Origin: Mustelus asterias
Taxonomy: Eukaryota
Length of the DNA stretch: 64,000 bases
Assembly: GCF_964213995.1 (NCBI RefSeq)
Contig: NC_135809.1
Location: 91,698,001 to 91,762,000, forward strand
Direction of reading: 5' to 3'
A model generated the notes under the pieces. That model was not told the origin of the DNA. It made no database searches and worked only from the letters and a program-made list of their open reading frames with translations. This document shows, piece by piece, positions 1 to 64,000 of this stretch. Within the stretch, counting starts at the first letter, position 1, and the number at the start of each line of letters is the position of its first letter. The translations under genes and the position numbers were made by a program.

Positions 1-320
1 GGCTTGCAAAATCCTGCTAACTGTCCTGGCTTGAGACAATTCACACCTCTTTAACCTGTGCTTAACCCTCTCTCCACTCATATTGTCTGTACCTGTAAAG
101 ACTTGATTACCTGTAAAGACTCACATTCCAACCATTATCTTGCAATTGTGTCTCTGTCTATATATGTTGTGTTTGTGAATCCAAATCTCCACTCACCTGA
201 GGAAGGAGCAGCACTCCAAAAGCTCATGATTCCAAATAAACCTGTTGGGACTTTAACCTGGTGTTGTGAGACTACTTACTGTGCCCACCCCAGTCAAACG
301 CCAGCATCTCCACATCATAG
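1..320 (+). mobile_element. Penelope-like element terminal (pLTR) fragment
   Basis: Same family as 47400-47728; degenerate hammerhead at ~193-229; ends ccagcatctccacatcat. Confidence 0.75.
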
Positions 321-1688
321 CTACCTTCAACAAGGAATGAATTTTAAATTAATAAATAGATTAAAATATTAAAAAGTACTTTGCAATGTAACTCCAGAGA
401 CAGGCAGCAATTCCTTTGATGTTTTCCTTATAATGATGATGCCTTTTAAAAATAACTTATGAGTTGAATAGGCTTATTCCTAAAAGCAACACAGGACTGA
501 GAGATTCACACTTGGTACTGCCATTGTGCTTTCAATAAATTAGATGTGTTGCTCACCGTTACTTGTTCCACACGTCTTCTGATGAAATCCAAATTCATTT
601 CCCACTGCAATGGCAAGATAAGCCAAGCTCCACAATCTGTATCGAAGTATTTACAAACATTTGTTTTCTCCTACGAGAAATATAGAAAATGGGTACACCT
701 GAAACTTTCAATTGGATAAGGCAGTTTAGTTTCAAGCTTCCGGCTGGTAAAATTTCAGCAATATTAGGACTCATGAAATAAACATAATTTTACTTCAAAT
801 ATGTATGTCATGACCATTCCTTTCCCTGGAACCCAGAGATCTCCAGCTCGCTCATCATCCACGAAATAAAATGTATCCAGGTTTGATTTATTCTTGTTGT
901 TGACTGAACTTGTCGCTATCTGCAATAAAATAATTTCATCATTATTAACACTCCAGGCACAGAGCTTGGATATGAGAGAAAGTCAGCAATTTGGACATGT
1001 GCCCGCAAAGAATTTCCAGACAATTGTGTTTAAGGTTTGTTTATTTGTGCTGCAAGACACGGAGAACGCTTCTTGCACATGCACAGATGCAGTGTTAGTG
1101 CCTGTGACGTTGCTCATAGCACTGAAATGAATAAAATAACCTGCATCAAAGTGGAAAGTCAGAAAAGGAAACCAAACATTGCTCTGGTTTCTCCCCACTC
1201 CCTTTCATGTCCCACCCCCTGCTCCTGCCCATAGCCCATCGCTGCTCCCAATGCTGCTGCTTCTGCAGTCTTTGCGAGCCGGTAAAATAGGTGGAAAATT
1301 GGGTTTGTCCTCTGTTTCTCGATGATGTCCTGCAAGAGGGGGTAGGGGGAGTGATGGTGGGAGTAATCCCAGTAAACTGATCGAGGCACCTGTGCAATGG
1401 TGCCCCTAGAGCTCAGCAGCCATCTTCATAGGCAAGCTGTGGTTCCACCACCCTCCCAATGGCGAGATTCGCATTACAGCTTCTGTATTGCACGGAGTGC
1501 CGTAAATCCCCATTACTTATCCCCGTTCGACACTTAAGAGTTTTTGTTGAAATAATTCCGCCCCATATGTATACATTTTTGAAATTGCTACTTTGAGTGA
1601 TGCATTTAAATACTCTGTGATTGGTTGCCTTAATTGACGCGGCCTCTCACATTTGGAAACACTGCTGTGGCCTGTGTCAACAAAGGGT

Positions 1689-3189
1689 AAGAGTTTTAAC
1701 AACACCAGGTTAAAATCCAACAGGTTTGTTTGGTAGCAAATGCCATTAGATTTCAGAGCACTGCTCCTTCGTCAGATGGAGTGGACATCTGCTCATAAAC
1801 AAGGCATACAGAGACACAAACTCAAGTTACAGAATACTGATTAGAATGCGAATCTTTACAGCTAATCAAGTCTTAAAGATACAGACAATGTGAGTGGAGA
1901 GAGCATTAGGCACAGGTTAAAGAAATGTGTATTGTCCCCAGACAGGACAGCCAGTGAGATTCTGCAGGTCCAGGCAAGCTGTGGGGGTTACCGATAATGT
2001 GACATGAACCCAAGATCCCGCTTGAGGCCATCCTCATGTGTGCGGAACTTGGCTATCAGTTTCTGCTCAGCGACTCTGCGCTGTCATGTGTCGTGAAGGC
2101 CGCCTTGGAGAACGCTTACCCAAAGAACAGAGGCCGAATGCCCATGACCGCTGAAGTGCTCCCCCACAGGAAGAGAACAGTCTTGCCTGGTGATTGTCGA
2201 GCGGTGTTCATTCATCTGTTGTCGTAGCGTCTGCATGGTTTCCCCAATGTACCATGCCTCAGGACATCCTTTCCTGCAGCATATCAGGTAGACAACGTTG
2301 GCCGAGTTGCAAGAGTAGGTACCGTGTACATGGTAGATGGTGTTCTCATGTGAGATGATGGCATCCGTGTCGATGATCTGGCATGTCTTGCAGAGGTTGC
2401 TGTGGCAGGGTTGTGTGGTGTCGTGGTCACTGTTCTCCTGAAGGCTGGGTAGTTTGCTGCGGACAATGGTCTGTTTTGAGGTTGTGCGGTTGTTTGAAGG
2501 CAAGAAGTGGGGGTGTGGGGATGGCCTTGGCGAGATGTTCGTCTTCATCAATGACATGTTGAAGGCTCCGGAGGAGATGCCGTAGCTTCTCCGCTCCGGG
2601 GAAGTACTGGACGACGAACGGTACTCTGTCCACTGTGTCCCATGTTTGTCTTCTGAGGAGGTCGGTGCGGTTTTGCGCTGTGGCGCTTCGGAACTGTCGA
2701 TCGATGAGTCGAGTCATATCACTTCAGCGGTCACGGGCATTTGGCCTCTGATCTTCGGGTAAGCGTTCTCCAAGGCGGCCTTCACAACACACAGCACAGA
2801 GTCGCTGAGCAGAAACTGATAACCAAGTTCTGCACACATGAGGACTGCCTAAACCAGGATCTTGGGTTCATGTCACACTATCGGTAACCCCCACAGCTTG
2901 CCTCCTGGACTTGCAGAATCTCACTGGCTGTCTTGTCTGGAGACAATACACAATTCTTTAACCTGTGCCTAATGCTCCCTGCACTCACATTGTCTGTATC
3001 TTTAAGACCTGATTAGCTGTAAAGATTCGCATTCTAATCAGTATTCTGTAACTTGATTTTGTGTCTCTGTATGCCCTGTTTGAGAGCAGATATCCACTCC
3101 ATCTGACGAAGGAGCAGCGCTCCGAAAGCTAATGGCATTTGCTACCAAATAAACCTGTTGGACTTTAACCTGGTGTTGTTAAAACTCTT
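1689..3189 (-). mobile_element. Penelope-like retroelement with GIY-YIG endonuclease remnant and inverted terminal duplication
   Basis: ORFs 2084..2557(-) and 2427..2717(-) contain CNSANVVYLICC...WYIGET..TLRQQMNEH (GIY-YIG). Segment 2720-3189 is an inverted copy of 1689-2158. Confidence 0.88.
3099..3135 (+). ncRNA. Minimal type I hammerhead ribozyme (Penelope-associated)
   Basis: ccat-CTGACGA-A-GGAGC-agc-GCTCC-GAAA-GCTA-atgg: conserved core, stem II, palindromic AGCT stem III, stem I ccat/atgg. Confidence 0.75.
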
Positions 3190-4888
3190 GCAAAGCAAGT
3201 ACACAGACTGAAATGCACCTTGCAGACCTATTGAATGTTCAATCTGTGGTGTGGAAAATCAAAAATTGTTCATCACAGCTGAGCAAAGCTTACAAAATTC
3301 AATGAGATGAGAGATTCCAATGCAATTGTTATAGTCTTTATTTGATTGTTTTCAGCAATCTTTAAATGGTTTTTGCCTGTTTTGAAATCAAATTGCATAA
3401 CACACAAGTTTTGTCTAAATAAAAAGATAGTTGTATATCTGTGGAAGCAATTTTCCTCACAATTGAATTTGTAACCACATAAGAAAGAGAATGTGGATTT
3501 GATCCCAGGCCATCGATTATAGTACTAAGTCTGCAACAAAACACATTGTAAATAAGCATAAAGGATATGTGGACTTTATTGCAATTTCCCATGTGATAAT
3601 CCCATTACCTGTAATCTTGTTTGATATTGTCCTGTTTTATGGGCTTTCATCTAGGCTTTTCTACATTAAAAAATTACCAGGGTGCAATGGAACCTTCTGA
3701 TAGCCAATAAGTAACAGCTAAATACATCAACAATGTTGGGAAATAGCTAAGATTAAACCACATTTCCTCCTGACTAAAACTATCTAGGTAGAGACAAACA
3801 GCTCTGTAGTGAAGTGGGAATCTTGGTTCTTTCAATTAAAAAATATACTTACTTTCCTCCAGTTCCCCCATTTGCTTTGTGGATAAAGATTGTAGTGCTG
3901 GACTGCACAAATCGTGATTAGTTACATTCTTCTGACTGCAGTGTAGCATCATGAAATGGTTATGACACAAGGCCATTCAGCCCACCCTGTGCTGACTTTC
4001 TGCAAGTCACTTCACCCTTTTCCTTGTAGTTCTACAATTTATTTCTTTTTCAGATAATTATCCAATCCCCTTTTGAAAGTCACAACTGAACCTACCTCCA
4101 TCACACGCTCTGGCAGTGTGTTCCAGATCCCGAACACTTGCTGCCTGTTGCCATTACTACTTTTGCTGGTAACCGTAAATCTGTGGCCTCTTGTTCCCAA
4201 TCCTCTTGTCAGAGGAACAGTTTCTCCTTCTCTCCTGTCCAGACTCTCTATCGAATCTCCTCTCACTCACTCATTTGTTCTCCAAAGGTTAGGTGGATTG
4301 GCTATGCTAAGTTGCCCTTCATGTCCAAAAACGTGTAGATTAGGTGGACTAGCCATGGTAAATGTGTGGGGTTATGGGGATAGGGTGGAGGGGAGGGCCT
4401 GGGTGGGATGCTTGTTTGGAGAGTCAGTGCAGATTCTTTGGGCTAGATGGCTCCTCTGCACTGTAGGGATTCTATATGGAACAACTTAGCCACTTACAGG
4501 TTGATGTGACACTATTCACAAGCTTAAATTCAACATTATTTGTAAATCTATTTTTAGAAAATATCTAAATCTTGGTAATTTGGAATACTTTTATGGTTGG
4601 TTCGCTTTATTTCTCTCTCAAAGATAGTAATTTATTTTATTAAGGGGAATAATCGGCTTCCAGTACCTCATCCAAGTAGTGGCCATTCAACTTGTGTGAA
4701 CCTAGATAATTTGTTTATTAAATCAAAGAGGGCATCAGAGTTAACCCCAATCTTATGATGTCTGTGTAATTGACCACTTTCAAATCCATTTATTTTAAAC
4801 TATATGTTGATTGACATTGTTACTGTGGAATTGCTATAATTAATCTGGAACTTTTAAAGTCTAAATGGCTTTTTCTCCTTTTTTTCAG

Positions 4889-5060
4889 TATCCAAGACAT
4901 CGGAATCCTCTTCAATATCATCATCATCTTCCTAATGTTTTTCAACACATTCATCTTTCAAGCTGGCTTAGTCAAACTGCTAATTCATAGGTTTACAGGA
5001 ACCATTATTGTCACTGGTATTTACTTTGTCCTGAGTGTCAGCTTTCATGTCTGGATTCAG
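4889..5060 (+). CDS. TMEM138: TMEM138 internal coding exon (172 nt)
   Basis: tttttcag|T ATC CAA GAC...TGG ATT CAG|gtatgc. Confidence 0.93.
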
Positions 5061-8000
5061 GTATGCAAGCTTTAAACAAAGGAAGATATTGCATTTGAGT
5101 GAATAATACTTGCAAGTTATTTGTTGCATGTAAAATTTGAGACCTGATGAAGTGCTTTACCAATGCAATCTTCCAGTTTTTTCTTGGAGGGGGAAAATCC
5201 ATAATTGTATCTTTCTAGTTGAAGTAGAATAGGAAAATAAGTCTTTAATTCAAGACAGAAAACATTGGAAATACATGAGTAAGTCAACATCTGAAAGGAA
5301 TCAAAGACTCATTAGCTGATCTCAGCCATGGTGGTCCTGCTGTTGCCTTCCACGCCCTTGACAGGAAGATTAGCCAGGTATTTAATAACCTCTCCAAGAC
5401 ACCTGCTTGTGTGGAAGCCTGGTCAGCCATTGATATGCTGTGCTTCAATCGACTCCAACATGCTTTCTGGGCAGATACAAGAGTCAGTACTATCAGAAGG
5501 GAAAATGAAACAATCATTTTCCTGACATTTGTCTGAGGGAGTAAAATATAACCTCCACCTGTTCCTATTCCAATCTCATTTACCCACAATAAGGGGCAAG
5601 TAACCAACCTTTTCTCATTCCATTTATTGCTGGCTGAAAGCTGTTTGAAAACAAATACTTATTATTTTGTAGCTGAGAGAGATTGCATCAAGATACCGCA
5701 GCTATCCATCTTTGGCCTGCTGCAATGCTCCAATGAAGCCCAATGCAAGCTGGAAGAGCAGCATCTTATCTTCCAATTAAGCACTTTACAGCCCTCAGAA
5801 CTCAACATTGAGTTCAATAATTTTTAGATTGCAACCTTTCTCCTCCACCTTGAACCCTTTTTAAAAAATATCTTATACATTTTAATGCCTTAATGCAATA
5901 CCGAAACTCCCGTCCACCACCCCCCAAATCATACCAGGTCATCTCTCTCTTGTTCTCAAAGTCGTTACATCCAGTTGCAAACTCTCAGCTACCGACAGCT
6001 TTCTCCTCGCGAGCTAGTTGCATCTTTACTGGAACACCACTGATAGCAGCTACTTTAGCATTGGTTTTGGGTTCAGAACTGTTTTGAGTTGTTTTAGGTC
6101 AGCTATTCATTAAATTATAGAGAACCTACATATTTATATTGAGAAACTGAGATGGTGCAGGACACTACCAATGTTGGAAAAAATGTGACAGACGATGAGG
6201 TAAATTACAAAAGTGATTAGCTGTCAGCATACTTTGGTTTTAAATATTTTTAGATTATAAGAAGAAAGGAAGATTAAGGAGTTTCACAATGTTGAACTCC
6301 AGGTAAAAATGAGAATTAATGCAACACATCCTCATTTCAACATGATGTAACCATAATAGTATCAATAAATGGATCAAAACAATGCACCACACAATGCAAG
6401 GTATAAATGCTTGGGTTGTTTTTAAATGATTTAAAATCTGAGGAATCTTTTTGTGTAGTGACTTGATAGTTCACTGAGATTTGTCCTGAGGGTTCGAATG
6501 TTTGAGATTCCTTTGCAGCTAGTGATTCTATAGAAACTCTTGCTGTTAAGTCGGGCAGATTAAAGAAGATGACATGCATTTCAGATGGAATTTTAAATGA
6601 TGCTACTTTGCACAGAGACAACCCTAGGGAGGTGTGATGTGCATAGAATCGTAGATAAATCAGGAAAGTATAACTAAAGGAGGCACGGTGGCACAGTGGT
6701 TAGCACTGCTGTCTCACCGCGCCAGGGACTTGGGTTCAATTCCAGCCTCGGGTCACTGAGTGGAGTTTACATGTTCTCCCGCGTGGGTTTCCTCCGGGTG
6801 TTCCAGTTTCCTCCCACACTCCAAAGATGTGTGGGTTAGGTTGATTGGCCATGGTAAATTGTCCCATACTGGCAGGGTAAATATGTAGGGTTATGGGGAT
6901 TGGGCCTGGGTGGAATTGTAGTTGGTGCAGACTCGATGGGCCAAATGGCCGCCTCCTGCACTGTAGGATTCTATGACTCAGCCCATTGAGTCAACACTGA
7001 CCCTTTCAAAGAGCAATTCAATTAGTTCCATTCCCCCCCTCCCCCTTCCCTGCTCTCTCTCCCATGTTTCTGCAACTTTTCTCTTTCAGACATTTTTCAA
7101 ATTCCCTTTTGAAGGATACTGTTGAATCTACCCCCACCACCCTAAGGGAGTGGGAAGAGGAAATATGTATTGAGAAGCAGAGGGGCCATGTTTCATAAAG
7201 GGGGGAGACAAAGGCTAAGAGGGGAATTAGGAGACACTAACAATTAGAATGGATAAGGGAGAATGAGAAAAAGATAGAAACGTCCATTTATAAAGCATCT
7301 TTTGTGAGCATAGGACATCAAAAATCACTTTCCAGCCAATGAAGTATTTTAAAGTGTTGTAATGTTGGAAACATCACGAGTTAAGCATGGATCCAGTTTT
7401 TAGGAACAAGGGAAGCCGAAAGAAAAGGAGTATTGTTTACATCTCATCCATCAGAATCCTTTTTATCCCTAACATTACTTGAGTAACTTGATGATCTTTC
7501 TTTTATTCTAACTGTAAAGAAATATGAAATTTAGTTTTAACCTATCCTCATTGATTTAATAAGTTTTCATACTTTTTGAGCAAGATCCAAGAGCATGGTG
7601 GACATCCACACGACCTCAATTTGACAGTATTATAATGAAAAGATAATTAACCTTGGTCATGTAGTTTTAGACGTGCCATGAAGAAGGTGAAAGCTGCAGT
7701 TCACAGGAAACGTAATTTGCTTTGAATGAGAGTTGCAGTGTTGGGAGGAAGCTTGAGCAGTAGCAGCTGCATTGGGGCTCTGTTTGAGCATCGCAGATGT
7801 TGACGATGCTCATGTTTACTGGTGTGAATGTGTTGAGAAGGTCAAGGGGATTTAGCTTGCTTATACTGGTAATCTTATTAGGTGATACGTATGTGTTATG
7901 TTAAAAGCATTACTAAATCTGTTTGCAAGTTGTTGAAAATATCTATGGGAATTGCTAGAAATAGTTTCCCTCAGCTGCTTAATCGTATTCACCTTTCATG

Positions 8001-11000
8001 TTCACTCTCATTCCTATTTATGTCAGAATCTGCGGTGGTGGGATATGCGCAGGTACGTGTGGACAGCTGGACTTCAAGCACTTTTCGTCTTCCAACGATT
8101 TGGTAAGTGAGCTGTTGGTAACTATTCTAATATTTCAAGATTGCCTATATTTTTAAGCAATCGTTTGTTGTAGGTACTGACTTTTGTGGAGGTAAGAATC
8201 TTTCAACACTGGTCAGACGTGACCATTCTTCATAAACAAATCCAGACAATGACTTTCAATAAGACACTTAACAGCAGGTGTATTGAAGTGGAATATGATC
8301 CTGTTCTTACAAAGTACATATACACACACCTTTTCAACACGGGACGTTGTCTAACAACCAGGATCAAGAAACCTGGCTCCTTAGCTGAGGCCCCATCCTG
8401 GTACACCTAAATTTGACATAAACTGTGGTTTAATTCTGAGTTCTTCTGTACAGTTCAATTCTATATCAGGTTCTTGGAAACAATTGGAGAGGAAAGGAAA
8501 AGACTGTGCACCAATTCATTTGAGGCATGGAAGGGGTGAAGTATGGTGTTAATCCCTTGACCCTGCCTATTTGTCTCAGTTCACTGCTTCTCCATCCAAC
8601 CTGCCCACATTACATATACTTGGAATATTTGATTTATAATCTTTACTTGAAAAGATGTTTGCGTTAGGGAGAAGGAAAATGCTTCAGCAGTTACAATTGT
8701 TGTGCTTGCAAGACGAGTAAGGACTTTAAAAAAAATATTATTTGTTCGTTGAATGTGGGTGTTGTTGGCCAGGCCAGTATTTATTGTCCATCTCGATTCC
8801 CTTGAGAAGGGGATGGTGAGCTACCTTCTTGAACCACTGCAGTCTGTATGCTGGAGGAACACCTGCAGTGCTGCTAAGGAAGGATGTACCAGGATTTTGA
8901 CTGGAAAGAATGGCGATATATTTCCCAAGTTAGGTTGGTGTAAGACTTGGAGGCGTACTTGCAGGTGGTGGGTGTTCCCATACATCTACTCTTGTCCTTC
9001 TAGGTGGTAGAGGTTACAGGTTTGGAAAAGTGCTGTTGAAGACATCTCGGTGAGTTGCTACAGTGCATCTTGTAGATGGTACTCACTGCTGTCACTGTGT
9101 GTCAGTGGTGGAGGGAGCGAATGTTTAAGTTGGCGGATGGGGGTCCCAATAATACAAGCTGGTTTGTTCTGGATAGTATCATGTGTGTGTATATATATAT
9201 AGTAAGTGAAGAGTATTCCATCACACTCCTGACTTGAGACTTGTAGATGGTAGTTGGGAGATGAGGTACTCTTCTCCAAATTTCCAGTCTCAGACCTGCT
9301 GTTGTAGCCACAGTATTTATATGGCTAGTCCGGTTCAGTTTCTGGTCAATGGAAGCCCTCGGGATATTGATAGTGTGGGATTCAGCATTACTAATGCCAT
9401 TGAATGTCATAGGGAGATGGCTGGTTTCTCTCTCGTTATTGTCCGGTACTTCTGTGGCATGAATATTACCTGCTACTTAATCAACCCAAGCCTGGGTATT
9501 GTCCAAGTCTTGCTGCATTCAGTCAGTGGTTCAGTATCTGAGGAGTCACAAATGGTGCTGAACATTGTGCAATTATCCATGAACAGCCCCACTTTTGACC
9601 TTATAGAATCCCTACAGAGCAGGAGGCCATTCAGCCCGTCAAGTCTATGATTCCCTCCATTGTGATGGAGGGAAAGTCATTGGTGTAACAGCTGAAGATG
9701 GTTCGACTGAGGACACTATTCTGAGGAACTCCTGCTGTGATGTCCCAGGACTGAGATGATTGACCTCCAACAACTACATCTATTTTCCTTTGTGCTAGGT
9801 ATGACTCCAAACAATGGAGAATTTCCCCCAATTCCCATTGACTTCAATTTTGTTAGGGTTCCTTGATGCCATACTCAGTCATAGAGTCATAGAGGTTTAC
9901 AGCATGGAAACAGGCCCTTCAGTCCAACTTGTTCATGCCACTCCTTTTTTTAAAACCATTAAGCTAGTCCCAATTACCCACATTTGGCCCATATCCCTCT
10001 ATACCCATCTTACCCATGTAACTGTCTAAACGCTTTTTAAAAGACAAAATTGTACCCGCCTCTACTACTACCTTTGGCAGCTTGTTCCAGACAATCACCA
10101 GTCTCTGTGTGAAAAAATTGCACCTCTGGACCCTTTTGTATCTCTCCCCTCTCGCCTTAAACCTATGCCTTCTAGTTTTAGACTCCCCGACCTTTGGGAA
10201 AAGATATTGACCATCTAGCTGATTTATGCCCCTCATTATTTTATAGCCGTCTATAAGTTCACCCCTCAGCCTCCTATGCTCCAGAGAAAAAAGTCCCAGT
10301 CTATCCAGCCTCTCCTTATAACTCAATCCATCAAGTCCTGGTAGCATCCTCGTAAATATTTTCTGCACTCTTTCAAGTTTAATAATATCCTTTCTATAAT
10401 AGGGTGACCAGAACTGTACACAGTATTCCAAGTGTGGCCTTACCAACATCTTGTCAACAAGATGTCCCAACTCTTGTAATCAATGTTCTGACCAATGAAA
10501 CCAAGCATGCTGGATGCCTTCTTCACCACTCTGTCCATCTGTGACTCCACTTTTTAAGGAGCTATGAACCTGTACCCCTAGATCTCTTTGTTCTATAACT
10601 CTCCCCAACGCCCTACCATTAACTGAGTAAGTCCTGCCTTGGTTCGATCTACCAAAATGCATCACCTCGCATTTATCTAAATGAAATTCCATCTGCCATT
10701 CATTGCCATTCAACTGGCCCAATTGATCAAGAACCCGTTGCAATCCTAGATAATCTTCACTGTCCACAATGCCACCAATCTTGGTGTAATCTGCAAACCT
10801 ACTAACCATGCCTCCTAAATTCTCATTTAATATAAAGGATGAATAACAGTGGACCCAGCACCAATCTCTGAGGCACACTGCTGGTCACAGGCCTCCAGTT
10901 TGAAAAACAACCCTCGACAACCACCTTCTGTCTTCTGTCATCCAGCCAATTTTGTATCCATTTGGCTACCTCACCCTTGATCCTGTGAGATTTAACCTTA

Positions 11001-12085
11001 TGCAACAACCTACTATGTGGTACCTTGTCAAAGGCCTTGCTAAAGTCCACGTAGACAACATCAACTGCACTGCCCTCAACTACCTTCGGTCGGTCAAATG
11101 CTGGCTTGATGTTGAGGGCAGTCACTCTCACCTTACCTCTGGAGTTCAGCTCTTTTGTTTGTGTGTGGACCAAAGTTGTAAGGAGGCCAGAATCACAGAA
11201 TTGCTATGGTACAGAAGGAAGCCATTTGGCCAATCATGTGTGCACCAGGTTTCCAAAAGAGCATCATGACTTAGTGCCATTCCGTTGTCTTTTCCCTATA
11301 CCCTGCACATTGTTTCTATTCAAATAATCATCAAATGGCCTCTTGAATGCCTTGATTGAATCTGCTTCCACCACACTTCCAACAGTTGGCCTATACACAG
11401 CAAATTCCCAAAAGGACATGATTAACAGTGATTGGTCGAAGGTTTGAAATCCTATCATAATACATTGTCACTAATGACACAATCTATCGAAGTACATGTA
11501 TTACTTCCACTCTGTCTGCCCTGATATTTCTTTCCTCTACTCAAAAGTCTGACTCCTGCTTTGGTACAGTTTTTTAAAAAAGCACCAAGCATCCTCCAGT
11601 ACCACCTCATAGTAGTCTTGAGTCTGGACAGTGAGTATTTCAAATTCTTTGACTTTGGAAGACACCATTGCTGAACATGAATTTGGTCCTGCCCTTTGCA
11701 CTTTGTAACAACAATCGGCATTGATTCGGCCTAAGCACTTCCATGCTAAGTGGAGAGTGTGTTGAGGCTATGTGCAGTAGCCTGATGAATTAACTTGGCG
11801 TGGATCAGGAACTGAACCTGGGGCTTCCTGGTATGTAAAATTGTGTTATACATGGTCTGAGAAAAACTTTTGATTTGTTTCTACAGATGTCTTGAGCCTG
11901 TTACTGTAGAAAGTTTCAGATTATAATTCCATCAAGCACTGACCTGAAACTTTTGATTTTACCACTCTCTAGGTGCTGTTTTATACTATTACTTCTACAA
12001 AAGAACTATCCTCTGCCTTGGAGACCCTCGATTATATGAAGACTCAGAATGGCTTCGAAATGAATTCTTTCGTGTCCGAAAATAA
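4889..12085 (+). CDS. TMEM138: Transmembrane protein 138 (ciliary/Joubert gene), 5'-partial; join(4889..5060,8027..8102,11973..12085)
   Basis: Spliced translation [119 protein letters not shown] closely matches vertebrate TMEM138. Boundaries are canonical AG/GT with compatible phases (172/76/113 nt). First coding exon not found in the window. Confidence 0.95.
5690..5830 (+). mobile_element. Penelope-like GIY-YIG C-terminal remnant (second family)
   Basis: Translation [26 protein letters not shown] resembles the PLE endonuclease C-terminus. Confidence 0.6.
6680..6975 (+). mobile_element. tRNA-derived HE1/V-SINE-like element
   Basis: ggcacggtggcacagtggttagcactgct..gggttcaattcc (A/B boxes); tail tgcactgtaggattctatg. 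Other copies at ~14712-15040(-), 17068-17410(+), 25186-25482(-) and 57958-58270(+). Confidence 0.8.
8027..8102 (+). CDS. TMEM138: TMEM138 internal coding exon (76 nt)
   Basis: tgtcag|AAT CTG CGG TGG...CGA TTT G|gtaagt. Confidence 0.93.
8740..11190 (-). mobile_element. Nested LINEs: CR1-like family B interrupted by another CR1 (~9880-11085)
   Basis: RT remnants in ORFs 9102..9410, 9631..9831, 9964..10470, 10480..10878 and 10823..11173; the inner element's tail is catagagtcatagag. Confidence 0.8.
11973..12085 (+). CDS. TMEM138: TMEM138 last coding exon
   Basis: ctctctag|GT GCT GTT TTA TAC...CGA AAA TAA. Confidence 0.93.
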
Positions 12086-13842
12086 AATGACGGTGTGACA
12101 AATGCAGTGATGCATAACACTAAAAACTGACTGTTACACTTTTTTATCTGAGTAAAAAGATGCTTCTAAATTTGTATGAATTTTCTAGCTATATTTTTGA
12201 AAAAATATACTTTGGGAACTGCTGTACACTAATGTGCATATTGTTTCTGAACTCTAGTAGTAAGAGTTGGAAATTCTGAGTACTTCACTGCTAAATCATG
12301 CGGTTGCCATTAGTTGTTTATGTCAAATGGGTATTAATTTTGCTGCAATCTTACCAAACGGACTGATTTTCTTTACAAAAGCAAAATACTGTGGATGCTG
12401 CAAATCTAAAACAACAGAAAATACTCAGGAGGTCTGGCAGCATCTCTGGAGACAGAAACAGACTTAATGTTTCAGATCACTGACTCAGAACTCAGTCAAT
12501 TAAACTTTTTTAATGTGCAAATTTTGTTGACAGTTTTTTCCCCCTTTTGTACTACTTGTCCCTGAAGACACTTCCTCTTTCTGGGGTACAATTCTGTGGC
12601 AGTGGTATATGGGCTTTTTTGAGAGATCGAGGTTACTGAATGTCAGCATTGTTTGGCTATTGAGGGTATCATTGTACATGTTGTTTGTGTCTTCACCCCA
12701 AGGTTTTTACATTTACTTATTAGGGTACTTACTAATGACATCCCTTGATGCCCACACGTTTACTTTTCAACAGCAGTTCTAAATAGTGATCAGGAGGGGA
12801 ACATAGACCTTTCTATTTCCATAGACCAATGATAGCAGTCTATAATGAAATAACTCAGTATAAATGGAGTTTACCCTGCAGCTAGACTTGTCTAGCTTAA
12901 TGCTGCACTGTGTGGTGAAGGTCGAGGTGTTTGTCTTTTAATTAGTGTTTAAATGTATTAATACCCAGTAAGTGTTCAAAATGAATAGACACTAATTATG
13001 ATCATTGTAAAGCTTCAATACTGCTCAAAATTTCCCACTAATTGTCAATGCTTTTGCTAATTGGTAAACTGTACAGTATTGCCTGAGGGAAAGGGGAAAT
13101 AATATAGTTACTCAACCCAACTCTTTTTTAAAAAAAAAAACTTCATTTGGGACATAAAGATATGATGAGTATATACCTACCAATTCTCCTACATGATTTT
13201 TAAGTATTAGGAGGGCCATTTTTAAAGGAGTCTGGGAGGAAATAACACATGCATTTTGTAAGATATCCCACAGGAAGAGCAGCCAATGAATGGGGAGGCA
13301 CTGCACACACTATTGATTCAGTACTGGCTTAATGAGTTCTACTTTTGGAGTGTGTTTCCACCAGCAATCTGACAAGAAAGGCGAGGTACCAAAGATCCAT
13401 TTATGGGACAAAGAAGGCCAAGTCTCTGAATTAGCAGAGTAATCTGCAATTGTTTTGAGTTTTTACTGTTTTCATTGTATTTATGTACTTAGAATTTTTA
13501 AAAATATTTTTACTTTTTTAAAATCATCATGAAAGAAGTGATACTTGGATTTGCTCAAATGTACAATTCCAATTCTGACTTTGTTTTATAATTGAAAAGG
13601 ATATTTTGTAGTAATAAATTATATCCATACTTAATTGCCATTCTTCTATTAGAACACGCGTGGCTATTTTATGTAATCTTGTCAGTGACTTTGCACTTTG
13701 AAAACTTTTCTAATAGATTTTTTTTCCAGAAAATGTGTGTAAAATGGTTGTTTTTCTATTGCCTATGTAAAGGAAACGTTCAAAAGTTTTATGTGGTGTC
13801 AGTGTAGTGAATTTTCTGTTCAGCTTTTTATTTATCCAGTCC

Positions 13843-13848
13843 AATAAA
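13843..13848 (+). terminator. Candidate TMEM138 polyadenylation signal
   Basis: AATAAA followed by a U/GU-rich tract (ttgttctctcgttcgtattctgtct). Another AATAAA lies at 13613-13618. Confidence 0.4.
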
Positions 13849-14234
13849 TGAGACATTGTTCTCTCGTTCGTATTCTGTCTCATTTCATTGGCAGATTTAA
13901 TCATTACAGTTTGGGCTTTTTAAATAATGACAGAAGACCAAAGTACACTTCTCCAAGTGAGCTTCAATCTGAGAATGTATATTTTAGGTTGCTTGACTGA
14001 GGATTTGTTGCCCTAATGCTGCACACTGGAATCTGAAGTTCTCATTTAATATCTTGTCTGGAAAGGGGCCAATATCAAACATTAGATCTTAAATTAAAAC
14101 AATTGCTTTAATTTATTTATAATTAGATGATTTACAGAAGGAAATATATTAAGCAAATGCAAGTTTAAGCAAATGCAAGTTACAGCAAAAGGATCTGGAA
14201 GTAGTCCACAAAGGACTTAATCCCATAAATTTGT

Positions 14235-16780
14235 CTGGTTCCATGAAGACCAATCCCATGGACCTGATGGCCTGCAAACTCAGGCTTAAAAAAATATATA
14301 CCTGCAGAGACTGTGGATCAATTGTTTCATACTCTTACAAAATTCCCTATAATCTGGAATGATCCAAGAGGATTGAAGAACAGCAAGAAAGACGGGAGAC
14401 AAATTAGGAAACTATAGGTCAGTTCGTCAAACATCTGTTATTAGGAAAAATGCTGCAATTCATTAGGAAGTAGTAGCAAGGAATTTAGAAAATCATAGTA
14501 CAGTCAGCATGGTCTTGTGGAAAGGAATTAATGATTCACAAATATATAGAATTTTTTGAAGATGTTAGAAGTGGGTGGTTATAGGGGAATCAGTAAGTGC
14601 TGTGCATTTGGATTTCCAAAAGGAATTTTGATAAGGTGCCACATAATTATTGCACAAAAGTCTATAGTGTTGGGAGTACTATGTGTACAGAAAGAGGATT
14701 GGCTAACTAATAGAATCCCTACAGTGCAGAGGCAGGCCATTCGGCCCATTGAGTCTGCACTGGCTCTCTGACAGAGTATCTTACCCAGTCCCACCACCCT
14801 GCTGCATCCCCACCACCCCACACATTTACCATGGCTAATCTATCTTGCCAAACTAAGAGGCAATTTACCAAAGCCAATCAACCTAACTGCACATCTTTGG
14901 ACTGTGGCAGGAAACAGCACCCAGAGGAAACCCATGCAGACATGGGGAGAATGTGCAAATTCCACACAGTCACCCAAGACCGGAATTGAACCTGGGTCCT
15001 TGGCACTGTGTGATGCAGCAGTGCTTTAACCAGAGTGCCAATATGGACAGCGAAAGGGGATCAGAGTTGGGTCTGAACTATTTACAATCTATATTATTGA
15101 CGTGGATAAAGGGACAAGAATGTATTGTAGCCAAATTTGGTGGTGATACAAAGTTCAAAAAGCAAGTTGTTATGGACAGAGAGGGTCACCTGGTGTTTTG
15201 AATTTAGTTTTTAAATCCCTCTGTTTTTGTGATCCAATTTATTAATCTGCAGAAAACTAGAGTTAGTTTATTTTCACATTCAAAGTCAGGGCAAGAGTAT
15301 CTGCAACATCCCACTCCAAACATGTGCACACATAAAGGGAGGATAGGAAAGAGGAGTTTACAATATATGAACCACAAATGAATATTAGTTTACATCAATT
15401 CCAGAATCCAGTGAGGCACTCTGTTACGTAGCACTTCGGGCTCTGCTGGCTGAAGACTGGAGTTATAGCACTGCAAGATGAAGTAGGTACAACAGGTTTG
15501 GTTCTGTTGGTACAAAACTTTCTGGAAGACAGTTTTCTAGGTACTAGCTGTTGTCCTGCTGGAGCGTCTGCTTCTTGGTGGTTTCCAGCTGTATGTTAGA
15601 GCAGGCTGACGATTTCCCAAAGGCATATAGGAATGGTAACTGGAGTTATGTGACCATCTCCACAATGACTTCAAAAAGGGATGTTTATCCAGTGTCTGGA
15701 ATTGGCTTTGATTTCAGGACTGATAATATCCCAGTTAAAGTAAAAGTTTAAAGCTTATTTATTAGTCACAAGTAGGCTTACATTCACACTGCAATGAAGT
15801 TACTGTGAAAATCCCCTAGTCGCCACACTCTGGCACCTGTTTGGGTACACTGAAGGAGAATTTAGCATAGCCAATGCACCTATTATGTGTTGAAGAAATA
15901 CCATCGACCCTTAAGGTGAGGTGTTTGGGAAATCATTGTCCAGGCAGATCCACTGACTGCTTATCAGACGCAAATAACATCCCTGTGCTTCCCTTTTGAA
16001 GTGAGTCTGGACAGTTGTAGGTGTGATTTGAGTCTGTTAGCAGCTCTCTCGGCACACCAAGGTTGGGTGTGCAAGCCTCCTGGTATGTGTGATGATAGGG
16101 GTTTGTACAATGAGGTAGGAGACTCCAGAAGCTGAGAAAATAATTTTGTTCTTGAAACTGGTGGTGGTGGTTCACAGACAAAGAGCCAAGCCTATGATTG
16201 GGTAATTTGTAGTAGTCGTCTTTTTAGTTAAGAAAAAATCCATTTTTAAAAATAGCAATAAGGATATGGTTCATCTTATGCCATAGGATCCTAATATTGC
16301 AATGGGATATAGATAGGATGAGTGAGTAGGCAGAAATTTAGCTGATGAATATATGGTGTGGCAAAATAAGGTTTCCACTTTAAGAATAGAAAAGCAAAAG
16401 ATGAGAGATGAGAATACTATAATGCTAATGGATCTGAGTGTCCTCGTACATGAAACACAAAAAAAAAGCATGTAGGTATAAGTAATTAGGAAGGCAAATA
16501 AAATGTTAGCCTTTATTGCAAGCGAAATGGCGTATAAAGAAGGGAAGTGTAGTTAAAACTATAAGGCATTGGTGAGACCACACCTGGAGTACTGCATACA
16601 ATTTTGATCTCCTTATTTACATAGTAGTATATTTGCAAAATATTCAGAAAGGTTCATTAGGTTGATTCCTGAGATGAAGGGGTTATCTTAGGTGTTGAGC
16701 AAATTGGGCCAATACTCAGAGTTTAGAAGAATGAGGGGTAATCTTATTAAAACGTAACATTCTGAGGGAGCTTGTCTTCT
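14235..16780 (+). mobile_element. Degraded CR1 fragments with inserted SINEs
   Basis: Remnant RT motifs (gatttccaaaagg..ttgataaggtgcc; gagaccacacctggagtactg) separated by other insertions. Confidence 0.6.
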
Positions 16781-18989
16781 TAAGCAGTCTGACAAGATGA
16801 ATAAAAACTTGCAGGGCAAGTGGTATTTGCAGGATTGGGTAGATTGGAGGTTTCTGTGCCCTCTCGGACACTTCTACTTTGCCTCCGTCTCTTGATTTGT
16901 TTGCTGCCGTCCTGAATTAACCTTTTCTATTTTGGCCAGTCAAAAGCTAGGGAGCCCCATGAGTCAGCAGGGATGTCTGACCTTCAGGAATGCTTTGATG
17001 ACACCCCTAAAGCATTTCCAAGGAGGCCGTTGCTTCAGAAGTCAGGTGTCAGGCACATGAATGGCAGAGTGGCACGGTGGCAAAGTGGTTAGCATTGTTA
17101 CCTCAGCGCCAGGGACCCAGATTCAATTCCGCCCTTGGGTGACTGACATTTCAAAGTTTGCACGTTCTCTCCGTGTCTGCATGGGTTTCTTCCAGGTGCT
17201 CCAGTTTCTTTCCACAGTTCAAAGATGGGCAGGTTAGTGGATTGGCCACGCTAAATTCTCCCGTAGTGTCCCAAAATATGTAGATTAGTGTGGTAAATAT
17301 GTTGGCGGGGGGGGGGGGGGGGGGGTGGGGGGAGCTAGTTAAGATACTCTGTCAGAGAGTTGGTACAGACTCAATGGGCCAAATGGCCTCCTTCTGCACT
17401 GTAGGGATTCGATATCCTGCCCAGCAGAACTACTTTTGAATGATTAGCACCTCGATGCTGGACATGTTGTCTTGGGAGAGGATGCTGCTGTTGTACTGCC
17501 AGAGTGGTACTGGGGTAATGAGGAATGAAGTTGAGGGCATTCAAGTCGAAGACAGAGTTTTGGTTGAAAAGATCTTCAAAATGTTCTCTCCAGTGGTTCT
17601 CTGTAATTGATGAGCTCCCCTCCATGCTTCGTTCTCACTAGAAAGGGTTCTTGAGTGTTTGTGCCCTAGATTATCTTGACAGTGCTGAAGAACCTTGCAT
17701 GCGATTGGTATTAGAAAGTCTGTCTCTGTTGGGGTTGTCCATTAGGGTCTGGGTGTTTCAGACCGAAATTTAATTTTGATGAGTGGAATATGCTTGGGTT
17801 TTGTTTTAACACGTTGGGTGATCATTTTGCACTGACCACCAATGGCCTTGACATAGCAGGGTCCTGGTCCAATGGCAAGGGGGTTCCAACCAAGACAATG
17901 AAGGTCATGCTCTGCTGTGGAACATTAGCACAATTTGTGCATGATCATGTGCTGTTGCATATCCCCCCACCCCAGTGCAAAGAGGGCCTGCTGCAACCCA
18001 GTTGTGTACACGTCATGTCCCACATCAGCAATAAACTGATCAAAGATACTTCAGCTATTGCAAAAGAGCAGCAAGTCAGTGAATTTATGGTGTAACACAT
18101 ATAGCCCAGAACAGAAATATCTTCTTGATGTCAAGGAGTCCAAAACTTTGAAGCCGAATTTGAAAGACAATTTATATCTAGATTTTTCCAGATCTTTTAC
18201 ATCAGTTACAGATCAAAATTTAAAAATTGTCAAATAGCAGTCTTACTTTTTTCCAATGTAGTCCAGTGCAGTACTACATGTCCAGTAAAGTCCAGCAATT
18301 TGAATCCAGAAATGAAAGCTAAATTAATAAGGCTCTAAATACAATGTACAAAATGCTGTCACTATCAGCTTACATACATTTACTACATTGCTGCCTTATT
18401 CATACGTAAAATGCTTACATGATTAGTTTATAAATACACTGCTGTACAAAGAAACTTGAGTTCATGGCAAATTAGTCATGTGGCTGGAGCTGCACCTCAG
18501 GGATCTGAAAAACAGAAACAATTTGCCCACCCCAGAATATCCCATTAAATCTTTATTTTATCACTTGGCACCTGTCGAATACTGCCCATCGCAGCATTTT
18601 CAATTCAGCAGAAAAGACAGGAGACCGGAAAAACTACAAACAATATTATTGTTCAACTGAAACTCTTTTGAAATAGTTGAAGTACTGAGACTCAGCAGTT
18701 GTGCATGGTTGTGGTCTCTTCGTCTAAGTAGAACAAATCTGAAACCTGAAAATTAAGTACAGGAATGTTCCCTATCCTTGAAATGGTTCTGGACTGTGAA
18801 GAAGGTTCAGTACCTTCAGGCTAGGATGTTCAACACAAGGTCCACATGGAGTGACGGTCAGGTATCTGAAAAAAAAATCAGAACAGACTGCTCCCCATTT
18901 CAAACCTCATTGCAACATTTCAAGAATGCATTTTCATCTTCATCAAGTGTCCAGTTTACTGAAGTAGCAAAGGGCTTGGATATCTGAAA

Positions 18990-19009
18990 GCCTTTTGGCT
19001 AAGATCAAG
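18990..19009 (+). pseudogene. U2 snRNA 5'-region fragment (20 nt)
   Basis: GCCTTTTGGCTAAGATCAAG is identical, as recalled, to U2 snRNA nt ~12-31; the sequence then diverges from U2. Confidence 0.5.
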
Positions 19010-19262
19010 CATCAGATCAAGCCCAAGATGGTGTGTAATGCCTTATCTTGTCAGCTTAGATCTTGTTTGCCTCTCTTGTGGGGAATTGGATTCAATTTGA
19101 ATTTGGTTTTTGGAGCAAGTAAGGAATGTATTTGGGTTTGCGAGGTCCATTCTGAGCATTGGCTTTGTAACTTTAAGAATGGAGTAAGAAAGATTAGAAG
19201 AAAACTAAGAATGTAATTTAATTCATAGCCCCACCCCATATCACAAGCTTACCAATTAATAC

Positions 19263-19636
19263 TATAAGATAATGAAGCGGCTGGATAGGGTAGAGGTGGA
19301 GAGATTCTTTCCACTTAGAAAGGAAGCTAGAACTAGAGGGCACAGCCTCAAAATAAAGGGGGGTCAGTTTAGGACAGAGTTGAGGAGGAACTTCTTCTCT
19401 CAGAGGGTGGTGAATCTCTGGAATTCTCTGCCCACTGAAGTAGTGGAGGCTACCTCGTTGAATATGTTTAAATCACGGATAGATGGATTCCTGATCGGTA
19501 AGGGAATTAGGGGTTATAGGGATCAGGCGGGTGAGTGGAACTGATCCACTTCAGTTCAGCCATGATCTTATTGAATGGCGGGGCAGGCTCGAGGGGCTAG
19601 ATGGCCTACTCCTGCTCCTATTTCTTATGTTCTTAA
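19263..19636 (+). mobile_element. CR1 3' fragment
   Basis: Nearly identical to 23870-24243; tail ttcttatgttctt. Confidence 0.88.
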
Positions 19637-20053
19637 TACCCATTCCTAGTACCCCCATATGAATTGAATCATATATTACTTGAGGACATTAATAAATAGC
19701 AGATGAAATATGAAGAGTTTTTTTGGAAAACACTATTCTGTGTCTTACACAGATCACCACTGTTATAAATTAATAGCTCCAGCAGGTGCCAAAAAAATTA
19801 ACCCGTGTGATTTGTAAAAATTACCCTCGATCATTTCAAAAACACTTATTTCCTCCCAGAGCCTCTGTTCCCCTCCGAACTGATCTTCCAACTGAGCCGC
19901 TTCTGACCAGCCCGGCCCGCGCAAGCGCACAGAACAGCGTGCCTCAGCCCTGTCAGCCAATCAGAGCGTTCAGACAGACTGACCAATCAGGCGACTGAAC
20001 GGTAAACCAATTAGAGCAGCGCACAGCTTCGGCGGCCGAAGGCTTTTGTCACC

Positions 20054-20320
20054 TGGGGGCGGGGCTCAGGGGCCCGAGGCGGGGATCAGGGGCCCCCGGG
20101 GGGTGGGGCGCAGGGGGCCTAGGAGGCGGGGCGCAGGGGGTCTGGGGGGCAGGGCGCAGAGGGCCCCGGGGGCGGAGCTCAGGGGGCCCGAGGGGTGGGG
20201 CCCGGGGGGTGGGGCGCGGGGTGCAGGGGGCGGGGCTCAGGGGGGCCCGGGCGGAGTTCATGGGCCCCGGGGGCGGGCTCAGGGCCCCCCGGAGGCGGGG
20301 CTCAGGGGCTCCGGGGAGTT
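20054..20320 (+). repeat. G-rich degenerate tandem repeat (GGGGCGGGGCTCAGGGGGCCC-like units)
   Basis: Repeated ggcggggctcagggggcccg / ggggcgcagggggcc units; strongly G-skewed. Confidence 0.8.
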
Positions 20321-20437
20321 GGTCTGAATCTCGGTCCCGGGAAATTTACCAAACCCAGCGCTCTCCGGGAAGTCGCAAATAAACCGAATCGAACCTGGGC
20401 CCGGTTACCAGGAAGTGACGGGGAGACGCTGGAAACT

Positions 20438-20451
20438 GTTGCTGAGGTAAC
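20438..20451. promoter_or_regulatory. RFX X-box-like motif just upstream of the TMEM216 ATG
   Basis: GTTGCT-GA-GGTAAC fits the imperfect palindromic X-box consensus GTYNCY-N0-3-RGYAAC. Confidence 0.6.
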
Positions 20452-20456
20452 GCAAA

Positions 20457-20466
20457 ATGGCGCGAG
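20457..20466 (+). CDS. TMEM216: TMEM216 exon 1 coding part (MAR+G)
   Basis: caaaATGGCGCGAG|gtgagt in a CpG-rich promoter; strong Kozak context and donor. Confidence 0.85.
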
Positions 20467-23400
20467 GTGAGTGAAAAGGTGGAGGTGAGGAGAATGAGGC
20501 TATTTGGGTGATGGCGAGAGGAGGGTTTGGTTGTGTTTGTTTCGGTGGCTGTCAGTGTGTGTGTGTGTGTGTGGGGGGGATGGGTGAATGGGGGGGATCT
20601 TTGTGTGTGTTGAAGTTCTATGTATGTGTGTCTCTGTCTGGGTGTATAGTAGGTGTATCAGTGGGTATCCAGTTTTAGAGTATGAAGTGTCCCAGCCCCG
20701 AAGAGCACATTTTATGCACTCACAATTCTGCACAGTCCTACAGCCAGCCAGTACCGAAAAGAGATTAATGAAATCCACCCACCTAATTATAAATTGCACA
20801 CTAAACTGATAACCTTGCAATGGAAACCTAGTCAACCAGTATTGGCTGGAAACATAGCTCTGCCTGGATTTTGTCCACTTGAGCATATTCAATGCTGAAT
20901 TATAACATCTTGCCATGTAAGATCAGCGGATACCGCAAGGATTAAGTCTGGACGTTCCTCGTCTGTCTAATGCTGTACCAGGCCACATGGTGTATTTTCA
21001 AATTGAGCACTTCCAGGAACTTATCTGCAACAATTTTAATGTCTTTTGTTTTCATTTGCAGCAAAACCTCCTCCAGTTGTATCCTTTTGTAATTTAAGAT
21101 TGGTGCAAAATTCACTCTTTTGCAGCTGCAAGCACAAAAAGAATCGTGGATTGGAATAGGACAACAAATGAGAATTGAAGTGTTGCTCTTCACTTCTGAG
21201 ACCTAGCTTCAAAGCCTCCCTTCTGCTGACATTTCCACATGAAATTAACTCTAGGTTTTTTGAACTTGGTTGATATGAGCCAACAGGACAAAGCAAGTTG
21301 TACTGAATTGACTGCCTCTTCGAGAAATTGTATCACTAGAAGATTAGACCAACACTGAAGTTCTTTTGAAATAATATAAGCTGCAGTAATAACATTTGTA
21401 TGTGGTGTTTCCTTAATGTTTTTCATCAGCTCTCCTTGTCTTCAATGGAAGTTTTGCTATTCCTGAATACCTGGTACTATGCTGCTTACTTTGTGGCAGA
21501 GATCCTTCTTTTCATATACAAAAGTAAGTTTTGAATCCTGGTGTGAGCGTATTTTAAATATGTTTTCTCTCTTTAATTAATGCCAACAGAACAATGTTGA
21601 TCACATTATTTTGTAATTAGTGAAAAAGTGTTTCTATATTTTGCTCTTTGATCATTTTATTGAAAAAATGTATTTTATGTCCATACTTTTTGCAGCAATT
21701 TTTAAATAGAGGAAAATGCAATGCTTACAATTTTTCTAAATTATATTCCTAGCAGTAAAATGAAAAATTCAGTCAAAAAATAAACATTTCAATTCAAGAC
21801 TGAAAACTCATAGTTTTTTCTTGTGATTTGTCATAAGAAATAGGAACAGGAAAAGGCCGTTCGGCCCCTTGAGCCTGCTCTGCCATTCAGCACGACTGTG
21901 GCTGATCCAACATTCTTCACTTACCTGCCCTTTCCCATAACCCTTGATTCCCTTACTGATCAAAAATCTATCTCAGCCTTAAATATGCACAATGTCTCTG
22001 CTCCCACAGTTCTCTTATGCAAGGAGTTCCAAAGACTTACAACTCTCTGAGAGAGGAAATTTCTCCTCATCTCCATCTTAAATTGGCGCCTTTTATTCTG
22101 AGACTGTCCCATGAGGGGAAACATCCTCTCAGCATTTACCCTGCCAAGCCCTTTAAGATTTTTATATATTCCAGACATGTCGACTGCCTGTAGAAAAAAA
22201 CTGAACATTAAAACAGTCTCCTTAAACATAAAAATATATATATACTTATAGGAATAGCACACTATCATCACAATCCCCACTGGGTACAGGTCCCCAACCT
22301 GAAAAAGAATCTCTTAGCCCCACCCACTGTTTCCTGCCCATTAGCCAATTCTCTAGCCATGCCTAGACTACCTCCAACACTGTGGACTCTTATCTTATGA
22401 CTTAACCTTTTTGAAGTACCTTGTTGAATGCCTTTTGGAAGTCCAAATACTCTACTGGTTCCCCTTTAAACACTCTTTTGAGGCTCCTCGAGAATCTCTA
22501 ATAAATTAGATATGATTTGCCTTTCATGAAGCCATGCTGACTCTGCTTCATTAGATTATGATTTTCCAAATGTACTTCCTTAATAATTGATTGCAACATT
22601 TTTGCAACAATAGATGTTGCCAGTGATACTTGATGGGGTACGATTCCATCAGTGCCTTCCACGCCTTTTTTTACTGGCCATTCTTTACATATTGGAGTAT
22701 CTTTCTACGTAAAGATGTTATATACTTTGTCATATGAGTCCACAGGTAATTTTCAGAGGTCATCACTGCTCAGATCAATCCTATTCTGTTTAGTTTACAT
22801 TTTCCAGCAGCATAACAATTGGAAATAGCTTATATGGTATATATCAGGGTAAGGCTGCTGAGGCCTCAGCCCCACACAACTGCTTATCTGGCTAATCATG
22901 CTTTCTCAGCACACATGGACCATAAAATCTTAAACTCTCGTAGCTGCACAACTTGATACCACATCATGGATTACAGAAACCCAAAGAACCAAATCTTTGA
23001 AATACTTAAAGTCAAACCTGGAGATTCATGCTGTTTTGTTGATTGTTTCACCAGCTTCTCCTAAAATTAACAACATCGAACTTGATGTCTCAACAAGTTT
23101 AAACAGTGAGTGACTGAGCTATAATATAGATTTCAGGTTTGATATCTACGCTGTTCCAAAATTGTTAATCTTAGCCACGATGGTTAACATTCCTATTTCT
23201 GATTATTATTTAAAAATCCCTATAGAATACGTGTGTCTTGGTTGTGATGCTGCTACAATTGAACTGAACATTGATTCCCAGGAGTAAAAATCTGATGTGA
23301 ATAAATGTCCATAAGGGATAGTACACATGGTACTGGACCTGTCAAAGAACTTTAGGAGAGAAAATTTAGTACAAAGTAGTAGAAAAAGTGCAAGATGAAT

Positions 23401-26400
23401 TGTGTGCCTGGACTAACTGATGTGTCACCAGGCTATAAATTAAAGCTATAATCTGTCAGGATAGCTCCACCAGATTCAGCACCAAGTGACCATCACTATA
23501 CTTCTGTGCATGTGTTATAGGGCTGCTTGTTCATTGTCTAAGTAAAATGTTAGAGTCTTGCAGCAAAGATATATTCCATAGGGTATAAAACTTGCATTAA
23601 CACAGAGCTTTAATATAATAAAATGTTCCAAGCTGCTTCACAATATTATCAAAAATAATTAACACTGAAGTATATAAGTAGATATTAATTTAAATGGAAG
23701 GGAGTGGGCCTTATTTGCGGAAGGATATATTGGCCTTGGAGGGAGTGCAGAGAAGGTTCACCAGGTTGATGCCAGAGATGGGGGGTGTTGATTATGAGGA
23801 GAGACTGAGCAGATTGGGTTTGTATTCGTTGGAATTTAGAGGGCTGAGGGGGGATCTTATAGAGACCTATAAGATAATGAAGGGGCTGGATAGGGTAGAG
23901 GTGGAGAGATTCTTTCCACTTAGAAAGGAAACTAGAACTAGAGGGCACAGCCTCAAAATAAAGGGGGGTCAGTTTAGGACAGAGTTGAGGAGGAAATTCT
24001 TCTCTCAGAGGGTGGTGAATCTCTGGAATTCTCTGCCCACTGAAGTGGTGGAGGCTACCTCGTTGAATATGTTTAAATCACGGATAGATGGATTCCTGAT
24101 CGGTAAGGGAATTAGGGGTTATGGGAATCAGGCGGGTAAGTGGAACTGATCCACTTCAGATCAGCCATGATCTTACTGAATGGCCGGGCAGGCTCGAGGG
24201 GCTAGATGGCCTACTCCTGCTCCTATTTCTTATGTTCTTATGTTTTCAAGGAGGGGAGAAAGGTGGAGATATTAGATATTAGGGCCCGGACATCTAAAGG
24301 AACACCTGCCAGTGATGGTCAAGTAAAGATGGGGATGCACAAGCATTAGACGAACATTGAGTCCTCTCAGTTGTGGGACCAGAGGAGGTTATAATGATTT
24401 GGGAGGGCCTAAGAGCATGGAGGGATTTGAAATCCAGGATGAGAATTTTAAAATTGAGACACTGTTGAACTGGGACCGATGTAGATCAGTGAGCACATGG
24501 GTGATAGGTGAACAAAACTTGGTATGAGTTAGGCTGTGGGGAGTAAACTTTTCGATGAGTTCATGATTGCAATGGGTGGAAGATGGGAGGCTTGCAAGAA
24601 GAGCATTGGAACAGGCAGGAGGTATCAAAAACATGGATAGGCTGAGGTAAGTGCAGAGATAGGCAATGCCATAGAGGCGGAAGTGAGCAGTCGTTATGAT
24701 AAAATAGGGGTTTGGAATAATCCAAATAGCATTCCCACGTTCCAGCCAATCTGGTTCAGTCTAGGAGAGATGGCTGGAGTCAGTATCTAGGAAATGGAGA
24801 TTTTGACAGATCAGCAGCAAGGGTCTCAATTTTCCTGATATTTAATTGGAGAAAATTTCTGCTCATCCAATATTTGGTGTCAGATAAGCTGTGTGATGAA
24901 TCATGTGCCGTGGAGGAGTCAATAGAAGCAGTAGTGAGGTAAAGGTGGGTGACAAAACTGTTGATATACTGGTTAGTTTTGGTTTTAACCTCGTGACAAC
25001 AGATGTTGTGGCAAAATGCAGCTCTTTGTTCAAGTAATTTCAAGAAAGACTGACTAGTTGGGATTAGATAGTTACTCCCTTCTGAGGATTGTTTGTTGTT
25101 TATTTGTAAGTCCTGAAAAGAAAGCCATTCAAAGGAACAAACAGAAGTGATTTGTTTGTTTCTTTAAACCTTTCATTCAAACCATAGGATTCCTACAGTG
25201 GAGCAGGAGGCCATTTAGCCCATCGAGTCTGCACCAACTCTCCAAAAAAGCATCTTACTCAGGCTCACCTCCCTGCCCTATCCCTGTAATCCTGTGCATT
25301 TATCATGGCCAATCCACCTAACTTGCACATTTTTGGACTGTGGGAGGAAACCGAAGCACCCGAAGGAAACCCACGCAGACACGGGGAGAACATGCAAACT
25401 CCACACAGACAGTGACCTAAGGCTGCAATCGAACTTAGGTTCCTGGCACTGTGAGGCAGCAGTGCTAACCACTGTGCTGCCCCAACTGGCTTAAAACTGC
25501 TTTATGTCTACTGACCTCAAAACTGGCTTACAACTTAGTTGATGAATAAACCTATTTATTTGCTTATAAAACTGCCCGATCTTCTTTTGAAATTACTTTT
25601 GCACTTATTAGAAATCCGAGCATGAATCCAAAGATGATTAACTGGTCTACTGCTTGCCCTGGAAATGTTTTCCCAGATTGCTACTTCTCTTGGCCAACTG
25701 ACTACTCGTAGGGTTGGGCAATAAAACGCTGGCCAGCCAGCGACACCCATGTCCCACGAATGACTAAAATGAATAAATACAATACTGTTAATGGCTGGTG
25801 CTTGCTTGATTTCACTGTCCATCACTAATATGCTTCCCTTGTGGCAGGATCCACTCTTGTCCTATACCAAATCTGTACTTCTGTGTATAAGTTTGCTTTA
25901 GCCCTACCTGTAATGTTTTTCTGCTTTGTTATATTGTAGGTCTGCTCTTGCCATATACCCCTGCAAATCTGATCTTGGATCTAGTAATGCTCTTCCTTTA
26001 CCTTGGAGTTGAAGTAATCAGAATATTTTTTGGTAAGTGATTGTCACGGTGGCCAGTATGTTTATCCTCACCAAGTTACTCCTTAATCTGTTCTTCTATT
26101 CCTCTGGCATTTTCTCTTCCTTGGGACCGTATCACCTTTTTCTCACCCCTCATCTCTCATTCAAGATATTCAATTTCTACTGCTTATCCAAGTACCATCT
26201 ACTCCACCTCTGTATTACCTCTTGGTGAGTCCATCTCGATTCTTTAAACTCTCTCTCGAATTCACTGACCTTCTATCCTTCCTTAATCACTCCCTCCAAT
26301 AGGAGGGAGTTTGTAACAACCCCCTTGACCTTGCCATCACATATGGCTTTGCAACTCTTGTGCCAATCGAAGTAAAGGCCATCTCTGATCACTTCTTTAA

Positions 26401-29400
26401 TATCGTATTAAAGGAGGCAATGGCCTAGTGGTATTATCACTGGACTATTAATCCAGAAACTCAGCTAATGCTCTGGAGACCCGGGTTCAAATCCCGCCAT
26501 GGCAGATGGTGGAATTTGAATTCAATAAAAAATATCTGGAATTAAGAATCTACCGATGACCATTGTTGATTGTTGGAAAATTTTTCACTAATGTCCTTTA
26601 GGAAAGGAAATCTGCCGTCCTTACCTGGTCTGGCCTACATGTGACTCCAGAGCCACAGCAATGTGGTTGACTCTCAACTGCCCTCTGAACAAGAGCAACT
26701 AGGAATGGGCAATAAATGCTGGTTAGCAATGACGCCCATGTCCCACGAATGAATTTTAAAAAACTGTACTCACTTTCCCCATCCAACCCTACTTCCTTCT
26801 GTGTCTGCTCCTGGGAAAATAAACTCTCCCAATTCACTTTCGACTGCAGTTTCAACAACTCACTGCCCAGCCTTTGGCTTTCTGTCCAACATAACATTTC
26901 CGCAGACACCAATCTTCTCAACCCCATCTCGCCCCACTTTTGATGTCTTTATTCTCAAATACATTTCCGGCCTCTCCTGGCTTATTTTCTTTACTGCAAA
27001 CCATTTTCTTAAACTTGTCTCCTTCATACTCGCCTCCAATAACGTGTGTGATAAGCTCATGGGCTACTTTGTTATTAAAATTGAGACCATTCAATCAGCT
27101 GCTTCTGCCCTTTCCCTAGCCCATGGACCCAACTTCTTTTGGGGTTCTTCCCACTCTAGCCCTCAACAGAAATCTTCCTCTAGTTTCTCTCCGATCTCCC
27201 ATGTTTGCTTTTGGAGCTCATCTTTTCTGTGTAACACATCTCCTGCTCCCTCGACCCTATTCCCACTCAACTGCTAACCACTCAACTTCCCTTCTTGGTC
27301 CCCATGTTGGAGGATATTGTTAACTATTACCCCTCTTCTCAGGTTCTGCCCCCTCCTCCTTCAAGTCTGTTGTCATCACCCCTCTCCTCAAAAAACAAAA
27401 ACCACCCTTGATTTCTCTGTCTTCCATCTCCAATCCTCCTCCTCTTTCCAAAGTGCTTGAACATGTTGCCCCTTGGTGTCAAAAAGGTATATAGGTTAGG
27501 TGGATTAGCCATAGTAAATGTGCAGAGTTATGGGGATAGGGCAGGGGTGAGCCTAGGTAAGATGCTCTTTCAGAGAGTTGGTACAGATTTAATGGGCAGA
27601 ATGGCCTCCTGCACTGTTGGGTTCTATGAAGACAAAAGAGCTGGTGGTGAGGTTGAGCTGGATGTCATCATCAAAGGCATCAAATGATAAACTGTAGGGC
27701 AGTTCCATGAAGGAAAAAGCAGGAAAAACTCCTTGTTTTTTTTATATACTCTATTTTTATTGTGGGCTCACATATAGTGTTGAAGTTTCCCCAGATCTTT
27801 CTGCTCCGAGTGGAACATTTTAAAATGAAAATATATATGTGTATATTTTGAAGTACTTGCAGCTCACCTGATAGCCCAGTGGGGAAGATGCAACCTGCAG
27901 CAGCCACTCCCTTTCTGTGGCAGAAACATTGCAGAGCACTATACACAGCAGTATGCAAAAAGAGTGAACAGCAAGCATTAAGGAGAAAGAAGAGCAGGAT
28001 TGGGAGGACAAAAGCTTAGTCAAAGGTTGCGAAGGCTTTTGAAAGCTGGAAATGTTGGAGTTATTGAGGACAAGATTTCCTAAATGCAGGAGCAGTCGTG
28101 GTTGAAATACTGGCGACTTCTGGCTTTGAAGGAGCAGGGCACAAGGAAAATGAGAACACTGGTTTTAGAGTGAAGGGTGCGAACATGGGCTTGCAGCTAG
28201 AGAATAAAGCTGAGGTAAAGCATAGCAAGGCCATGGACGAGTTTGAAGCTGAGACCCTACATCTTAAAATCAACTTGAGTTTGGGCATCCAGTGACAAAT
28301 AGATATAATTCCCTTCCTAACCACCCATTTCCCTGCATCATCCCTCAGCATCATGTTTGATTCTTTACCTCATTCCTCAACATGGAGCACTAACTTTTCT
28401 AATGTTGTATACCTAGGTTTGGTTTATCTCTAATTGAACTAAAGATCATGTTAACCCTGAGGTACTACTCTTCCCAGAGCAGCCATGGCTTTGTGTTAGC
28501 ATTCTCACCTCTGAGTCAGAAGGTTAATAGTTCAAGTCCTATTCCAGAGACATGAGCCATTTAATCCAGTTTGACACTTCAGTGCAGCTCTGATGGAGTG
28601 CTATGCTGTCAGAGATTACCTTTTGAATGAGATGTTAACTCAACTACGTCTGTCCCATTAGGTGGATATAAAAGATGCTGCAGCATTATTTCAAAGATGA
28701 ACAGAAAAGTTCTTCCCTTCTCAATCAAGATCACTAAAAATAATCTGGGTGTTATCACATTGCTATTTGTGGATTCTTACTGTGAGCAAATTGTTTGCAG
28801 TATTTCCTATATTACAATAATGACTGCACTTTTACATAGTACTTCATTGGTTATAAATTGCTCTGAGGTGTAGTGAAGTTATAAAAGGTGCTAGTAAAAT
28901 GCAAGCTTTCCTGTTTTAACTTCCCAAGACCAGATTTTTAAAAAGGTTTTTTATTTGTTAGTGTCGCAAGTAGGCTTACATTAACACTGCATTGAAGTTA
29001 CTGTGAAAATCCCCTAGTTGCCACACTCTGGCACCTGTTCGAGTACACTGAGGGCGAATTCAGCATGGCCAATGCACCTAACCAGCACATCTTTCAACTG
29101 CGGGAGGAAACTGGAGGACCCGAAGGAAACCCACGCAGACACGGGGAGAATGTGCAGTCTCCGCAGAGACAGTGACCCAAGCCAGGAATTGAACCCGGGC
29201 CCCTAGTGCTGTGAGGCAGCAGTGTTAACCACTGTGCCACCCTGCCGCCCTACCTGAACAAGCTGAGATCTTGAAATACCCCTCATGGCATCCCTAATGC
29301 AGGTCACATGCTTCTGACAGTAGATGTTATTTTGGACCTTGCTGTGCTCTTTCATACCTATACTGGTTGAGATGTCTTAGTTCATTTGAGAGTCAGTAAC

Positions 29401-32400
29401 AGTGGTTACCAGGATAATCTGACTGGACACCATATCCTGGGATTAGAATTAACAAAACCAAGGGAAACGTTCATGTTTGGGGTCTGTCGGGTCTAATAAA
29501 GTTTGCAACAAAGCAAACACAGAAGTTAAAATGTACCACAAATAAAAACAGAAAATGCTGGAATTGCCCATCAGGTCAGGTAGCATCTGTGGAGAGAGAG
29601 ACAGAATTAACATTTCAGGTGGATGGCTTTTCATCAGAACTGAGTACTTATGAAAGTATTTGACATTACTGAACCTGAGAAAGTCTCTATGAAAGACCCT
29701 CAACATATAGAAATTCTGTGGTTGAAACTCCAAAAATGTCTTGTAGTTACAGAGACCAAGGCAAGATGCAATAGAATCTGACAAAGAAGGTGCTTGTAAT
29801 TAAAATTAAAAGAATCTTAGGAGAGGCGAGAGGATCGAAAGAGGGTGAGGAATCGAATAATAGAGGGAGTTTCAATGGTGGAATAGAACTGGAACATGAT
29901 CAATCATGAAGTGAGCAACTTGCCTTGATGAGAAGGAAGCAGTTCACTGTTAGAGACTGGGTTAAAGATTCCAGATGTTGACTTCTGTGGAACACATTGG
30001 ATGGGAAAGCAGTGAGCGGCATGGGGAAGTAAGGTGACATGGGGCAGAAACTGCTGATTGAGTGTTGATTAGGTGAGGGCTGATGCCTTTTGTGGCTCAA
30101 GAGTTTCTAGGATCATAAATGAAGTTTGAAGCACCAGAGGTGATAGAACTGTATTATAGCAAGAAGCCACCACTTTGGTGGGGAGGAGCGAATGTATAAT
30201 GAATTCCGTCATTAACTTACTGTTAATTTTTTCTTAGGTTCTAAGGGGAATCTGTCCCAGCGTAAAGTGCCTTTCTCTATTAGCCTGGTGCTACTTGGAC
30301 CATCAACAATAATGGCTGTTTATTATATGCTGCTCCAGACTTATGTTCTGAGGCTGGAAGTGATTATCAATGCAATACTATTAGTATTTTACGTCTTTGA
30401 ATTGCTTCTGTACATTGTGGGTTTGATAAGCTTCTCAAGGTGAGTTGAACAATATGTCCTTGTCAATTTCTAGATGTTAGTTTTTCTTAAATGGTTGTGC
30501 CTTGTCTGCATTTAGTTGTGTAAATCTCACTAATATAAATGTTGTTACTGGTTTGAAAGTGACACTGAAATTTTGAAGTATTTCCTGCCAATATGAACCC
30601 AATCCATCCTTCCTTCCTTATAAAAATATTGATTCTTGCTGCGTTGCAGTCTTGAGCAGTAGCGTGCCTCACACAACTTGGTCAGTGACCAATTTTCTTA
30701 TGAGAGACTGATCAGTTGGTGTCAGCAGGCTATTTTTCTTTGACAGCATTGAAATTGAGCCAATTCCTAGTCCAATATTCATTGGAGAATAACAGATAGT
30801 TATCAGGAGTGGGAACCTTGGCTAATGGTTTTTCCACTTCTAGACACAAGGCCCTTCTACTTCCCAGTTGTGATAAACTAACTCAACACTGAGGAAGTTT
30901 GAATTTAGGCCCTTCAACACATGTTGTTTAATCCAAAATCATATTGTGCATAGAATCATCACTATGAAAGTTATCCTTTTCTTCAATTATGGAGAAAGCT
31001 ATGTAATATGAGAGAAGACAGAGTACATCAAATGGTAATTGGGTGACATTTGGTTTTGTGAGACATCTTTTGTGAGGAAAGAAAGACTGAAGGAGGCAAA
31101 CCATTCTGGAATTCTCTGTCCTGAGAAAAGTGAGGTATATTAGGACACGGGGAATACATTTTGATTTCAAAATAGAGAATGCAAGAAAAAGGAATAGTGA
31201 GAAGGTTTTTTTTTAAACTTTGAATTAGAATAGCCTGAATCAAGTGAAAAGGATACTTCCACAAAACTGCTCCATCAGATAGAGTAGAGGCAGAGTGAGA
31301 AAAATTGATTGTACTGTACAAAAGTAAAAAAAGAACAAGGCTATCAGACTTACTTAAACTTGTTCCATCCGGTGGGCAGTGTAAACTTGTACAGTGAACA
31401 TTATCCTCAAATAATGTCACCTCCAGGAAAAAGCAAAAGAAACAAAACCCAATTCCCACTAAATTTTGAGATTGTTGGGATTTTTTGCTCTATGCAGGAA
31501 CTAGGAACAGGAGTAGGCCTGTGAACCTGCTCCACTATTTATTATGATCATGGCTGATCATCTAACTGAATAACCTGTTTCCTCTTTTCCCCCTATATGC
31601 TTTCATCCCTTCAGCCCCAAGAGACATATTCTTGAAAACATGCAATATTTTGTCCTCAACTGCTTTCTGTGGTAAAGAATTTCACTCTATGGGTGAAGAA
31701 AGTTCTCTTCATCTCAGTCCTGACAGTGCCAGAGATCCGGGTCCATTTCGGGCCTTGGGTGACTGATTGTGTGGAGTTTGCACATTCTCCCCAAGTCTGC
31801 ATTTGTTTCCTCCAAGTGCTCTGGTTTCCTCACACAGTCCAAAGGCGTGCAGGTTAGGCAGATTGGCCGTGCTAAATTGCCCCTTTAGTGCCCCAAATTG
31901 TGTAGATTAGGGGGACTAGTGAAGTAAATATGTGGGGTTACAGGTATAGGGTTTGGGTAAGATGCTCTTTCAGAGAGTTGGTGCAGATTTGATGGGCTGA
32001 ATGACCACCTTAAGCACTGCAGGGATTCTATGATTCTATAAATGGTTTACCCCATTTCCTCAGACTGTGACCCTTGGTTCTGGACTCACCTGCCACTGGG
32101 AAGATCCATCCTGTATCTATCCTATCCAGTCCTGTTAGAATTTTATAGGTTTCACTGAGATCCCCCCCATATTCTTCTAAACTCCACCGCATATAATCCT
32201 AACTGATTCAGTCATTCCTCAGACATCAGTCTCACCATCCCAGGGATCAGTCTGGTACACCTTCGCTGCACTCCCTCCATAGCAAGAACATCCTCCTTCA
32301 GATAAGAAAACTACACACAATATTCCAGATGTGGTCTCACCAAGGCCTTGGATAACTGCAGCAAGACATCCCTGCTCCTGTACTCAAATCCTCTTGCTCG

Positions 32401-34845
32401 GAAGGCCAGCATACCATTTACCTTCTTCACTATCTACTGTACCTGCATGCTTACTTTCAGTGACTTGTGTGCAAGGACACCCAGGTTTCATTGCACATTC
32501 TCTCCATGTTTGCATGGGTTTCCTGTGGGTGCTCCGGTTTCCTCCCACAGTCCAAAGATGTGTGGGTTAGGTTGATTGGACATGCTAAATTAACCCCTTA
32601 GTGTCCCGGGATGTGAAAGGTTAGCGGGATTAGTAGGGTAGCTAAGCGGGGATAGGACCAGGGTGGGATTGGTGTCGGTGCAGATTCGATGGGCCGAATG
32701 GCCTCCTTCTGCACTGTAGGGATTCTATGATCTATGAACCTCCTGTTAAATAATGGGGTTACATTAGCTACCTTTCAGTCCATGGGAACTGTTCTAGAAT
32801 CTATAGAATCTTGGAAGATGACCGCCAATGCATCCACTATTTCTAGGGCCATTTCTTTCAATACTCTAGGATGTAGATTATCAGGCCCTGGGGATTTATC
32901 AACCTTCAATCCCATCAATTTCCCCACACCATGTCCCAACTATAATAACCCCCATGAGTTCCATGGGGAAATCTCTAATTGACCTCCCTGTGGGACTTAT
33001 TGAATATGAGTTCCCTTGGTAACAGGCCTGCTCAGGTGGAACTCGTCATCTGAACGCTTTACAAGACAAACATCAGGAAGGATCTGCAGAACTATTATCC
33101 TAACTGAGATTTGTGTATGTATGCCATGGGGTAGTGGCTTTACTTTACGTTTAGCAATAAATACTGTTCCTTTCCAGTTGGGCTTCCTGAGATATTACAC
33201 CTACTCATACGGATTTCCTACAATTGCTCCCTCTCACTAAACACGGTGTTCCCAACGTTTTTGGTATGTTTGTGTGCTCCTTTGTGAAGACAGAACCAAA
33301 GTATGCATTTAGTTGGTCAGCCATTTCCTTGTTCCCCATTATAAATTTCCCTGTTTCTAATTGTAAGGGACGTATGTTTGTCTTCACCAATCTTTTATTC
33401 TTCACATACCTATAGAAGCTTTTGCAGTTGGTTTGTTTTGTTCCCCGCAAGCTTACTCTTGTACTCTATTTTCCCCTTTTTAATCATTCCCTTGGTCGTC
33501 CTTTGTTAAATTCTAAACTGCTTCCAATCCTCAGGCCTGCTGTTTTTTTCTGGCTGATTTGTATGCCTCTTCCTGATTTCCCCTGTAAATCATGGTTTGG
33601 CCACCTTTCCCGTTTTATATTTGCACTAGACAGGAATGAAGAACTTTTGTAGTTCACTCATGTGTTCTTTGAATGTTTGCCATTGCCTATCCACCATTAT
33701 CCCTTGAAGTAATATTATCTAATACATCATAGCCAACTTGCACCTCATACCATCACTCTTTTCTTTATTTAGACTCAGCACCCTAGTCTCAGAATCAACT
33801 ACGTTACTCTCCATCTTAATGAAAAATTCTATCATATTATGGTTGCTCATTCCACCCCCCCCGAAAAGGGGCCTCGCACAACTAGATTGCAGATTTCTCA
33901 TTATACAATACCCAGTCTAGGATGGTCTGTTCTTCGACTTGGTTCCTCAACATATTGGTCCAGAAATCCATCCCATGCATACTTCTGGAATTCCTTTTCT
34001 ATGGTATTGTTACTAAGTTCATTAGCCCAATCTAAATGCAGATTCAAGTCACCCATAATTATGTATGTTTCTTTATCACATGCATCTCTAATTTCCTGTT
34101 TAATGTCATCCCCAACATCACCACTACAGTATGGGGTCTATACACGACCTCACTAATGTTTTTTGCCCCTTGGTGTTTCTCAGCTGCACCCATACAGATT
34201 TCACATCATGGACATAATACCCTTACTCACTATTGCATTAATTTTCTCTTTAACCAGCAATACAAACCTTTTTGTCTGTCCTTCCTAAATACTGAATATC
34301 CCTGAATATCCTACATTCTTAAATGGCTGTGCAGTGTTTGCATTTGATTGTATAAATCTCACTCATATAAATCTTGATAAAAGTTTGAAAATAACATTGA
34401 AATTTAGAAATATTTCCTGCCAATGTGAAGCCCATCTACCTTTCTTCTTGTAAAAGTATTGCATTCTTTGCTACTACAGTCAAACAAGTTCCAGGAGTCT
34501 AGAATTGTTCATTATGATTCATAGTTTAAATTAATTAAACTTTTATCCCCACTTCTGGCAATGTTTTCTTCTCTCAGGAACATATCAAGTGTCCTTTAAA
34601 AGAAGCTGTAAAGATCTCATGATTGTATCACTCACCATGTGTTGTGGAAATTCATGCAAGGAAACACTGACTGAAAATCTAATCTAACTCTTTGCCTATG
34701 TGTTTAATGGGTCATTACCTCTAGTCCTATTGCTCTCTATTTAAAATATTGAAGTAATTTCCATGTGCAAGTATCTATGGTAGCTGAAAGACTATTCTAA
34801 TTTTTAAGTTTATTTTGTTTTCTTAGTGTAATCATCAATGACTGA
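20457..34845 (+). CDS. TMEM216: Transmembrane protein 216 (transition-zone MKS module, TMEM17/80/216 family), 144 aa; join(20457..20466,21062..21078,21430..21523,25940..26032,30238..30439,34827..34845)
   Basis: Translation MARAKPPPVLSLSSMEVLLFLNTWYYAAYFVAEILLFIYKSLLLPYTPANLILDLVMLFLYLGVEVIRIFFGSKGNLSQRKVPFSISLVLLGPSTIMAVYYMLLQTYVLRLEVIINAILLVFYVFELLLYIVGLISFSSVIIND* matches TMEM216 (LLPYP.ANL.LD, GNL.QRK, LLQTYVLRLE). It lies directly downstream of TMEM138. The last small exon is less certain. Confidence 0.93.
20555..20573 (+). repeat. (GT)n microsatellite
   Basis: gtgtgtgtgtgtgtgtgtg in TMEM216 intron 1. Confidence 0.8.
21062..21078 (+). CDS. TMEM216: TMEM216 17-nt microexon (A-K-P-P-P-V)
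   Basis: ttttcatttgcag|CAAAACCTCCTCCAGTT|gtatcctttt (U12 donor). It is required to bridge phase 1 to phase 0. Confidence 0.85.
21079..21429 (+). other. U12-type (minor spliceosome) GT-AG intron of TMEM216
   Basis: 5'ss GTATCCTTTT; branch-like TTCCTTAAT at 21409-21417, close to the AG at 21428-21429. Confidence 0.85.
21430..21523 (+). CDS. TMEM216: TMEM216 exon 3 (94 nt)
   Basis: LSLSSMEVLLFLNTWYYAAYFVAEILLFIYK; donor A|gtaagt. Confidence 0.92.
21833..22620 (-). mobile_element. Degraded CR1 fragment
   Basis: Tail cataagaaataggaacagg; ORF 21960..22280 RRNFLSQRVVSLWNSL. Confidence 0.7.
23704..24243 (+). mobile_element. CR1 3' fragment
   Basis: ORF 23694..24149 PYLRKDILALEGVQRRFTR...RTRGHSLK; tail ttcttatgttcttatg. 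Confidence 0.9.
24250..24900 (-). mobile_element. L2-like LINE fragment
   Basis: Remnant ITHVLTDLH...ILKF typical of L2 ORF2 C-terminus; purine-rich strand. Confidence 0.55.
25186..25482 (-). mobile_element. HE1-like SINE
   Basis: Reverse complement of the 6680 family, full length. Confidence 0.8.
25940..26032 (+). CDS. TMEM216: TMEM216 exon 4 (93 nt)
   Basis: SLLLPYTPANLILDLVMLFLYLGVEVIRIFFG; ag|...|gtaagt. Confidence 0.93.
26045..27460 (+). mobile_element. Degraded L2-like LINE fragment with nested tRNA-SINE
   Basis: Pyrimidine-rich strand; ccccctccttcaagtctgttgtcatcacccctctcctcaaaaaa (VPSSFK.AVITPLLKK-like). Confidence 0.55.
26413..26757 (+). mobile_element. tRNA-derived SINE sharing its 3' tail with CR1-like family B
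   Basis: A box tggcctagtgg, B box gggttcaaatccc; tail gggcaataaatgctgg..gacgcccatgtcccacgaatgaat. Second copy at ~39540-39878. Confidence 0.75.
28490..28910 (+). mobile_element. Ancient Deu-domain SINE (SacSINE1/AmnSINE1-like)
   Basis: ctctgagtcagaaggtt..gtgcagctctgatggagtg..gagatgttaa..ggtggatataaaagat..tcacattgct..; related copy at ~40310-40660. Confidence 0.55.
28950..29250 (-). mobile_element. HE1-headed SINE variant with alternative 3' tail
   Basis: Same head as HE1-like copies, but the tail is ..ctaggggattttcacagtaacttc..taagcctacttg; plus-strand copy at 38980-39240. Confidence 0.7.
30238..30439 (+). CDS. TMEM216: TMEM216 exon 5 (202 nt)
   Basis: GSKGNLSQRKVPFSISL...GLISFS; ag|...AG|gtgagt. 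Confidence 0.93.
31495..34310 (-). mobile_element. Long degraded CR1 (endonuclease-to-RT remnants) with nested SINEs
   Basis: ORFs 33205..33450 (KSFYRYVKNKR...EMADQLNAYFGSVFT) and 33719..33901 (NHNMIEF); SINE pieces at ~31725-32040 and ~32490-32735. Confidence 0.75.
34827..34845 (+). CDS. TMEM216: TMEM216 probable last coding exon (S-V-I-I-N-D-stop)
   Basis: Strong polypyrimidine acceptor tttattttgttttcttag|T GTA ATC ATC AAT GAC TGA, phase compatible. Confidence 0.6.
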
Positions 34846-35399
34846 GAATCTGAAGAGATGGAATGAGGCCCTTAACCGATGAAATGTTTCTCTACCCTGA
34901 CTTCAAATTAATTGTAACATATTTTATGCTGTTTTTGTAAGTGGTTGTCTTAAGGATAACATTTCCAATATTTTGTACAGTTATATCTTCACTCGATTTA
35001 TTTTGCTCAATTTATTTTGTTTGTTGTGTTCCCTTTCTTTTGTTCTCTTTTCCCAACATCAGCTGTGGAAAGCAGTTTAGATGTTAAATCCACTCTTGAG
35101 TCAGCCCTATTTGGGTGTATGAGGGCAACCTTGAGCCATCTTTCACTCTGGTTTGTTCCCTCCTTGTAAAGCAATGTAATCTTTGGTGAAATGTCTCTGC
35201 ACGCACCCTTATTTGCTCTCTTTCTCTCATGCTTTCTGAAAGCTTTTAACTCATGCAGGCTTATGGCCAAATTTCATTTGTGAACCTACAATGAGTGTCA
35301 ATAAGTCCAAATGGAGTGTTAGCTGTGGAAGGCATCAAAGTCAAGTCTGATTTGACCCACAGGCAAATCCATATGCAAGCATACTTTCTTGAGTGTCAA

Positions 35400-36160
35400 A
35401 AGATGGTCATCAAGAATAACCTGCTTGATTCCTCCTCACTATTCTGAGGACATTGATGTATGTCAATTGAAGTATGTAAAGGATCTACAAAATATTGTAG
35501 ATCAAGTCCAATCTAGAAGTTTAAGACTATGGATTGAATATGAACGTGAAAAAGACAAAAACAATGGTATTGGAAGGAATATATTAGAAGAAATTAGATT
35601 GAAGTGGATGGTTTCACACTGAACAAGTAGATAGGTTTGCTTCTGTAGGACAAATTATAACAGAAGATGGCAGGTGTGATATCAAAATTAGAAGAAGGAT
35701 AGAAAATGGAGGATGTGAAGATGAAGTATGTGTTAACAATAAGAAAACTCAAGCTTGTAACAAGGAAAAAAACTCTCAAGATGTGAAATTCTATCCACTT
35801 TTCTGTATGCTTCAGAAACCTGGACAATAAGATCTGTGAGGAGTCCTTTGAGATGTGGATGTTAAGACATATTCCACATACAGACCTTAAGATAAATGAA
35901 GAGGTATTTGAAATGTGAAAAGTGCAAAGAACTCTAAAAAGTGACATCAAGAAAAGAAAATTTCAGCTTTTGGCCATTTGATCAGAACTGAAAAGCTACA
36001 GAGATCTCCCCTAGAAGAAAAAATGGAGGGCAGCAGAAAGAGGAGTTGACCTAGGCGTAGTTAAATGACAGATGTCAGAGTGGTTGCAGAAAAAATACAG
36101 TGGGCAAGTGTGAAAAGTTACAGATGAGCATGACAGTAGATCTCCTGCCAGGAGTATCTA
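35400..36160 (+). mobile_element. Degraded RTE-like LINE fragment
   Basis: Remnant STFLYASETWTI...FEMWM motif. Confidence 0.5.
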
Positions 36161-38979
36161 CAAGCAGCAGCATAAGTATATAATACAGATGGCTGCGGAG
36201 ATATAGGCCAGAGATCAGATCTTCCTGATTTCAGTGGCTTGGTATTATATCATAAAATGTATTTTACCCTCTGAATGATGAGGGATTCCATCTAATATTT
36301 TTAATTTAATACACTAGTGGATCTTTCTTACCATTCTTACCATTTCTTACCATTACTAAATCTGAGTATATAATGTTTGAGTATTCTATCAGAGAATGCA
36401 CAATGGAAAGGTCCTTGAGACTTTATTGATCATCCAATGACTTTCTCTTAGTGCCTCTGTTGCTTTCTGAATTAATTATATGTGCCTCTTGCTTCTGAAT
36501 TACCTGGGTTTTAGATCTAGTTCAAGTTAGTGAAGACTGCTGTCTTTGTACAATGCTGCTGTCATTCACTGGAACAGCTGTGCTGATCTTTGAGGTTTAG
36601 CTCTGCTTTCCAGTTCCACCTTGAACACTAATGACTGTACAGGCTAACAATATTTTAACATTTAAATCTTTGACGGACAACTCTTTGCCATGACACTAAA
36701 ACTCCAACTTCTTTTACACCTGTCCAAAAATAGACGGTCAATAGACCACACTTAAAGTACTTATTTTCCTTCCAAAATATGAATGTGGGTACTAAGAAAC
36801 TGACCATAGAAACATCAAAACTGGAGTAGGCCACTTAGTCCCTCAAGCCTGGTTTGCCATTCAGTAAGATCTTGCTTGATATGCAACGTAACTGCCTTTG
36901 TTCCATATTTTCTCAAAGGCTTTGGCTGAATATATCAATTTCAATTTTAAAACTATCAGTTGATCTAGGATCAACATCAGACTCACCGAAGGAATGATAA
37001 TCAATCATTTTACGACAAAATAGTCCTTACTTTCCATCAGAAATACTTGCAAAAATATTTGTGTGATCATACTTGCCCAAGTTCCTTTTGCCATCCATGG
37101 TGATTTGCTAATAATCAAATGTTTTTAATCAGTTATTGTACCCTTCCTTAAAATTTGGGTTAAGGCTAGATGGTGAAACAATTCAGATAAAAGTTGTGGG
37201 CTGTATCAACTGAACTCCCATTCACTGGTTGTTGAGGCTCACTTTGTTAACTGAAGCACACGTTGATGTTGTTTTTCCTTTTCTTCATGTCTTTGCCTAT
37301 ACTGATATTTATTTCAATCATTGTCAATCCTCCTTGTAGCTGTGCCATTAATTTTCCTCTTTGTTAGCCTACGTATGCTACCAATAGCTCACCTCCACCA
37401 ATGAGACAATTCTGAACTTTTGTGCTCCTAGTAACTTCTATTTGCTTATGATAACTTCACCTTAAAATTTATATATCCTGTTTGGACTATGGATGAGATT
37501 TATCCCACTTTAGCTGCCATCAGTTGATAGGGTTTGGTTACTCTCAGTAGTTTAACTTGTGTTTGTAGCAAGTGGGAATAAAAACAAGTGTTCATGCACC
37601 GAATCAGCACCTTTACGGCAGAATTGGTGGGTCTATAAGAATTACTGTTCTAATTGCAATATCAAATGAAATGCAGTAAATACTGCAGATACAGATTTGT
37701 CCTTTTTAAGCACAGTCGCATTAAAAATATACTACGGAAATTCTTGTCACTGGCACATTGTGTGGTTACAGAAAATCACTTGGGTATGTTCTGAGATCAC
37801 TAAAGGATTCTTTTGTGGCTGGGAAGTTTTTTAAACTAAGAAATTACTTTTTATACTTTTTTAAGAGTGTGATATAAATTTGTATCATTAGAAACATCTT
37901 TGAATAGTTTACTTATGTGTATAATACATACCTTTCTAACTGTACTAACTTGCTTAATCACAGAAACATCCTCATTGTATTTATGGAAAGAAATGTAATG
38001 TTATATCTATTAGCAGATTATCTTAACTTTAATTTGTGTGATTTATATATTATATATTTGTACCAGTTTTTTAAACTGTCCTCATTTAAATAATCTTCTC
38101 AGCCAAATTAAAGCATTTTTATAAAATCTATGATTTTTTTTTAATACATAGGGAAAACAGTCTGGGTAACACAACCTGGGCTCCCTAGCTGGAAATACTG
38201 CTATTTGGAGCCTCTTTTATGCCAATTAGTCCCACAAGTCTGTTTTGCCATTCACAGATCATGGCTGGTCTGTGACCTGTTTCATATTTCCCAAATCTTA
38301 TCAAGCTCAGATTTAAAATAAACAACAATTGATGTTAGGTCAAATATTAATCAAAGAGAGCTTCCAACTCCTACTGTTGTACATTGTGGGCGAGATCTTC
38401 TGGCTCTTCATGCTGGCAAGATCTTCTGGTCCTGCCAACAGCGCTCCCCTGCCATGGATTTCCTGGCGACGTAGGTGGATTCAATGGGACATCCCATTTG
38501 CAACAGCGAAAGCAGAAGATCCTGCCACGGGCCAATGGCGGGCTGCCTCCCACCACTGAGAAACACGCCGCAAGGAGGCTGAGAATCCTGCCGAATGTTT
38601 CCTAATTTCACTCCTGAAAGTTCTCTCTCTAATTCTTGGAGATTATAGGTCCCAGTCCTCAACTTCCCAACCAGCCTCGAGATATACAAAGGAATTAACA
38701 GATTTGATAGAATTTTTATAATATACACTCAAAAATATGTTTATGGTGTGGTGGAGGCAACCTTTTTCCTTTTCTGCATTTTTATTATAGAAAACCTCAA
38801 AGACACTTTTCGTAGTTTGCACTGTGCCAATAATTGTTGAACAGGGTCCTTTAAAGCTGTACGACAGCCATACCACATGTGACAGAGTCTGCAGATTTGA
38901 GTCACACTTGTGACTGTCTGAGTAATCTATCATCCAGAGATCTTACATGTGCTTCTAAAAAAACAAAACACAAGTATAT

Positions 38980-39240
38980 GGGGCAGCACGGTAGCACAGT
39001 GGTTAGCACTGCTGCTGCACAGCGCCAAGGACCAGGGTTCGATTCCCGGCTTGGGTCACTGTCTGTGTGGAGTTTGCACAATCTCCCCGTGTCTGTTTGG
39101 GTTTCCTCCCACATTCAAAGATGTGCTGGTTAGGTGCATTGACCCGAACAAGCGCCGGACTGTGGCGACTAGGGGAATTTCACAGTAACTTCATTGCAGG
39201 ATTAAGGTAAACCTTACTTGTAACTAATAAATAAACTTTA
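38980..39240 (+). mobile_element. HE1-headed SINE variant with alternative 3' tail
   Basis: gggcagcacggtagcacagtggttagc...gtggcgactaggggaatttcacagtaacttc...taataaataaact. Confidence 0.72.
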
Positions 39241-40867
39241 CTAATAAATAAAGTTTAACTTTACTTCATATGGAAAAGGGAGCTACAACTTTGATGGTAC
39301 GACCTATAGCTTCAAAGGAATGACCCTAATTCTATCCTTTGCACTACCCAGCTTCTCCTTTCTCTTCAAATAAAAATACCTTTCAACATCTTACACTAAA
39401 CTAGATATTGCTTAGCTTCTTGCATTTTCTTTCCTTAATGCTTATAATTGAATCCTGCCTATGATTATTAATCCTCACACCAATTCATCATGTTTATGAA
39501 CTTGTTGCTTTCACTGACATAGCGATACGGATACCCGAAATAATGCTGTGGGAATCTGAGTTTGAATCCCACCATGGCACAGTGAAATTTGAATTCATTT
39601 TTTTTTTAAAACCCTGGAATTAAAAGTCTAATAATGACAATGCAACCATTGTTGATTGTCATGAAAACCCATCTGATTCACTAATATACTTGCTGGAAAG
39701 AAATCTGCCATCCTTACCTGGCCTGACCTACATGTGACTCCAGACCCACAGCAATGTCATTGACTCTTAGATGTCCTCTGAAATAGGCTAGCAAGCCACA
39801 CAGTTCAAAGGCAATTAGGGATGGGCAATAAATACTGGCCCATCCAGTGACGCCCACATCCCATGAATGAATAAAAAAGTAGAAGCTGTGGCTACAATAA
39901 TAGATTGTAAATTAATGGATAGAATAAACTGGAAATATTTACATTACATCAAAATATTTTATTTTTCATAGAATCCCTATGGTGTAGAAAGAGGCCATTC
40001 GGCCCATAGAGCCTGCACCGACAACAATCCCACTCAGTCCCTATCCCCATAACCTCATGTATTTACCCTGCCAATCTCCCTGACACCAAGGTACAATTTA
40101 GCATAGCCAATCAACCTAACTTTTACATTATATGCAATTATAGCAAGAAAATTAAATTTGTATTGTACAAAGCACACGCATCACTTTGCAAACAATAGTA
40201 AAAGGTTACTGATGAATATTACAACAGAGCTAAGCAGATACCAATGAATTAATAAATCAATATACTGGCTGCCCTAAATCAACACATTCTGGCACTTATA
40301 CACAAAAATCAACACTGATGCTCCAGTGCACTACTGAGTGCTGTACTGTCTAAGTTGTAGATTTTTGGATGAGACATTAAATTGAAGCTCCATCTGCAAT
40401 TTCTGGTGGATGTAAACTATTCCAAACATTGTTTTGAAGAGCAGAGGCGTTATCCCCAATGTCCTGACTAATCTTTATCCCTTAACTAACATCACATTTA
40501 CAGATTATCTGGTAATTATCACCTTACTGATTGTGGGAGATTTTGGCTGTCATGTTCCCAATTACATTGACTGTACTTTTAAAAGTACTTCATTAGACAT
40601 AAAGTGCTTTGGGACGTCCGGTCATGAAAGGTGCTTTATAAATGCAAGCCATTTTTATTTTCTTCATCGCTGTTATTTGCTTTATGTTAATTTTGTTGAT
40701 TCCTAATCAAGGTTGAAGATGTCCGGAAGCTCCAGAGGGAGAAAGTAAAATATACTGTTAGGTTTAAATAGATTGGGTGAAGGCTTGTGTGGGGCCTTAA
40801 ACCAGCTGAGTCGTCCCTCTGTGGTCAATCAAAAACAAAATGACTTAATGAAAGGAATAGCCAGACA

Positions 40868-41023
40868 AAAGCAAAATACTGCGGATGCTGGAATCTGAAA
40901 TAAAAACAGAAAATGCTGGAAAATCTTAGGTCTGACTGACAGCATCTGTGCAAAACGTCTATTCTCTCTCCATAGATGCTGTCAGTCAGACCTGCTGAGA
41001 TTTTCCAGTATTTTCTGTTTTTG
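40868..41023. repeat. Short inverted-repeat element of a second Penelope-derived family
   Basis: aaaacagaaaatgctggaaaatc..gtctgactgacagcatct / agatgctgtcagtcagacc..gattttccagtattttctgttttt. Related copies at ~12377-12490, 29545-29640 and 56810-57110. Confidence 0.6.
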
Positions 41024-41329
41024 TTGTTGAAAAGGAATGGCCAGTTGATTGTACATTATAGATCAAAGTTTTAGGTGGAGGCACCTATTAATTGCAGATG
41101 GAGCTTCAATTTAATGTTTCATCCGACAAGCAGCACCTTAGTGCAGCACTCCCTCAGTAGTGCACTGGAGCATCAGTGTTCACTTTTGTGCTTAGGTATA
41201 TCTGCAGCATATTGTATATTTTTTGCACATTTCCAGCCTTCCTTTTATGATGAATAGATATCTAATTGAGTCAGCAAACGGCTTTGAGCTTCCTAAAGCA
41301 CTTTCCTGACCTTTGCTAAATAAAGACAT

Positions 41330-41490
41330 TTGTCCTCCCCGCGCTTAGGGGGCGCTCTCCTGTCTGGGTGCAGTGATCCCTTGACGTGACCATTTGCGCG
41401 GAATGATGGGATACTGGAGGACTCGTGGTCGAAGAGATGGCGCTGCGAAAAGGTGGGGGAGCAGTGGACGCGTTGCTATCCCAACCAAAG
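41330..41490 (+). promoter_or_regulatory. TMEM80 promoter region with CRE-like site and X-box-like motif
   Basis: Local CpG enrichment; TGACGTGA at ~41382; GTTGCTATCCCAAC at 41472-41485 just inside intron 1. Confidence 0.5.
41437..41452 (+). CDS. TMEM80: TMEM80 exon 1 coding part (MALRK+G)
   Basis: gaagagATGGCGCTGCGAAAAG|gtgggg in a small CpG-rich region with CRE-like TGACGT upstream. Confidence 0.75.
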
Positions 41491-44400
41491 TGCTCTTGGT
41501 CGCCCTAAATAACTCTACAATAATACGATTGAGTTTAAAGATTGGGGTTTGTGAGAGATCGCAGTCGGAGCCGCACCGACTGAGAAATTTGCTTTGATTT
41601 TAAGGAGACGAACTTTGTTGCACATTGTAAAATGATTTGGTGAAAACATTTTAAAGCGCGTTACAAATGCATTGGGGATTTCACTTAATTTTTAATGGAG
41701 ACATGCAGAATAATGTTTATTTCTACCTCAAGCATCCCAATCCTATCCTAAAGATCCTATCCTTGTTGGGTCTAGTTTTACGGGTATTAATAATCCTCTT
41801 GATATCTTTGTGTTTGAGCTGAGATAGTGAGTTTCCCCCAAACTGCGGCTAGATGGTAGGCATATTTTCCCAATATCTATATTTTTGCGACAAGAATAAT
41901 AGGATAGCGATCTGGAGTGGGAATCCTGACAAATATTTCTTCACTTTTTTAATAGCCTAGGATGCTGAGAATGCAATATCTCAATTTAGATCAGCTGACT
42001 ATACAGACTGGGAATCGAATTTGGGATGTTTTGAAATTAAATGCTCAGTTACTTGCTGCCTTTTCCAGCTGCGCCATCTGTGCAATATTTTGGTTTCTTT
42101 ATTTTAATCATTAAATCTCACTTGCTGCATTATCAGCCAGCGGATGACAATACTGATATTGCAAACTTGGCATTATTGGCATATCATGGAAAAGATATTC
42201 ACTAATGCGATGACAATATCTCTCCCTCAATGTCAACAAAATGAAAGAGTTAGTCATCAACTTCAGGAAGCATAGTGGAGGATATGCCCCTCTGCATCAA
42301 TGGGGACGAAGTAGAAATGCTTGAGAGCTTCAGGTTTTTAGGTGTCCAGATCACCAACAACATGTCCTCGTTCCCCCAATGCCGACACTAGAATTAAGAA
42401 AGGCCACCAACGCCTCTACTTTCTCAGAAGACTAAGGAAATTTGGCATGTCCGCTTTGACTCTCACCAACCTTTACAGATGCATCAAAGAAAGCATTCTT
42501 TCTGGTTGTATCACAGCTTAGTATGGCTCCTGCTCTGTCCAAGACCGCAAGAAACTACAAAGGGTCGTGAATGAAGCCCAGTCCATCACTCAAACCAGCC
42601 TCCCACCCATTGACCTTTCTACATTTCCCGTTGCTTCAGAAAAGCCGCCAACATAATGAAGGACCCCATGCACCCCGGACATACTCTCTTCCACCTTCTT
42701 TCATTGGGAAAAAGGTACAAAAGTCTGAGGACATGTACCCAACCGACTCAAGAACAGCTTCTTCCCTGCTGCCATCAGACTTTTGAATGGACTTACCTTG
42801 CATTAAGTTGATCTTTCTCTACACTCTAGCTATGACTGTAATACTATATTCTGCACTCCTTCTCTATGTATAGTATGCTTTGTAGAGCGTGCAAGAAACA
42901 ATACTTTTCACTGTATACCAATACATGTGACAATAATAAATCAAATCAAAATAAACCCTATTTGCCAAACAGCTAGTATAAATTAATTTGGAAATCATCT
43001 ATATATGCAAAATCACGTTGATGAAATTGGTGTCTGGCTCAATCACCTCCAAGAAATGGTTATTGTAGAAAGATCATAGAATGGTTACAGTGCACGGGAG
43101 GAAGCCGCTTCTCTTGTCATGAATGTGCTGTCTCTCTGCAAGAGGAGCTCTGTTAGTCTTACTGCCCCACCTTTCCTCTTATTCCTGCAAACTTTTTCTC
43201 TTCAGGTAATGCCCCCTTTCAAAGATATAATAGAATCTGCCTCCATTACACCCTCAGGTAGTGCATTCCAGATCACAACCACTCACAACGTAAACAAGTT
43301 TTTCTTTAATTTGCTTGTTTTCCTCTTTAATCCAGGGGTCTATTACAGTTTGTAGTGTTTTCACTGTGGTTGTTGAGATAAATTGAAAATCCAAATCAGT
43401 CGTGGAATCTAGGGATGCATATGTGGAATTTTTTTTCCTCAGTTAGCCTATTATTAAATGCCGCTGTTTCTCATGAAAATTACCAGCCTTCTTGTCTGAT
43501 TCAAATAGGATATTTTATATTTCTATGACAATTATCAAATTGAAAAAGCTAAGTTTTAATTAAAGATTCAGTTATTGTGCTTCCAGTTTTTTTGCTAATC
43601 ACCTTAGATCATTGTCTCTCAGCCCTTCCATCAACTTAGGCTGTGTCTAGAGAGAGCATTTTGAGTTGAACAACTTTAGAGTTACGTCTAATGGTTAAAG
43701 GTTTTGCCATATGTGCTGGTAGAGGGTGAACAATTTGAGATGGTAAATTTAAAAACATAAGTACGCTGGAGAAAGTTAAAAGAGTATTAGCTTAAATTTT
43801 TTTTCCCTTTAGTATATTGGTACTAATTAATATTAAGTATTTTGTTTACATTAGTATTATTAATTCTCTGTTTTGCTTTACAGTGAAATCTGCTGTTGTT
43901 GTATCCTTTGGAATAAAATGAAGTGTGCCACCCAGTTTCAGGAGCTGACGTCTTGCAGTCCATAAGAACATAAGAAATAGGAGCAGGAGTAGGCCATCTG
44001 GCCCTTCGAGCCTGCCCCGCCATTCAACAAGATCATGGCTGATCTGAAGCGAATCAGTTCCACTTACCTGCCTGCTCCCCATAACCCCTAATTCCCTTAT
44101 CGATCAGAAAACTATCTACCCGTGATTTAAACATATTCAACGAGGAAGCCTCCACCACTTCAATGGGCAGAGAATTCCAGAGATTCACTACCCTCTGAGA
44201 GAAGAAGTTCCCCCTCAACTCTGTTCTGAACCGGCCCCCCCTTATTTTGAGGCTGTGCCCTCTAGTTCTGGTTTCCCTTCTAAGTGGAAAGAATCTCTCC
44301 ACCTCTACCCTATCCAGCCCCTTCATTATCTTATATGTCTCTATAAGATCACCCCTCATCCTTCTAAACTCCAACGAGTACAGACCCAATCTGTTTAATC

Positions 44401-47400
44401 TCTCCTCATAAGCCACACCCCTCATCTCCGGTATCAACCTGGTGAACCTTCTCTGCACTCCCTCCAAGGCCAATATATCCTTTCGCAAATAAGGGGACCA
44501 AAACTGCACACAGTACTCCAGTTGCGGCCTCACCAGTGCCTTGTACAGTTGTAGCAAGACCTCCCTGCTTTTATATTCTATCCCCCTCGCGATAAAGGCC
44601 AACATTCCATTCGCCTTCTTGATCACCTGCTGCACCTGCAGACTGAGTTTTTGCGATTCGTGCACAAGGATCCCCAGGTCCTTCTGCACAGTCGCACGAT
44701 GTAATTTTTCTCCATTTAAATAATATTCCAATTTACTATTATTTCTTCCAAAGTGGATAACCTCACATTTGCTAACGTTATATTCCATCTGCCAGATCCT
44801 CGCCCACTCGCTCAGCCTATCCAAATCTCTCTGCAGACTTTCCGCGTCCTCCACGCAATTCGCTTTCCCACTCACCTTCGTGTCATCAACAAACTTGAAT
44901 ACCCTACATTCAGTCCCCTCCTCCAGATCATCTATGTAAATGGTAAACAATTGAGGCCCCAGCACCGATCCCTGCGGCACGCCACTGGTCACCAACTGCC
45001 AACCAGAAAAGCACCCATTTATCCCAACTCTCTGCTTCCTGTTAGATAGCCAATCCCCAATCCACGCCAATACCTTACCCCTAACTCCGTGTACCCCAAT
45101 CTTCTGCAGCAACCTTTTGTGAGGCACCTTATCGAACGCCTTCTGGAAATCTAAAAACACCACATCCACCGGTTCCCCTCTGTCAACCGCACTAGTGACA
45201 TCTTCATAAAAGTCCAGTAGATTCGTCAAACACAAGCCCAGCTCAGCTCTCTTAAAGGCATGAATTCTAATACAAAATGTATTCCACAATGTACCAACGG
45301 CAGTTAACATTTGGGGTTGGTGTGGTGATTGAGGAGTTTCCTTGTGAGTCTGTGAAGGAGAAGTTCTTCTTCAGAGAAAATGCATTCTGCCTTCCAATCT
45401 GCCATTTTGTGTTTTTGGTTTCACACATTTTTAAGTAATTCAAAAACATTTCTGTCAGTTATTGCTAACTCTTGCATTTTATGATTTGTTCCTGGGAGGT
45501 GAGCCTCTCTGGCAAGGTTAGCATTCCTAACTCCCCTTGAGTCAGTGATGGTGAACCAGTACAATCCATCTGGTCTAGATACATTCACAGTGCTATTAGA
45601 GAGGGAGATATAAGATTTTGACTTGGTGGCTTTCAAGAAACAGTGACATAGTTCCAAAGTGATGTGTGGCATGGAGAGAAACTTGTAGTTGGTAATGTTC
45701 CCATGTGTCTGCTGCCCTTGTTCCTCTAGGTGGTAGAAATGGAAGGTTTGGAAGGGTGTTGAAGGAGCCTTGGTGAGTGCATCTTGTAGATGGTATGTAC
45801 TGCTGCCACTATGAGCCAGTAGTGGAGAGTTAACGTTTAAAGTAGTAGGTGGGTATTGATCAAGTGGGATGTTTTGTCCTGGATGATGCGAGTTTCTTCA
45901 GTGTTGTTGGAGAGCTGCACTCATCAAGGCACTTGGTGAATATTCTATCATATTCCCTGAATTGTGCCCTGTCAATGATGGATAGGCTTTGTTGAATCAG
46001 GTGAGTATGCACTGCAGAATTCTTAGCCTCTGATCTCCTGTTGTTGCCATAGCATTTATATGGCTGGTCTAGTTAAGTTTTTGGTTAAAGATGATCCCCA
46101 GGATGTTGATGGTGGGGTATTCAGCTATGATAATTCTGTTGGGTCCAAAGCTAATGGAATAACTCCAACATCTTGCTCAAATAGATTATTTTTATTTGTG
46201 AGCAACTGCAGTTTGATTCTCTTCAAAATCAATCTTTTTGCACATTCCTTTTGTTATCTAACTATTCTGCAGCCTGCTATTTGCTTGAAATTTGGGAATG
46301 GCCTTGAGATATTTACTTAAAAGAAGTATATAAATACAAATTATTGATCCTTTGTGGTGAGTGGCAGCAGATTGTTTAACTATGGAGAGTCAAACTCAAT
46401 GCTGTCCTTTCCAGCAGTGGGCATTGGATGTGTTGGCAGTGGGAATCGTGGCTGATTTTTGCCGCCCAAAAGAGGAAAACGATCAATTGTATCAGCACTG
46501 CTGCCAACTGAGTTGATAACATTTAACAAAGCACAGACCCGGACCTATTTGCTGCACGTAGTGGCCACATTAGAAGATGTATTAAATTAAGTCACCTCTC
46601 AGAATTTTAAAAAAAAATCTGGTATTAAGTATTAAGCAGGACATCTTTTCAATGCGCCTCAATAGATTGATTGAGCAATCCCCTCTCTGGGAATCAGCAT
46701 TTTCTATTTTAAATCCCATTTTCAGGAATGAGAAAATGAATTCTCAGCTGTTTTAGACTAAACTTGAGAGGTAAGTATGAGATTTTATCTTTGTAACTTA
46801 GTTGCAAAAACAAAAAGAATCAGTGACTGGTGGTTTCCATCTGTTTCCTGCATGGAACAAGGGCTGCTTACAGTACTTATTGTAAGAAGTCTCACAACAC
46901 CAGGTTAAAGTCCAACAGGTTTATTTGGTAACAAAAGCCACTAGCTTTCGGAGCGCTGCCCCTTCGTCAGGTGAGTGGGAGTTCTGTTCACAAACAGGGC
47001 ATATAAAGACACAAACTCAATTTACAAGATAATGGTTGGAATGCGAGTTTTTACAGGTAATCAAGTCTTAAAGGTACAGACAATGTGAGTGGAGAGAGCG
47101 TTAAGCACAGGTTAAAGAGATGTGTATTGTCTCCAGACAGGACAGTTAGTGAGATTTTGCAAGCCCAGGCAAGTCGTGGGGTTTAAGATAGTGTGACATG
47201 AACCCAAGATCCTGGTTGAGGCAGTCCTCATGTGTGCGGAACTTGGCTATCAGTCTCTGCTCAGCGACTCTGCGTTGTCGTGTGTTATGACAACGCAGAG
47301 TCGCTGAGCAGAGACTGATAGCCAAGTTCCGCAAACATGATGATGGCCTCAACCGGGATCTTGGGTTCATGTCACACTATCTTAAACCCCACGACTTGCC

Positions 47401-50400
47401 TGGGCTTGCAAAATCTCACTAACTGTCCTGTCTGGAGACAATACACATCTCTTTAATCTGTGCTTACCGCTCTCTCCACTCACATTGTCTGCACCTTTAA
47501 GACTTGATTACCTGTAAAGACTCGCATTCCAACCATTATTTTGTAAATTGAGTTTGTGTCTTTATATGCCCTGTTTGTGAACTGAAATCCCACTCACCTG
47601 ACGAAGGAGCAGCGAGCGCTCCGAAAGCTAGTGGCTTTTGCTACCATATAAACCTGTTGGACTTTAACCTGCTGTTGTGAGACTTCTTACTGTGTTTAAC
47701 CCAGTCCAACGCTGGCATCTCCACATCATTACAGTACTTACAGTAGTTTGTAATTTTTAGCAAGTTGGGTTGCCATGTTTTACCAATTTTCTTAATTCAT
47801 TTTTGCTTAACATGAGACATTTCCAAGGCCAGCATTTATTGCCCATTTCTAGTTGTCTTTAAGAAGGTGGTGATAGGCTGCCTTCTTGACCCATTGCTGT
47901 CTATTTGGTGAAGGTACTCCTAATTGCTACTAGGTAGGGGAGCTCTGTGATTTTGATCTAGGAATCTAGAAAATCCAGCCAGTTCAGAATATATACTGTC
48001 AGCGGAACAGAGACAGAGTTTACGGTAGAATCATGGCTTTACCTGACTTCTGGCTTTTGCCTTTTGGTGTTTAAAAAGTCAGCAGAAGTCCAAAGACATC
48101 AATAACTGAACTCTGCAGTGGATGATTTATTTTGCAATGTACTGTAAAATCATAAATCGCTTTTTGCACTCACATTTATGATTTCAGTGCATTGAATGTG
48201 GAGCAGAAATGTTTTCCCTTGTTATAAAACACACAAATTAGTTGGAAAAAGTGGACTTCTGATTTAAAAATTAGACTTTTGTTATCCGGTTTCTCTCTTC
48301 ATAATTTCCAGATACCAGGTCAGAAATCCTGGATGAAAACTCAGTACACTTGGTCCTGTAAAATTGTCTAAGATAATATTTGTAGTTTTCATTGCAGCAA
48401 TATTCCTTAACCACATCACAACAGCTCTCCTCCATCCCTCTACAGATAGTTTATTATTTCAACATGTTTTATTATTCATTTTATTTTCTTGCTACTTTGC
48501 TAATGGTTATCTACAAAAGTAAGTTTTACATTTGTAACTGTTTTGCTATAACTATTTATAATCATAGTATTTAAAGCATTGAGTCAAGGAATTATTTTCT
48601 TTTCACGTTTTAGGTCAAGCTTTCAGTTTTCCAGATGGTAATCTGGCCTTGGATCTGATTCTTCTGATTCTCATGGTAATACTGGAAGTGATAAGGCTAT
48701 ATCTTGGTAAGATGTTGCTTTAAATTATGTTGTATCACCCAATTGATGCTCTGTGGTATTACTACTGGTAGCCTGGAATTTGAGCACGGTTTTGATATTT
48801 AGTTGTAATTGTGTTCAGCCCCACTTGTCTTTTCAAAGGCTAGTGCTCAGAAATCTGTGGTCATTTTGGTGCTAATTGTTACTGTTGAAGTTTTCCTCGA
48901 TTTGTTCCTTCCCTTAGGAAGAGTATAGGTAGGTTATCTATGTTTGAAAGACAGCAGGATTGAATTTCTTTTTTTACACTTTCTTAAATAATAAATTGTT
49001 AATTTATAAAGATTACTTTCTGCCAATTGGGTACGAGTTTGAAACATGTTTTTTGTGTGATAGTGATTGCAAATCTGATGCTTTAAGGTGTGATAGATAT
49101 GTACTAAATATAATACCAGATGTTATGACATCCATGAAGGACACAGGGAGTCATCAATAGATCTCCCCATTGGCTTTGTGAAGTATGAACTTCTTTATTG
49201 AGGAAATCCAATGGGAAATGAGCTGCGGGTGATTAATATCTATTGCTCTAACCCGGACTGTTGTTGTAGGCCCCCAGGTACAGACTTGCTTGTTGTAAGT
49301 CGGGGGTGCGACTCTTCTTTTGGTTTCCAAGAAGGGTTTCTGGTGACGGGGAACTGGCCTTGGCTGAATTACTACACCAGATATACTATTACGTTATCCA
49401 TTGCTTTTCTAACTAGTGGCGTCATGCCATGTAACACAGTGGATCATCAGGAATGGATAAATCAATTTGTGTTTTTGTTCCATGTTGCTTTGGGATTTTT
49501 GCTCCTGTTTTGGGGATCAAGTTCCATATCGTTGCCCAATTTTCTGTGGAAACTGTAAATCAGTGGTTTTGATCATCATTATACATGTCTTCACTAAGTA
49601 CACAATTTTGTTTTACACAAAATAAACTTTATTTCAGGTAGCTAGTTTTATTATTGTAAATTCAAACAGGAAAACAATCAAGAATTTAACACCCAACAGT
49701 AAAAAGAGATTTGTCTTTTTCAAAAAAATCTTAATTGAATTCTCAAAAGTATACTTTTAAATTAATCTTTTGTGAAGTTGTTGTACATTTGATTGCTTGA
49801 TTGCACAATATCAGCAGGTAGTGAAATATCCAGGTTCCTTGACATGAGTGTATCTCCATTTCTAATTTCTGCCAACTTATTGATTCAACAAGGGAAGTAT
49901 TCGAGGCATAATTCACTTCAGTACAGGTGACCTTGGAAAGGGAAAAGTTCATGCTCCTGATCACTATCTAATAACTCCTGCTGGAATGGGTGGCTTTGTA
50001 GATATTGCCTTGATAGATTAATAGCTCTTTTTTTTTTATTCTTATGTGAAATAGTGCCCTCCTGTCAGGCCACTTGTGTATGTATGTATATATGTACAAC
50101 TGGATTAAACTAATTTCACTTTTTTACCAGATTCCATGTTGTACAGCTTCTATTCTGGGAGGATATCACAGTCTGGCAACAAGATGGGATACCGATTCCC
50201 TAGCCAAGCTAATTTGGGTTGGAAAAGCTTCCAGCTAACCAACTGAGTGTTCTTTCTGTGAGAATAGGTTTCAAAATCTGGTTTTAGAGATGGATAGATT
50301 GACCAAAGGTGGCTGCCTCAGCAGGTATTATTGAGAGACTGGGATGTGCAGCCATGCCTGAGAGTGTCTGGAGTATTTAGAGATTCTTGAGCTGCTCACG

Positions 50401-53082
50401 AATTTGCTTGCAACATCAAAGACGAAGGCCAAGCCACTGGCGAATGGCACTACAGTCCCAAGTGATTGGAGGTCGCAGAAAGCTATTGTTTCAGAGCAAG
50501 GAATGAGTTGCCCAGTGAAGACTTTGGAGAGTTTATCATGTTTTTGAAAAAGTTGCTATTTATTGCAATTTTGGAGAATTTCAAGAGAACATGTTACAAG
50601 ACAGATTTCATTTGGTTTAAAAAGTCAACACATTCACAGTAAGTTGATGACATTGCCAAAGTTAATTTTCAACATAGCTTGCCAGACAGCTTTGTCATGG
50701 ACATGGCAGAATGTGAGAGAAGTTAGAGTTAACAACAGTCAGTCATCCTCTGAAGTAAATAAGCTGCAGTTAAATAAGCAGAAGGCCTCAGTGACAGCAG
50801 TTTTTAAAAAAAATTATTCAAGGGATATAGGCTTTGCTGGCTAGGCCAGCATTTATTGCCCATCCTTATTTCCCTTTGAGAAAGTGGTGGTGAGTTGCTT
50901 TCATGAACTGCTGCAGTCCTGTGGTGTAGCTACATCCAAAATGCTGTTAGGGAGGGAGTTTGTGGAAGGGGTGTGAATGAAGCGGGTTGCTTGGTCCAGG
51001 AGGGTGTCAAACAGGCTGTTAACCACACCATTTTTGATAAAGTATCATGAAAAGATTTTGAATTTTTTTACTTCTTTAGAAGCATGTGAAAACCAAGAAC
51101 AAGTAATTGATCTGTCAAGCCAATATCTATAAAGCCACCTATCGCAGCAGGAGTCATTAGATAGTGATCTGGAGCAGGCATATTTCTCTTTCGTAGCTCA
51201 CCTGTGCTGAGATGAATTGTGCTCCAAATACGAAACCAGCTAAGTTGGCACAGACATAGCTTGAACCGGAGATCTTCTGGTCTATATGGCTTAGTGCTAC
51301 ATTAAGCTATATGGCTGCTTTGGGTTTGCATACAATAAAATTGTATGTGCATGTGACTTTAAATGTAATGGGTCTCCAAAGTTGAGGTGTTGAAGCTCTG
51401 TTCTTTCCCTAGGTTTAAAAGGTAACCTGACGGAAGAGGCGGTTCCAATTGTTACTAGCCTGGTCCTGACAATTGGAAATCTGTTGCTTTGTCTGTACTT
51501 CTTGTTCTGGCAGACCTATGTGTTGAAAGCAGATGTAATAATCAATGCAATCCTCCTGGTAACCTATGGACTGGAGGGGATATTGGATATAATTGTCATT
51601 TCAGCTTTTGCCAGGTAATTTGATCAATTGGATCTAATTTTAAGTTCTGAAGTCAATGACACTAATACAGCATTGATAGCTGCTAACTGTCACCTTTTTT
51701 TCCCACAAGGACACATCATTTAGGAGTTTAATGTACCTGTTGGAATACTGTAACTGGCTCAATTAGTAAAGGGAGTGTGTGATTGAACCAAATAGATTAG
51801 GTTCAATCCCTCTCATATGTTTATTTCAGTAAGGACCTTATGAGTGTTAAAAGTTGACATCAGTCAGGGTTTCCATTCCTGATCACAATCCTCTGATTCC
51901 TGGTGGAACAGTACATGTGGCTTAATATTGTACAAACATTTTTGGAATACAGTTTTTTTTCATGCTTTAGGTGAGGGTGGCAAATAGAAAGCTTCCATTT
52001 TGAGCTTTCAATTTAAGATACAGAGTTGTTACAGAAAAATACCATCAAAACTGTATCATACACAATCCAAGGTTGCACATGGAATGGTAAGGTGTAATAC
52101 TTCCAAGTTGTGGATAAGATGGTTAGATGCAGAGCAAATCTTCCTGAATGATCCATGGAACATTTCTAGGTTGGCTTTTAATGGGTTAGATACAAAATAA
52201 AACCTCGATTCCAGGATAGAAATGTGCTTCAGCCTCAGAAGTAAGTACCCCTCTTGTAAAAAATTCCCATTTCTCACACCAACAATCTATTGGAGTAAAA
52301 GTACCAATTTGTACTGAATTATATGTAGTTGTGTGTTCTGGACAAAAATTTACCAGGACTTGGATTGTGACCCAAACTCAATTTACACAGAACCCTAAAA
52401 AGCATTTGGACATCAGAGGAACTTATTCTTTCTTGACTGGGTTACAACTCAATGATATAGAGATGCTGGCATTGGACTGGGGTAAGCACAGTAAGAAGTC
52501 TCACAACACCAGGTTAAAGTCCAACAGGTTTATTTGGTAGCACAAGCTTTCGGAGCGCTGCTCCTTCATCAGGTGAGTCAACTCACCTGATGAAGGAGCA
52601 GTGCTCTGAAAACTTGTGCTACCAAATAAACCTGTTGGACTTTAACCTGGTGTTGTGAGACTTCTTACTGTGTTTACAACTCAATCCCAGAGAGTAACTA
52701 CTTAGTCTGACTCACTGATTCATCTTGTACTCAATTAGCCAACAATTCCTGTCTTGGATGAGCTACTAGATGATTATCCTAGGAGTTAGCAGAAATTAGC
52801 AAAAGAAACATTGGATAGATTTTGAAACGTAACTGTGGAAGTGGTATAGTGTTAGATGCTATTCTTTCAGTGCTGGATGTGGAGTTAAATCCAGCTCAGA
52901 TATATAAAATGGCTTTCACATATACTCTTATTTGTGGATAATGACTTCACTTTAAGCAAGCGGGAAGTATTCTTCAATGTTTTGAACTTTACTGGACTAT
53001 CTTTTCAATTTGATTTCAGTAGTGCTGTTCAAAGACATTATGGTATATCTTATCTTGTATTTTGCCCAGGTTCTACGCATGA
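41437..53082 (+). CDS. TMEM80: Transmembrane protein 80 (TMEM216 paralogue), ~144 aa; join(41437..41452,43884..43900,48425..48518,48614..48706,51413..51614,53070..53082); alternative end by read-through stop at 51618
   Basis: Translation MALRKVKSAVVLSSIPLQIVYYFNMFYYSFYFLATLLMVIYKSQAFSFPDGNLALDLILLILMVILEVIRLYLGLKGNLTEEAVPIVTSLVLTIGNLLLCLYFLFWQTYVLKADVIINAILLVTYGLEGILDIIVISAFARFYA*. Motifs LSS.PLQ, YFLATLLM..YKSQ.FS.P, RLYLG..GNLTE and WQ..VL.AD match TMEM80 rather than TMEM216. Confidence 0.88.
42215..42950 (+). mobile_element. Rex1/Babar-like LINE 3' fragment
   Basis: Encodes remnants [21 protein letters not shown] and [29 protein letters not shown]; tail caataataaatcaaatcaaa. Confidence 0.72.
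43884..43900 (+). CDS. TMEM80: TMEM80 17-nt microexon (V-K-S-A-V-V)
   Basis: ttttgctttacag|TGAAATCTGCTGTTGTT|gtatcctttg (U12 donor); phase 1 to phase 0. Confidence 0.85.
43961..45232 (-). mobile_element. Young 5'-truncated CR1 LINE with uninterrupted RT C-terminal ORF
   Basis: ORF 44054..45310(-) contains [22 protein letters not shown](V)DDTK and [10 protein letters not shown]; 3' tail (TTCTTATG)n; CpGs retained. Confidence 0.93.
45480..46135 (-). mobile_element. CR1-like family B 3' fragment
   Basis: Homologous to 8740-9400 and 58400-59058. Confidence 0.7.
46880..47728. mobile_element. Palindromic Penelope-like insertion (two ~400-bp inverted arms) with 12-bp target-site duplication
   Basis: Arms are mirrored around ~47285; TTACAGTACTTA flanks at 46868-46879 and 47729-47740. 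Confidence 0.85.
47594..47634 (+). ncRNA. Minimal hammerhead ribozyme (Penelope)
   Basis: tcac-CTGACGA-A-GGAGC..GCTCC-GAAA-GCTA-gtgg; mirror copy on the minus strand at 46938-46974. Confidence 0.72.
48425..48518 (+). CDS. TMEM80: TMEM80 exon 3 (94 nt)
   Basis: LSSIPLQIVYYFNMFYYSFYFLATLLMVIYK; A|gtaagt. Confidence 0.92.
48614..48706 (+). CDS. TMEM80: TMEM80 exon 4 (93 nt)
   Basis: SQAFSFPDGNLALDLILLILMVILEVIRLYLG; tag|...|gtaaga. Confidence 0.92.
51413..51614 (+). CDS. TMEM80: TMEM80 exon 5 (202 nt; reads AGG TAA to 51618 if unspliced)
   Basis: GLKGNLTEEAVP...IIVISAFA; tag|...AG|gtaatt. Confidence 0.92.
52454..52673. mobile_element. Miniature palindromic Penelope-derived element with two back-to-back hammerhead motifs
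   Basis: ~90-bp inverted arms centred at ~52580; flanking direct repeat TTACAACTCAAT at 52442-52453 and 52674-52685; hammerheads at 52541-52576(-) and 52583-52618(+). Confidence 0.8.
53070..53082 (+). CDS. TMEM80: TMEM80 candidate last coding exon (R-F-Y-A-stop)
   Basis: tcttgtattttgcccag|G TTC TAC GCA TGA; downstream AATAAA at 53572-53577. Confidence 0.5.
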
Positions 53083-55537
53083 TGTGACTGGAATGACGCA
53101 TCATTTGTTTAGGCTACCAAGACATTCCCACCATCTGGAGCTATTTGCAGTTTGCGTCAATAGGATCAAAACTACATTTTTTATATTTAAATTTTATTTT
53201 TGTAGGGGATTTTTGGGTAAGTTTCTCCTATGTATTTCTGACCTCCGTTTTATCTGATACCTGCAGCCAGGAGGATCCACTGATTGCCCGCATGTTGCTG
53301 GTATTGTTCCCCGCACTAAGATATACCAGACACTATCTTGCACTCAATATTCTTCAGATTGGGAGCTGGGCTGCGGCAGTGGCGTTGAACCGGCATCCAC
53401 CCAAGCTTTGTGCTCTGCAGTGAATGATGTCATTTTGTCGTCAATTCACTGAGATCATGATTATTCTTAATTTCAGCTCATTTGGAGGGAAATGGAATTT
53501 TCTGAAGAGAATACAAGTTCCAAGGATGTTTCAGATCATAAGTTGTAACAGTTTTATAATATTTGTATCACAATAAAAGCATTTATACCGAATAGAAATC
53601 TCGATTAAATTCTGGTTGTTCTATAGTAAGATATTCTTTTTCCAGCTATTAACCAATTGGTGGGGTGCAGTAGTGGGTACATGGAAATTTTGTGCTAAGT
53701 CCCACTTAAACTGTGGACAAACATCAAGTGAATTGACTTAACAGTCAATGATCACTGTCCACTGTCAACTTTTATAGACAGGCACTTTTTCTGCTCCATA
53801 TTTCAGTTATGCAGTTCTGTTGGTGACAAAGACCTTTTGGGATCTTGAACAGGTCTGTGTAAGCACCTGGACACACATCTGGCAGGCTATTCAACTACAG
53901 CAAGTCCCATTTTAGTAGTCCTGTTTGCTTTAAAATTGTGCTGCTTTTAGGGCCAGTAGCCTCGATTTACATCTTAAATTGTGAATTAGTATCATTATTC
54001 ATCATCTTTGCACACCATTTTAAAGGCCATTTTAAAGCCAGTGTAATGCTTTAGAGATGTGCTTAAAATATTGCTGAAGAGGTCAAACATTACTGACTCA
54101 TGGTGCCAGACCAAATTGGGAGAATCTTCATTTGGGAAGACACCGAAACATGTGGAAGAGAGGTCAAGATGGCAGTGAGAATGCAAAAACCTCCAAACAA
54201 CTCCTTTAACTTACCATCCAAGAAACAGCTGACCTACATGTAGCAGTTTGCAGATCCCACATTAAACTTCGAAGTTATCTCTGAACCCAATGAACCAAAG
54301 TCAAGTCATCCCCAAACCCAAGATATTGCCTAAGAAGAAAGAGAGACTGATCAATTTAGAGGACTTGAATAATTATTTGAAGAGAACCAATGTGAAAGAG
54401 TATTGGGAATAAGCAGGAGAATGGCACTAAATGCTTATTTGGAGAGCTGGTGCACCTTATCACTGAGTGTTAATTGAATTTATATAGTATTTTACTAGGA
54501 ATAAACAGTACTACACATTTGTTGTGCAGTTTTTCCAATTTGTACATGGGGTGAGAATTGGCCAAAATAAATTAATTTCGGTTTTAACATCGATTCCTGT
54601 GGGAACCTTTGATTTACTTGAAGTTATTTCATTTAAAAGTCACAATTTTCAGGAATGCAACGACTTTAATTGAAGACCTACTGTTTGATCAACTTGATCC
54701 TTTGTTCTCTGAATTTTAGAAGTGATCAGGTGCAAGAGATCTGAACACTAGATTGCCTTGTTCACCCTGATTAAACTTAAAAAGTACTTGGGTATGCACT
54801 TGAAGTATCGTAACCCACAATCTTACAGACCAAGTTATGGAAAGTAGGATGAGACTGGATAGCTTTTTATTGGCTAGAACAGATAATGATGAACTGAATG
54901 ACCTCCCTTCATGCTGTAAATTTATATAAGTAATTTTTGAATTGGTGGCAGAGGAAGGAGGTAGTGTACGATTACAAATCATGGTCCCTTGCTGAGATCA
55001 GCTAACTCACTTAGGTTGACCTCGAATAACTCAGTCCAATACCATCCACATGCTACACCTAACTATTGAGCTATTTTGGACAGGTGGAGTGGGATTAGGT
55101 GGATTGTTCTTAGAGAGCTGACATGGACTTGACAGGCCGAATGGCCTTCTCTTGTGCTGTAATTATTCTATGATTGTATAAAAGAGATCAGGCCATCTTT
55201 CAGAAAACCGGCTTATTTATTTTCAAACGATCAGCTTCAATCTTTTTTGTATAATGCTATAAATAGTTCAATTTTGGCCAAAGAATTTGACAGAAGTCAA
55301 TCAGTTCCGAAACAAAACTACTGATATTTCAGGGGCTGGAACTTTGTTGAATAAGATCCCGTTGAGCTCATATATAAACAGGTAGTGACTCACACCTCAA
55401 AAGTAGGCAGTGATACCGCACTCATTTTTAAAGGTATTAAACTTGTTAATATTTAAACTTCTGAATTTGTTTATTTTAACTGCAGATCTTAAGTAAAACA
55501 ATTATCAGCAGTCCATTTATGAGCAAGTAATCCGATA

Positions 55538-55668
55538 TTAATTTTTGTTCTCAAAGAGATAATCGAGAGCAGGCTGCCCTATCCTTTGCTCCATGTTGCG
55601 ATTTTTGGTGAACTCCTTCAGCAAGGTCATTACTTCATTATCAAATTCTGGAGGAGTTGGCTTGGTTT
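55538..55668 (-). CDS. SDHAF2: SDHAF2 exon 4
   Basis: cag|AA ACC AAG CCA...AAA AAT TAA on the minus strand. Confidence 0.93.
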
Positions 55669-58600
55669 CTGTTCAGGTGAAGATGATAAAAAACAAAGGT
55701 CACAAAAATCACAACCTATATAGTGTGTCTAAGCTCCAGATTGACTATGAGACTGCAGATTGATCCCAATACCCTCTTCAACCCACAAACAGCACAATTA
55801 CTACCTAATGATTAAATTTTGAAAAATTTAAATTGGATGATGGGTGAATGGCAGATTTCCTCCCTTTTCTGATGGCTCGTCTTTTGGGTTACAACTTCAT
55901 AATATTCAACAGCCCTTCAGCATGAGAAAATGTCTTATATTTCATATGTGAATTTAGACAATGGGTATCTACTTGACTATTAAGGATATTACAGGCAAGC
56001 TGACTGAGGACCATCAACATCTTCAGGAATTATTGGATAATAATCAAATGTAAATTGCTAATACAAGGACCTGGAAAAAAGTTCTTAAGCTGCTGGTTCA
56101 AGCACAAAATAGTGCAATTGTAAAGGCTGCTTTCCTCCCTCAACTTCCTTAATGCTGACTTTTGTGTAAAACCCAAAGGGAACAGTTTTATCTACAGCAT
56201 TGCCTGAGTTAGCTAATCTGAACTGGTATAGTGGTAAAGCAATCTGCTTCAGTGCCAGGAAGGAGTTTTGCTCCTTGGCACTATGTCATGTTTCTAAGGG
56301 TGCATATCAACAGCGATATCCTTAAATAGTTTTTCCCTCCTGAGGACTGAGACAATGAGACTAATTATACTGCTCTCATTTATGCCTCAGTTATCTGCTA
56401 ACAGTGTAATACTGACAGATGTTCCTGTTCTCTAAAGGTTAGTACCACAACATGCCACACTTATCCATTGAATCATTGGAGGTTGGGAATTACTTTTTTG
56501 GATGAAGTTAAAACATAAAAGCAATTCATAAATCAACTATTTACTATACAATAACTAATTACTTTCTAATTTTGAGGTTGGGGAATAAGGCAAGCGAAGA
56601 GGGAGCATTGTTTGTCTGTACATACCTGTTATCCAGTAGTAAATGTCCCAATCATTGGTTGGTTGATTTATCAGTTTATCATACAAGCTCAGTTGCTTCG
56701 CTGTCATTTTATTTAGATATTGTTTGGCAAAGAAACTGAAATAAGAAAGTTATCAAGCATAACCCATTGTAATCAAAACATTGTTTTTAATTTCTAGCTC
56801 TAGTGTATGAGAGTCATTAGTTATCGACCTGTAATGTTAACTCTGTTTCTCGCCATAGATGTTGCCTGACCTGCTGAATATTTCTAGCATTTTCTGTTTT
56901 TATCTTGCATTTAGGCAGTTTTGTTCTTATTCAATGTCAGATATATGTGATTAATTTTATTTTGTCAGCAGTAGGGACTATTTTGTATTTTGGGTATTAG
57001 CACCAGTACTAGTAGTAAGTATTCTGATGAATGGTCGGGACTTGAAACATTAATTGTTTCTCCACAGTTGCCAGACCTGCTGAGTATCTCCATTATTTTC
57101 TGTTTTTATATTAAATATTCTCAAGTTAGGTGAAACGCTGCAGAGGTCCCCAGCATCACAGATACCAGTCTTCACACTCCATGTGATATCAAGAAATGGC
57201 TGAAGGCGCGGTATACTACAAAGGCTATGGGCCCTGACAATATTACGGCAATAGTACTGAAGACTTGTGCTCCTGAACTTGCCAAGCCCCTAGCCAAGCT
57301 GTTCCAGTATGGCTGCAACGTTGTCATCTACCCGACAATGTGGAAATTTATGTATGTCCGGTGCACAAAAAGCAGGACAAATCCAGCCTGGCCAATTATC
57401 ACCCCATCAGTCTACTTTCAATCATTAAAGTGATGAAAGGGGTCAAAAGTGCTATCAAGCAGCATTTGCTTAACAATAATATACTCATTGATGCTTAGGT
57501 TGGATCCTGACAGGGCCACTCAGTTCCTGACCTCATGACAGCCTTGGTTCAAACATGAATAAAACAGCTGAACTCCAGAGGTAAGGTAAGAGTGACTGTC
57601 CTTAACATCAAGGCAGCATTTGACTGAGTGTGCCATCAACGAGCCCTAGCAAGACTACAGTCAATGATTGCAGGGGGAAATCTCTCTGTTGGCTGGAGTC
57701 ATACTCAATGCAAAGAAAAATGGTTGTGGATGTTGGAAGTCAATCATCTCAGTCTCAGAATATTTTCTGTTTTTATATTAAATATTCTCAAGTTAGGTGA
57801 AACGCTGCATAGGTCCCCAGCATCACAGATCTTCAGCTGCTTCATTAATGATCTTTCTTCCATCATAAGGTCAGAAGTGGGGATGTTCGCTGATGATTTT
57901 ACAATGTTCAACCCTATTCATGATGATTCAGATATTGAAGCAGCCCATCTGCCCATGGGGTGGCATGGTAGCGCAGTGGTTAGCACTGCTGCTTCACAGC
58001 TCCAGGGTCCCGGGTTCGATTCCCGGCTCGGGTCACTGTCTGTGTGGAGTTTGCACATTCTCCTCGTGTCTGCGTGGGTTTCCTCCCACAGTCCAAAGAT
58101 GTGCAGGTTAGGTTGATTGGCCAGGTTAAAAAATTGCCCCTTAGAGTCCTAAGATGCGTAGGTTAGAGGGATTAGCGGGTAAATATGTGGGGGTAGGGCC
58201 TCGGTGGGATTGTGGTCGGTGCAGACTCGATGGGCCGAATGGCCTCCTTCTGCACTGTAGGGTTTCTATGATCTCCTAATACATTCAGGCCAGTACAATA
58301 TCCAGGCTTGGACAGACAATTGGCAAGTAACATTTGCACCATGCAAGTGCCAGGCAATGGCCATCTCAAACAAGAGAAAATCTCACAATCACCCACTTGA
58401 CAATCAATAGCATTATCATTGCTAAATCGCACACTATCAACATCCTGGGGGTTACCATCGACTGGAAATTGAACTGGACTTGCCATATGAATACTGTGGC
58501 TAAAAGAGCAGGTCAGAGGCTAGGAATCCTGTGGGGAGTAACTCACCTCCTGACTCTCAAGTCTGTCCACCATCTACAGGGCACAAGTCAGTTGTATGAT

Positions 58601-61600
58601 GGAATATGGGCCACTTGCCTGGACGAACTCAACACCATCCAGGACAGAGCAGTCTGCTTGATTGGTATCCCATCCACAAATATTCATTTCCTCCACTACC
58701 TATGCACAGTGGCAGCAGTGTGTACCATCTACAAGATGCCCTGCAGGAATTCAATCCTCCTTAGCTCCTTCCAAATTCAAGACTGCTGCCATCTAAAAGG
58801 ATAGGGGCAGCAGCTACATGGGAATACCGCCACCTGCACGCATCATCCTGACTTGAATATATATCGCTGTTCCTTCAGCGTCACTTGGTCAACATCCTGG
58901 AACTCACTCCCTAACTGCACTGTAGGTGTACTACACCATGTAGATTGCAGCGGTTCAAGGAAGCAGCTCACTACCACCTTCTCAAGGGCAATTAGGGATC
59001 GAGAATAAATGCTGGCCTAGACAGCGACACCCACGTTCCTATGAATGAATGAAAAAAAGCTTCTACATTGTCTCAAATAGCATTCAGCAAAGTGCCACGA
59101 GAAACATTACAACTGGAAAAAGCAGTATAACCATGAGACAATGCCGTTGCCAGTTAGTTAAACACCAAAGCAGATGATAATTCAGATCTTCAAATTCAAA
59201 GTCCACTTTTTTTACCTCAGTAGGATGCAGTTCTCTAGCATTCCCCGCTTGCGGCTCTCATACAGCAGACGTGCTCGCTTTGTATCCAGTGGCTCATTGG
59301 TTCGCTCTTCCCATGGAGGCAGCAGTATCTGAAAAATGTCTCTCATTTCATCATCAGGAGTATCTCCACGATATGCTCGGACAGAGCAAGCACCAAGTAC
59401 AGTACGTATAACGTTTTGTCTGGACAGGCTCAGAACCTGCAAAGGGACAAGATGGAGATTCTGTCAATCCTCAGCATATTAATCGCTTCCTGAGCTCTTG
59501 AATATCTCTTGATTATCAACTGATTGTCAAATATCCTGAAATTGGAGTCTATTATCAGTTAAAAAGATTCCCTCATTATGATTTTTGTACACATTACAAT
59601 GAGGCATTGCATAGTCTGACTGACTGTATTACCTGGGCTCAATTAGTTATCTACAAATGGTGATACAGTGTACTAAGATACAACAGCTGAAGTTTCTGTC
59701 ACCAACAGTAGAGTGGAGATAGTAGATCATAGCTGGATGAGTACGTAACTTTAGAGTATATAATTTTACTGAAGGAGACCATTCAGTCTATTGTGCCTAT
59801 GTGAATGCTTTGAAAGCATTATCCAATTAAACCCACTCACCTACTTTTTCTCCATCGCCCTGCAATTTTCTCCCCTACAGCTATTTATCCAATTCCCATT
59901 TAAAAGTTTCTATTAAATCTGCTTTAACCAAACGTTTGGGCAAAGCATTTAGATCATTACCCACTTTTAATATCCAGAGCTCTGATTAAAACTGAAATTC
60001 TTTTCATAAATGATGCATTGTGCATTACCAACATTTTCTCTCATTTCAAATTTATAATTTTTCATTTTTTCATCATTTTCTTATTACTGTGATAAATTCA
60101 AGGCAACCAGCTTACAGATTTCATAGAAGATCAACCAGATTGTGGAATATGATCCCAAAATACTGATGAAAAATCTCAAGAGATGCACATGTTGAGAGAG
60201 GGGAATGTGCCATGAGACCTAGTTATTCTTGTACACCAGACGCTGAAGTTAAGCATGCAGATGCAGCAGGCAGTAAAGTAGGTAAATGGTATGTTGGCCT
60301 TCATAGCGAGAGGATTCAAGTACAGGAGCAGAGATGTATTGGTAAGGCTACACCTGGAATTTTGATTTGATTTATTGTCACATGTATTGGGATACAGAGA
60401 AAAGTATTGTTTCTTGCGTGCTATAGACAAAACTTACCATTCATTAGAGTACATAGGGGAGAAGGAAAGGAGAGGATGCAGAATATAGTGTTACAGTCAT
60501 AGCCAGGGTGAAGAGAAAGATCAACTTAATATAAGGTAGGTCCATTCAAAAGTCTGATGGCAGCAGAGCTGTTCCTGAGACGGTTGGCACATGACCTCAG
60601 ACTTGTGTATATTTTTCCCGATGGAAGAAGGTGGAAGAGAGTATGTCCAGGTGTGTGGGGTCTTTGATTATGCTGGCTGGTTTCCCGAGGCAGCAGGAAG
60701 TGCACACTGAGTCAATGGATGGGAGGCTGGTTTGCATGATGGACTGGGCTACGTTCACAATCCTTTATAGTTTCTTGGTCAAAGTAGGAGCCATACCAAG
60801 CTGTGATACATCCGGAAAGGATGCTTTCAATGGTGCATCTGTAATATTGGTGAGAGTTGTAGTGCACGTGCAAATTTCCTTAGCCTCCTGAGAAAGTCGA
60901 GGCGTTGGTGGGCATTCTTAACTATAAGGCCAACATGAAAGGACCAAGACAGGTTGGTGATCTGGACACCTAGAAACTTGAAGCTCTTGACCATTTCCAC
61001 TTCATCACCGTTGATGTAGACAGGGGCATGTCCTCCAGTGCGCCTCCTTCGTTTCACTGACATTGAGGGAGAGATTATTGTCATTGCACCATTTCACCAG
61101 ATTCTCTATCTTTCCTGTCCTTCGTCTCATCATTGTGTGAGCTGGTGTGCAGTTTTGGTCTCCCTATCTGAAAAAGAATGTTCTTGCTATAGAGAGAGTG
61201 CAGCAAAGGTTTACCAGACTGATTCAGGGATGGTGGGAATGATGTACATGGAGAGATTGAGTTGGTTAGAGTTCAGAAGAATGTGGGGAATGTAGGGTGG
61301 GATTGTCGTCGGTGCAGGCTCAATGGCCTCCTTCTGCACTGTAGGCATAATGACCTCATAAAAATCTATAAAATTCTAACAGGACTAGATAGAGTAGATG
61401 CAGAAAGGTTGTTCCCAATGGTGGGGGAAATCCAGAACCAGAGAACATAGGCTAAGGGATGAGGGGTAAACCTTTTAGGACTGAAATGAAGAGAAATTTC
61501 TTACCCCAGAATGGTGAGCCTGTGGAATTCTCCACCACAAAAAGTAATTGAGGCCAAAACATTGTATGTTTTCAAGAAGGAGTTAAGTATAGTTCTTGGG

Positions 61601-62021
61601 GCAAAAGGGATCAAAGGATACAAGGGGAAGGTGGGATCAGGCTATGATCATATTGAATGGTGGGAAAGTCCAAAGGGTCTACTCCTGCTCCTATTTTCCA
61701 TGTTATTGAAGGCACAATTAAAGTGGGACTGCACAGTTTTTTCCCTTTCATATTACGTATAGGAACAGGAGCCCAAAGGCAGGGGAATGGCACTAAGTGA
61801 TGATACTCATTTTGGGATCCAGTGCAAATGCGATGGGCCGAATGGCCTCCTCCTGTGCAATAACAATTCTGTGATTTTTGACTTTAACCCTTTTAGCCCC
61901 AGTATGGTTCTGGTGAATCTGAGCAGCGCCTTTCCGAGGCCTGAATGCATATCCTTGTTGAAAATTAAACCCAGCTCCCCGGCTGTCTGCCGCTTTTACT
62001 CACATTCCGCACCACCGACAT
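55538..62021 (-). CDS. SDHAF2: Succinate dehydrogenase assembly factor 2, mitochondrial, 159 aa; complement(join(55538..55668,56626..56735,59216..59436,62004..62021))
   Basis: [17 protein letters not shown]...[114 protein letters not shown]; Sdh5/SdhE RKRGMLE motif; canonical splice sites. Confidence 0.96.
56626..56735 (-). CDS. SDHAF2: SDHAF2 exon 3 (110 nt)
   Basis: FFAKQYL...[10 protein letters not shown]; ttcag|...G|gtatgt. Confidence 0.94.
57135..59058 (+). mobile_element. CR1-like family B LINE fragment with inserted SINE
   Basis: [26 protein letters not shown] and FINDL..GMFADD; 3' end aataaatgctggcc..atgaatgaatgaaaaaaa. Confidence 0.82.
57958..58270 (+). mobile_element. HE1-like SINE inserted in LINE
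   Basis: A/B boxes ggtagcgcagtgg / gggttcgattccc; tail actgtagggtttctatg. Confidence 0.8.
59216..59436 (-). CDS. SDHAF2: SDHAF2 exon 2 (221 nt)
   Basis: Matches ORF 59212..59442; ttgcag|GTT CTG...CTG AG|gtaaaa. Confidence 0.95.
60150..61705 (+). mobile_element. CR1 fragment split by a Rex1/Babar-like insertion
   Basis: gtaaggctacacctggaat|...|tgtgcagttttggtctccc resumes after the insertion. Confidence 0.7.
60361..61135 (-). mobile_element. Rex1/Babar-like LINE 3' fragment
   Basis: Tail tttgatttgatttattgtcacatg; ORF 60827..61084 [21 protein letters not shown]...[12 protein letters not shown]. Confidence 0.7.
62004..62021 (-). CDS. SDHAF2: SDHAF2 exon 1 coding part (MSVVRN)
   Basis: gaagATGTCGGTGGTGCGGAAT|gtgagt on the minus strand; phase 0 fits exon 2. 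Confidence 0.8.
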
Positions 62022-62318
62022 CTTCCACCTTCTTCAAGGTAACAGACGTTATTCTGGATTTACTGGAAAGTATCCCTGGCGAGAGGGCAAGGAAAGCTTC
62101 ACATTTGCAATGTTACAGCCAGTTACTGAGGAGGAGAGCTCCTGTGTTCGGCTCTTGTTACGGCGAGCGGGGCGGAAGTCGGTTCTGTGTCAACAGCGGG
62201 GCGGAAGTCGGTTCTGTGTCCGCGGGCTGGAGGGTCCGTCTCTCCGACTCGGCCTGGTCCGTCCCTGAAAGGTGTCCGGGTGTTTGATTGTCCGTGTGCG
62301 CACGGCGCGGCTGGGGGA
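62022..62318. promoter_or_regulatory. Bidirectional SDHAF2/CPSF7 promoter
   Basis: 297 bp between divergent ATGs; CpG-rich; 26-bp direct repeat AGCGGGGCGGAAGTCGGTTCTGTGTC at 62166-62191 and 62195-62220 (GC box + ETS CGGAAGT). Confidence 0.8.
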
Positions 62319-62372
62319 ATGGCCGAAGGAGCCGATCTGATCGACATTTACGCGGATGAAGAGTTTAATCAG
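62319..62372 (+). CDS. CPSF7: Cleavage and polyadenylation specificity factor 7 (CFIm59), first coding exon; 3'-partial
   Basis: MAEGADLIDIYADEEFNQ|gtgagt resembles the CPSF7 N-terminus (DLIDIYADEEFNQ, versus CPSF6 DHIDIYADVGEEFNQ). It is head-to-head with SDHAF2, as in mammals. Confidence 0.9.
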
Positions 62373-64000
62373 GTGAGTGAGCGGGAGTTTGTGGGTATAA
62401 GAGTTGTGCCGAGTTGGGGGGAAGTGAAGAGACTGAGTTAAGGACTTGGGAAGCAGAGAGTGGCGGGGATCTGCTGGCAGGCCTCGGGTCTTGGCTCGAG
62501 TTGGAGGAACCGGGTGAATTCCCTTCCCCCGGGCCCATGAGCTGAGAGAACCGCTGCAGGAGAATCGGCAGCTTAAAATCAGCTTTGACTCGAGTCTGGC
62601 CTGGGACCTTTCAGAGGGGGAAATAAATGTTCAAATGTTGAAATAAATGGGCGGAACCCACTTTTACAGAACTTAAAACCGATGAGTGTGGGTTGGCCTG
62701 GATTTTTTTATGTTGAAGTTTTCAAATATTTATAAAAGAAATACCGGTTATATCTGTGTGAAATAAAAACTGTTGATAAGTTGAGGTTCGAAATGACATA
62801 TTGATGGATGCAGCTTACTGAAAGCCGATTTAAAAATAAAGTGACATACCAAGAAAATGAAATTGAACATGAAATGATGGCATCTACAGTTAGTACGCCG
62901 ACATCTTGGGAACGAACAAGGCAGGTTCATGGTCTGGATTTTACCTTTCAGATCTGATTGATTTGCTGATGTGTTTCGTGAGCGCTTATATAATTTCTTA
63001 GTTTCCCCATGTCTCTGGCAGCATGTTTTCAGTGTAGCAAACGATTGCCCCGGAGCAATGAATTCAAACATTTACTGTACTTTTGGGGGAGGAAATCTAG
63101 AGCTAAAAAGGAGAAAACGTGAAAATTGCAAATTAAAAATAATCAGAAAATGCAACAAAATTAAAAAATTGAGAAGAGAAAAGAAAGTTACTGATTTGGA
63201 TGGAGACCTTTTGTCAGAATGCAAAATAAAGTCAAATGACATTATTCCAATTAAAGTTTACATATACGCCAAAGAACATTTCCTCTCATGTGTCTGCAGT
63301 GCTGAATATCCTTTCAGCAACTTCTATATTTCCATGTCAGATTCTCTCGTTCACATTCATTTTGCCTCTTTGCAGGTTTGAAGTATGCTAATTAACCTTT
63401 ATACTCTCTAATGCATTTTGTTATCTCTGAATTTTCTGTTCTTTACTCAAAGACCCATTGTACGCCTATCAACATTGGCTGCCATTTGGCAATGGAGAGG
63501 TTAGACCATAAGCTGTAGGAGCAGAAGTGAGCTGTTTGGCCCATTGAGTCTGCTCTGCCGCCCAGTGAGATCATGATTGATTTGATAATTCTCAACTCCA
63601 CTTTTCCAACTTACCCCCATTGCCTTCGATTCCCTTCCTGATTAAAAATCTGTCTATCTCAGCCTTGACTATGCTTAACGACCCAGCCTCTACAGCCCTC
63701 CACGGTAAAGAATTACATAGATTCACAACCCAATGAGAGAAGAAATTCTTCCTCATCTTTGTCTTTAATGCTATATTGTTACTAAAGTATGTTGCATTAC
63801 TTGAAGGTAAGATTGTCAGTGAAACAAATGGGATGATAGGAAAATGTGATAAGTAATAGTGGAAAAAATGGTTCCATTCATAAAGATTATTTAAAAATCA
63901 AATCATTTTTGTTTTTAGACAATGGAAGTACAGCAGTTGCATGGTTCTACAATGAAAAAAAAATGAAGGTTATGAAAGTGAATATTTAGTTGTAATATTT

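What the first reader, a model, noticed from the sequence alone, without database searches (positions are those of the whole stretch)
4889..53082. Three-gene ciliary cluster TMEM138-TMEM216-TMEM80 in tandem
Seen: TMEM138, TMEM216 and a second TMEM216-family gene lie head-to-tail on one strand. The two paralogues have identical internal exon sizes (17/94/93/202 nt) and phases. Known: human TMEM138 and TMEM216 form a co-regulated Joubert locus on 11q12, while TMEM80 sits separately on 11p15. I recall the TMEM138-TMEM216 linkage being reported for basal jawed vertebrates, so linkage itself is probably not new. Inference: this is the ancestral arrangement in which TMEM80 arose by tandem duplication of TMEM216, and the co-regulated module had three genes.
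Basis: partly seen in the sequence, partly recalled or inferred. Interest (0 to 1): 0.75.

Follow-up and report, generated by a model that had tools for sequence, protein, structure and literature searches.

The report
Shark three-gene cilia cluster, already described
Three cilia genes (TMEM138, TMEM216, TMEM80) lie in a row in this shark, a likely ancestral layout that I recall was already published for elephant shark; the one extra is that both sister genes carry the same rare "minor" intron, which TMEM216 likely lost on the way to reptiles, birds and mammals.

Summary
Observation confirmed. TMEM138, TMEM216 and TMEM80 lie head-to-tail on the + strand. The two paralogues (144 aa each, 41% identical) share internal exons of 17/94/93/202 nt and all five intron phases. 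The third gene is a true TMEM80 orthologue (tree support 100/100); a shark-specific duplication is rejected (AU p=0.00025). The cluster is most likely not new: Venkatesh et al. 2013 (title seen, text not held, content recalled) reported the three-gene tandem in elephant shark. Co-regulation of all three is untested; each gene has its own promoter with an RFX X-box-like motif (strong for TMEM216, weak for TMEM80). Human TMEM80 is listed as U12-containing and human TMEM216 is not (PMC9992838 supplement). Protein N-termini (18/18 chondrichthyan versus 0/21 amniote TMEM216 keep the junction residue) suggest loss in the amniote stem. TMEM80 also occurs in rays, bichir, sturgeons, bowfin, a catfish and coelacanth, against a published 'tetrapod-only' claim. 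Mostly known biology plus a modest new detail.

The parts
4889..5060 (+). TMEM138 second coding exon (172 nt); the ATG exon is outside the window at G000:C9:91694586-91694713
8027..8102 (+). TMEM138 third coding exon (76 nt)
11973..12085 (+). TMEM138 last coding exon with stop; protein 162 aa
20438..20451 (.). RFX X-box-like palindrome 19 nt before the TMEM216 ATG, beside a GC-rich CpG island with 14-23 nt tandem repeats (20055-20315)
   Evidence: (only exact match of the pattern in 214 kb); consensus recalled; function untested
20457..20466 (+). TMEM216 (gene B) coding exon 1, 10 nt
   Evidence: spliced protein identical to P0024
21062..21078 (+). TMEM216 17-nt micro-exon
21079..21429 (+). 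TMEM216 intron 2, U12-type GT-AG, 351 nt, phase 0; donor GTATCCTTT, branch site TTCCTTAAT 21 nt before the acceptor
   Evidence: consensus from PMC2831892
21430..21523 (+). TMEM216 exon 3 (94 nt)
25940..26032 (+). TMEM216 exon 4 (93 nt)
30238..30439 (+). TMEM216 exon 5 (202 nt)
34827..34845 (+). TMEM216 last coding exon with stop
   Evidence: matches the end of P0024
41437..41452 (+). TMEM80 (gene C) coding exon 1, 16 nt, in a small CpG-rich patch
   Evidence: N-terminus agrees with named shark TMEM80-like proteins
41472..41485 (.). weak X-box-like motif in TMEM80 intron 1 (2 mismatches; seen with only 1 of 6 pattern settings)
43884..43900 (+). TMEM80 17-nt micro-exon
43901..48424 (+). TMEM80 intron 2, U12-type GT-AG, 4524 nt, phase 0; donor GTATCCTTT, branch site TTCCTTAAC 22 nt before the acceptor
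48425..48518 (+). TMEM80 exon 3 (94 nt)
48614..48706 (+). TMEM80 exon 4 (93 nt)
51413..51614 (+). TMEM80 exon 5 (202 nt)
53070..53082 (+). TMEM80 last coding exon with stop; AATAAA at 53572
   Evidence: a contig of run X1 covers 53066-53592
55538..62021 (-). Downstream neighbour SDHAF2 (Sdh5 domain exon 56624-56740; last exon starts at 55668; putative ATG exon about 62004-62021), convergent with TMEM80; ends approximate
   Evidence: only Sdh5 match in the genome; joint 55668-56626 in 4 of 4 runs
62319..62372 (+). First coding exon of a CPSF7-like gene, head-to-head with SDHAF2 at a CpG island
   Evidence: gene name recalled from the N-terminus, not tested with a tool

Best explanation
This is an intact TMEM138-TMEM216-TMEM80 row in a shark, likely the ancestral jawed-vertebrate layout, in which TMEM216 and TMEM80 likely arose by one tandem duplication before sharks and bony fish split. 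Shown: gene structures, orthology of both paralogues, identical exon sizes and phases, U12 signals in intron 2 of both. Inferred: each gene is transcribed from its own promoter, probably under RFX control in ciliated cells, and encodes a small membrane protein of the ciliary transition zone (function carried over from mammals and worm, PMC4794247). Both paralogue pre-mRNAs would need the minor spliceosome to join a 17-nt micro-exon to exon 3; retention of that intron brings an in-frame stop after 26 (TMEM216) or 6 (TMEM80) intron codons (read from the sequence). Later, in the bony-vertebrate line, TMEM80 likely moved within the same ancestral chromosome to its DEAF1/EPS8L2 neighbourhood and kept the U12 intron, while TMEM216 stayed beside TMEM138 and likely lost micro-exon junction and U12 intron in the amniote stem. 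The linkage of TMEM80 is best read as a relic of the duplication, not as a proven three-gene regulatory unit.
For: Tree of 52 proteins, 142 columns: gene C inside a 21-row TMEM80 clade (100/100) with caecilian, turtle, bird and mammal proteins; gene B inside a 19-row TMEM216 clade (98/91). Holding the 11 chondrichthyan rows together costs 100 log-likelihood units, p-AU 0.00025. Identity of C: 64% to coelacanth TMEM80, 47% to coelacanth TMEM216, 41% to B, 24% to the genome's TMEM17-like gene. Exon sizes and phases match between B and C but not with the TMEM17-like gene. U12 donor with 0 mismatches in 2 of 13 introns, both intron 2; the other 11 have 3-7 mismatches; best branch-site matches (0 and 1 mismatch) are in the same two introns. 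The 12-mer across that junction occurs exactly twice in the window, against a mean of 0.01 in 100 shuffles (pattern chosen after seeing it). Human TMEM80 isU12 TRUE, TMEM216, TMEM138 and TMEM17 FALSE (PMC9992838 supplement). Val/Ile at the junction: 18 of 18 chondrichthyan, 2 of 2 lamprey, 7 of 10 parsed (12 given) non-amniote bony, 0 of 21 amniote TMEM216 proteins (isoforms and close relatives not independent). Flanks: a cytochrome b561 gene on the minus strand 55-59 kb before the window and SDHAF2 downstream match the human TMEM138/216 locus (human order recalled). No TMEM80-like relic (best E 0.46-0.48) in 150 kb before the DEAF1-like SAND exon or 170 kb before the EPS8-type PTB exon on the same contig.
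Against: Adjacency was tested in one genome only. For 14 of 14 other species compared by eye, TMEM80 and TMEM216 sit on contigs of equal length, which shows the same chromosome, not adjacency. The key prior paper could not be read. The lamprey protein groups with TMEM216 (95/83), which would date the duplication earlier, but the gnathostome-only alternative is not rejected (p-AU 0.092). The TMEM17 outgroup is one very long branch (3.54), so the root is weak. The amniote loss is inferred from protein N-termini and one human table, with no amniote DNA examined; 3 of 10 non-amniote bony proteins also lack Val/Ile, and the two osteoglossiform teleost proteins have a shorter spacer. The TMEM80 X-box is weak.
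Confidence: 0.85

Rival explanations
1. The three genes form one co-regulated module driven by shared intergenic enhancers, as described for human TMEM138-TMEM216, and TMEM80 was part of it until it moved.
For: Human TMEM138 and TMEM216 share an RFX4-dependent intergenic element (second-hand passages). All three shark genes have an X-box-like motif near their 5' ends with one pattern setting (chance about 0.05 per 400 bp each). All three are transition-zone genes. TMEM138+TMEM216 fused gene models exist in 3 of 383 fetched proteins.
Against: The motifs are promoter-proximal and separate, which fits parallel RFX control without linkage. Between TMEM138 and TMEM216 (12085-20300) only 1 of 6 pattern settings gave a hit, one site with a mismatch. 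In human cells a TMEM216 promoter variant did not change TMEM138 expression (PMC11393691 passages). TMEM80 works apart from the pair in humans. No expression data were tested.
Confidence: 0.2
2. TMEM216 and TMEM80 arose by whole-genome or dispersed duplication and were brought next to each other later in cartilaginous fishes.
For: They lie far apart in humans (recalled). The human neighbours of TMEM80 (DEAF1-like, EPS8-type, transaldolase genes) are on the same shark contig, 4.4 and 18.5 Mb away, so local rearrangement on this chromosome has occurred.
Against: It needs a move that lands a gene exactly beside its sister, same strand, 6.6 kb apart. No relic at the presumed donor sites. Recalled: coelacanth and lamprey data in Venkatesh et al. 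support ancient linkage.
Confidence: 0.07
3. Gene C is a chondrichthyan-specific duplicate of TMEM216 that only resembles TMEM80.
For: Tandem position and identical exon sizes; one paper limits Tmem80 to tetrapods (PMC4794247, legend of S5 Fig).
Against: Rejected by the AU test, p 0.00025; 23 of 23 hits to exon 5 of C are TMEM80-named or unnamed shark, ray, turtle or alligator proteins, none is named TMEM216.
Confidence: 0.01

Closest known systems
Elephant shark Tmem138-Tmem216-Tmem80 tandem cluster (Venkatesh et al. 2013, Mol Biol Evol 30:62, PMID 22936720; citation seen, content recalled)
   Same: Same three genes in a tandem cluster in a cartilaginous fish, read as the ancestral vertebrate state.
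   Different: Here an elasmobranch instead of a holocephalan. I do not recall the paper noting the U12 intron, but could not check its text.
Human JBTS2/JBTS16 locus TMEM138-TMEM216 (Lee et al. 2012 Science, PMID 22282472; not held, known from passages in PMC12148096, PMC4785524, PMC9169668)
   Same: Head-to-tail TMEM138 then TMEM216, cytochrome b561 gene upstream, SDHAF2 and CPSF7 downstream (human order recalled).
   Different: A third gene, TMEM80, follows; gap 8.4 kb from the TMEM138 stop to the TMEM216 ATG (human about 23 kb); SDHAF2/CPSF7 pair inverted relative to the recalled human order; shark TMEM216 has a U12 intron, human has none.
TMEM17/TMEM80/TMEM216 family (Pfam PF09799 Transmemb_17) of ciliary transition-zone proteins (PMC4794247)
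   Same: Both paralogues are ordinary full-length members, already named TMEM216-like and TMEM80-like in public shark annotations.
   Different: TMEM80 orthologues occur in sharks, rays, bichir, sturgeon, paddlefish, bowfin, a catfish and coelacanth, not only in tetrapods as that paper's S5 legend says.
U12-type (minor) GT-AG introns, including the human TMEM80 minor intron chr11:698889-700141 (PMC9992838 supplement)
   Same: Extended donor and branch-site consensus; human TMEM80 has one too.
   Different: Present in both paralogues here. Lineage-specific loss in vertebrates is rare but known: loss in 8 and conversion in 5 of 180 clusters (PMC2831892).

Membership tests
TMEM80 orthologue (gene C) | PF09799 domain | tested here: met
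   3 of 3 exons tested hit PF09799; exon 5 over the cut-off
TMEM80 orthologue (gene C) | Groups with tetrapod TMEM80 to the exclusion of TMEM216 and TMEM17 | tested here: met
   100/100 clade; shark-only duplication rejected
TMEM80 orthologue (gene C) | U12 intron as in human TMEM80 | tested here: met
   Signals at 43901-48424; human gene listed isU12 TRUE; that the human intron is at the same codon was not shown by a call
TMEM80 orthologue (gene C) | Human-type neighbourhood (DEAF1, EPS8L2, TALDO1) | tested here: not met
   Those families lie 4.4-18.5 Mb away on the same contig; read as later movement, not as evidence against orthology
TMEM216 orthologue (gene B) | Groups with tetrapod TMEM216 and lies downstream of TMEM138 | tested here: met
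   98/91 clade; identical to P0024; position
Transition-zone protein | Localises to the ciliary transition zone | not testable with these tools
   Shown for mammalian Tmem80 in PMC4794247 (passages); inferred for shark
U12-type intron | Extended 5' splice site RTATCCTT | tested here: met
   0 mismatches in intron 2 of both genes, 3-7 in the other 11 introns
U12-type intron | Branch site TCCTTAAC close to the acceptor | tested here: met
   0 mismatches at -22 (C), 1 mismatch at -21 (B)
U12-type intron | Removed at these sites in RNA, by the minor spliceosome | tested here: inconclusive
   Gene B model equals a public annotated protein; a 948-nt contig of X1 has 423 nt before TMEM80 exon 6, which fits the spliced exons (406 nt plus exon 1), but the joint is not listed; spliceosome dependence not testable here
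Co-regulated cis-regulatory module (Lee et al. 2012) | Conserved intergenic RFX4 element | tested here: inconclusive
   No strong X-box in 12085-20300; no cross-species DNA alignment possible
Co-regulated cis-regulatory module (Lee et al. 2012) | Coordinated expression | not testable with these tools
   Only assembled contigs were available, which carry no expression level

The most novel reading that the evidence does not exclude
The TMEM216/TMEM80 ancestor was a minor-intron gene, and TMEM216 stayed under minor-spliceosome control from lampreys and sharks through amphibians, escaping it only in the amniote stem, possibly by dropping the micro-exon and taking a new acceptor 8 nt upstream so that the old acceptor CAG survives as the Gln codon seen in turtle and rhea TMEM216. 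A Joubert/Meckel gene would then depend on U4atac in anamniote models but not in people, and TMEM80 would be the copy that keeps the ancestral control.
Probability: 0.65. Interest if true: 0.42.

Novelty: already known. Interest (0 to 1): 0.28.

Why it matters
The cluster argues that the human TMEM138-TMEM216 Joubert locus is old linkage and not a reptile-age assembly, but that point has been made in print (recalled). What this window adds is small and checkable: a shared minor intron that marks the TMEM216/TMEM80 duplication, a datable loss of it in amniote TMEM216 (such losses are rare in vertebrates), tree evidence against 'TMEM80 only in tetrapods', and a hint of how the locus was rearranged (inverted SDHAF2/CPSF7 pair right behind TMEM80). 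It matters for those who model minor-spliceosome ciliopathies in amphibians or fish, where TMEM216 may be a direct U12 target.

Tried and rejected
Prior papers: Venkatesh 2013 not held by DOI, PMC id or PMID; Lee 2012 not held. Full-text searches: TMEM138+TMEM216+TMEM80 gave 5 papers, 4 listed, none on synteny by title or abstract; searches gave no held paper on the cluster. U12 detail: 'TMEM80'+'minor intron' 0 papers, 'TMEM80'+'U12' 0, 'tmem216'+'minor intron' 2, of which the bioRxiv one does not call tmem216 a minor-intron gene in the passages seen (its supplements are closed and may bear on zebrafish) and PMC12750831 was not read. Supplements of PMC7507305, PMC10639083 and PMC2831892 hold no TMEM80 or TMEM216 rows. 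Intron databases (U12DB, IAOD, MIDB) were not available and may already list the shark or amphibian intron. RNA: no RNA holder listed; contigs of 4 runs laid on 41300-57000 were swamped by repeats and did not list TMEM80 joints; no read evidence was obtained for gene B. No solved structure of the family (4 chance hits, E 0.038-0.49). No Rfam match in the window. P0141 looked like a TMEM216-TMEM80 fusion but is a TMEM80 model with an inserted mobile-element piece. zf-MYND search gave no hit near the SAND exon on C9, so the DEAF1 label rests on the SAND match and recall. The scan's index had nothing near this place or with these gene names. Tree: rows were chosen by hand (52 of 383 proteins, one per species, near full length); a first FastTree run with all near-full-length representatives also put C with TMEM80 and B with TMEM216.
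Full report
Observation. The three genes are real and intact. Scanning for spliceable exons, searching by similarity and splicing by coordinates gave a 162-aa TMEM138, whose ATG exon lies 3.3 kb before the window, and two 144-aa proteins, gene B (20457-34845) and gene C (41437-53082). B and C have internal exons of 17, 94, 93 and 202 nt and intron phases 1,0,1,1,2. Their matching exons are 50-59% identical in DNA without gaps and the proteins 41%. All 9 exons tested hit the expected Pfam family. Gene B equals a public protein named TMEM216-like of Mustelus asterias, so this is a houndshark. The genome gave three PF09799 matches among 28 candidates scored: B, C and a TMEM17-like gene on another contig with other exon sizes.

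Which gene is which. Exon 5 of C found 23 proteins, all TMEM80-named or unnamed shark, ray, turtle and alligator sequences; exon 5 of B found 59, nearly all named TMEM216. A maximum-likelihood tree of 52 hand-picked proteins puts C in a TMEM80 clade with bichir, paddlefish, bowfin, catfish, coelacanth, amphibians, reptiles, a bird and mammals (100/100) and B in the TMEM216 clade (98/91). Forcing the shark and ray copies together is rejected (p-AU 0.00025). The duplication therefore predates the split of cartilaginous and bony fishes. Lamprey groups with TMEM216 (95/83), but a duplication after the lamprey split is not rejected (p-AU 0.092), and the outgroup is one long branch. This contradicts the statement in PMC4794247 (passages seen) that only tetrapods have Tmem80.

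Surroundings. A cytochrome b561 gene lies upstream on the minus strand. SDHAF2 follows TMEM80 on the minus strand, head-to-head with a CPSF7-like first exon at 62319 (name recalled). By recall the human order is TMEM216+, CPSF7-, SDHAF2+, so this pair is inverted, with one edge where TMEM80 stands. Families matching the human neighbours of TMEM80 are on the same contig but far off: an EPS8-type PTB gene with transaldolase at 96.17-96.25 Mb and a DEAF1-like SAND exon at 110.30 Mb (names recalled). No TMEM80 relic was found beside either. In 14 of 14 other species compared by eye the two paralogues lie on contigs of equal length; this shows the same chromosome only.

Intron 2 of both paralogues has the minor-spliceosome donor GTATCCTTT and a branch site 21-22 nt before a CAG acceptor (consensus in PMC2831892, passages). 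None of the other 11 introns comes closer than 3 mismatches to that donor. In the supplement of PMC9992838, human TMEM80 is U12-containing, with more retention in U4atac patients, while TMEM216, TMEM138 and TMEM17 are not. The exon before the intron ends in a Val codon in both shark genes. Val or Ile stands at this place in 18 of 18 chondrichthyan, 2 of 2 lamprey and 7 of 10 parsed non-amniote bony TMEM216 proteins (12 given), but in 0 of 21 amniote ones, where the spacer is mostly two residues instead of five. These rows include isoforms and close relatives. I infer loss of the intron in the amniote stem. Two routes fit: deletion of the intron with three codons, or loss of the micro-exon with a new acceptor 8 nt upstream, in which case the Gln of turtle and rhea proteins is the old CAG. 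No amniote DNA was examined. My searches did not find this in print, but intron databases and closed supplements were out of reach.

Regulation. Each gene starts in its own CpG-rich patch. An X-box-like palindrome 19 nt before the TMEM216 ATG is the only exact match of its pattern in 214 kb. The TMEM138 5' island has a match to another recalled pattern; TMEM80 has only a two-mismatch site. One of six pattern settings finds all three, and it was chosen after I had seen the sites. The stretch between TMEM138 and TMEM216 holds no strong site. This favours parallel RFX control over a shared enhancer, but it is weak evidence either way, and there were no expression data.

How it most likely works. 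Three separately transcribed genes for small membrane proteins of the ciliary gate (function inferred from mammals and worm). Two of them are sister copies left in tandem by an old duplication, and both likely need the minor spliceosome; retention of intron 2 brings an early stop (sequence). TMEM80 later moved away in the line to humans, so its linkage is dispensable there.

Prior knowledge and verdict. Reference lists give Venkatesh et al. [quoted passage not shown] The text is not held. From memory its abstract reports that the two genes and Tmem80 form a tandem cluster in elephant shark, already linked in the vertebrate ancestor; I put about 90% on that recall. Lee et al. 2012 was not held either and is known here from passages in PMC12148096, PMC4785524, PMC9169668 and PMC11393691. 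The finding as given is thus real, correctly read in its orthology, and most likely already known. The co-regulation claim is unproven. The shared U12 intron and its likely amniote loss are a modest addition. Interest 0.28.

Noticed in passing
window 49606-55668, minus strand: Contigs of runs X8, X9 and X10 cover this stretch almost without break from the SDHAF2 last exon and stop at 49606-49615, just past minus-strand polyA signals at 49628 and 49647. This hints at a long (about 6 kb) SDHAF2 3' UTR running antisense over TMEM80 exons 5 and 6. Contigs show no strand or ends, and the runs are not on record as RNA.
   Followed up: partly
window 49897-50033 and 51095-51231: An inverted repeat (137 nt, 79%). 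One X8 contig differs from the window at 14 places, all T>C, 13 of them in the first arm; X9 shows partial fractions and X10 (another organism code) shares several. This looks like A-to-I editing of a minus-strand RNA hairpin; alleles are not excluded without DNA of the same individual.
   Followed up: partly
window 55538-62372: The SDHAF2/CPSF7-like head-to-head pair is inverted relative to the recalled human order, with one edge at the position of TMEM80; the inversion and the relocation of TMEM80 could be linked events.
   Followed up: partly
proteins P0028, P0078, P0265: Public gene models fusing TMEM138 to TMEM216 in frame (cloudy catshark, echidna, one unnamed): read-through transcripts or annotation merges.
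   Followed up: no
window 21400-21429 and about 23070-23125: Public TMEM216-like isoforms of this shark include one starting inside the U12 intron (P0025) and one with an extra 17-residue exon in intron 3 (P0026); several named TMEM80/216 isoforms of other species read Gln just before exon 3, as expected from retained U12 intron ends.
   Followed up: no
window 20055-20315: GC-rich (72-77%) degenerate tandem repeats of 14-23 nt just upstream of the TMEM216 promoter, rich in GC-box-like motifs.
   Followed up: no
L013-L014, G000:C9 about 91798000-91802500: A 4-kb GC-rich (75-85%) satellite of 17-22 nt units, 36-40 kb past the window end.
   Followed up: no
G000:C9:91686200-91687300 (L005): CpG island 11 kb before the window, likely a shared head-to-head promoter of TMEM138 and the cytochrome b561 gene, with three copies of a short repeat and an X-box-like motif.
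   Followed up: partly
window 44057-45370 (-), 23694-24146 (+), 9967-11203 (-), 2087-2713 (-) and others: Many LINE reverse-transcriptase-like fragments and SINE copies fill the introns and intergenic DNA; ordinary shark repeats, labels recalled.
   Followed up: no
G000:C13:98358300-98363100: The genome's only TMEM17-like match; exons of 104 and 114 nt, 24-26% identical to genes B and C.
   Followed up: yes

What the first reader, a model, noticed from the sequence alone, without database searches (positions are those of the whole stretch)
21062..21429. TMEM216 uses a 17-nt microexon plus a U12 minor intron
Seen: exon 1 ends in phase 1 and the LSLSS exon starts in phase 0. The gap is bridged exactly by a 17-nt exon ending at a U12 donor (GTATCCTTTT), with a TTCCTTAAT branch near the AG. 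From memory, human TMEM216 joins exon 1 directly to a slightly longer exon (GKRLSST) with no such intron. Inference: the ancestral TMEM216 was a minor-intron gene, and the mammalian lineage lost the microexon and U12 intron by an acceptor shift. Gene predictors would easily miss this.
Basis: partly seen in the sequence, partly recalled or inferred. Interest (0 to 1): 0.75.

Follow-up and report, generated by a model that had tools for sequence, protein, structure and literature searches.

The report
Cilia gene's minor intron amniotes lost
In this shark the ciliopathy gene TMEM216 splices in a 17-base exon followed by an intron with the signals of the rare "minor" spliceosome, a layout shared with its neighbour TMEM80 and likely with zebrafish, which the ancestor of reptiles, birds and mammals likely lost, so fish models of minor-splicing disease would mis-splice a cilia gene that patients do not.

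Summary
The gene is TMEM216 of a smooth-hound shark. Spliced contigs from two runs join 20466 to 21430 with exactly the 17 bases of 21062-21078 between them. Intron 21079-21429 has a U12 donor and branch site, and its donor pairs with the genome's own U11 and U6atac snRNAs. The tandem paralog TMEM80 has the same 17-nt exon and U12 intron.

Much is already catalogued. RefSeq has the microexon. A zebrafish tmem216 intron is listed as minor and rnpc3-responsive. Human TMEM80 is U12-type and human TMEM216 is not.

Every amniote group, not only mammals, lacks the microexon's last three residues, so the loss likely falls on the amniote stem. The three residues amniotes keep match the first three of the amphibian microexon. 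That favours a deletion that fused the microexon's 5' half to the next exon (about 0.6) over an acceptor shift (about 0.3). No amniote DNA was available, so timing and mechanism rest on proteins. The scan's index holds no earlier TMEM216/TMEM80 note; similar layouts were noted in other genes.

The parts
20457..20466 (+). TMEM216 exon 1, coding part (M-A-R + first base of the next codon), phase-1 U2 donor at 20467
   Evidence: joint at 20466 in contigs of X13 and X14
20467..21061 (+). TMEM216 intron 1, major (U2) type, 595 nt
   Evidence: no U11 pairing
21062..21078 (+). 17-nt microexon (exon 2), gives A-K-P-P-P-V, ends in phase 0
   Evidence: letters between the joint in X13 and X14; RefSeq protein P0001
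21079..21429 (+). U12-type GT-AG intron, 351 nt
   Evidence: a contig of X1 covers it unspliced
21079..21088 (+). U12 5' splice site GTATCCTTTT
   Evidence: duplex with the genome's own U11 (-9.6 kcal/mol) and U6atac (-7.4)
21126..21126 (+). cryptic U2 acceptor inside the U12 intron, joined to the exon-1 donor in one low-depth contig; skips the microexon and meets a stop after 20 codons
21409..21417 (+). U12 branch site TTCCTTAAT, 12 nt before the intron end
21430..21523 (+). TMEM216 exon 3 (L-S-L-S-S exon, 94 nt)
25940..26032 (+). TMEM216 exon 4
   Evidence: loose ends
30238..30439 (+). TMEM216 exon 5
34827..34845 (+). TMEM216 exon 6, coding part to the stop codon
   Evidence: acceptor AG ends at 34826
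41437..41452 (+). TMEM80 (tandem paralog) exon 1, coding part, phase 1
   Evidence: related shark proteins P0060, P0068
43884..43900 (+). TMEM80 17-nt microexon, ends on Val in phase 0
   Evidence: matches related shark proteins; junction not seen among the joints displayed
43901..48424 (+). TMEM80 U12-type intron (donor GTATCCTTTG, branch TTCCTTAAC at 48403-48411), same codon position as in TMEM216
   Evidence: human and mouse ortholog in MIDB
48425..48518 (+). TMEM80 exon 3 (L-S-S-I-P exon, 94 nt)

Best explanation
Shark TMEM216 splices a 17-nt exon that lies between a major intron and an intron with U12 signals, so its full-length protein likely depends on the minor spliceosome; this layout likely predates the TMEM216/TMEM80 duplication and was likely lost once, on the amniote stem, by a deletion that fused the microexon's first 8 nt to the next exon. 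Shown: the splice junctions, the U12 motifs and their pairing with the genome's own U11 and U6atac, the identical layout in tandem TMEM80, and loss of the reading frame when the intron is retained or the microexon skipped. Inferred: the major spliceosome takes intron 1 and the minor one intron 2; the microexon is constitutive because it carries the frame; amniote exon 2 is the microexon's 5' half plus old exon 3, so amniote intron 1 keeps the microexon's old acceptor. The last 9 exonic nt and the U12 intron went either in one imprecise deletion or as a precise intron loss plus a three-codon deletion. A variant joins microexon base 5 to the intron's final CAG.
For: Junction contigs. U11 duplex -9.6 and -6.6 kcal/mol for the two intron-2 donors against -2.1 to +0.6 for the other 7 of 9 introns; U6atac -7.4 and -6.8 against -0.3 to +2.8. 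U11, U12 and U6atac genes are in the genome. TMEM80 has the same exon phases, the same 17-nt exon 2 and 94-nt exon 3; the human and mouse TMEM80 minor intron also follows a GTG (Val) exon end. A zebrafish tmem216 intron is 'minor' and responsive in both rnpc3 datasets (PMC11347168 Table S6). In 44 hand-picked non-amniote proteins the segment before L-S-S has 6 residues in 38, 5 in 4 teleosts and 7 in 2 frogs, ending in V/I/A in 43. None of 52 amniote proteins has V/I/A there; 34 of the 35 with an exon-1-type start have 3 residues. Salamander G-R-R-G-R-V minus three residues equals marsupial G-R-R. Position 2 is K/R in 40 of 44 non-amniotes and 47 of 52 amniotes; an intron-derived codon would be K/R with probability 0.02-0.125. 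A published zebrafish primer that straddles an acceptor reads G-R-Q-P, like sauropsid G-R-Q (PMC7425700; my reading). Length changes of this segment recur (teleosts -1 residue, two frogs +1). Deletion outweighs conversion for U12 introns (PMC2831892; PMC10639083).
Against: No amniote or amphibian genomic DNA was seen (the metagenome scan found none), so exon structures outside shark, and the human c.35 boundary taken from a paper, are inferred from proteins. Position 3 is Gln in 20 of 26 sauropsids, as an exonised CAG acceptor would give. An arowana gene model has R-Q just before L-S-S (P0271), probably an intron tail read through, so R-Q can arise from intron sequence. The sequences are related, so the K/R match counts as about one event, and selection for basic residues could mimic it. 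Skipping of the microexon to a cryptic acceptor in the U12 intron occurs in shark, which is the first step an acceptor shift needs. The U12 duplex energy separates the introns poorly (-8.9 and -8.0 against up to -7.4). That the zebrafish minor intron is intron 2 is inferred. intronIC was not run.
Confidence: 0.6

Rival explanations
1. Acceptor shift: a new AG 8 nt upstream of the U12 acceptor let the exon-1 donor skip the microexon in frame, and the microexon and U12 donor then decayed inside a merged major intron.
For: Gln (CAG) before L/R-S-S in 20 of 26 sauropsids; microexon skipping to a cryptic acceptor seen in shark; R-Q before L-S-S in an arowana model; a spadefoot-type frog has an extra Gln at the junction (P0217).
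Against: It needs the K/R at position 2 to come from intron sequence (0.02-0.125 by chance), and the match to amphibian G-R-R to be coincidence. In shark coordinates the shift would give V-H-Q. No in-frame branch-site remnant is visible by eye in amniote read-through models (weak after some 300 My). PMC10639083 calls intron sliding 'at most very rare'. Arg to Gln at a CpG codon can explain the Gln; monotremes show Gln at position 2.
Confidence: 0.3
2. Amniotes kept a shortened 8-nt exon with a converted (U2-type) intron behind it, at least in sauropsids, so nothing was fused.
For: The U12 catalogues exclude only a minor intron in human and mouse; no sauropsid DNA was seen.
Against: Amniote gene models that read through intron 1, or fuse TMEM138 to TMEM216, run straight into x-R-Q-L-S-S or G-K-R-L-S-S. 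No amniote TMEM216 model I printed shows an intron tail abutting L-S-S, as shark, caecilian and newt models do. Human exon 2 spanning this site is recalled, not shown by a call.
Confidence: 0.06
3. The loss is mammal-specific.
For: Only human and mouse were checked in U12 catalogues.
Against: All 26 sauropsid proteins tallied lack the terminal Val; the 10 with an exon-1-type start have 3 residues (9) or 4 (1).
Confidence: 0.04

Closest known systems
Zebrafish tmem216 minor intron 14:25040329-25040417(-) (Olthof et al. 2024, PMC11347168 Table S6; one supplementary row seen)
   Same: Same gene; classed 'minor' and responsive to rnpc3 loss; zebrafish numbers the F-x-L-N-G-W exon as exon 3, as in shark (PMC7425700).
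   Different: About 89 nt against 351 nt; the teleost microexon is predicted at 14 nt. It is a table row only: the searched main texts do not discuss its history or its absence from amniotes. Its position as intron 2 is inferred.
Human/mouse TMEM80 minor intron (chr11:698889-700141; MIDB PMC6717393, PMC6800510, PMC9992838; supplementary rows seen)
   Same: Paralog; GT-AG minor intron after a GTG exon end; retained in RNU4ATAC patient cells; the shark TMEM80 in this window has the same layout.
   Different: TMEM80 kept the intron in amniotes; TMEM216 did not. Olthof 2024 classes it 'minor-like'.
U12 intron losses in vertebrates (Lin et al. 2010, PMC2831892; passages seen)
   Same: Loss by deletion is commoner than conversion; 8 losses among 180 clusters.
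   Different: [quoted passage not shown] A 2026 preprint counts 34 zebrafish minor-intron genes whose human orthologues lack one (list not readable).
Tmem138-Tmem216-Tmem80 cluster of basal vertebrates (Venkatesh et al. 2013; only the reference-list entry seen, content recalled)
   Same: The window holds TMEM138, TMEM216 and TMEM80 head to tail.
   Different: The paper could not be read, so whether it mentions the microexon or the U12 intron is unknown.

Membership tests
U12-type GT-AG intron | 5' splice site RTATCCTTT | tested here: met
   GTATCCTTTT at 21079; 4 in the window against 0.69 expected
U12-type GT-AG intron | Branch site TTCCTTRAY about 10-20 nt before the 3' end (consensus recalled) | tested here: met
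   TTCCTTAAT at 21409-21417, 12 nt before the intron end; 6-nt perfect complement to the genome's own U12 snRNA; the motif alone is not enriched in the window
U12-type GT-AG intron | Donor pairs with U11 and U6atac, unlike neighbouring introns | tested here: met
   2 of 9 introns pair, the two intron-2 donors
U12-type GT-AG intron | Excised at these ends in transcripts | tested here: met
   Contigs of X13 and X14
U12-type GT-AG intron | Organism has a minor spliceosome | tested here: met
   U12, U11 and U6atac above Rfam cut-offs; U4atac not searched
U12-type GT-AG intron | intronIC/PWM score above the minor threshold | not testable with these tools
   No intronIC or reference matrices available
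U12-type GT-AG intron | Splicing depends on minor-spliceosome components | not testable with these tools
   Shown in print for a zebrafish tmem216 intron only
TMEM216 (Transmemb_17, PF09799) | PF09799 match and closest named relatives TMEM216 rather than TMEM80 | tested here: met
   Exon 5 51.1 bits against a cut-off of 26; 62% identity to human TMEM216, 43% to a shark TMEM80; downstream of TMEM138; no tree built
Microexon (3-27 nt; size range recalled) | Short internal exon included in mRNA | tested here: met
   17 nt
Regulated neural (SRRM4-type) microexon | Length a multiple of 3, alternatively skipped (features recalled) | tested here: not met
   17 nt; skipping shifts the frame; no clean 20466>21430 skip among the joints of 4 runs (contigs drop rare forms)
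Intron loss with loss of adjacent exon sequence (amniote TMEM216) | Nucleotide homology of the amniote acceptor and first codons to the ancestral microexon | tested here: inconclusive
   Protein-level match only; no amniote DNA

The most novel reading that the evidence does not exclude
TMEM216 is a datable loss of an ancient minor intron on the human lineage: one deletion on the amniote stem removed the U12 intron and half of its microexon from the Joubert/Meckel gene while its paralog TMEM80 kept both. As a result tmem216 mis-splicing contributes to the ciliary phenotypes of zebrafish u4atac/rnpc3 models through a route that does not exist in patients.
Probability: 0.35. Interest if true: 0.6.

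Novelty: new member of a known kind. Interest (0 to 1): 0.42.

Why it matters
Minor introns are very stable in vertebrates, so a dated loss in a disease gene, with a paralog that kept the intron, is a natural pair for asking whether dependence on minor splicing matters. It also bears on disease models. Zebrafish u4atac and rnpc3 animals show ciliary defects, and a tmem216 intron is rnpc3-responsive in fish but the human gene is not U12-type. A 2026 preprint picked candidates by overlap with human data and used tmem216 only as an epistasis control with tmem107l, so a fish-only contribution of tmem216 was outside its filter. That contribution is untested. For annotation, several RefSeq isoforms read through the U12 3' end and give false N-termini.

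Tried and rejected
Metagenome scan for vertebrate TMEM216 DNA: 162 pattern matches, none related, so there is no amniote nucleotide test. The branch+AG motif alone is not significant, and the U12 duplex energy discriminates poorly. Other frame-restoring candidates in 20467-21429 (10 passed a crude filter) were rejected by the contigs. Identity as TMEM80 was considered from the Y-K-S exon end and rejected. Papers not held: Venkatesh 2013 and one tried PMC id. Supplements not readable: PMC9501576, file 4 of PMC6800510 and all bioRxiv files, including Dataset 1 of 10.64898/2026.08.20.745718, which may already list tmem216 among zebrafish minor-intron genes without a human counterpart. The ZCRB1 paper's supplements hold no tmem216 or tmem80. 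Nine literature searches showed no main text on this intron's history; one search found 2 papers with 3 of its 4 terms, of which I read passages of one.

Full report
Observation. The sequence at the given coordinates is as described. Coding exon 1 (20457-20466) ends in phase 1. A 17-nt exon (21062-21078) follows a pyrimidine tract and CAG. The next intron opens with GTATCCTTTT, carries TTCCTTAAT 12 nt before its end, and closes at CAG 21429. Six exons give a 144-aa protein identical to RefSeq TMEM216-like isoform X5 of Mustelus asterias (P0001), a PF09799 member, 62% identical to human TMEM216 and 43% to a shark TMEM80. The window is therefore likely from that shark or a close relative. Skipping the microexon shifts the frame; retaining the intron gives a stop after 35 codons.

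Transcript evidence. Four of the 14 listed runs were laid on 20380-21600; all are assembled contigs. X13 and X14 join 20466 to 21430 with exactly the 17 microexon letters between. X1, another organism, has a microexon one letter different, joined from a donor at 20446. X2 shows the microexon as loose ends. One X1 contig covers the microexon and the whole intron unspliced, and one low-depth X13 contig joins exon 1 to a cryptic acceptor at 21126. Contigs cannot give inclusion levels, and the library type of X13 and X14 is not on record.

U12 class. GTATCCTTT occurs 4 times in the window against 0.69 expected; the branch pattern alone is not enriched. The genome holds U12, U11 and U6atac genes. 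Of 9 introns of TMEM216 and TMEM80, only the two second introns pair with the genome's own U11 (-9.6 and -6.6 kcal/mol; others -2.1 to +0.6) and U6atac (-7.4 and -6.8; others -0.3 to +2.8). Both have a 6-nt perfect complement to U12 at -20/-21, but so does one major intron, and U12 duplex energy separates them poorly. intronIC could not be run.

Surroundings. The window holds TMEM138, TMEM216 and a second PF09799 gene, TMEM80, head to tail. This cluster is published for basal vertebrates (Venkatesh et al. 2013; reference entry seen, content recalled). TMEM80 repeats the layout: phase-1 exon 1, 17-nt exon 43884-43900 ending on Val, donor GTATCCTTTG, branch TTCCTTAAC, 94-nt exon 3. Related shark proteins carry the predicted residues; my attempt to see its junction failed on repeats. 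The intron therefore likely predates the duplication. A TMEM17-type paralog elsewhere in the genome has no intron at this position. Lamprey proteins have the six-residue segment, and oyster and coral proteins a similar one, but no DNA was seen, so the intron's age beyond jawed vertebrates is open.

What is catalogued (supplementary rows seen). Human TMEM80 is U12-type and human TMEM216 is marked 'isU12 FALSE' (PMC9992838; PMC6800510). MIDB lists Tmem80/TMEM80 with a GTG exon end before the donor and has no Tmem216 in 8 files (PMC6717393). Zebrafish tmem216 intron 14:25040329-25040417 is 'minor' and responsive in both rnpc3 datasets (PMC11347168). A zebrafish knockout paper puts the F-H-L-N-G-W guide in exon 3, and its primer straddles an acceptor and reads G-R-Q-P (PMC7425700, one section and passages; my reading). 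This fits a microexon as exon 2, but I did not map the catalogued intron. Human c.35-2A>G fixes an acceptor inside the Gly codon of G-K-R-L-S-S (PMC11393691 passages; P0251).

Timing. From the proteins I hand-picked 96 vertebrate TMEM216 sequences. I left out most duplicate isoforms, non-amniote models with aberrant N-termini and models lacking the L-S-S exon, and kept 17 amniote read-through or TMEM138-fusion models for the residues before L-S-S. Non-amniotes (44): six residues in 38, five in 4 teleosts, seven in 2 frogs; V/I/A before L-S-S in 43. Amniotes (52: 26 sauropsids, 3 monotremes, 6 marsupials, 17 placentals): never V/I/A; three residues in 34 of the 35 with an exon-1-type start (echidna read by eye). 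One change on the amniote stem is the simplest reading (about 0.85). It rests on proteins plus the human and mouse catalogues. Models of shark, caecilian and newt read through an intron tail that spells F-L-N, F-L-T or S-L-T before L-S-S, compatible with a U12 branch site in amphibians (inference).

Mechanism. Salamanders have G-R-R-G-R-V, caecilians G-K-R-R-A-V, coelacanth G-K-H-T-P-V; marsupials have G-R-R, placentals G-K-R, sauropsids x-R-Q/H. The amniote residues match the microexon's first three. Position 2 is K/R in 40 of 44 non-amniotes and 47 of 52 amniotes, while a codon taken from an intron tail would be K/R with probability 0.02-0.125; as one evolutionary event this gives roughly 8:1 or more for deletion, before selection. 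Against this: Gln stands at position 3 in 20 of 26 sauropsids, as an exonised CAG would give; an arowana model shows R-Q before L-S-S; and shark transcripts can skip the microexon to a cryptic acceptor. Arg to Gln at CpG, or a deletion that spared the final CAG, also explain the Gln. Published surveys find deletion commoner than conversion and sliding rare (PMC2831892, PMC10639083; passages). I put deletion/fusion at 0.6, acceptor shift at 0.3, others at 0.1.

Novelty and verdict. The feature is real, but it is a further case of a known kind: RefSeq has the exon, and a tmem216 minor intron is catalogued in zebrafish. A 2026 preprint counts 34 zebrafish minor-intron genes whose human orthologues lack one (sections 14 and 16 and passages read; supplement closed), and tmem216 may be on that list. 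Nine searches showed no main text on the shared origin with TMEM80, the amniote-stem loss or its mechanism. The scan's index has no TMEM216/TMEM80 note and no look-alike stretch. What is worth keeping is the dated loss in a ciliopathy gene, rare for vertebrate minor introns, and the untested caveat for zebrafish models. Interest 0.42.

Noticed in passing
window 4875-12073, 20457-34845, 41437-51614 (+): TMEM138, TMEM216 and TMEM80 lie head to tail, the cluster reported for basal vertebrates; TMEM138-TMEM216 fusion gene models occur in catshark, turtle, lizards, a vulture, echidna and deer.
   Followed up: partly
window 20447-20456: A second donor (GTAACG) 10 nt upstream of the start codon is used in a contig of run X1 (another organism), joining to the microexon and leaving out the ATG. 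Human TMEM216 is also reported to use two exon-1 donors.
   Followed up: no
window about 23055-23105: RefSeq isoform X2 (P0003) adds a 17-residue cassette exon from intron 3, with AG and GT ends in the window; no transcript check.
   Followed up: partly
window 21397-21429: RefSeq isoform X4 (P0002) starts inside the U12 intron and reads through its branch site; similar read-through models exist for zebra shark, caecilian, newt and many bird TMEM80 proteins, and betray the U12 branch site in frame.
   Followed up: partly
L008 about 1469-1575 (G000:C13): The TMEM17-type paralog has a likely acceptor 11 nt before V-S-S and no intron at the U12 position.
   Followed up: partly
proteins P0326, P0384, P0268, P0306; P0206, P0217: The microexon-coded segment is one residue shorter in teleosts (14 nt predicted) and one longer in two spadefoot-type frogs.
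   Followed up: partly
window 20040-20320: G-rich, GC-rich degenerate repeat just upstream of TMEM216 exon 1, possibly G-quadruplex-prone promoter sequence.
   Followed up: no
   Followed up: no
window 42200-48000 and other introns: Introns are full of high-copy SINE/LINE-like repeats that attract thousands of contigs.
   Followed up: no

Follow-up and report, generated by a model that had tools for sequence, protein, structure and literature searches.

A 17-nt microexon and U12-type intron shared by shark TMEM80 and TMEM216 are probably an inherited module

The neighboring genes TMEM216 and TMEM80 of the shark Mustelus asterias each carry a 17-nt microexon followed by an intron with U12-type signals, which raises the question of whether this arrangement serves to regulate the two genes together or was inherited by both. 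We addressed this question in a 64-kb stretch of genomic DNA (hereafter the window), in which Tmem138, Tmem216 and Tmem80 lie head to tail. The same three genes in the same orientation reportedly form a tandem cluster in the elephant shark, which Venkatesh et al. are said to have described in 2013 in work about linkage, not intron class.

The features of TMEM80 in the window are as follows.

41437..41452, + strand: exon 1, coding part, from the ATG to a phase-1 U2 donor after 41452; frame agrees with shark TMEM80 records
41453..43883, + strand: intron 1, U2-type GT-AG, phase 1, with a pyrimidine-rich acceptor
43884..43900, + strand: 17-nt microexon, last letters GTT; its peptide occurs in 13 of the 15 TMEM80 proteins from cartilaginous fishes
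43901..48424, + strand: intron 2, GT-AG, U12-type by sequence signals, phase 0, 4524 nt, repeat-rich; begins GTATCCTTTG
43901..43909, + strand: U12 5' splice site GTATCCTTT
48403..48411, + strand: U12 branch site TTCCTTAAC; branch A predicted by consensus at 48410, -15 from the exon
48425..48518, + strand: exon 3, 94 nt, encoding the first hydrophobic segment; ends in phase 1
48425..48449, + strand: candidate cryptic U2-like acceptors in exon 3, a pyrimidine tract with a CAG ending at 48445 (+21) and a TAG ending at 48449 (+25, exon-1 frame)
48614..48706, + strand: exon 4, 93 nt
51413..51614, + strand: exon 5, 202 nt; its join to the last exon is found in contig 4 of run X1
53070..53592, + strand: last exon, with the stop at 53080-53082 and AATAAA at 53572; end approximate

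The earlier note on this DNA had described in TMEM80 a U2 acceptor, a 17-nt exon ending in GTT, a GTATCCTTT donor and a TTCCTTAAC branch site lacking a pyrimidine tract, and every one of these elements is present. Donor and branch site both match the U12 consensus perfectly, the donor lacks a G at -1, and the AG ending at 48424 is the first downstream of TTCCTTAAC. No extended polypyrimidine tract is found in intron 2, the longest pyrimidine run in the 11 nt between branch site and AG being 2. Joined by their coordinates, the exons give an open frame of 144 aa, of which 132 residues are identical to a catshark TMEM80 record. The predicted protein contains the Pfam Transmemb_17 domain (PF09799) and its shark relatives group with tetrapod TMEM80, as expected of an orthologue; comparison of TMEM80 with solved structures gave no match.

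The counterpart in TMEM216, upstream in the same window, is composed as follows.

20457..20466, + strand: exon 1, coding part, ending at a phase-1 U2 donor
21062..21078, + strand: paralogous 17-nt microexon; its peptide occurs in 24 of the 30 TMEM216 proteins from cartilaginous fishes
21079..21429, + strand: intron 2, GT-AG, U12-type by sequence signals, phase 0, 351 nt; GTATCCTTT donor at 21079
21409..21417, + strand: branch site TTCCTTAAT, predicted branch A at -14; the intron AG ends at 21429
21430..21523, + strand: exon 3, 94 nt
25940..26032, + strand: exon 4, 93 nt
30238..30439, + strand: exon 5, 202 nt
34827..34845, + strand: last exon, coding part to the stop

The claim that TMEM216 has the same architecture holds for the 17-nt exon, the donor, the branch site and the phase-0 position, and the three exons downstream of the microexon are identical in length in the two genes (94, 93 and 202 nt). 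Unlike in TMEM80, a short T-rich tract with a run of five T lies 3' of the TMEM216 branch site, a difference that the earlier note left unmentioned. Both introns show the signals expected of the GT-AG U12 class, namely a 5' site of the form RTATCCTT and a branch site of the form TTCCTTRAY some 10-20 nt before the 3' site. A microexon is an exon of 3-27 nt, and both 17-nt exons have AG/GT flanks and encode a conserved peptide. The regulated neural microexons of the SRRM4 type are frame-preserving in length and included in a tissue-specific manner; we rejected this class for the shark exons, given that 17 nt is not divisible by three and skipping the exon by itself shifts the frame.

Could such short signals be chance matches within a long, repeat-rich intron? 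Loose U12-like donors are frequent (18 matches in the window), and the branch pattern by itself shows no enrichment, with four occurrences against 1.87 expected and 14 of 100 shuffles reaching that count. The full donor GTATCCTTT occurs four times on the two strands against 0.69 expected, a number reached in none of 100 shuffles, with two of the four on the minus strand and unrelated to TMEM80 or TMEM216. The combined pattern YAG-N17-GTATCCTT, chosen post hoc with the data already seen, occurs twice on the plus strand, and these two places are precisely the microexons; 200 Markov simulations gave 0.045 per 64 kb. Against chance stand the exact 17-nt spacing in both paralogues and in three invertebrate loci (see below), the open frame, the presence of the peptide in database proteins and the orthologous intron catalogued in human and mouse. 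Because the module is conserved, a chance origin is already refuted and retains almost no credibility.

Transcript evidence bears on parts of the TMEM80 model. Among four runs compared with the repeat-heavy interval 41300-53700, RNA-like contig 4 of run X1 joins exon 5 to the last exon; this was the only TMEM80 join seen in these runs, and neither 41452>43884 nor 43900>48425 was among the sequences shown. The 220 nt upstream of exon 5 in the same contig fit the series 93+94+17+16 and other structures alike, and were therefore not counted. In protein P0008, which comes from a 1123-nt Logan contig of a skate-like relative, the microexon peptide runs straight into exon 3 with the whole frame open, which implies a spliced transcript in that animal. 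Most of the database proteins are predicted models, and the entries under Mustelus asterias are not treated as independent, since they may derive from this same assembly.

The TMEM80 intron itself is not new, as it is already catalogued in human (chr11:698889-700141) and mouse (chr7:141332930-141333637) in lists from MIDB (PMC6717393 and PMC11347168 supplements) and in the PMC9992838 supplement, and a minor intron in TMEM80 is in itself ordinary. The mammalian introns resemble that of the shark in lying in the orthologous gene, in being GT-AG U12 introns directly after a Val codon (GTG, then GTATCC) and in having a U12 branch site. They differ in the donor, which is GTATCCTGC after GTG in human and mouse (PMC6717393) and the full consensus GTATCCTTT in the shark; in length (1253 nt in human and 708 nt in mouse versus 4524 nt); and in the microexon segment, which spans seven residues in mammals (about 20 nt, as deduced from proteins P0149 and P0224) versus six in the shark. 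Retention of the TMEM80 intron on loss of minor-spliceosome function is reported for mammals, not for the shark: it rises from 11.1 to 24.9 PSI in human TALS cells and from 0.8 to 13.9 PSI in one Joubert-like patient (PMC9992838). In one analysis, however, the TMEM80 introns responded in only one of nine human and one of six mouse data sets (PMC11347168). For TMEM216, a zebrafish intron at 14:25040329-25040417 is classed as 'minor' and responds in both rnpc3 mutants (PMC11347168 Table S6). This is again a minor intron in the orthologue, and its coordinates come from that table. A protein model from the teleost Caranx (P0126) reads through a V-S donor directly after the microexon peptide, which fits the same site, and in teleost TMEM216 proteins the microexon segment is five residues long (an estimated 14 nt).

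Literature searches found no paper on TMEM80 as a minor-intron or U12 gene, nor any on tmem216 and the minor spliceosome shown to describe an intron of the shark and zebrafish type. Judged by title, none of the matches listed for conserved microexons with U12-type introns concerned TMEM80 or TMEM216, and both genes are absent from the supplements of PMC7507305, PMC10639083, PMC7367187 and PMC2831892.

Given U2-like sequences nearby, it might be supposed that the intron is a hybrid, with much of its output passing through the major spliceosome at cryptic sites (intronic donors, or the exon-3 acceptors at +21 or at +25) and with partial U12 dependence. A strong U2-like tract and CAG do lie 21 nt into TMEM80 exon 3, the +25 TAG would join exon 1 in frame, the exon begins at +21 in turtle and kiwi TMEM80 models, and a T-rich tract follows the shark TMEM216 branch site. 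Moreover, the mammalian TMEM80 introns are classed as 'minor-like' (PMC11347168), and cryptic 5' sites of mouse Tmem80 are heavily used, exceeding the filter in 10 of 11 tissues (PMC6717393). On the other hand, the shark donor and branch site are consensus-perfect and position -1 is not a G; splicing at +21 would cut away seven codons that are conserved from molluscs to mammals and kept in 13 of 15 shark TMEM80 proteins; and the +25 TAG rests on codons that vary among sharks. We consider the hybrid intron quite improbable.

How old, then, is the module? A metagenome scan for a single-copy TMEM216/80 gene yielded 10 loci, seven with introns and three intronless. In all seven intron-bearing loci the 94-nt exon follows an AG at the same site, with a branch-like sequence upstream, and three of them (L016, L018 and L019) have the AG, the 17-nt exon and the GTATCCTTT donor at the same phase-0 site. 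A matching donor is missing in the other four: L015 has none in 2.6 kb upstream, while L017, L020 and L021 extend less than 450 nt upstream. L017 and L018 appear to be one species. In the mollusc-like loci, the 93- and 202-nt exons come next wherever the contig extends that far. L015-L018 share 85-90% identity with named bivalves versus 29-58% with vertebrates, and over its 202-nt exon L016 matches clam proteins at 89% and 85% identity.

In the phylogeny, shark and tetrapod TMEM80 form one clade (support 100/100), as does jawed-vertebrate TMEM216 (97/93); the tree omits the window's own TMEM80 protein and includes relatives 81-92% identical to it. Tmem80 is termed tetrapod-specific in PMC4794247, which is contradicted by the shark TMEM80 proteins and the TMEM80 clade. 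The proposal that the U12 intron is older than the duplication is borne out by the mollusc-like single-copy gene, where 17-, 94-, 93- and 202-nt exons accompany the U12 donor; this common layout means that the module predates the duplication by far. It is thus likely, from sequence comparison, that the shared layout is an inherited ancient feature and not a switch made for co-regulation of the cluster. We did not find the mollusc-like module in the papers searched, and intron databases (MIDB, IAOD and intronIC tables) or bioRxiv supplements may already list the shark and mollusc introns. TMEM17, considered as a third carrier, was rejected: in the one copy found in the genome, a U2 acceptor lies 11 nt upstream of the homologous position, and shark TMEM17, a check that the earlier note had suggested, has no U12 donor within 40 kb and lacks the intron at this position.

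We therefore favor, with a probability of roughly 0.9, the reading that a constitutive module of a single bilaterian TMEM216/80 ancestor persists in both shark genes, its intron likely removed by the minor spliceosome as in the catalogued counterparts. U2AF and U2 at the upstream acceptor and U11/U12 at the donor 17 nt away would jointly define the microexon; U12 would pair with TTCCTTAAC, and use of the first AG would give the normal 144-aa TMEM80. Were minor splicing slow or to fail, the intron could be retained, with a stop after codon 17, the microexon could be skipped by itself, with a frameshift, or U2-only splicing could skip both exons, leaving an in-frame 107-aa protein without the first hydrophobic segment. 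PMC8034651 describes U11-59K/U2AF exon bridging, which resembles the shark case in placing a minor intron between major introns, with retention and skipping of one or both adjoining exons expected; there the aberrant isoforms are said to carry premature stops, whereas the predicted shark double skip preserves the frame and the bridge spans an exon of only 17 nt. Tandem duplication would have put a copy of the module in both genes, each presumably no more and no less sensitive to minor-spliceosome activity than other minor-intron genes, so no cluster-specific switch would be needed.

The alternative originally proposed is that the module is a selected gate, tuning TMEM216 and TMEM80 together through minor-spliceosome activity and adding a splicing layer to the cluster, with skipping of the microexon shifting the frame. 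Retention and skipping of the microexon alone are indeed predicted to give early stops in both genes. The gating argument is nevertheless incomplete, because the microexon plus the next exon amount to 111 nt with phase 1 at either end, so that skipping the two together keeps the frame, and minor-spliceosome inhibition is reported to lead commonly to loss of one or both of the exons beside the intron (PMC8034651). Retention of the mouse Tmem80 intron is high, at an index of 0.33-0.81 in 9 of 11 tissues with a value, and cryptic 5' sites are used (PMC6717393); both paralogues respond to minor-spliceosome loss, but in different species. Maintenance of the module since the bilaterian ancestor would also suit a gate, and a published model has minor introns exert rate-limiting control (PMC8329584). 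However, the module is older than the duplication, and its sharing therefore requires no selection for co-regulation. A trans effect reaches any pair of minor-intron genes alike, clustered or not; human TMEM216 and TMEM138 are listed as non-U12, and shark TMEM17 lacks the intron; total TMEM80 mRNA is not lower in one patient table (log2FC +0.32); and we found nothing to show that the two introns covary. A selected gate is unlikely.

The history of the module differs between the paralogues. A published human intron table gives TMEM216 and TMEM138 as non-U12, and amniote TMEM216 proteins are three residues shorter at the microexon segment; from these protein lengths and this one table, amniote TMEM216 likely lost the module, and TMEM80 likely retained it as far as mammals. 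It is conceivable, though doubtful, that the 111-nt module, which would predate the divergence of protostomes and deuterostomes, sets the dose of the TMEM216/80 transition-zone protein, with an isoform that bypasses it in frame and lacks the first membrane segment, and that amniote TMEM216, a Joubert/Meckel gene, escaped minor-spliceosome control by losing the module while TMEM80 remained under that control. If so, tmem216 would be a direct target in zebrafish u4atac and rnpc3 ciliopathy models but could not be one in patients, and some of what the fish show would not carry over to humans. The listings themselves call for care with fish models of RNU4ATAC disease, since they give tmem216 as a minor-intron gene in zebrafish but not TMEM216 in human.

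What the shark locus adds is history: it holds the ancestral module in both paralogues, and the mollusc-like contigs take it to early bilaterians. Amniote TMEM216 likewise offers a datable, likely minor-intron loss in a ciliopathy gene, a test case for imprecise deletion versus acceptor slide.

The 17-nt microexon and its neighboring intron in TMEM80 are real, the U12 assignment is correct, and the intron is the orthologue of a minor intron already catalogued in human and mouse TMEM80. Every element described in the earlier note is in place: a phase-1 donor after 41452, a U2 acceptor ending at 43883, the 17-nt exon, a U12 donor (GTATCCTTTG) at 43901, a branch site (TTCCTTAAC) at 48403-48411 and an AG ending at 48424, with no pyrimidine tract. 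The layout is repeated in TMEM216, where the intron is 351 nt long (21079-21429), and the downstream exons measure 94, 93 and 202 nt in both genes. The U12 donor is over-represented in the window (4 versus 0.69 expected); the branch pattern by itself is not (4 versus 1.87 expected). The combination of acceptor, 17 nt and U12 donor occurs at the two microexons only, with 0.045 expected per window for a pattern that was chosen post hoc. Once joined, the TMEM80 exons give an open frame of 144 aa.

Records named Mustelus asterias match the TMEM216 exon at 30240-30437 with 100% identity; for the TMEM80 exon at 51415-51612, identity to catshark TMEM80 is 91%. Three forward-strand genes are followed by one on the reverse strand:

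4890-5060, forward strand, TMEM138 (Pfam match)
20457-34845, forward strand, TMEM216 (ATG at 20457)
41437 to about 53592, forward strand, TMEM80
exons near 59436-59264 and 56750-56635, last exon from 55668, reverse strand, SDHAF2, tail to tail with TMEM80

Venkatesh and colleagues reportedly described a three-gene cluster in the elephant shark in 2013. Between 55500 and 62450, TMEM80 (forward) and SDHAF2 (reverse) are followed by a forward-strand start near 62390 that we take, from its N-terminal motif, to be CPSF6/7-like. The human order is TMEM216, CPSF7 (reverse), SDHAF2 (forward), which would imply a local inversion. Database models from catshark and echidna (P0028, P0078) fuse TMEM138 to TMEM216, and are either read-through transcripts or annotation errors.

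Protein records lend indirect support to use of the junctions. The six-residue microexon segment lies directly N-terminal to the L-S-S/L motif in 13 of 15 cartilaginous-fish TMEM80 proteins and at the same position in 24 of 30 TMEM216 proteins, most of them predicted models. The two TMEM80 exceptions start at a Met within exon 3, while the six TMEM216 exceptions are retention, cryptic-site or exon-4-joining models. One protein that groups with skate TMEM80 (P0008, from a 1123-nt Logan contig) crosses the microexon-exon 3 junction in a single frame, which implies a spliced transcript. An RNA-like contig of a relative (run X1) joins TMEM80 exon 5 to the last exon.

In a tree of 38 chosen proteins, shark TMEM80 groups with coelacanth and tetrapod TMEM80 (support 100/100), contradicting the origin of Tmem80 in tetrapods given in PMC4794247. 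Jawed-vertebrate TMEM216 forms a separate clade (97/93), the lamprey gene is weakly placed beside it (93/79), and invertebrates fall outside. Scanning metagenome contigs with a mollusc-centred alignment yielded 10 loci. In all seven intron-bearing loci, an AG marks the same phase-0 site ahead of a 94-nt exon and is shortly preceded by a branch-like sequence (TCCTTAAC in L016 and L021, approximate matches in the remaining five); 93- and 202-nt exons come next wherever contigs extend. Three of the seven (L016, L018 and L019) have the full arrangement of AG, 17-nt exon and GTATCCTTT; their introns measure 546, 506 and 164 nt. No such donor was found across 2.6 kb upstream in L015; in L017, L020 and L021 the upstream DNA is too short to show one. 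The nearest proteins to L016 are from clams (89% and 85%), and L015-L018 share 85-90% with named bivalves versus 29-58% with vertebrates; the placement of L019-L021 is less firm. From these loci, we infer that the module dates back to the protostome-deuterostome split or earlier.

The remaining three loci are intronless TMEM216-like genes in invertebrate-like contigs (L012:1534-1974, L013:2905-3345, L014:176-601), representing transcripts, retrocopies or intron-free genes. The L012 and L013 proteins resemble those of L019 and L020, and these two are possibly retrocopies or transcripts. In L019, the intron following the 93-nt exon begins with GC (position 6125; GC-AG). The earlier note suggested checking TMEM17 for the same intron; the single TMEM17 found in this shark's genome has none at that position. 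This gene (L005, L003; G000:C13:98358360-98359645) has exons of 104 and 114 nt with U2 sites only, and the phase-0 intron that follows its first hydrophobic segment lies one base off the TMEM80/216 phase-1 intron when the Lys codon is aligned.

Among TMEM216 proteins with a normal start, six residues separate exon 1 from the L-S-S position in all seven from coelacanth, lungfish, reedfish, caecilians and one frog, and three do so in all five from amniotes. Caecilian models include translated sequence from the end of the intron (F-L-T, four codons, the last one Gln) with spacing as in shark models, and one teleost model reads through a V-S donor, which points to an intron at that site in those groups. 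Taken together with the non-U12 listing of human TMEM216, the pattern suggests that the intron was lost from TMEM216 on the amniote stem. Segment length is a proxy here, as it also varies where the intron is kept: teleost TMEM216 has five residues and mammalian TMEM80 seven. Loss may have come by imprecise deletion fusing the exons, in line with a mammalian G-K-R that matches the three residues with which the caecilian segment begins. Alternatively, the microexon may have been lost and a new U2 acceptor gained within the old intron, at 8 nt, in line with the Gln, possibly the old CAG, that turtle, snake and bird proteins have immediately before the motif.

The human TMEM80 intron (chr11:698889-700141) is U12 or minor-like in the supplementary entries of PMC6717393, PMC9992838 and PMC11347168. 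For human and mouse alike, entries in PMC6717393 give GTG|GTATCCTGC together with U12 branch sites. In mouse, the retention index lies at 0.33-0.81 in 9 of 11 tissues, and use of cryptic donors passes the filter in 10 of 11. Entries in PMC9992838 record increased TMEM80 retention in TALS cells (11.1 to 24.9) and in one Joubert-like patient (0.8 to 13.9; total mRNA log2FC +0.32), and list human TMEM216, TMEM17 and TMEM138 as non-U12. In the PMC11347168 entries, TMEM80 is minor-like in human and mouse, with a response in 1 of 9 human and 1 of 6 mouse data sets, and a zebrafish TMEM216 intron is minor and responsive in both rnpc3 mutants. Both paralogues are therefore known minor-intron genes, though in different species. 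A full-text literature search, with online intron databases and bioRxiv supplements outside its range, returned no paper stating the homology of the two introns or their history. The added value here is evolutionary: an apparently pan-bilaterian module, kept in both shark paralogues and likely lost in amniote TMEM216. There is also a practical caution for zebrafish models; in three passages of a 2026 preprint on u4atac and cilia (10.64898/2026.08.20.745718), tmem216 appears only as morpholino target and epistasis control.

Splicing of the module likely depends on the minor spliceosome. The earlier note held that both genes would be gated because microexon skipping shifts the frame. Computed from sequence, this stands for lone skipping in TMEM80 (to 48425 or 48446; 45 and 38 aa); exon 3 skipping alone is likewise a frameshift, and retention meets a stop after 17 codons. 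It fails for joint skipping of the microexon and exon 3, a loss of 111 nt flanked by two phase-1 U2 sites that keeps the frame (107 aa; likewise in frame in TMEM216), and for a join of exon 1 with the TAG at +25 (130 aa). Joint skipping would require the major spliceosome only, and its transcript would evade stop-triggered decay. Since residues 6-42, including the first hydrophobic segment, would be missing, the product is probably not a normal protein. According to PMC8034651, 60% of the events that increase when the minor spliceosome is inhibited involve skipping of one or both flanking exons. The proposal of a dedicated co-regulation layer for the cluster is argued against: the module is old, amniote TMEM216 has likely lost it, and human TMEM138 has no U12 intron listed.

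At 21400-21429, the TMEM216 U12 intron contains an in-frame ATG, 30 nt ahead of exon 3, that is used by a database isoform (P0025); an intron-retaining transcript could still yield near full-length protein if ribosomes reach it. Upstream of TMEM80 (41403-41436), ATGs at 41403 and 41406 open a 62-codon overlapping frame, one base out of frame with the main ATG. Catshark and electric-ray records (P0001, P0002, P0011, P0012) have a similar upstream start, but in frame; the frame seen here is either an inhibitory uORF specific to its lineage or an error of the assembly. From about 49606 onward, contigs of runs X13, X16 and X17 run unspliced through TMEM80 introns 4-5; they drop off below that point, and a minus-strand AATAAA lies at 49633-49628 (region 49606-55668). 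An SDHAF2 3′ UTR of ~6 kb likely runs antisense across TMEM80 exons 5 and 6, as read from contigs that carry neither strand nor ends, in runs not on record as RNA. Finally, motifs resembling the RFX X-box consensus lie just upstream of the TMEM216 ATG (20438-20451) and where TMEM80 intron 1 begins (41472-41485), and may offer a more ordinary route to ciliary gene co-regulation.
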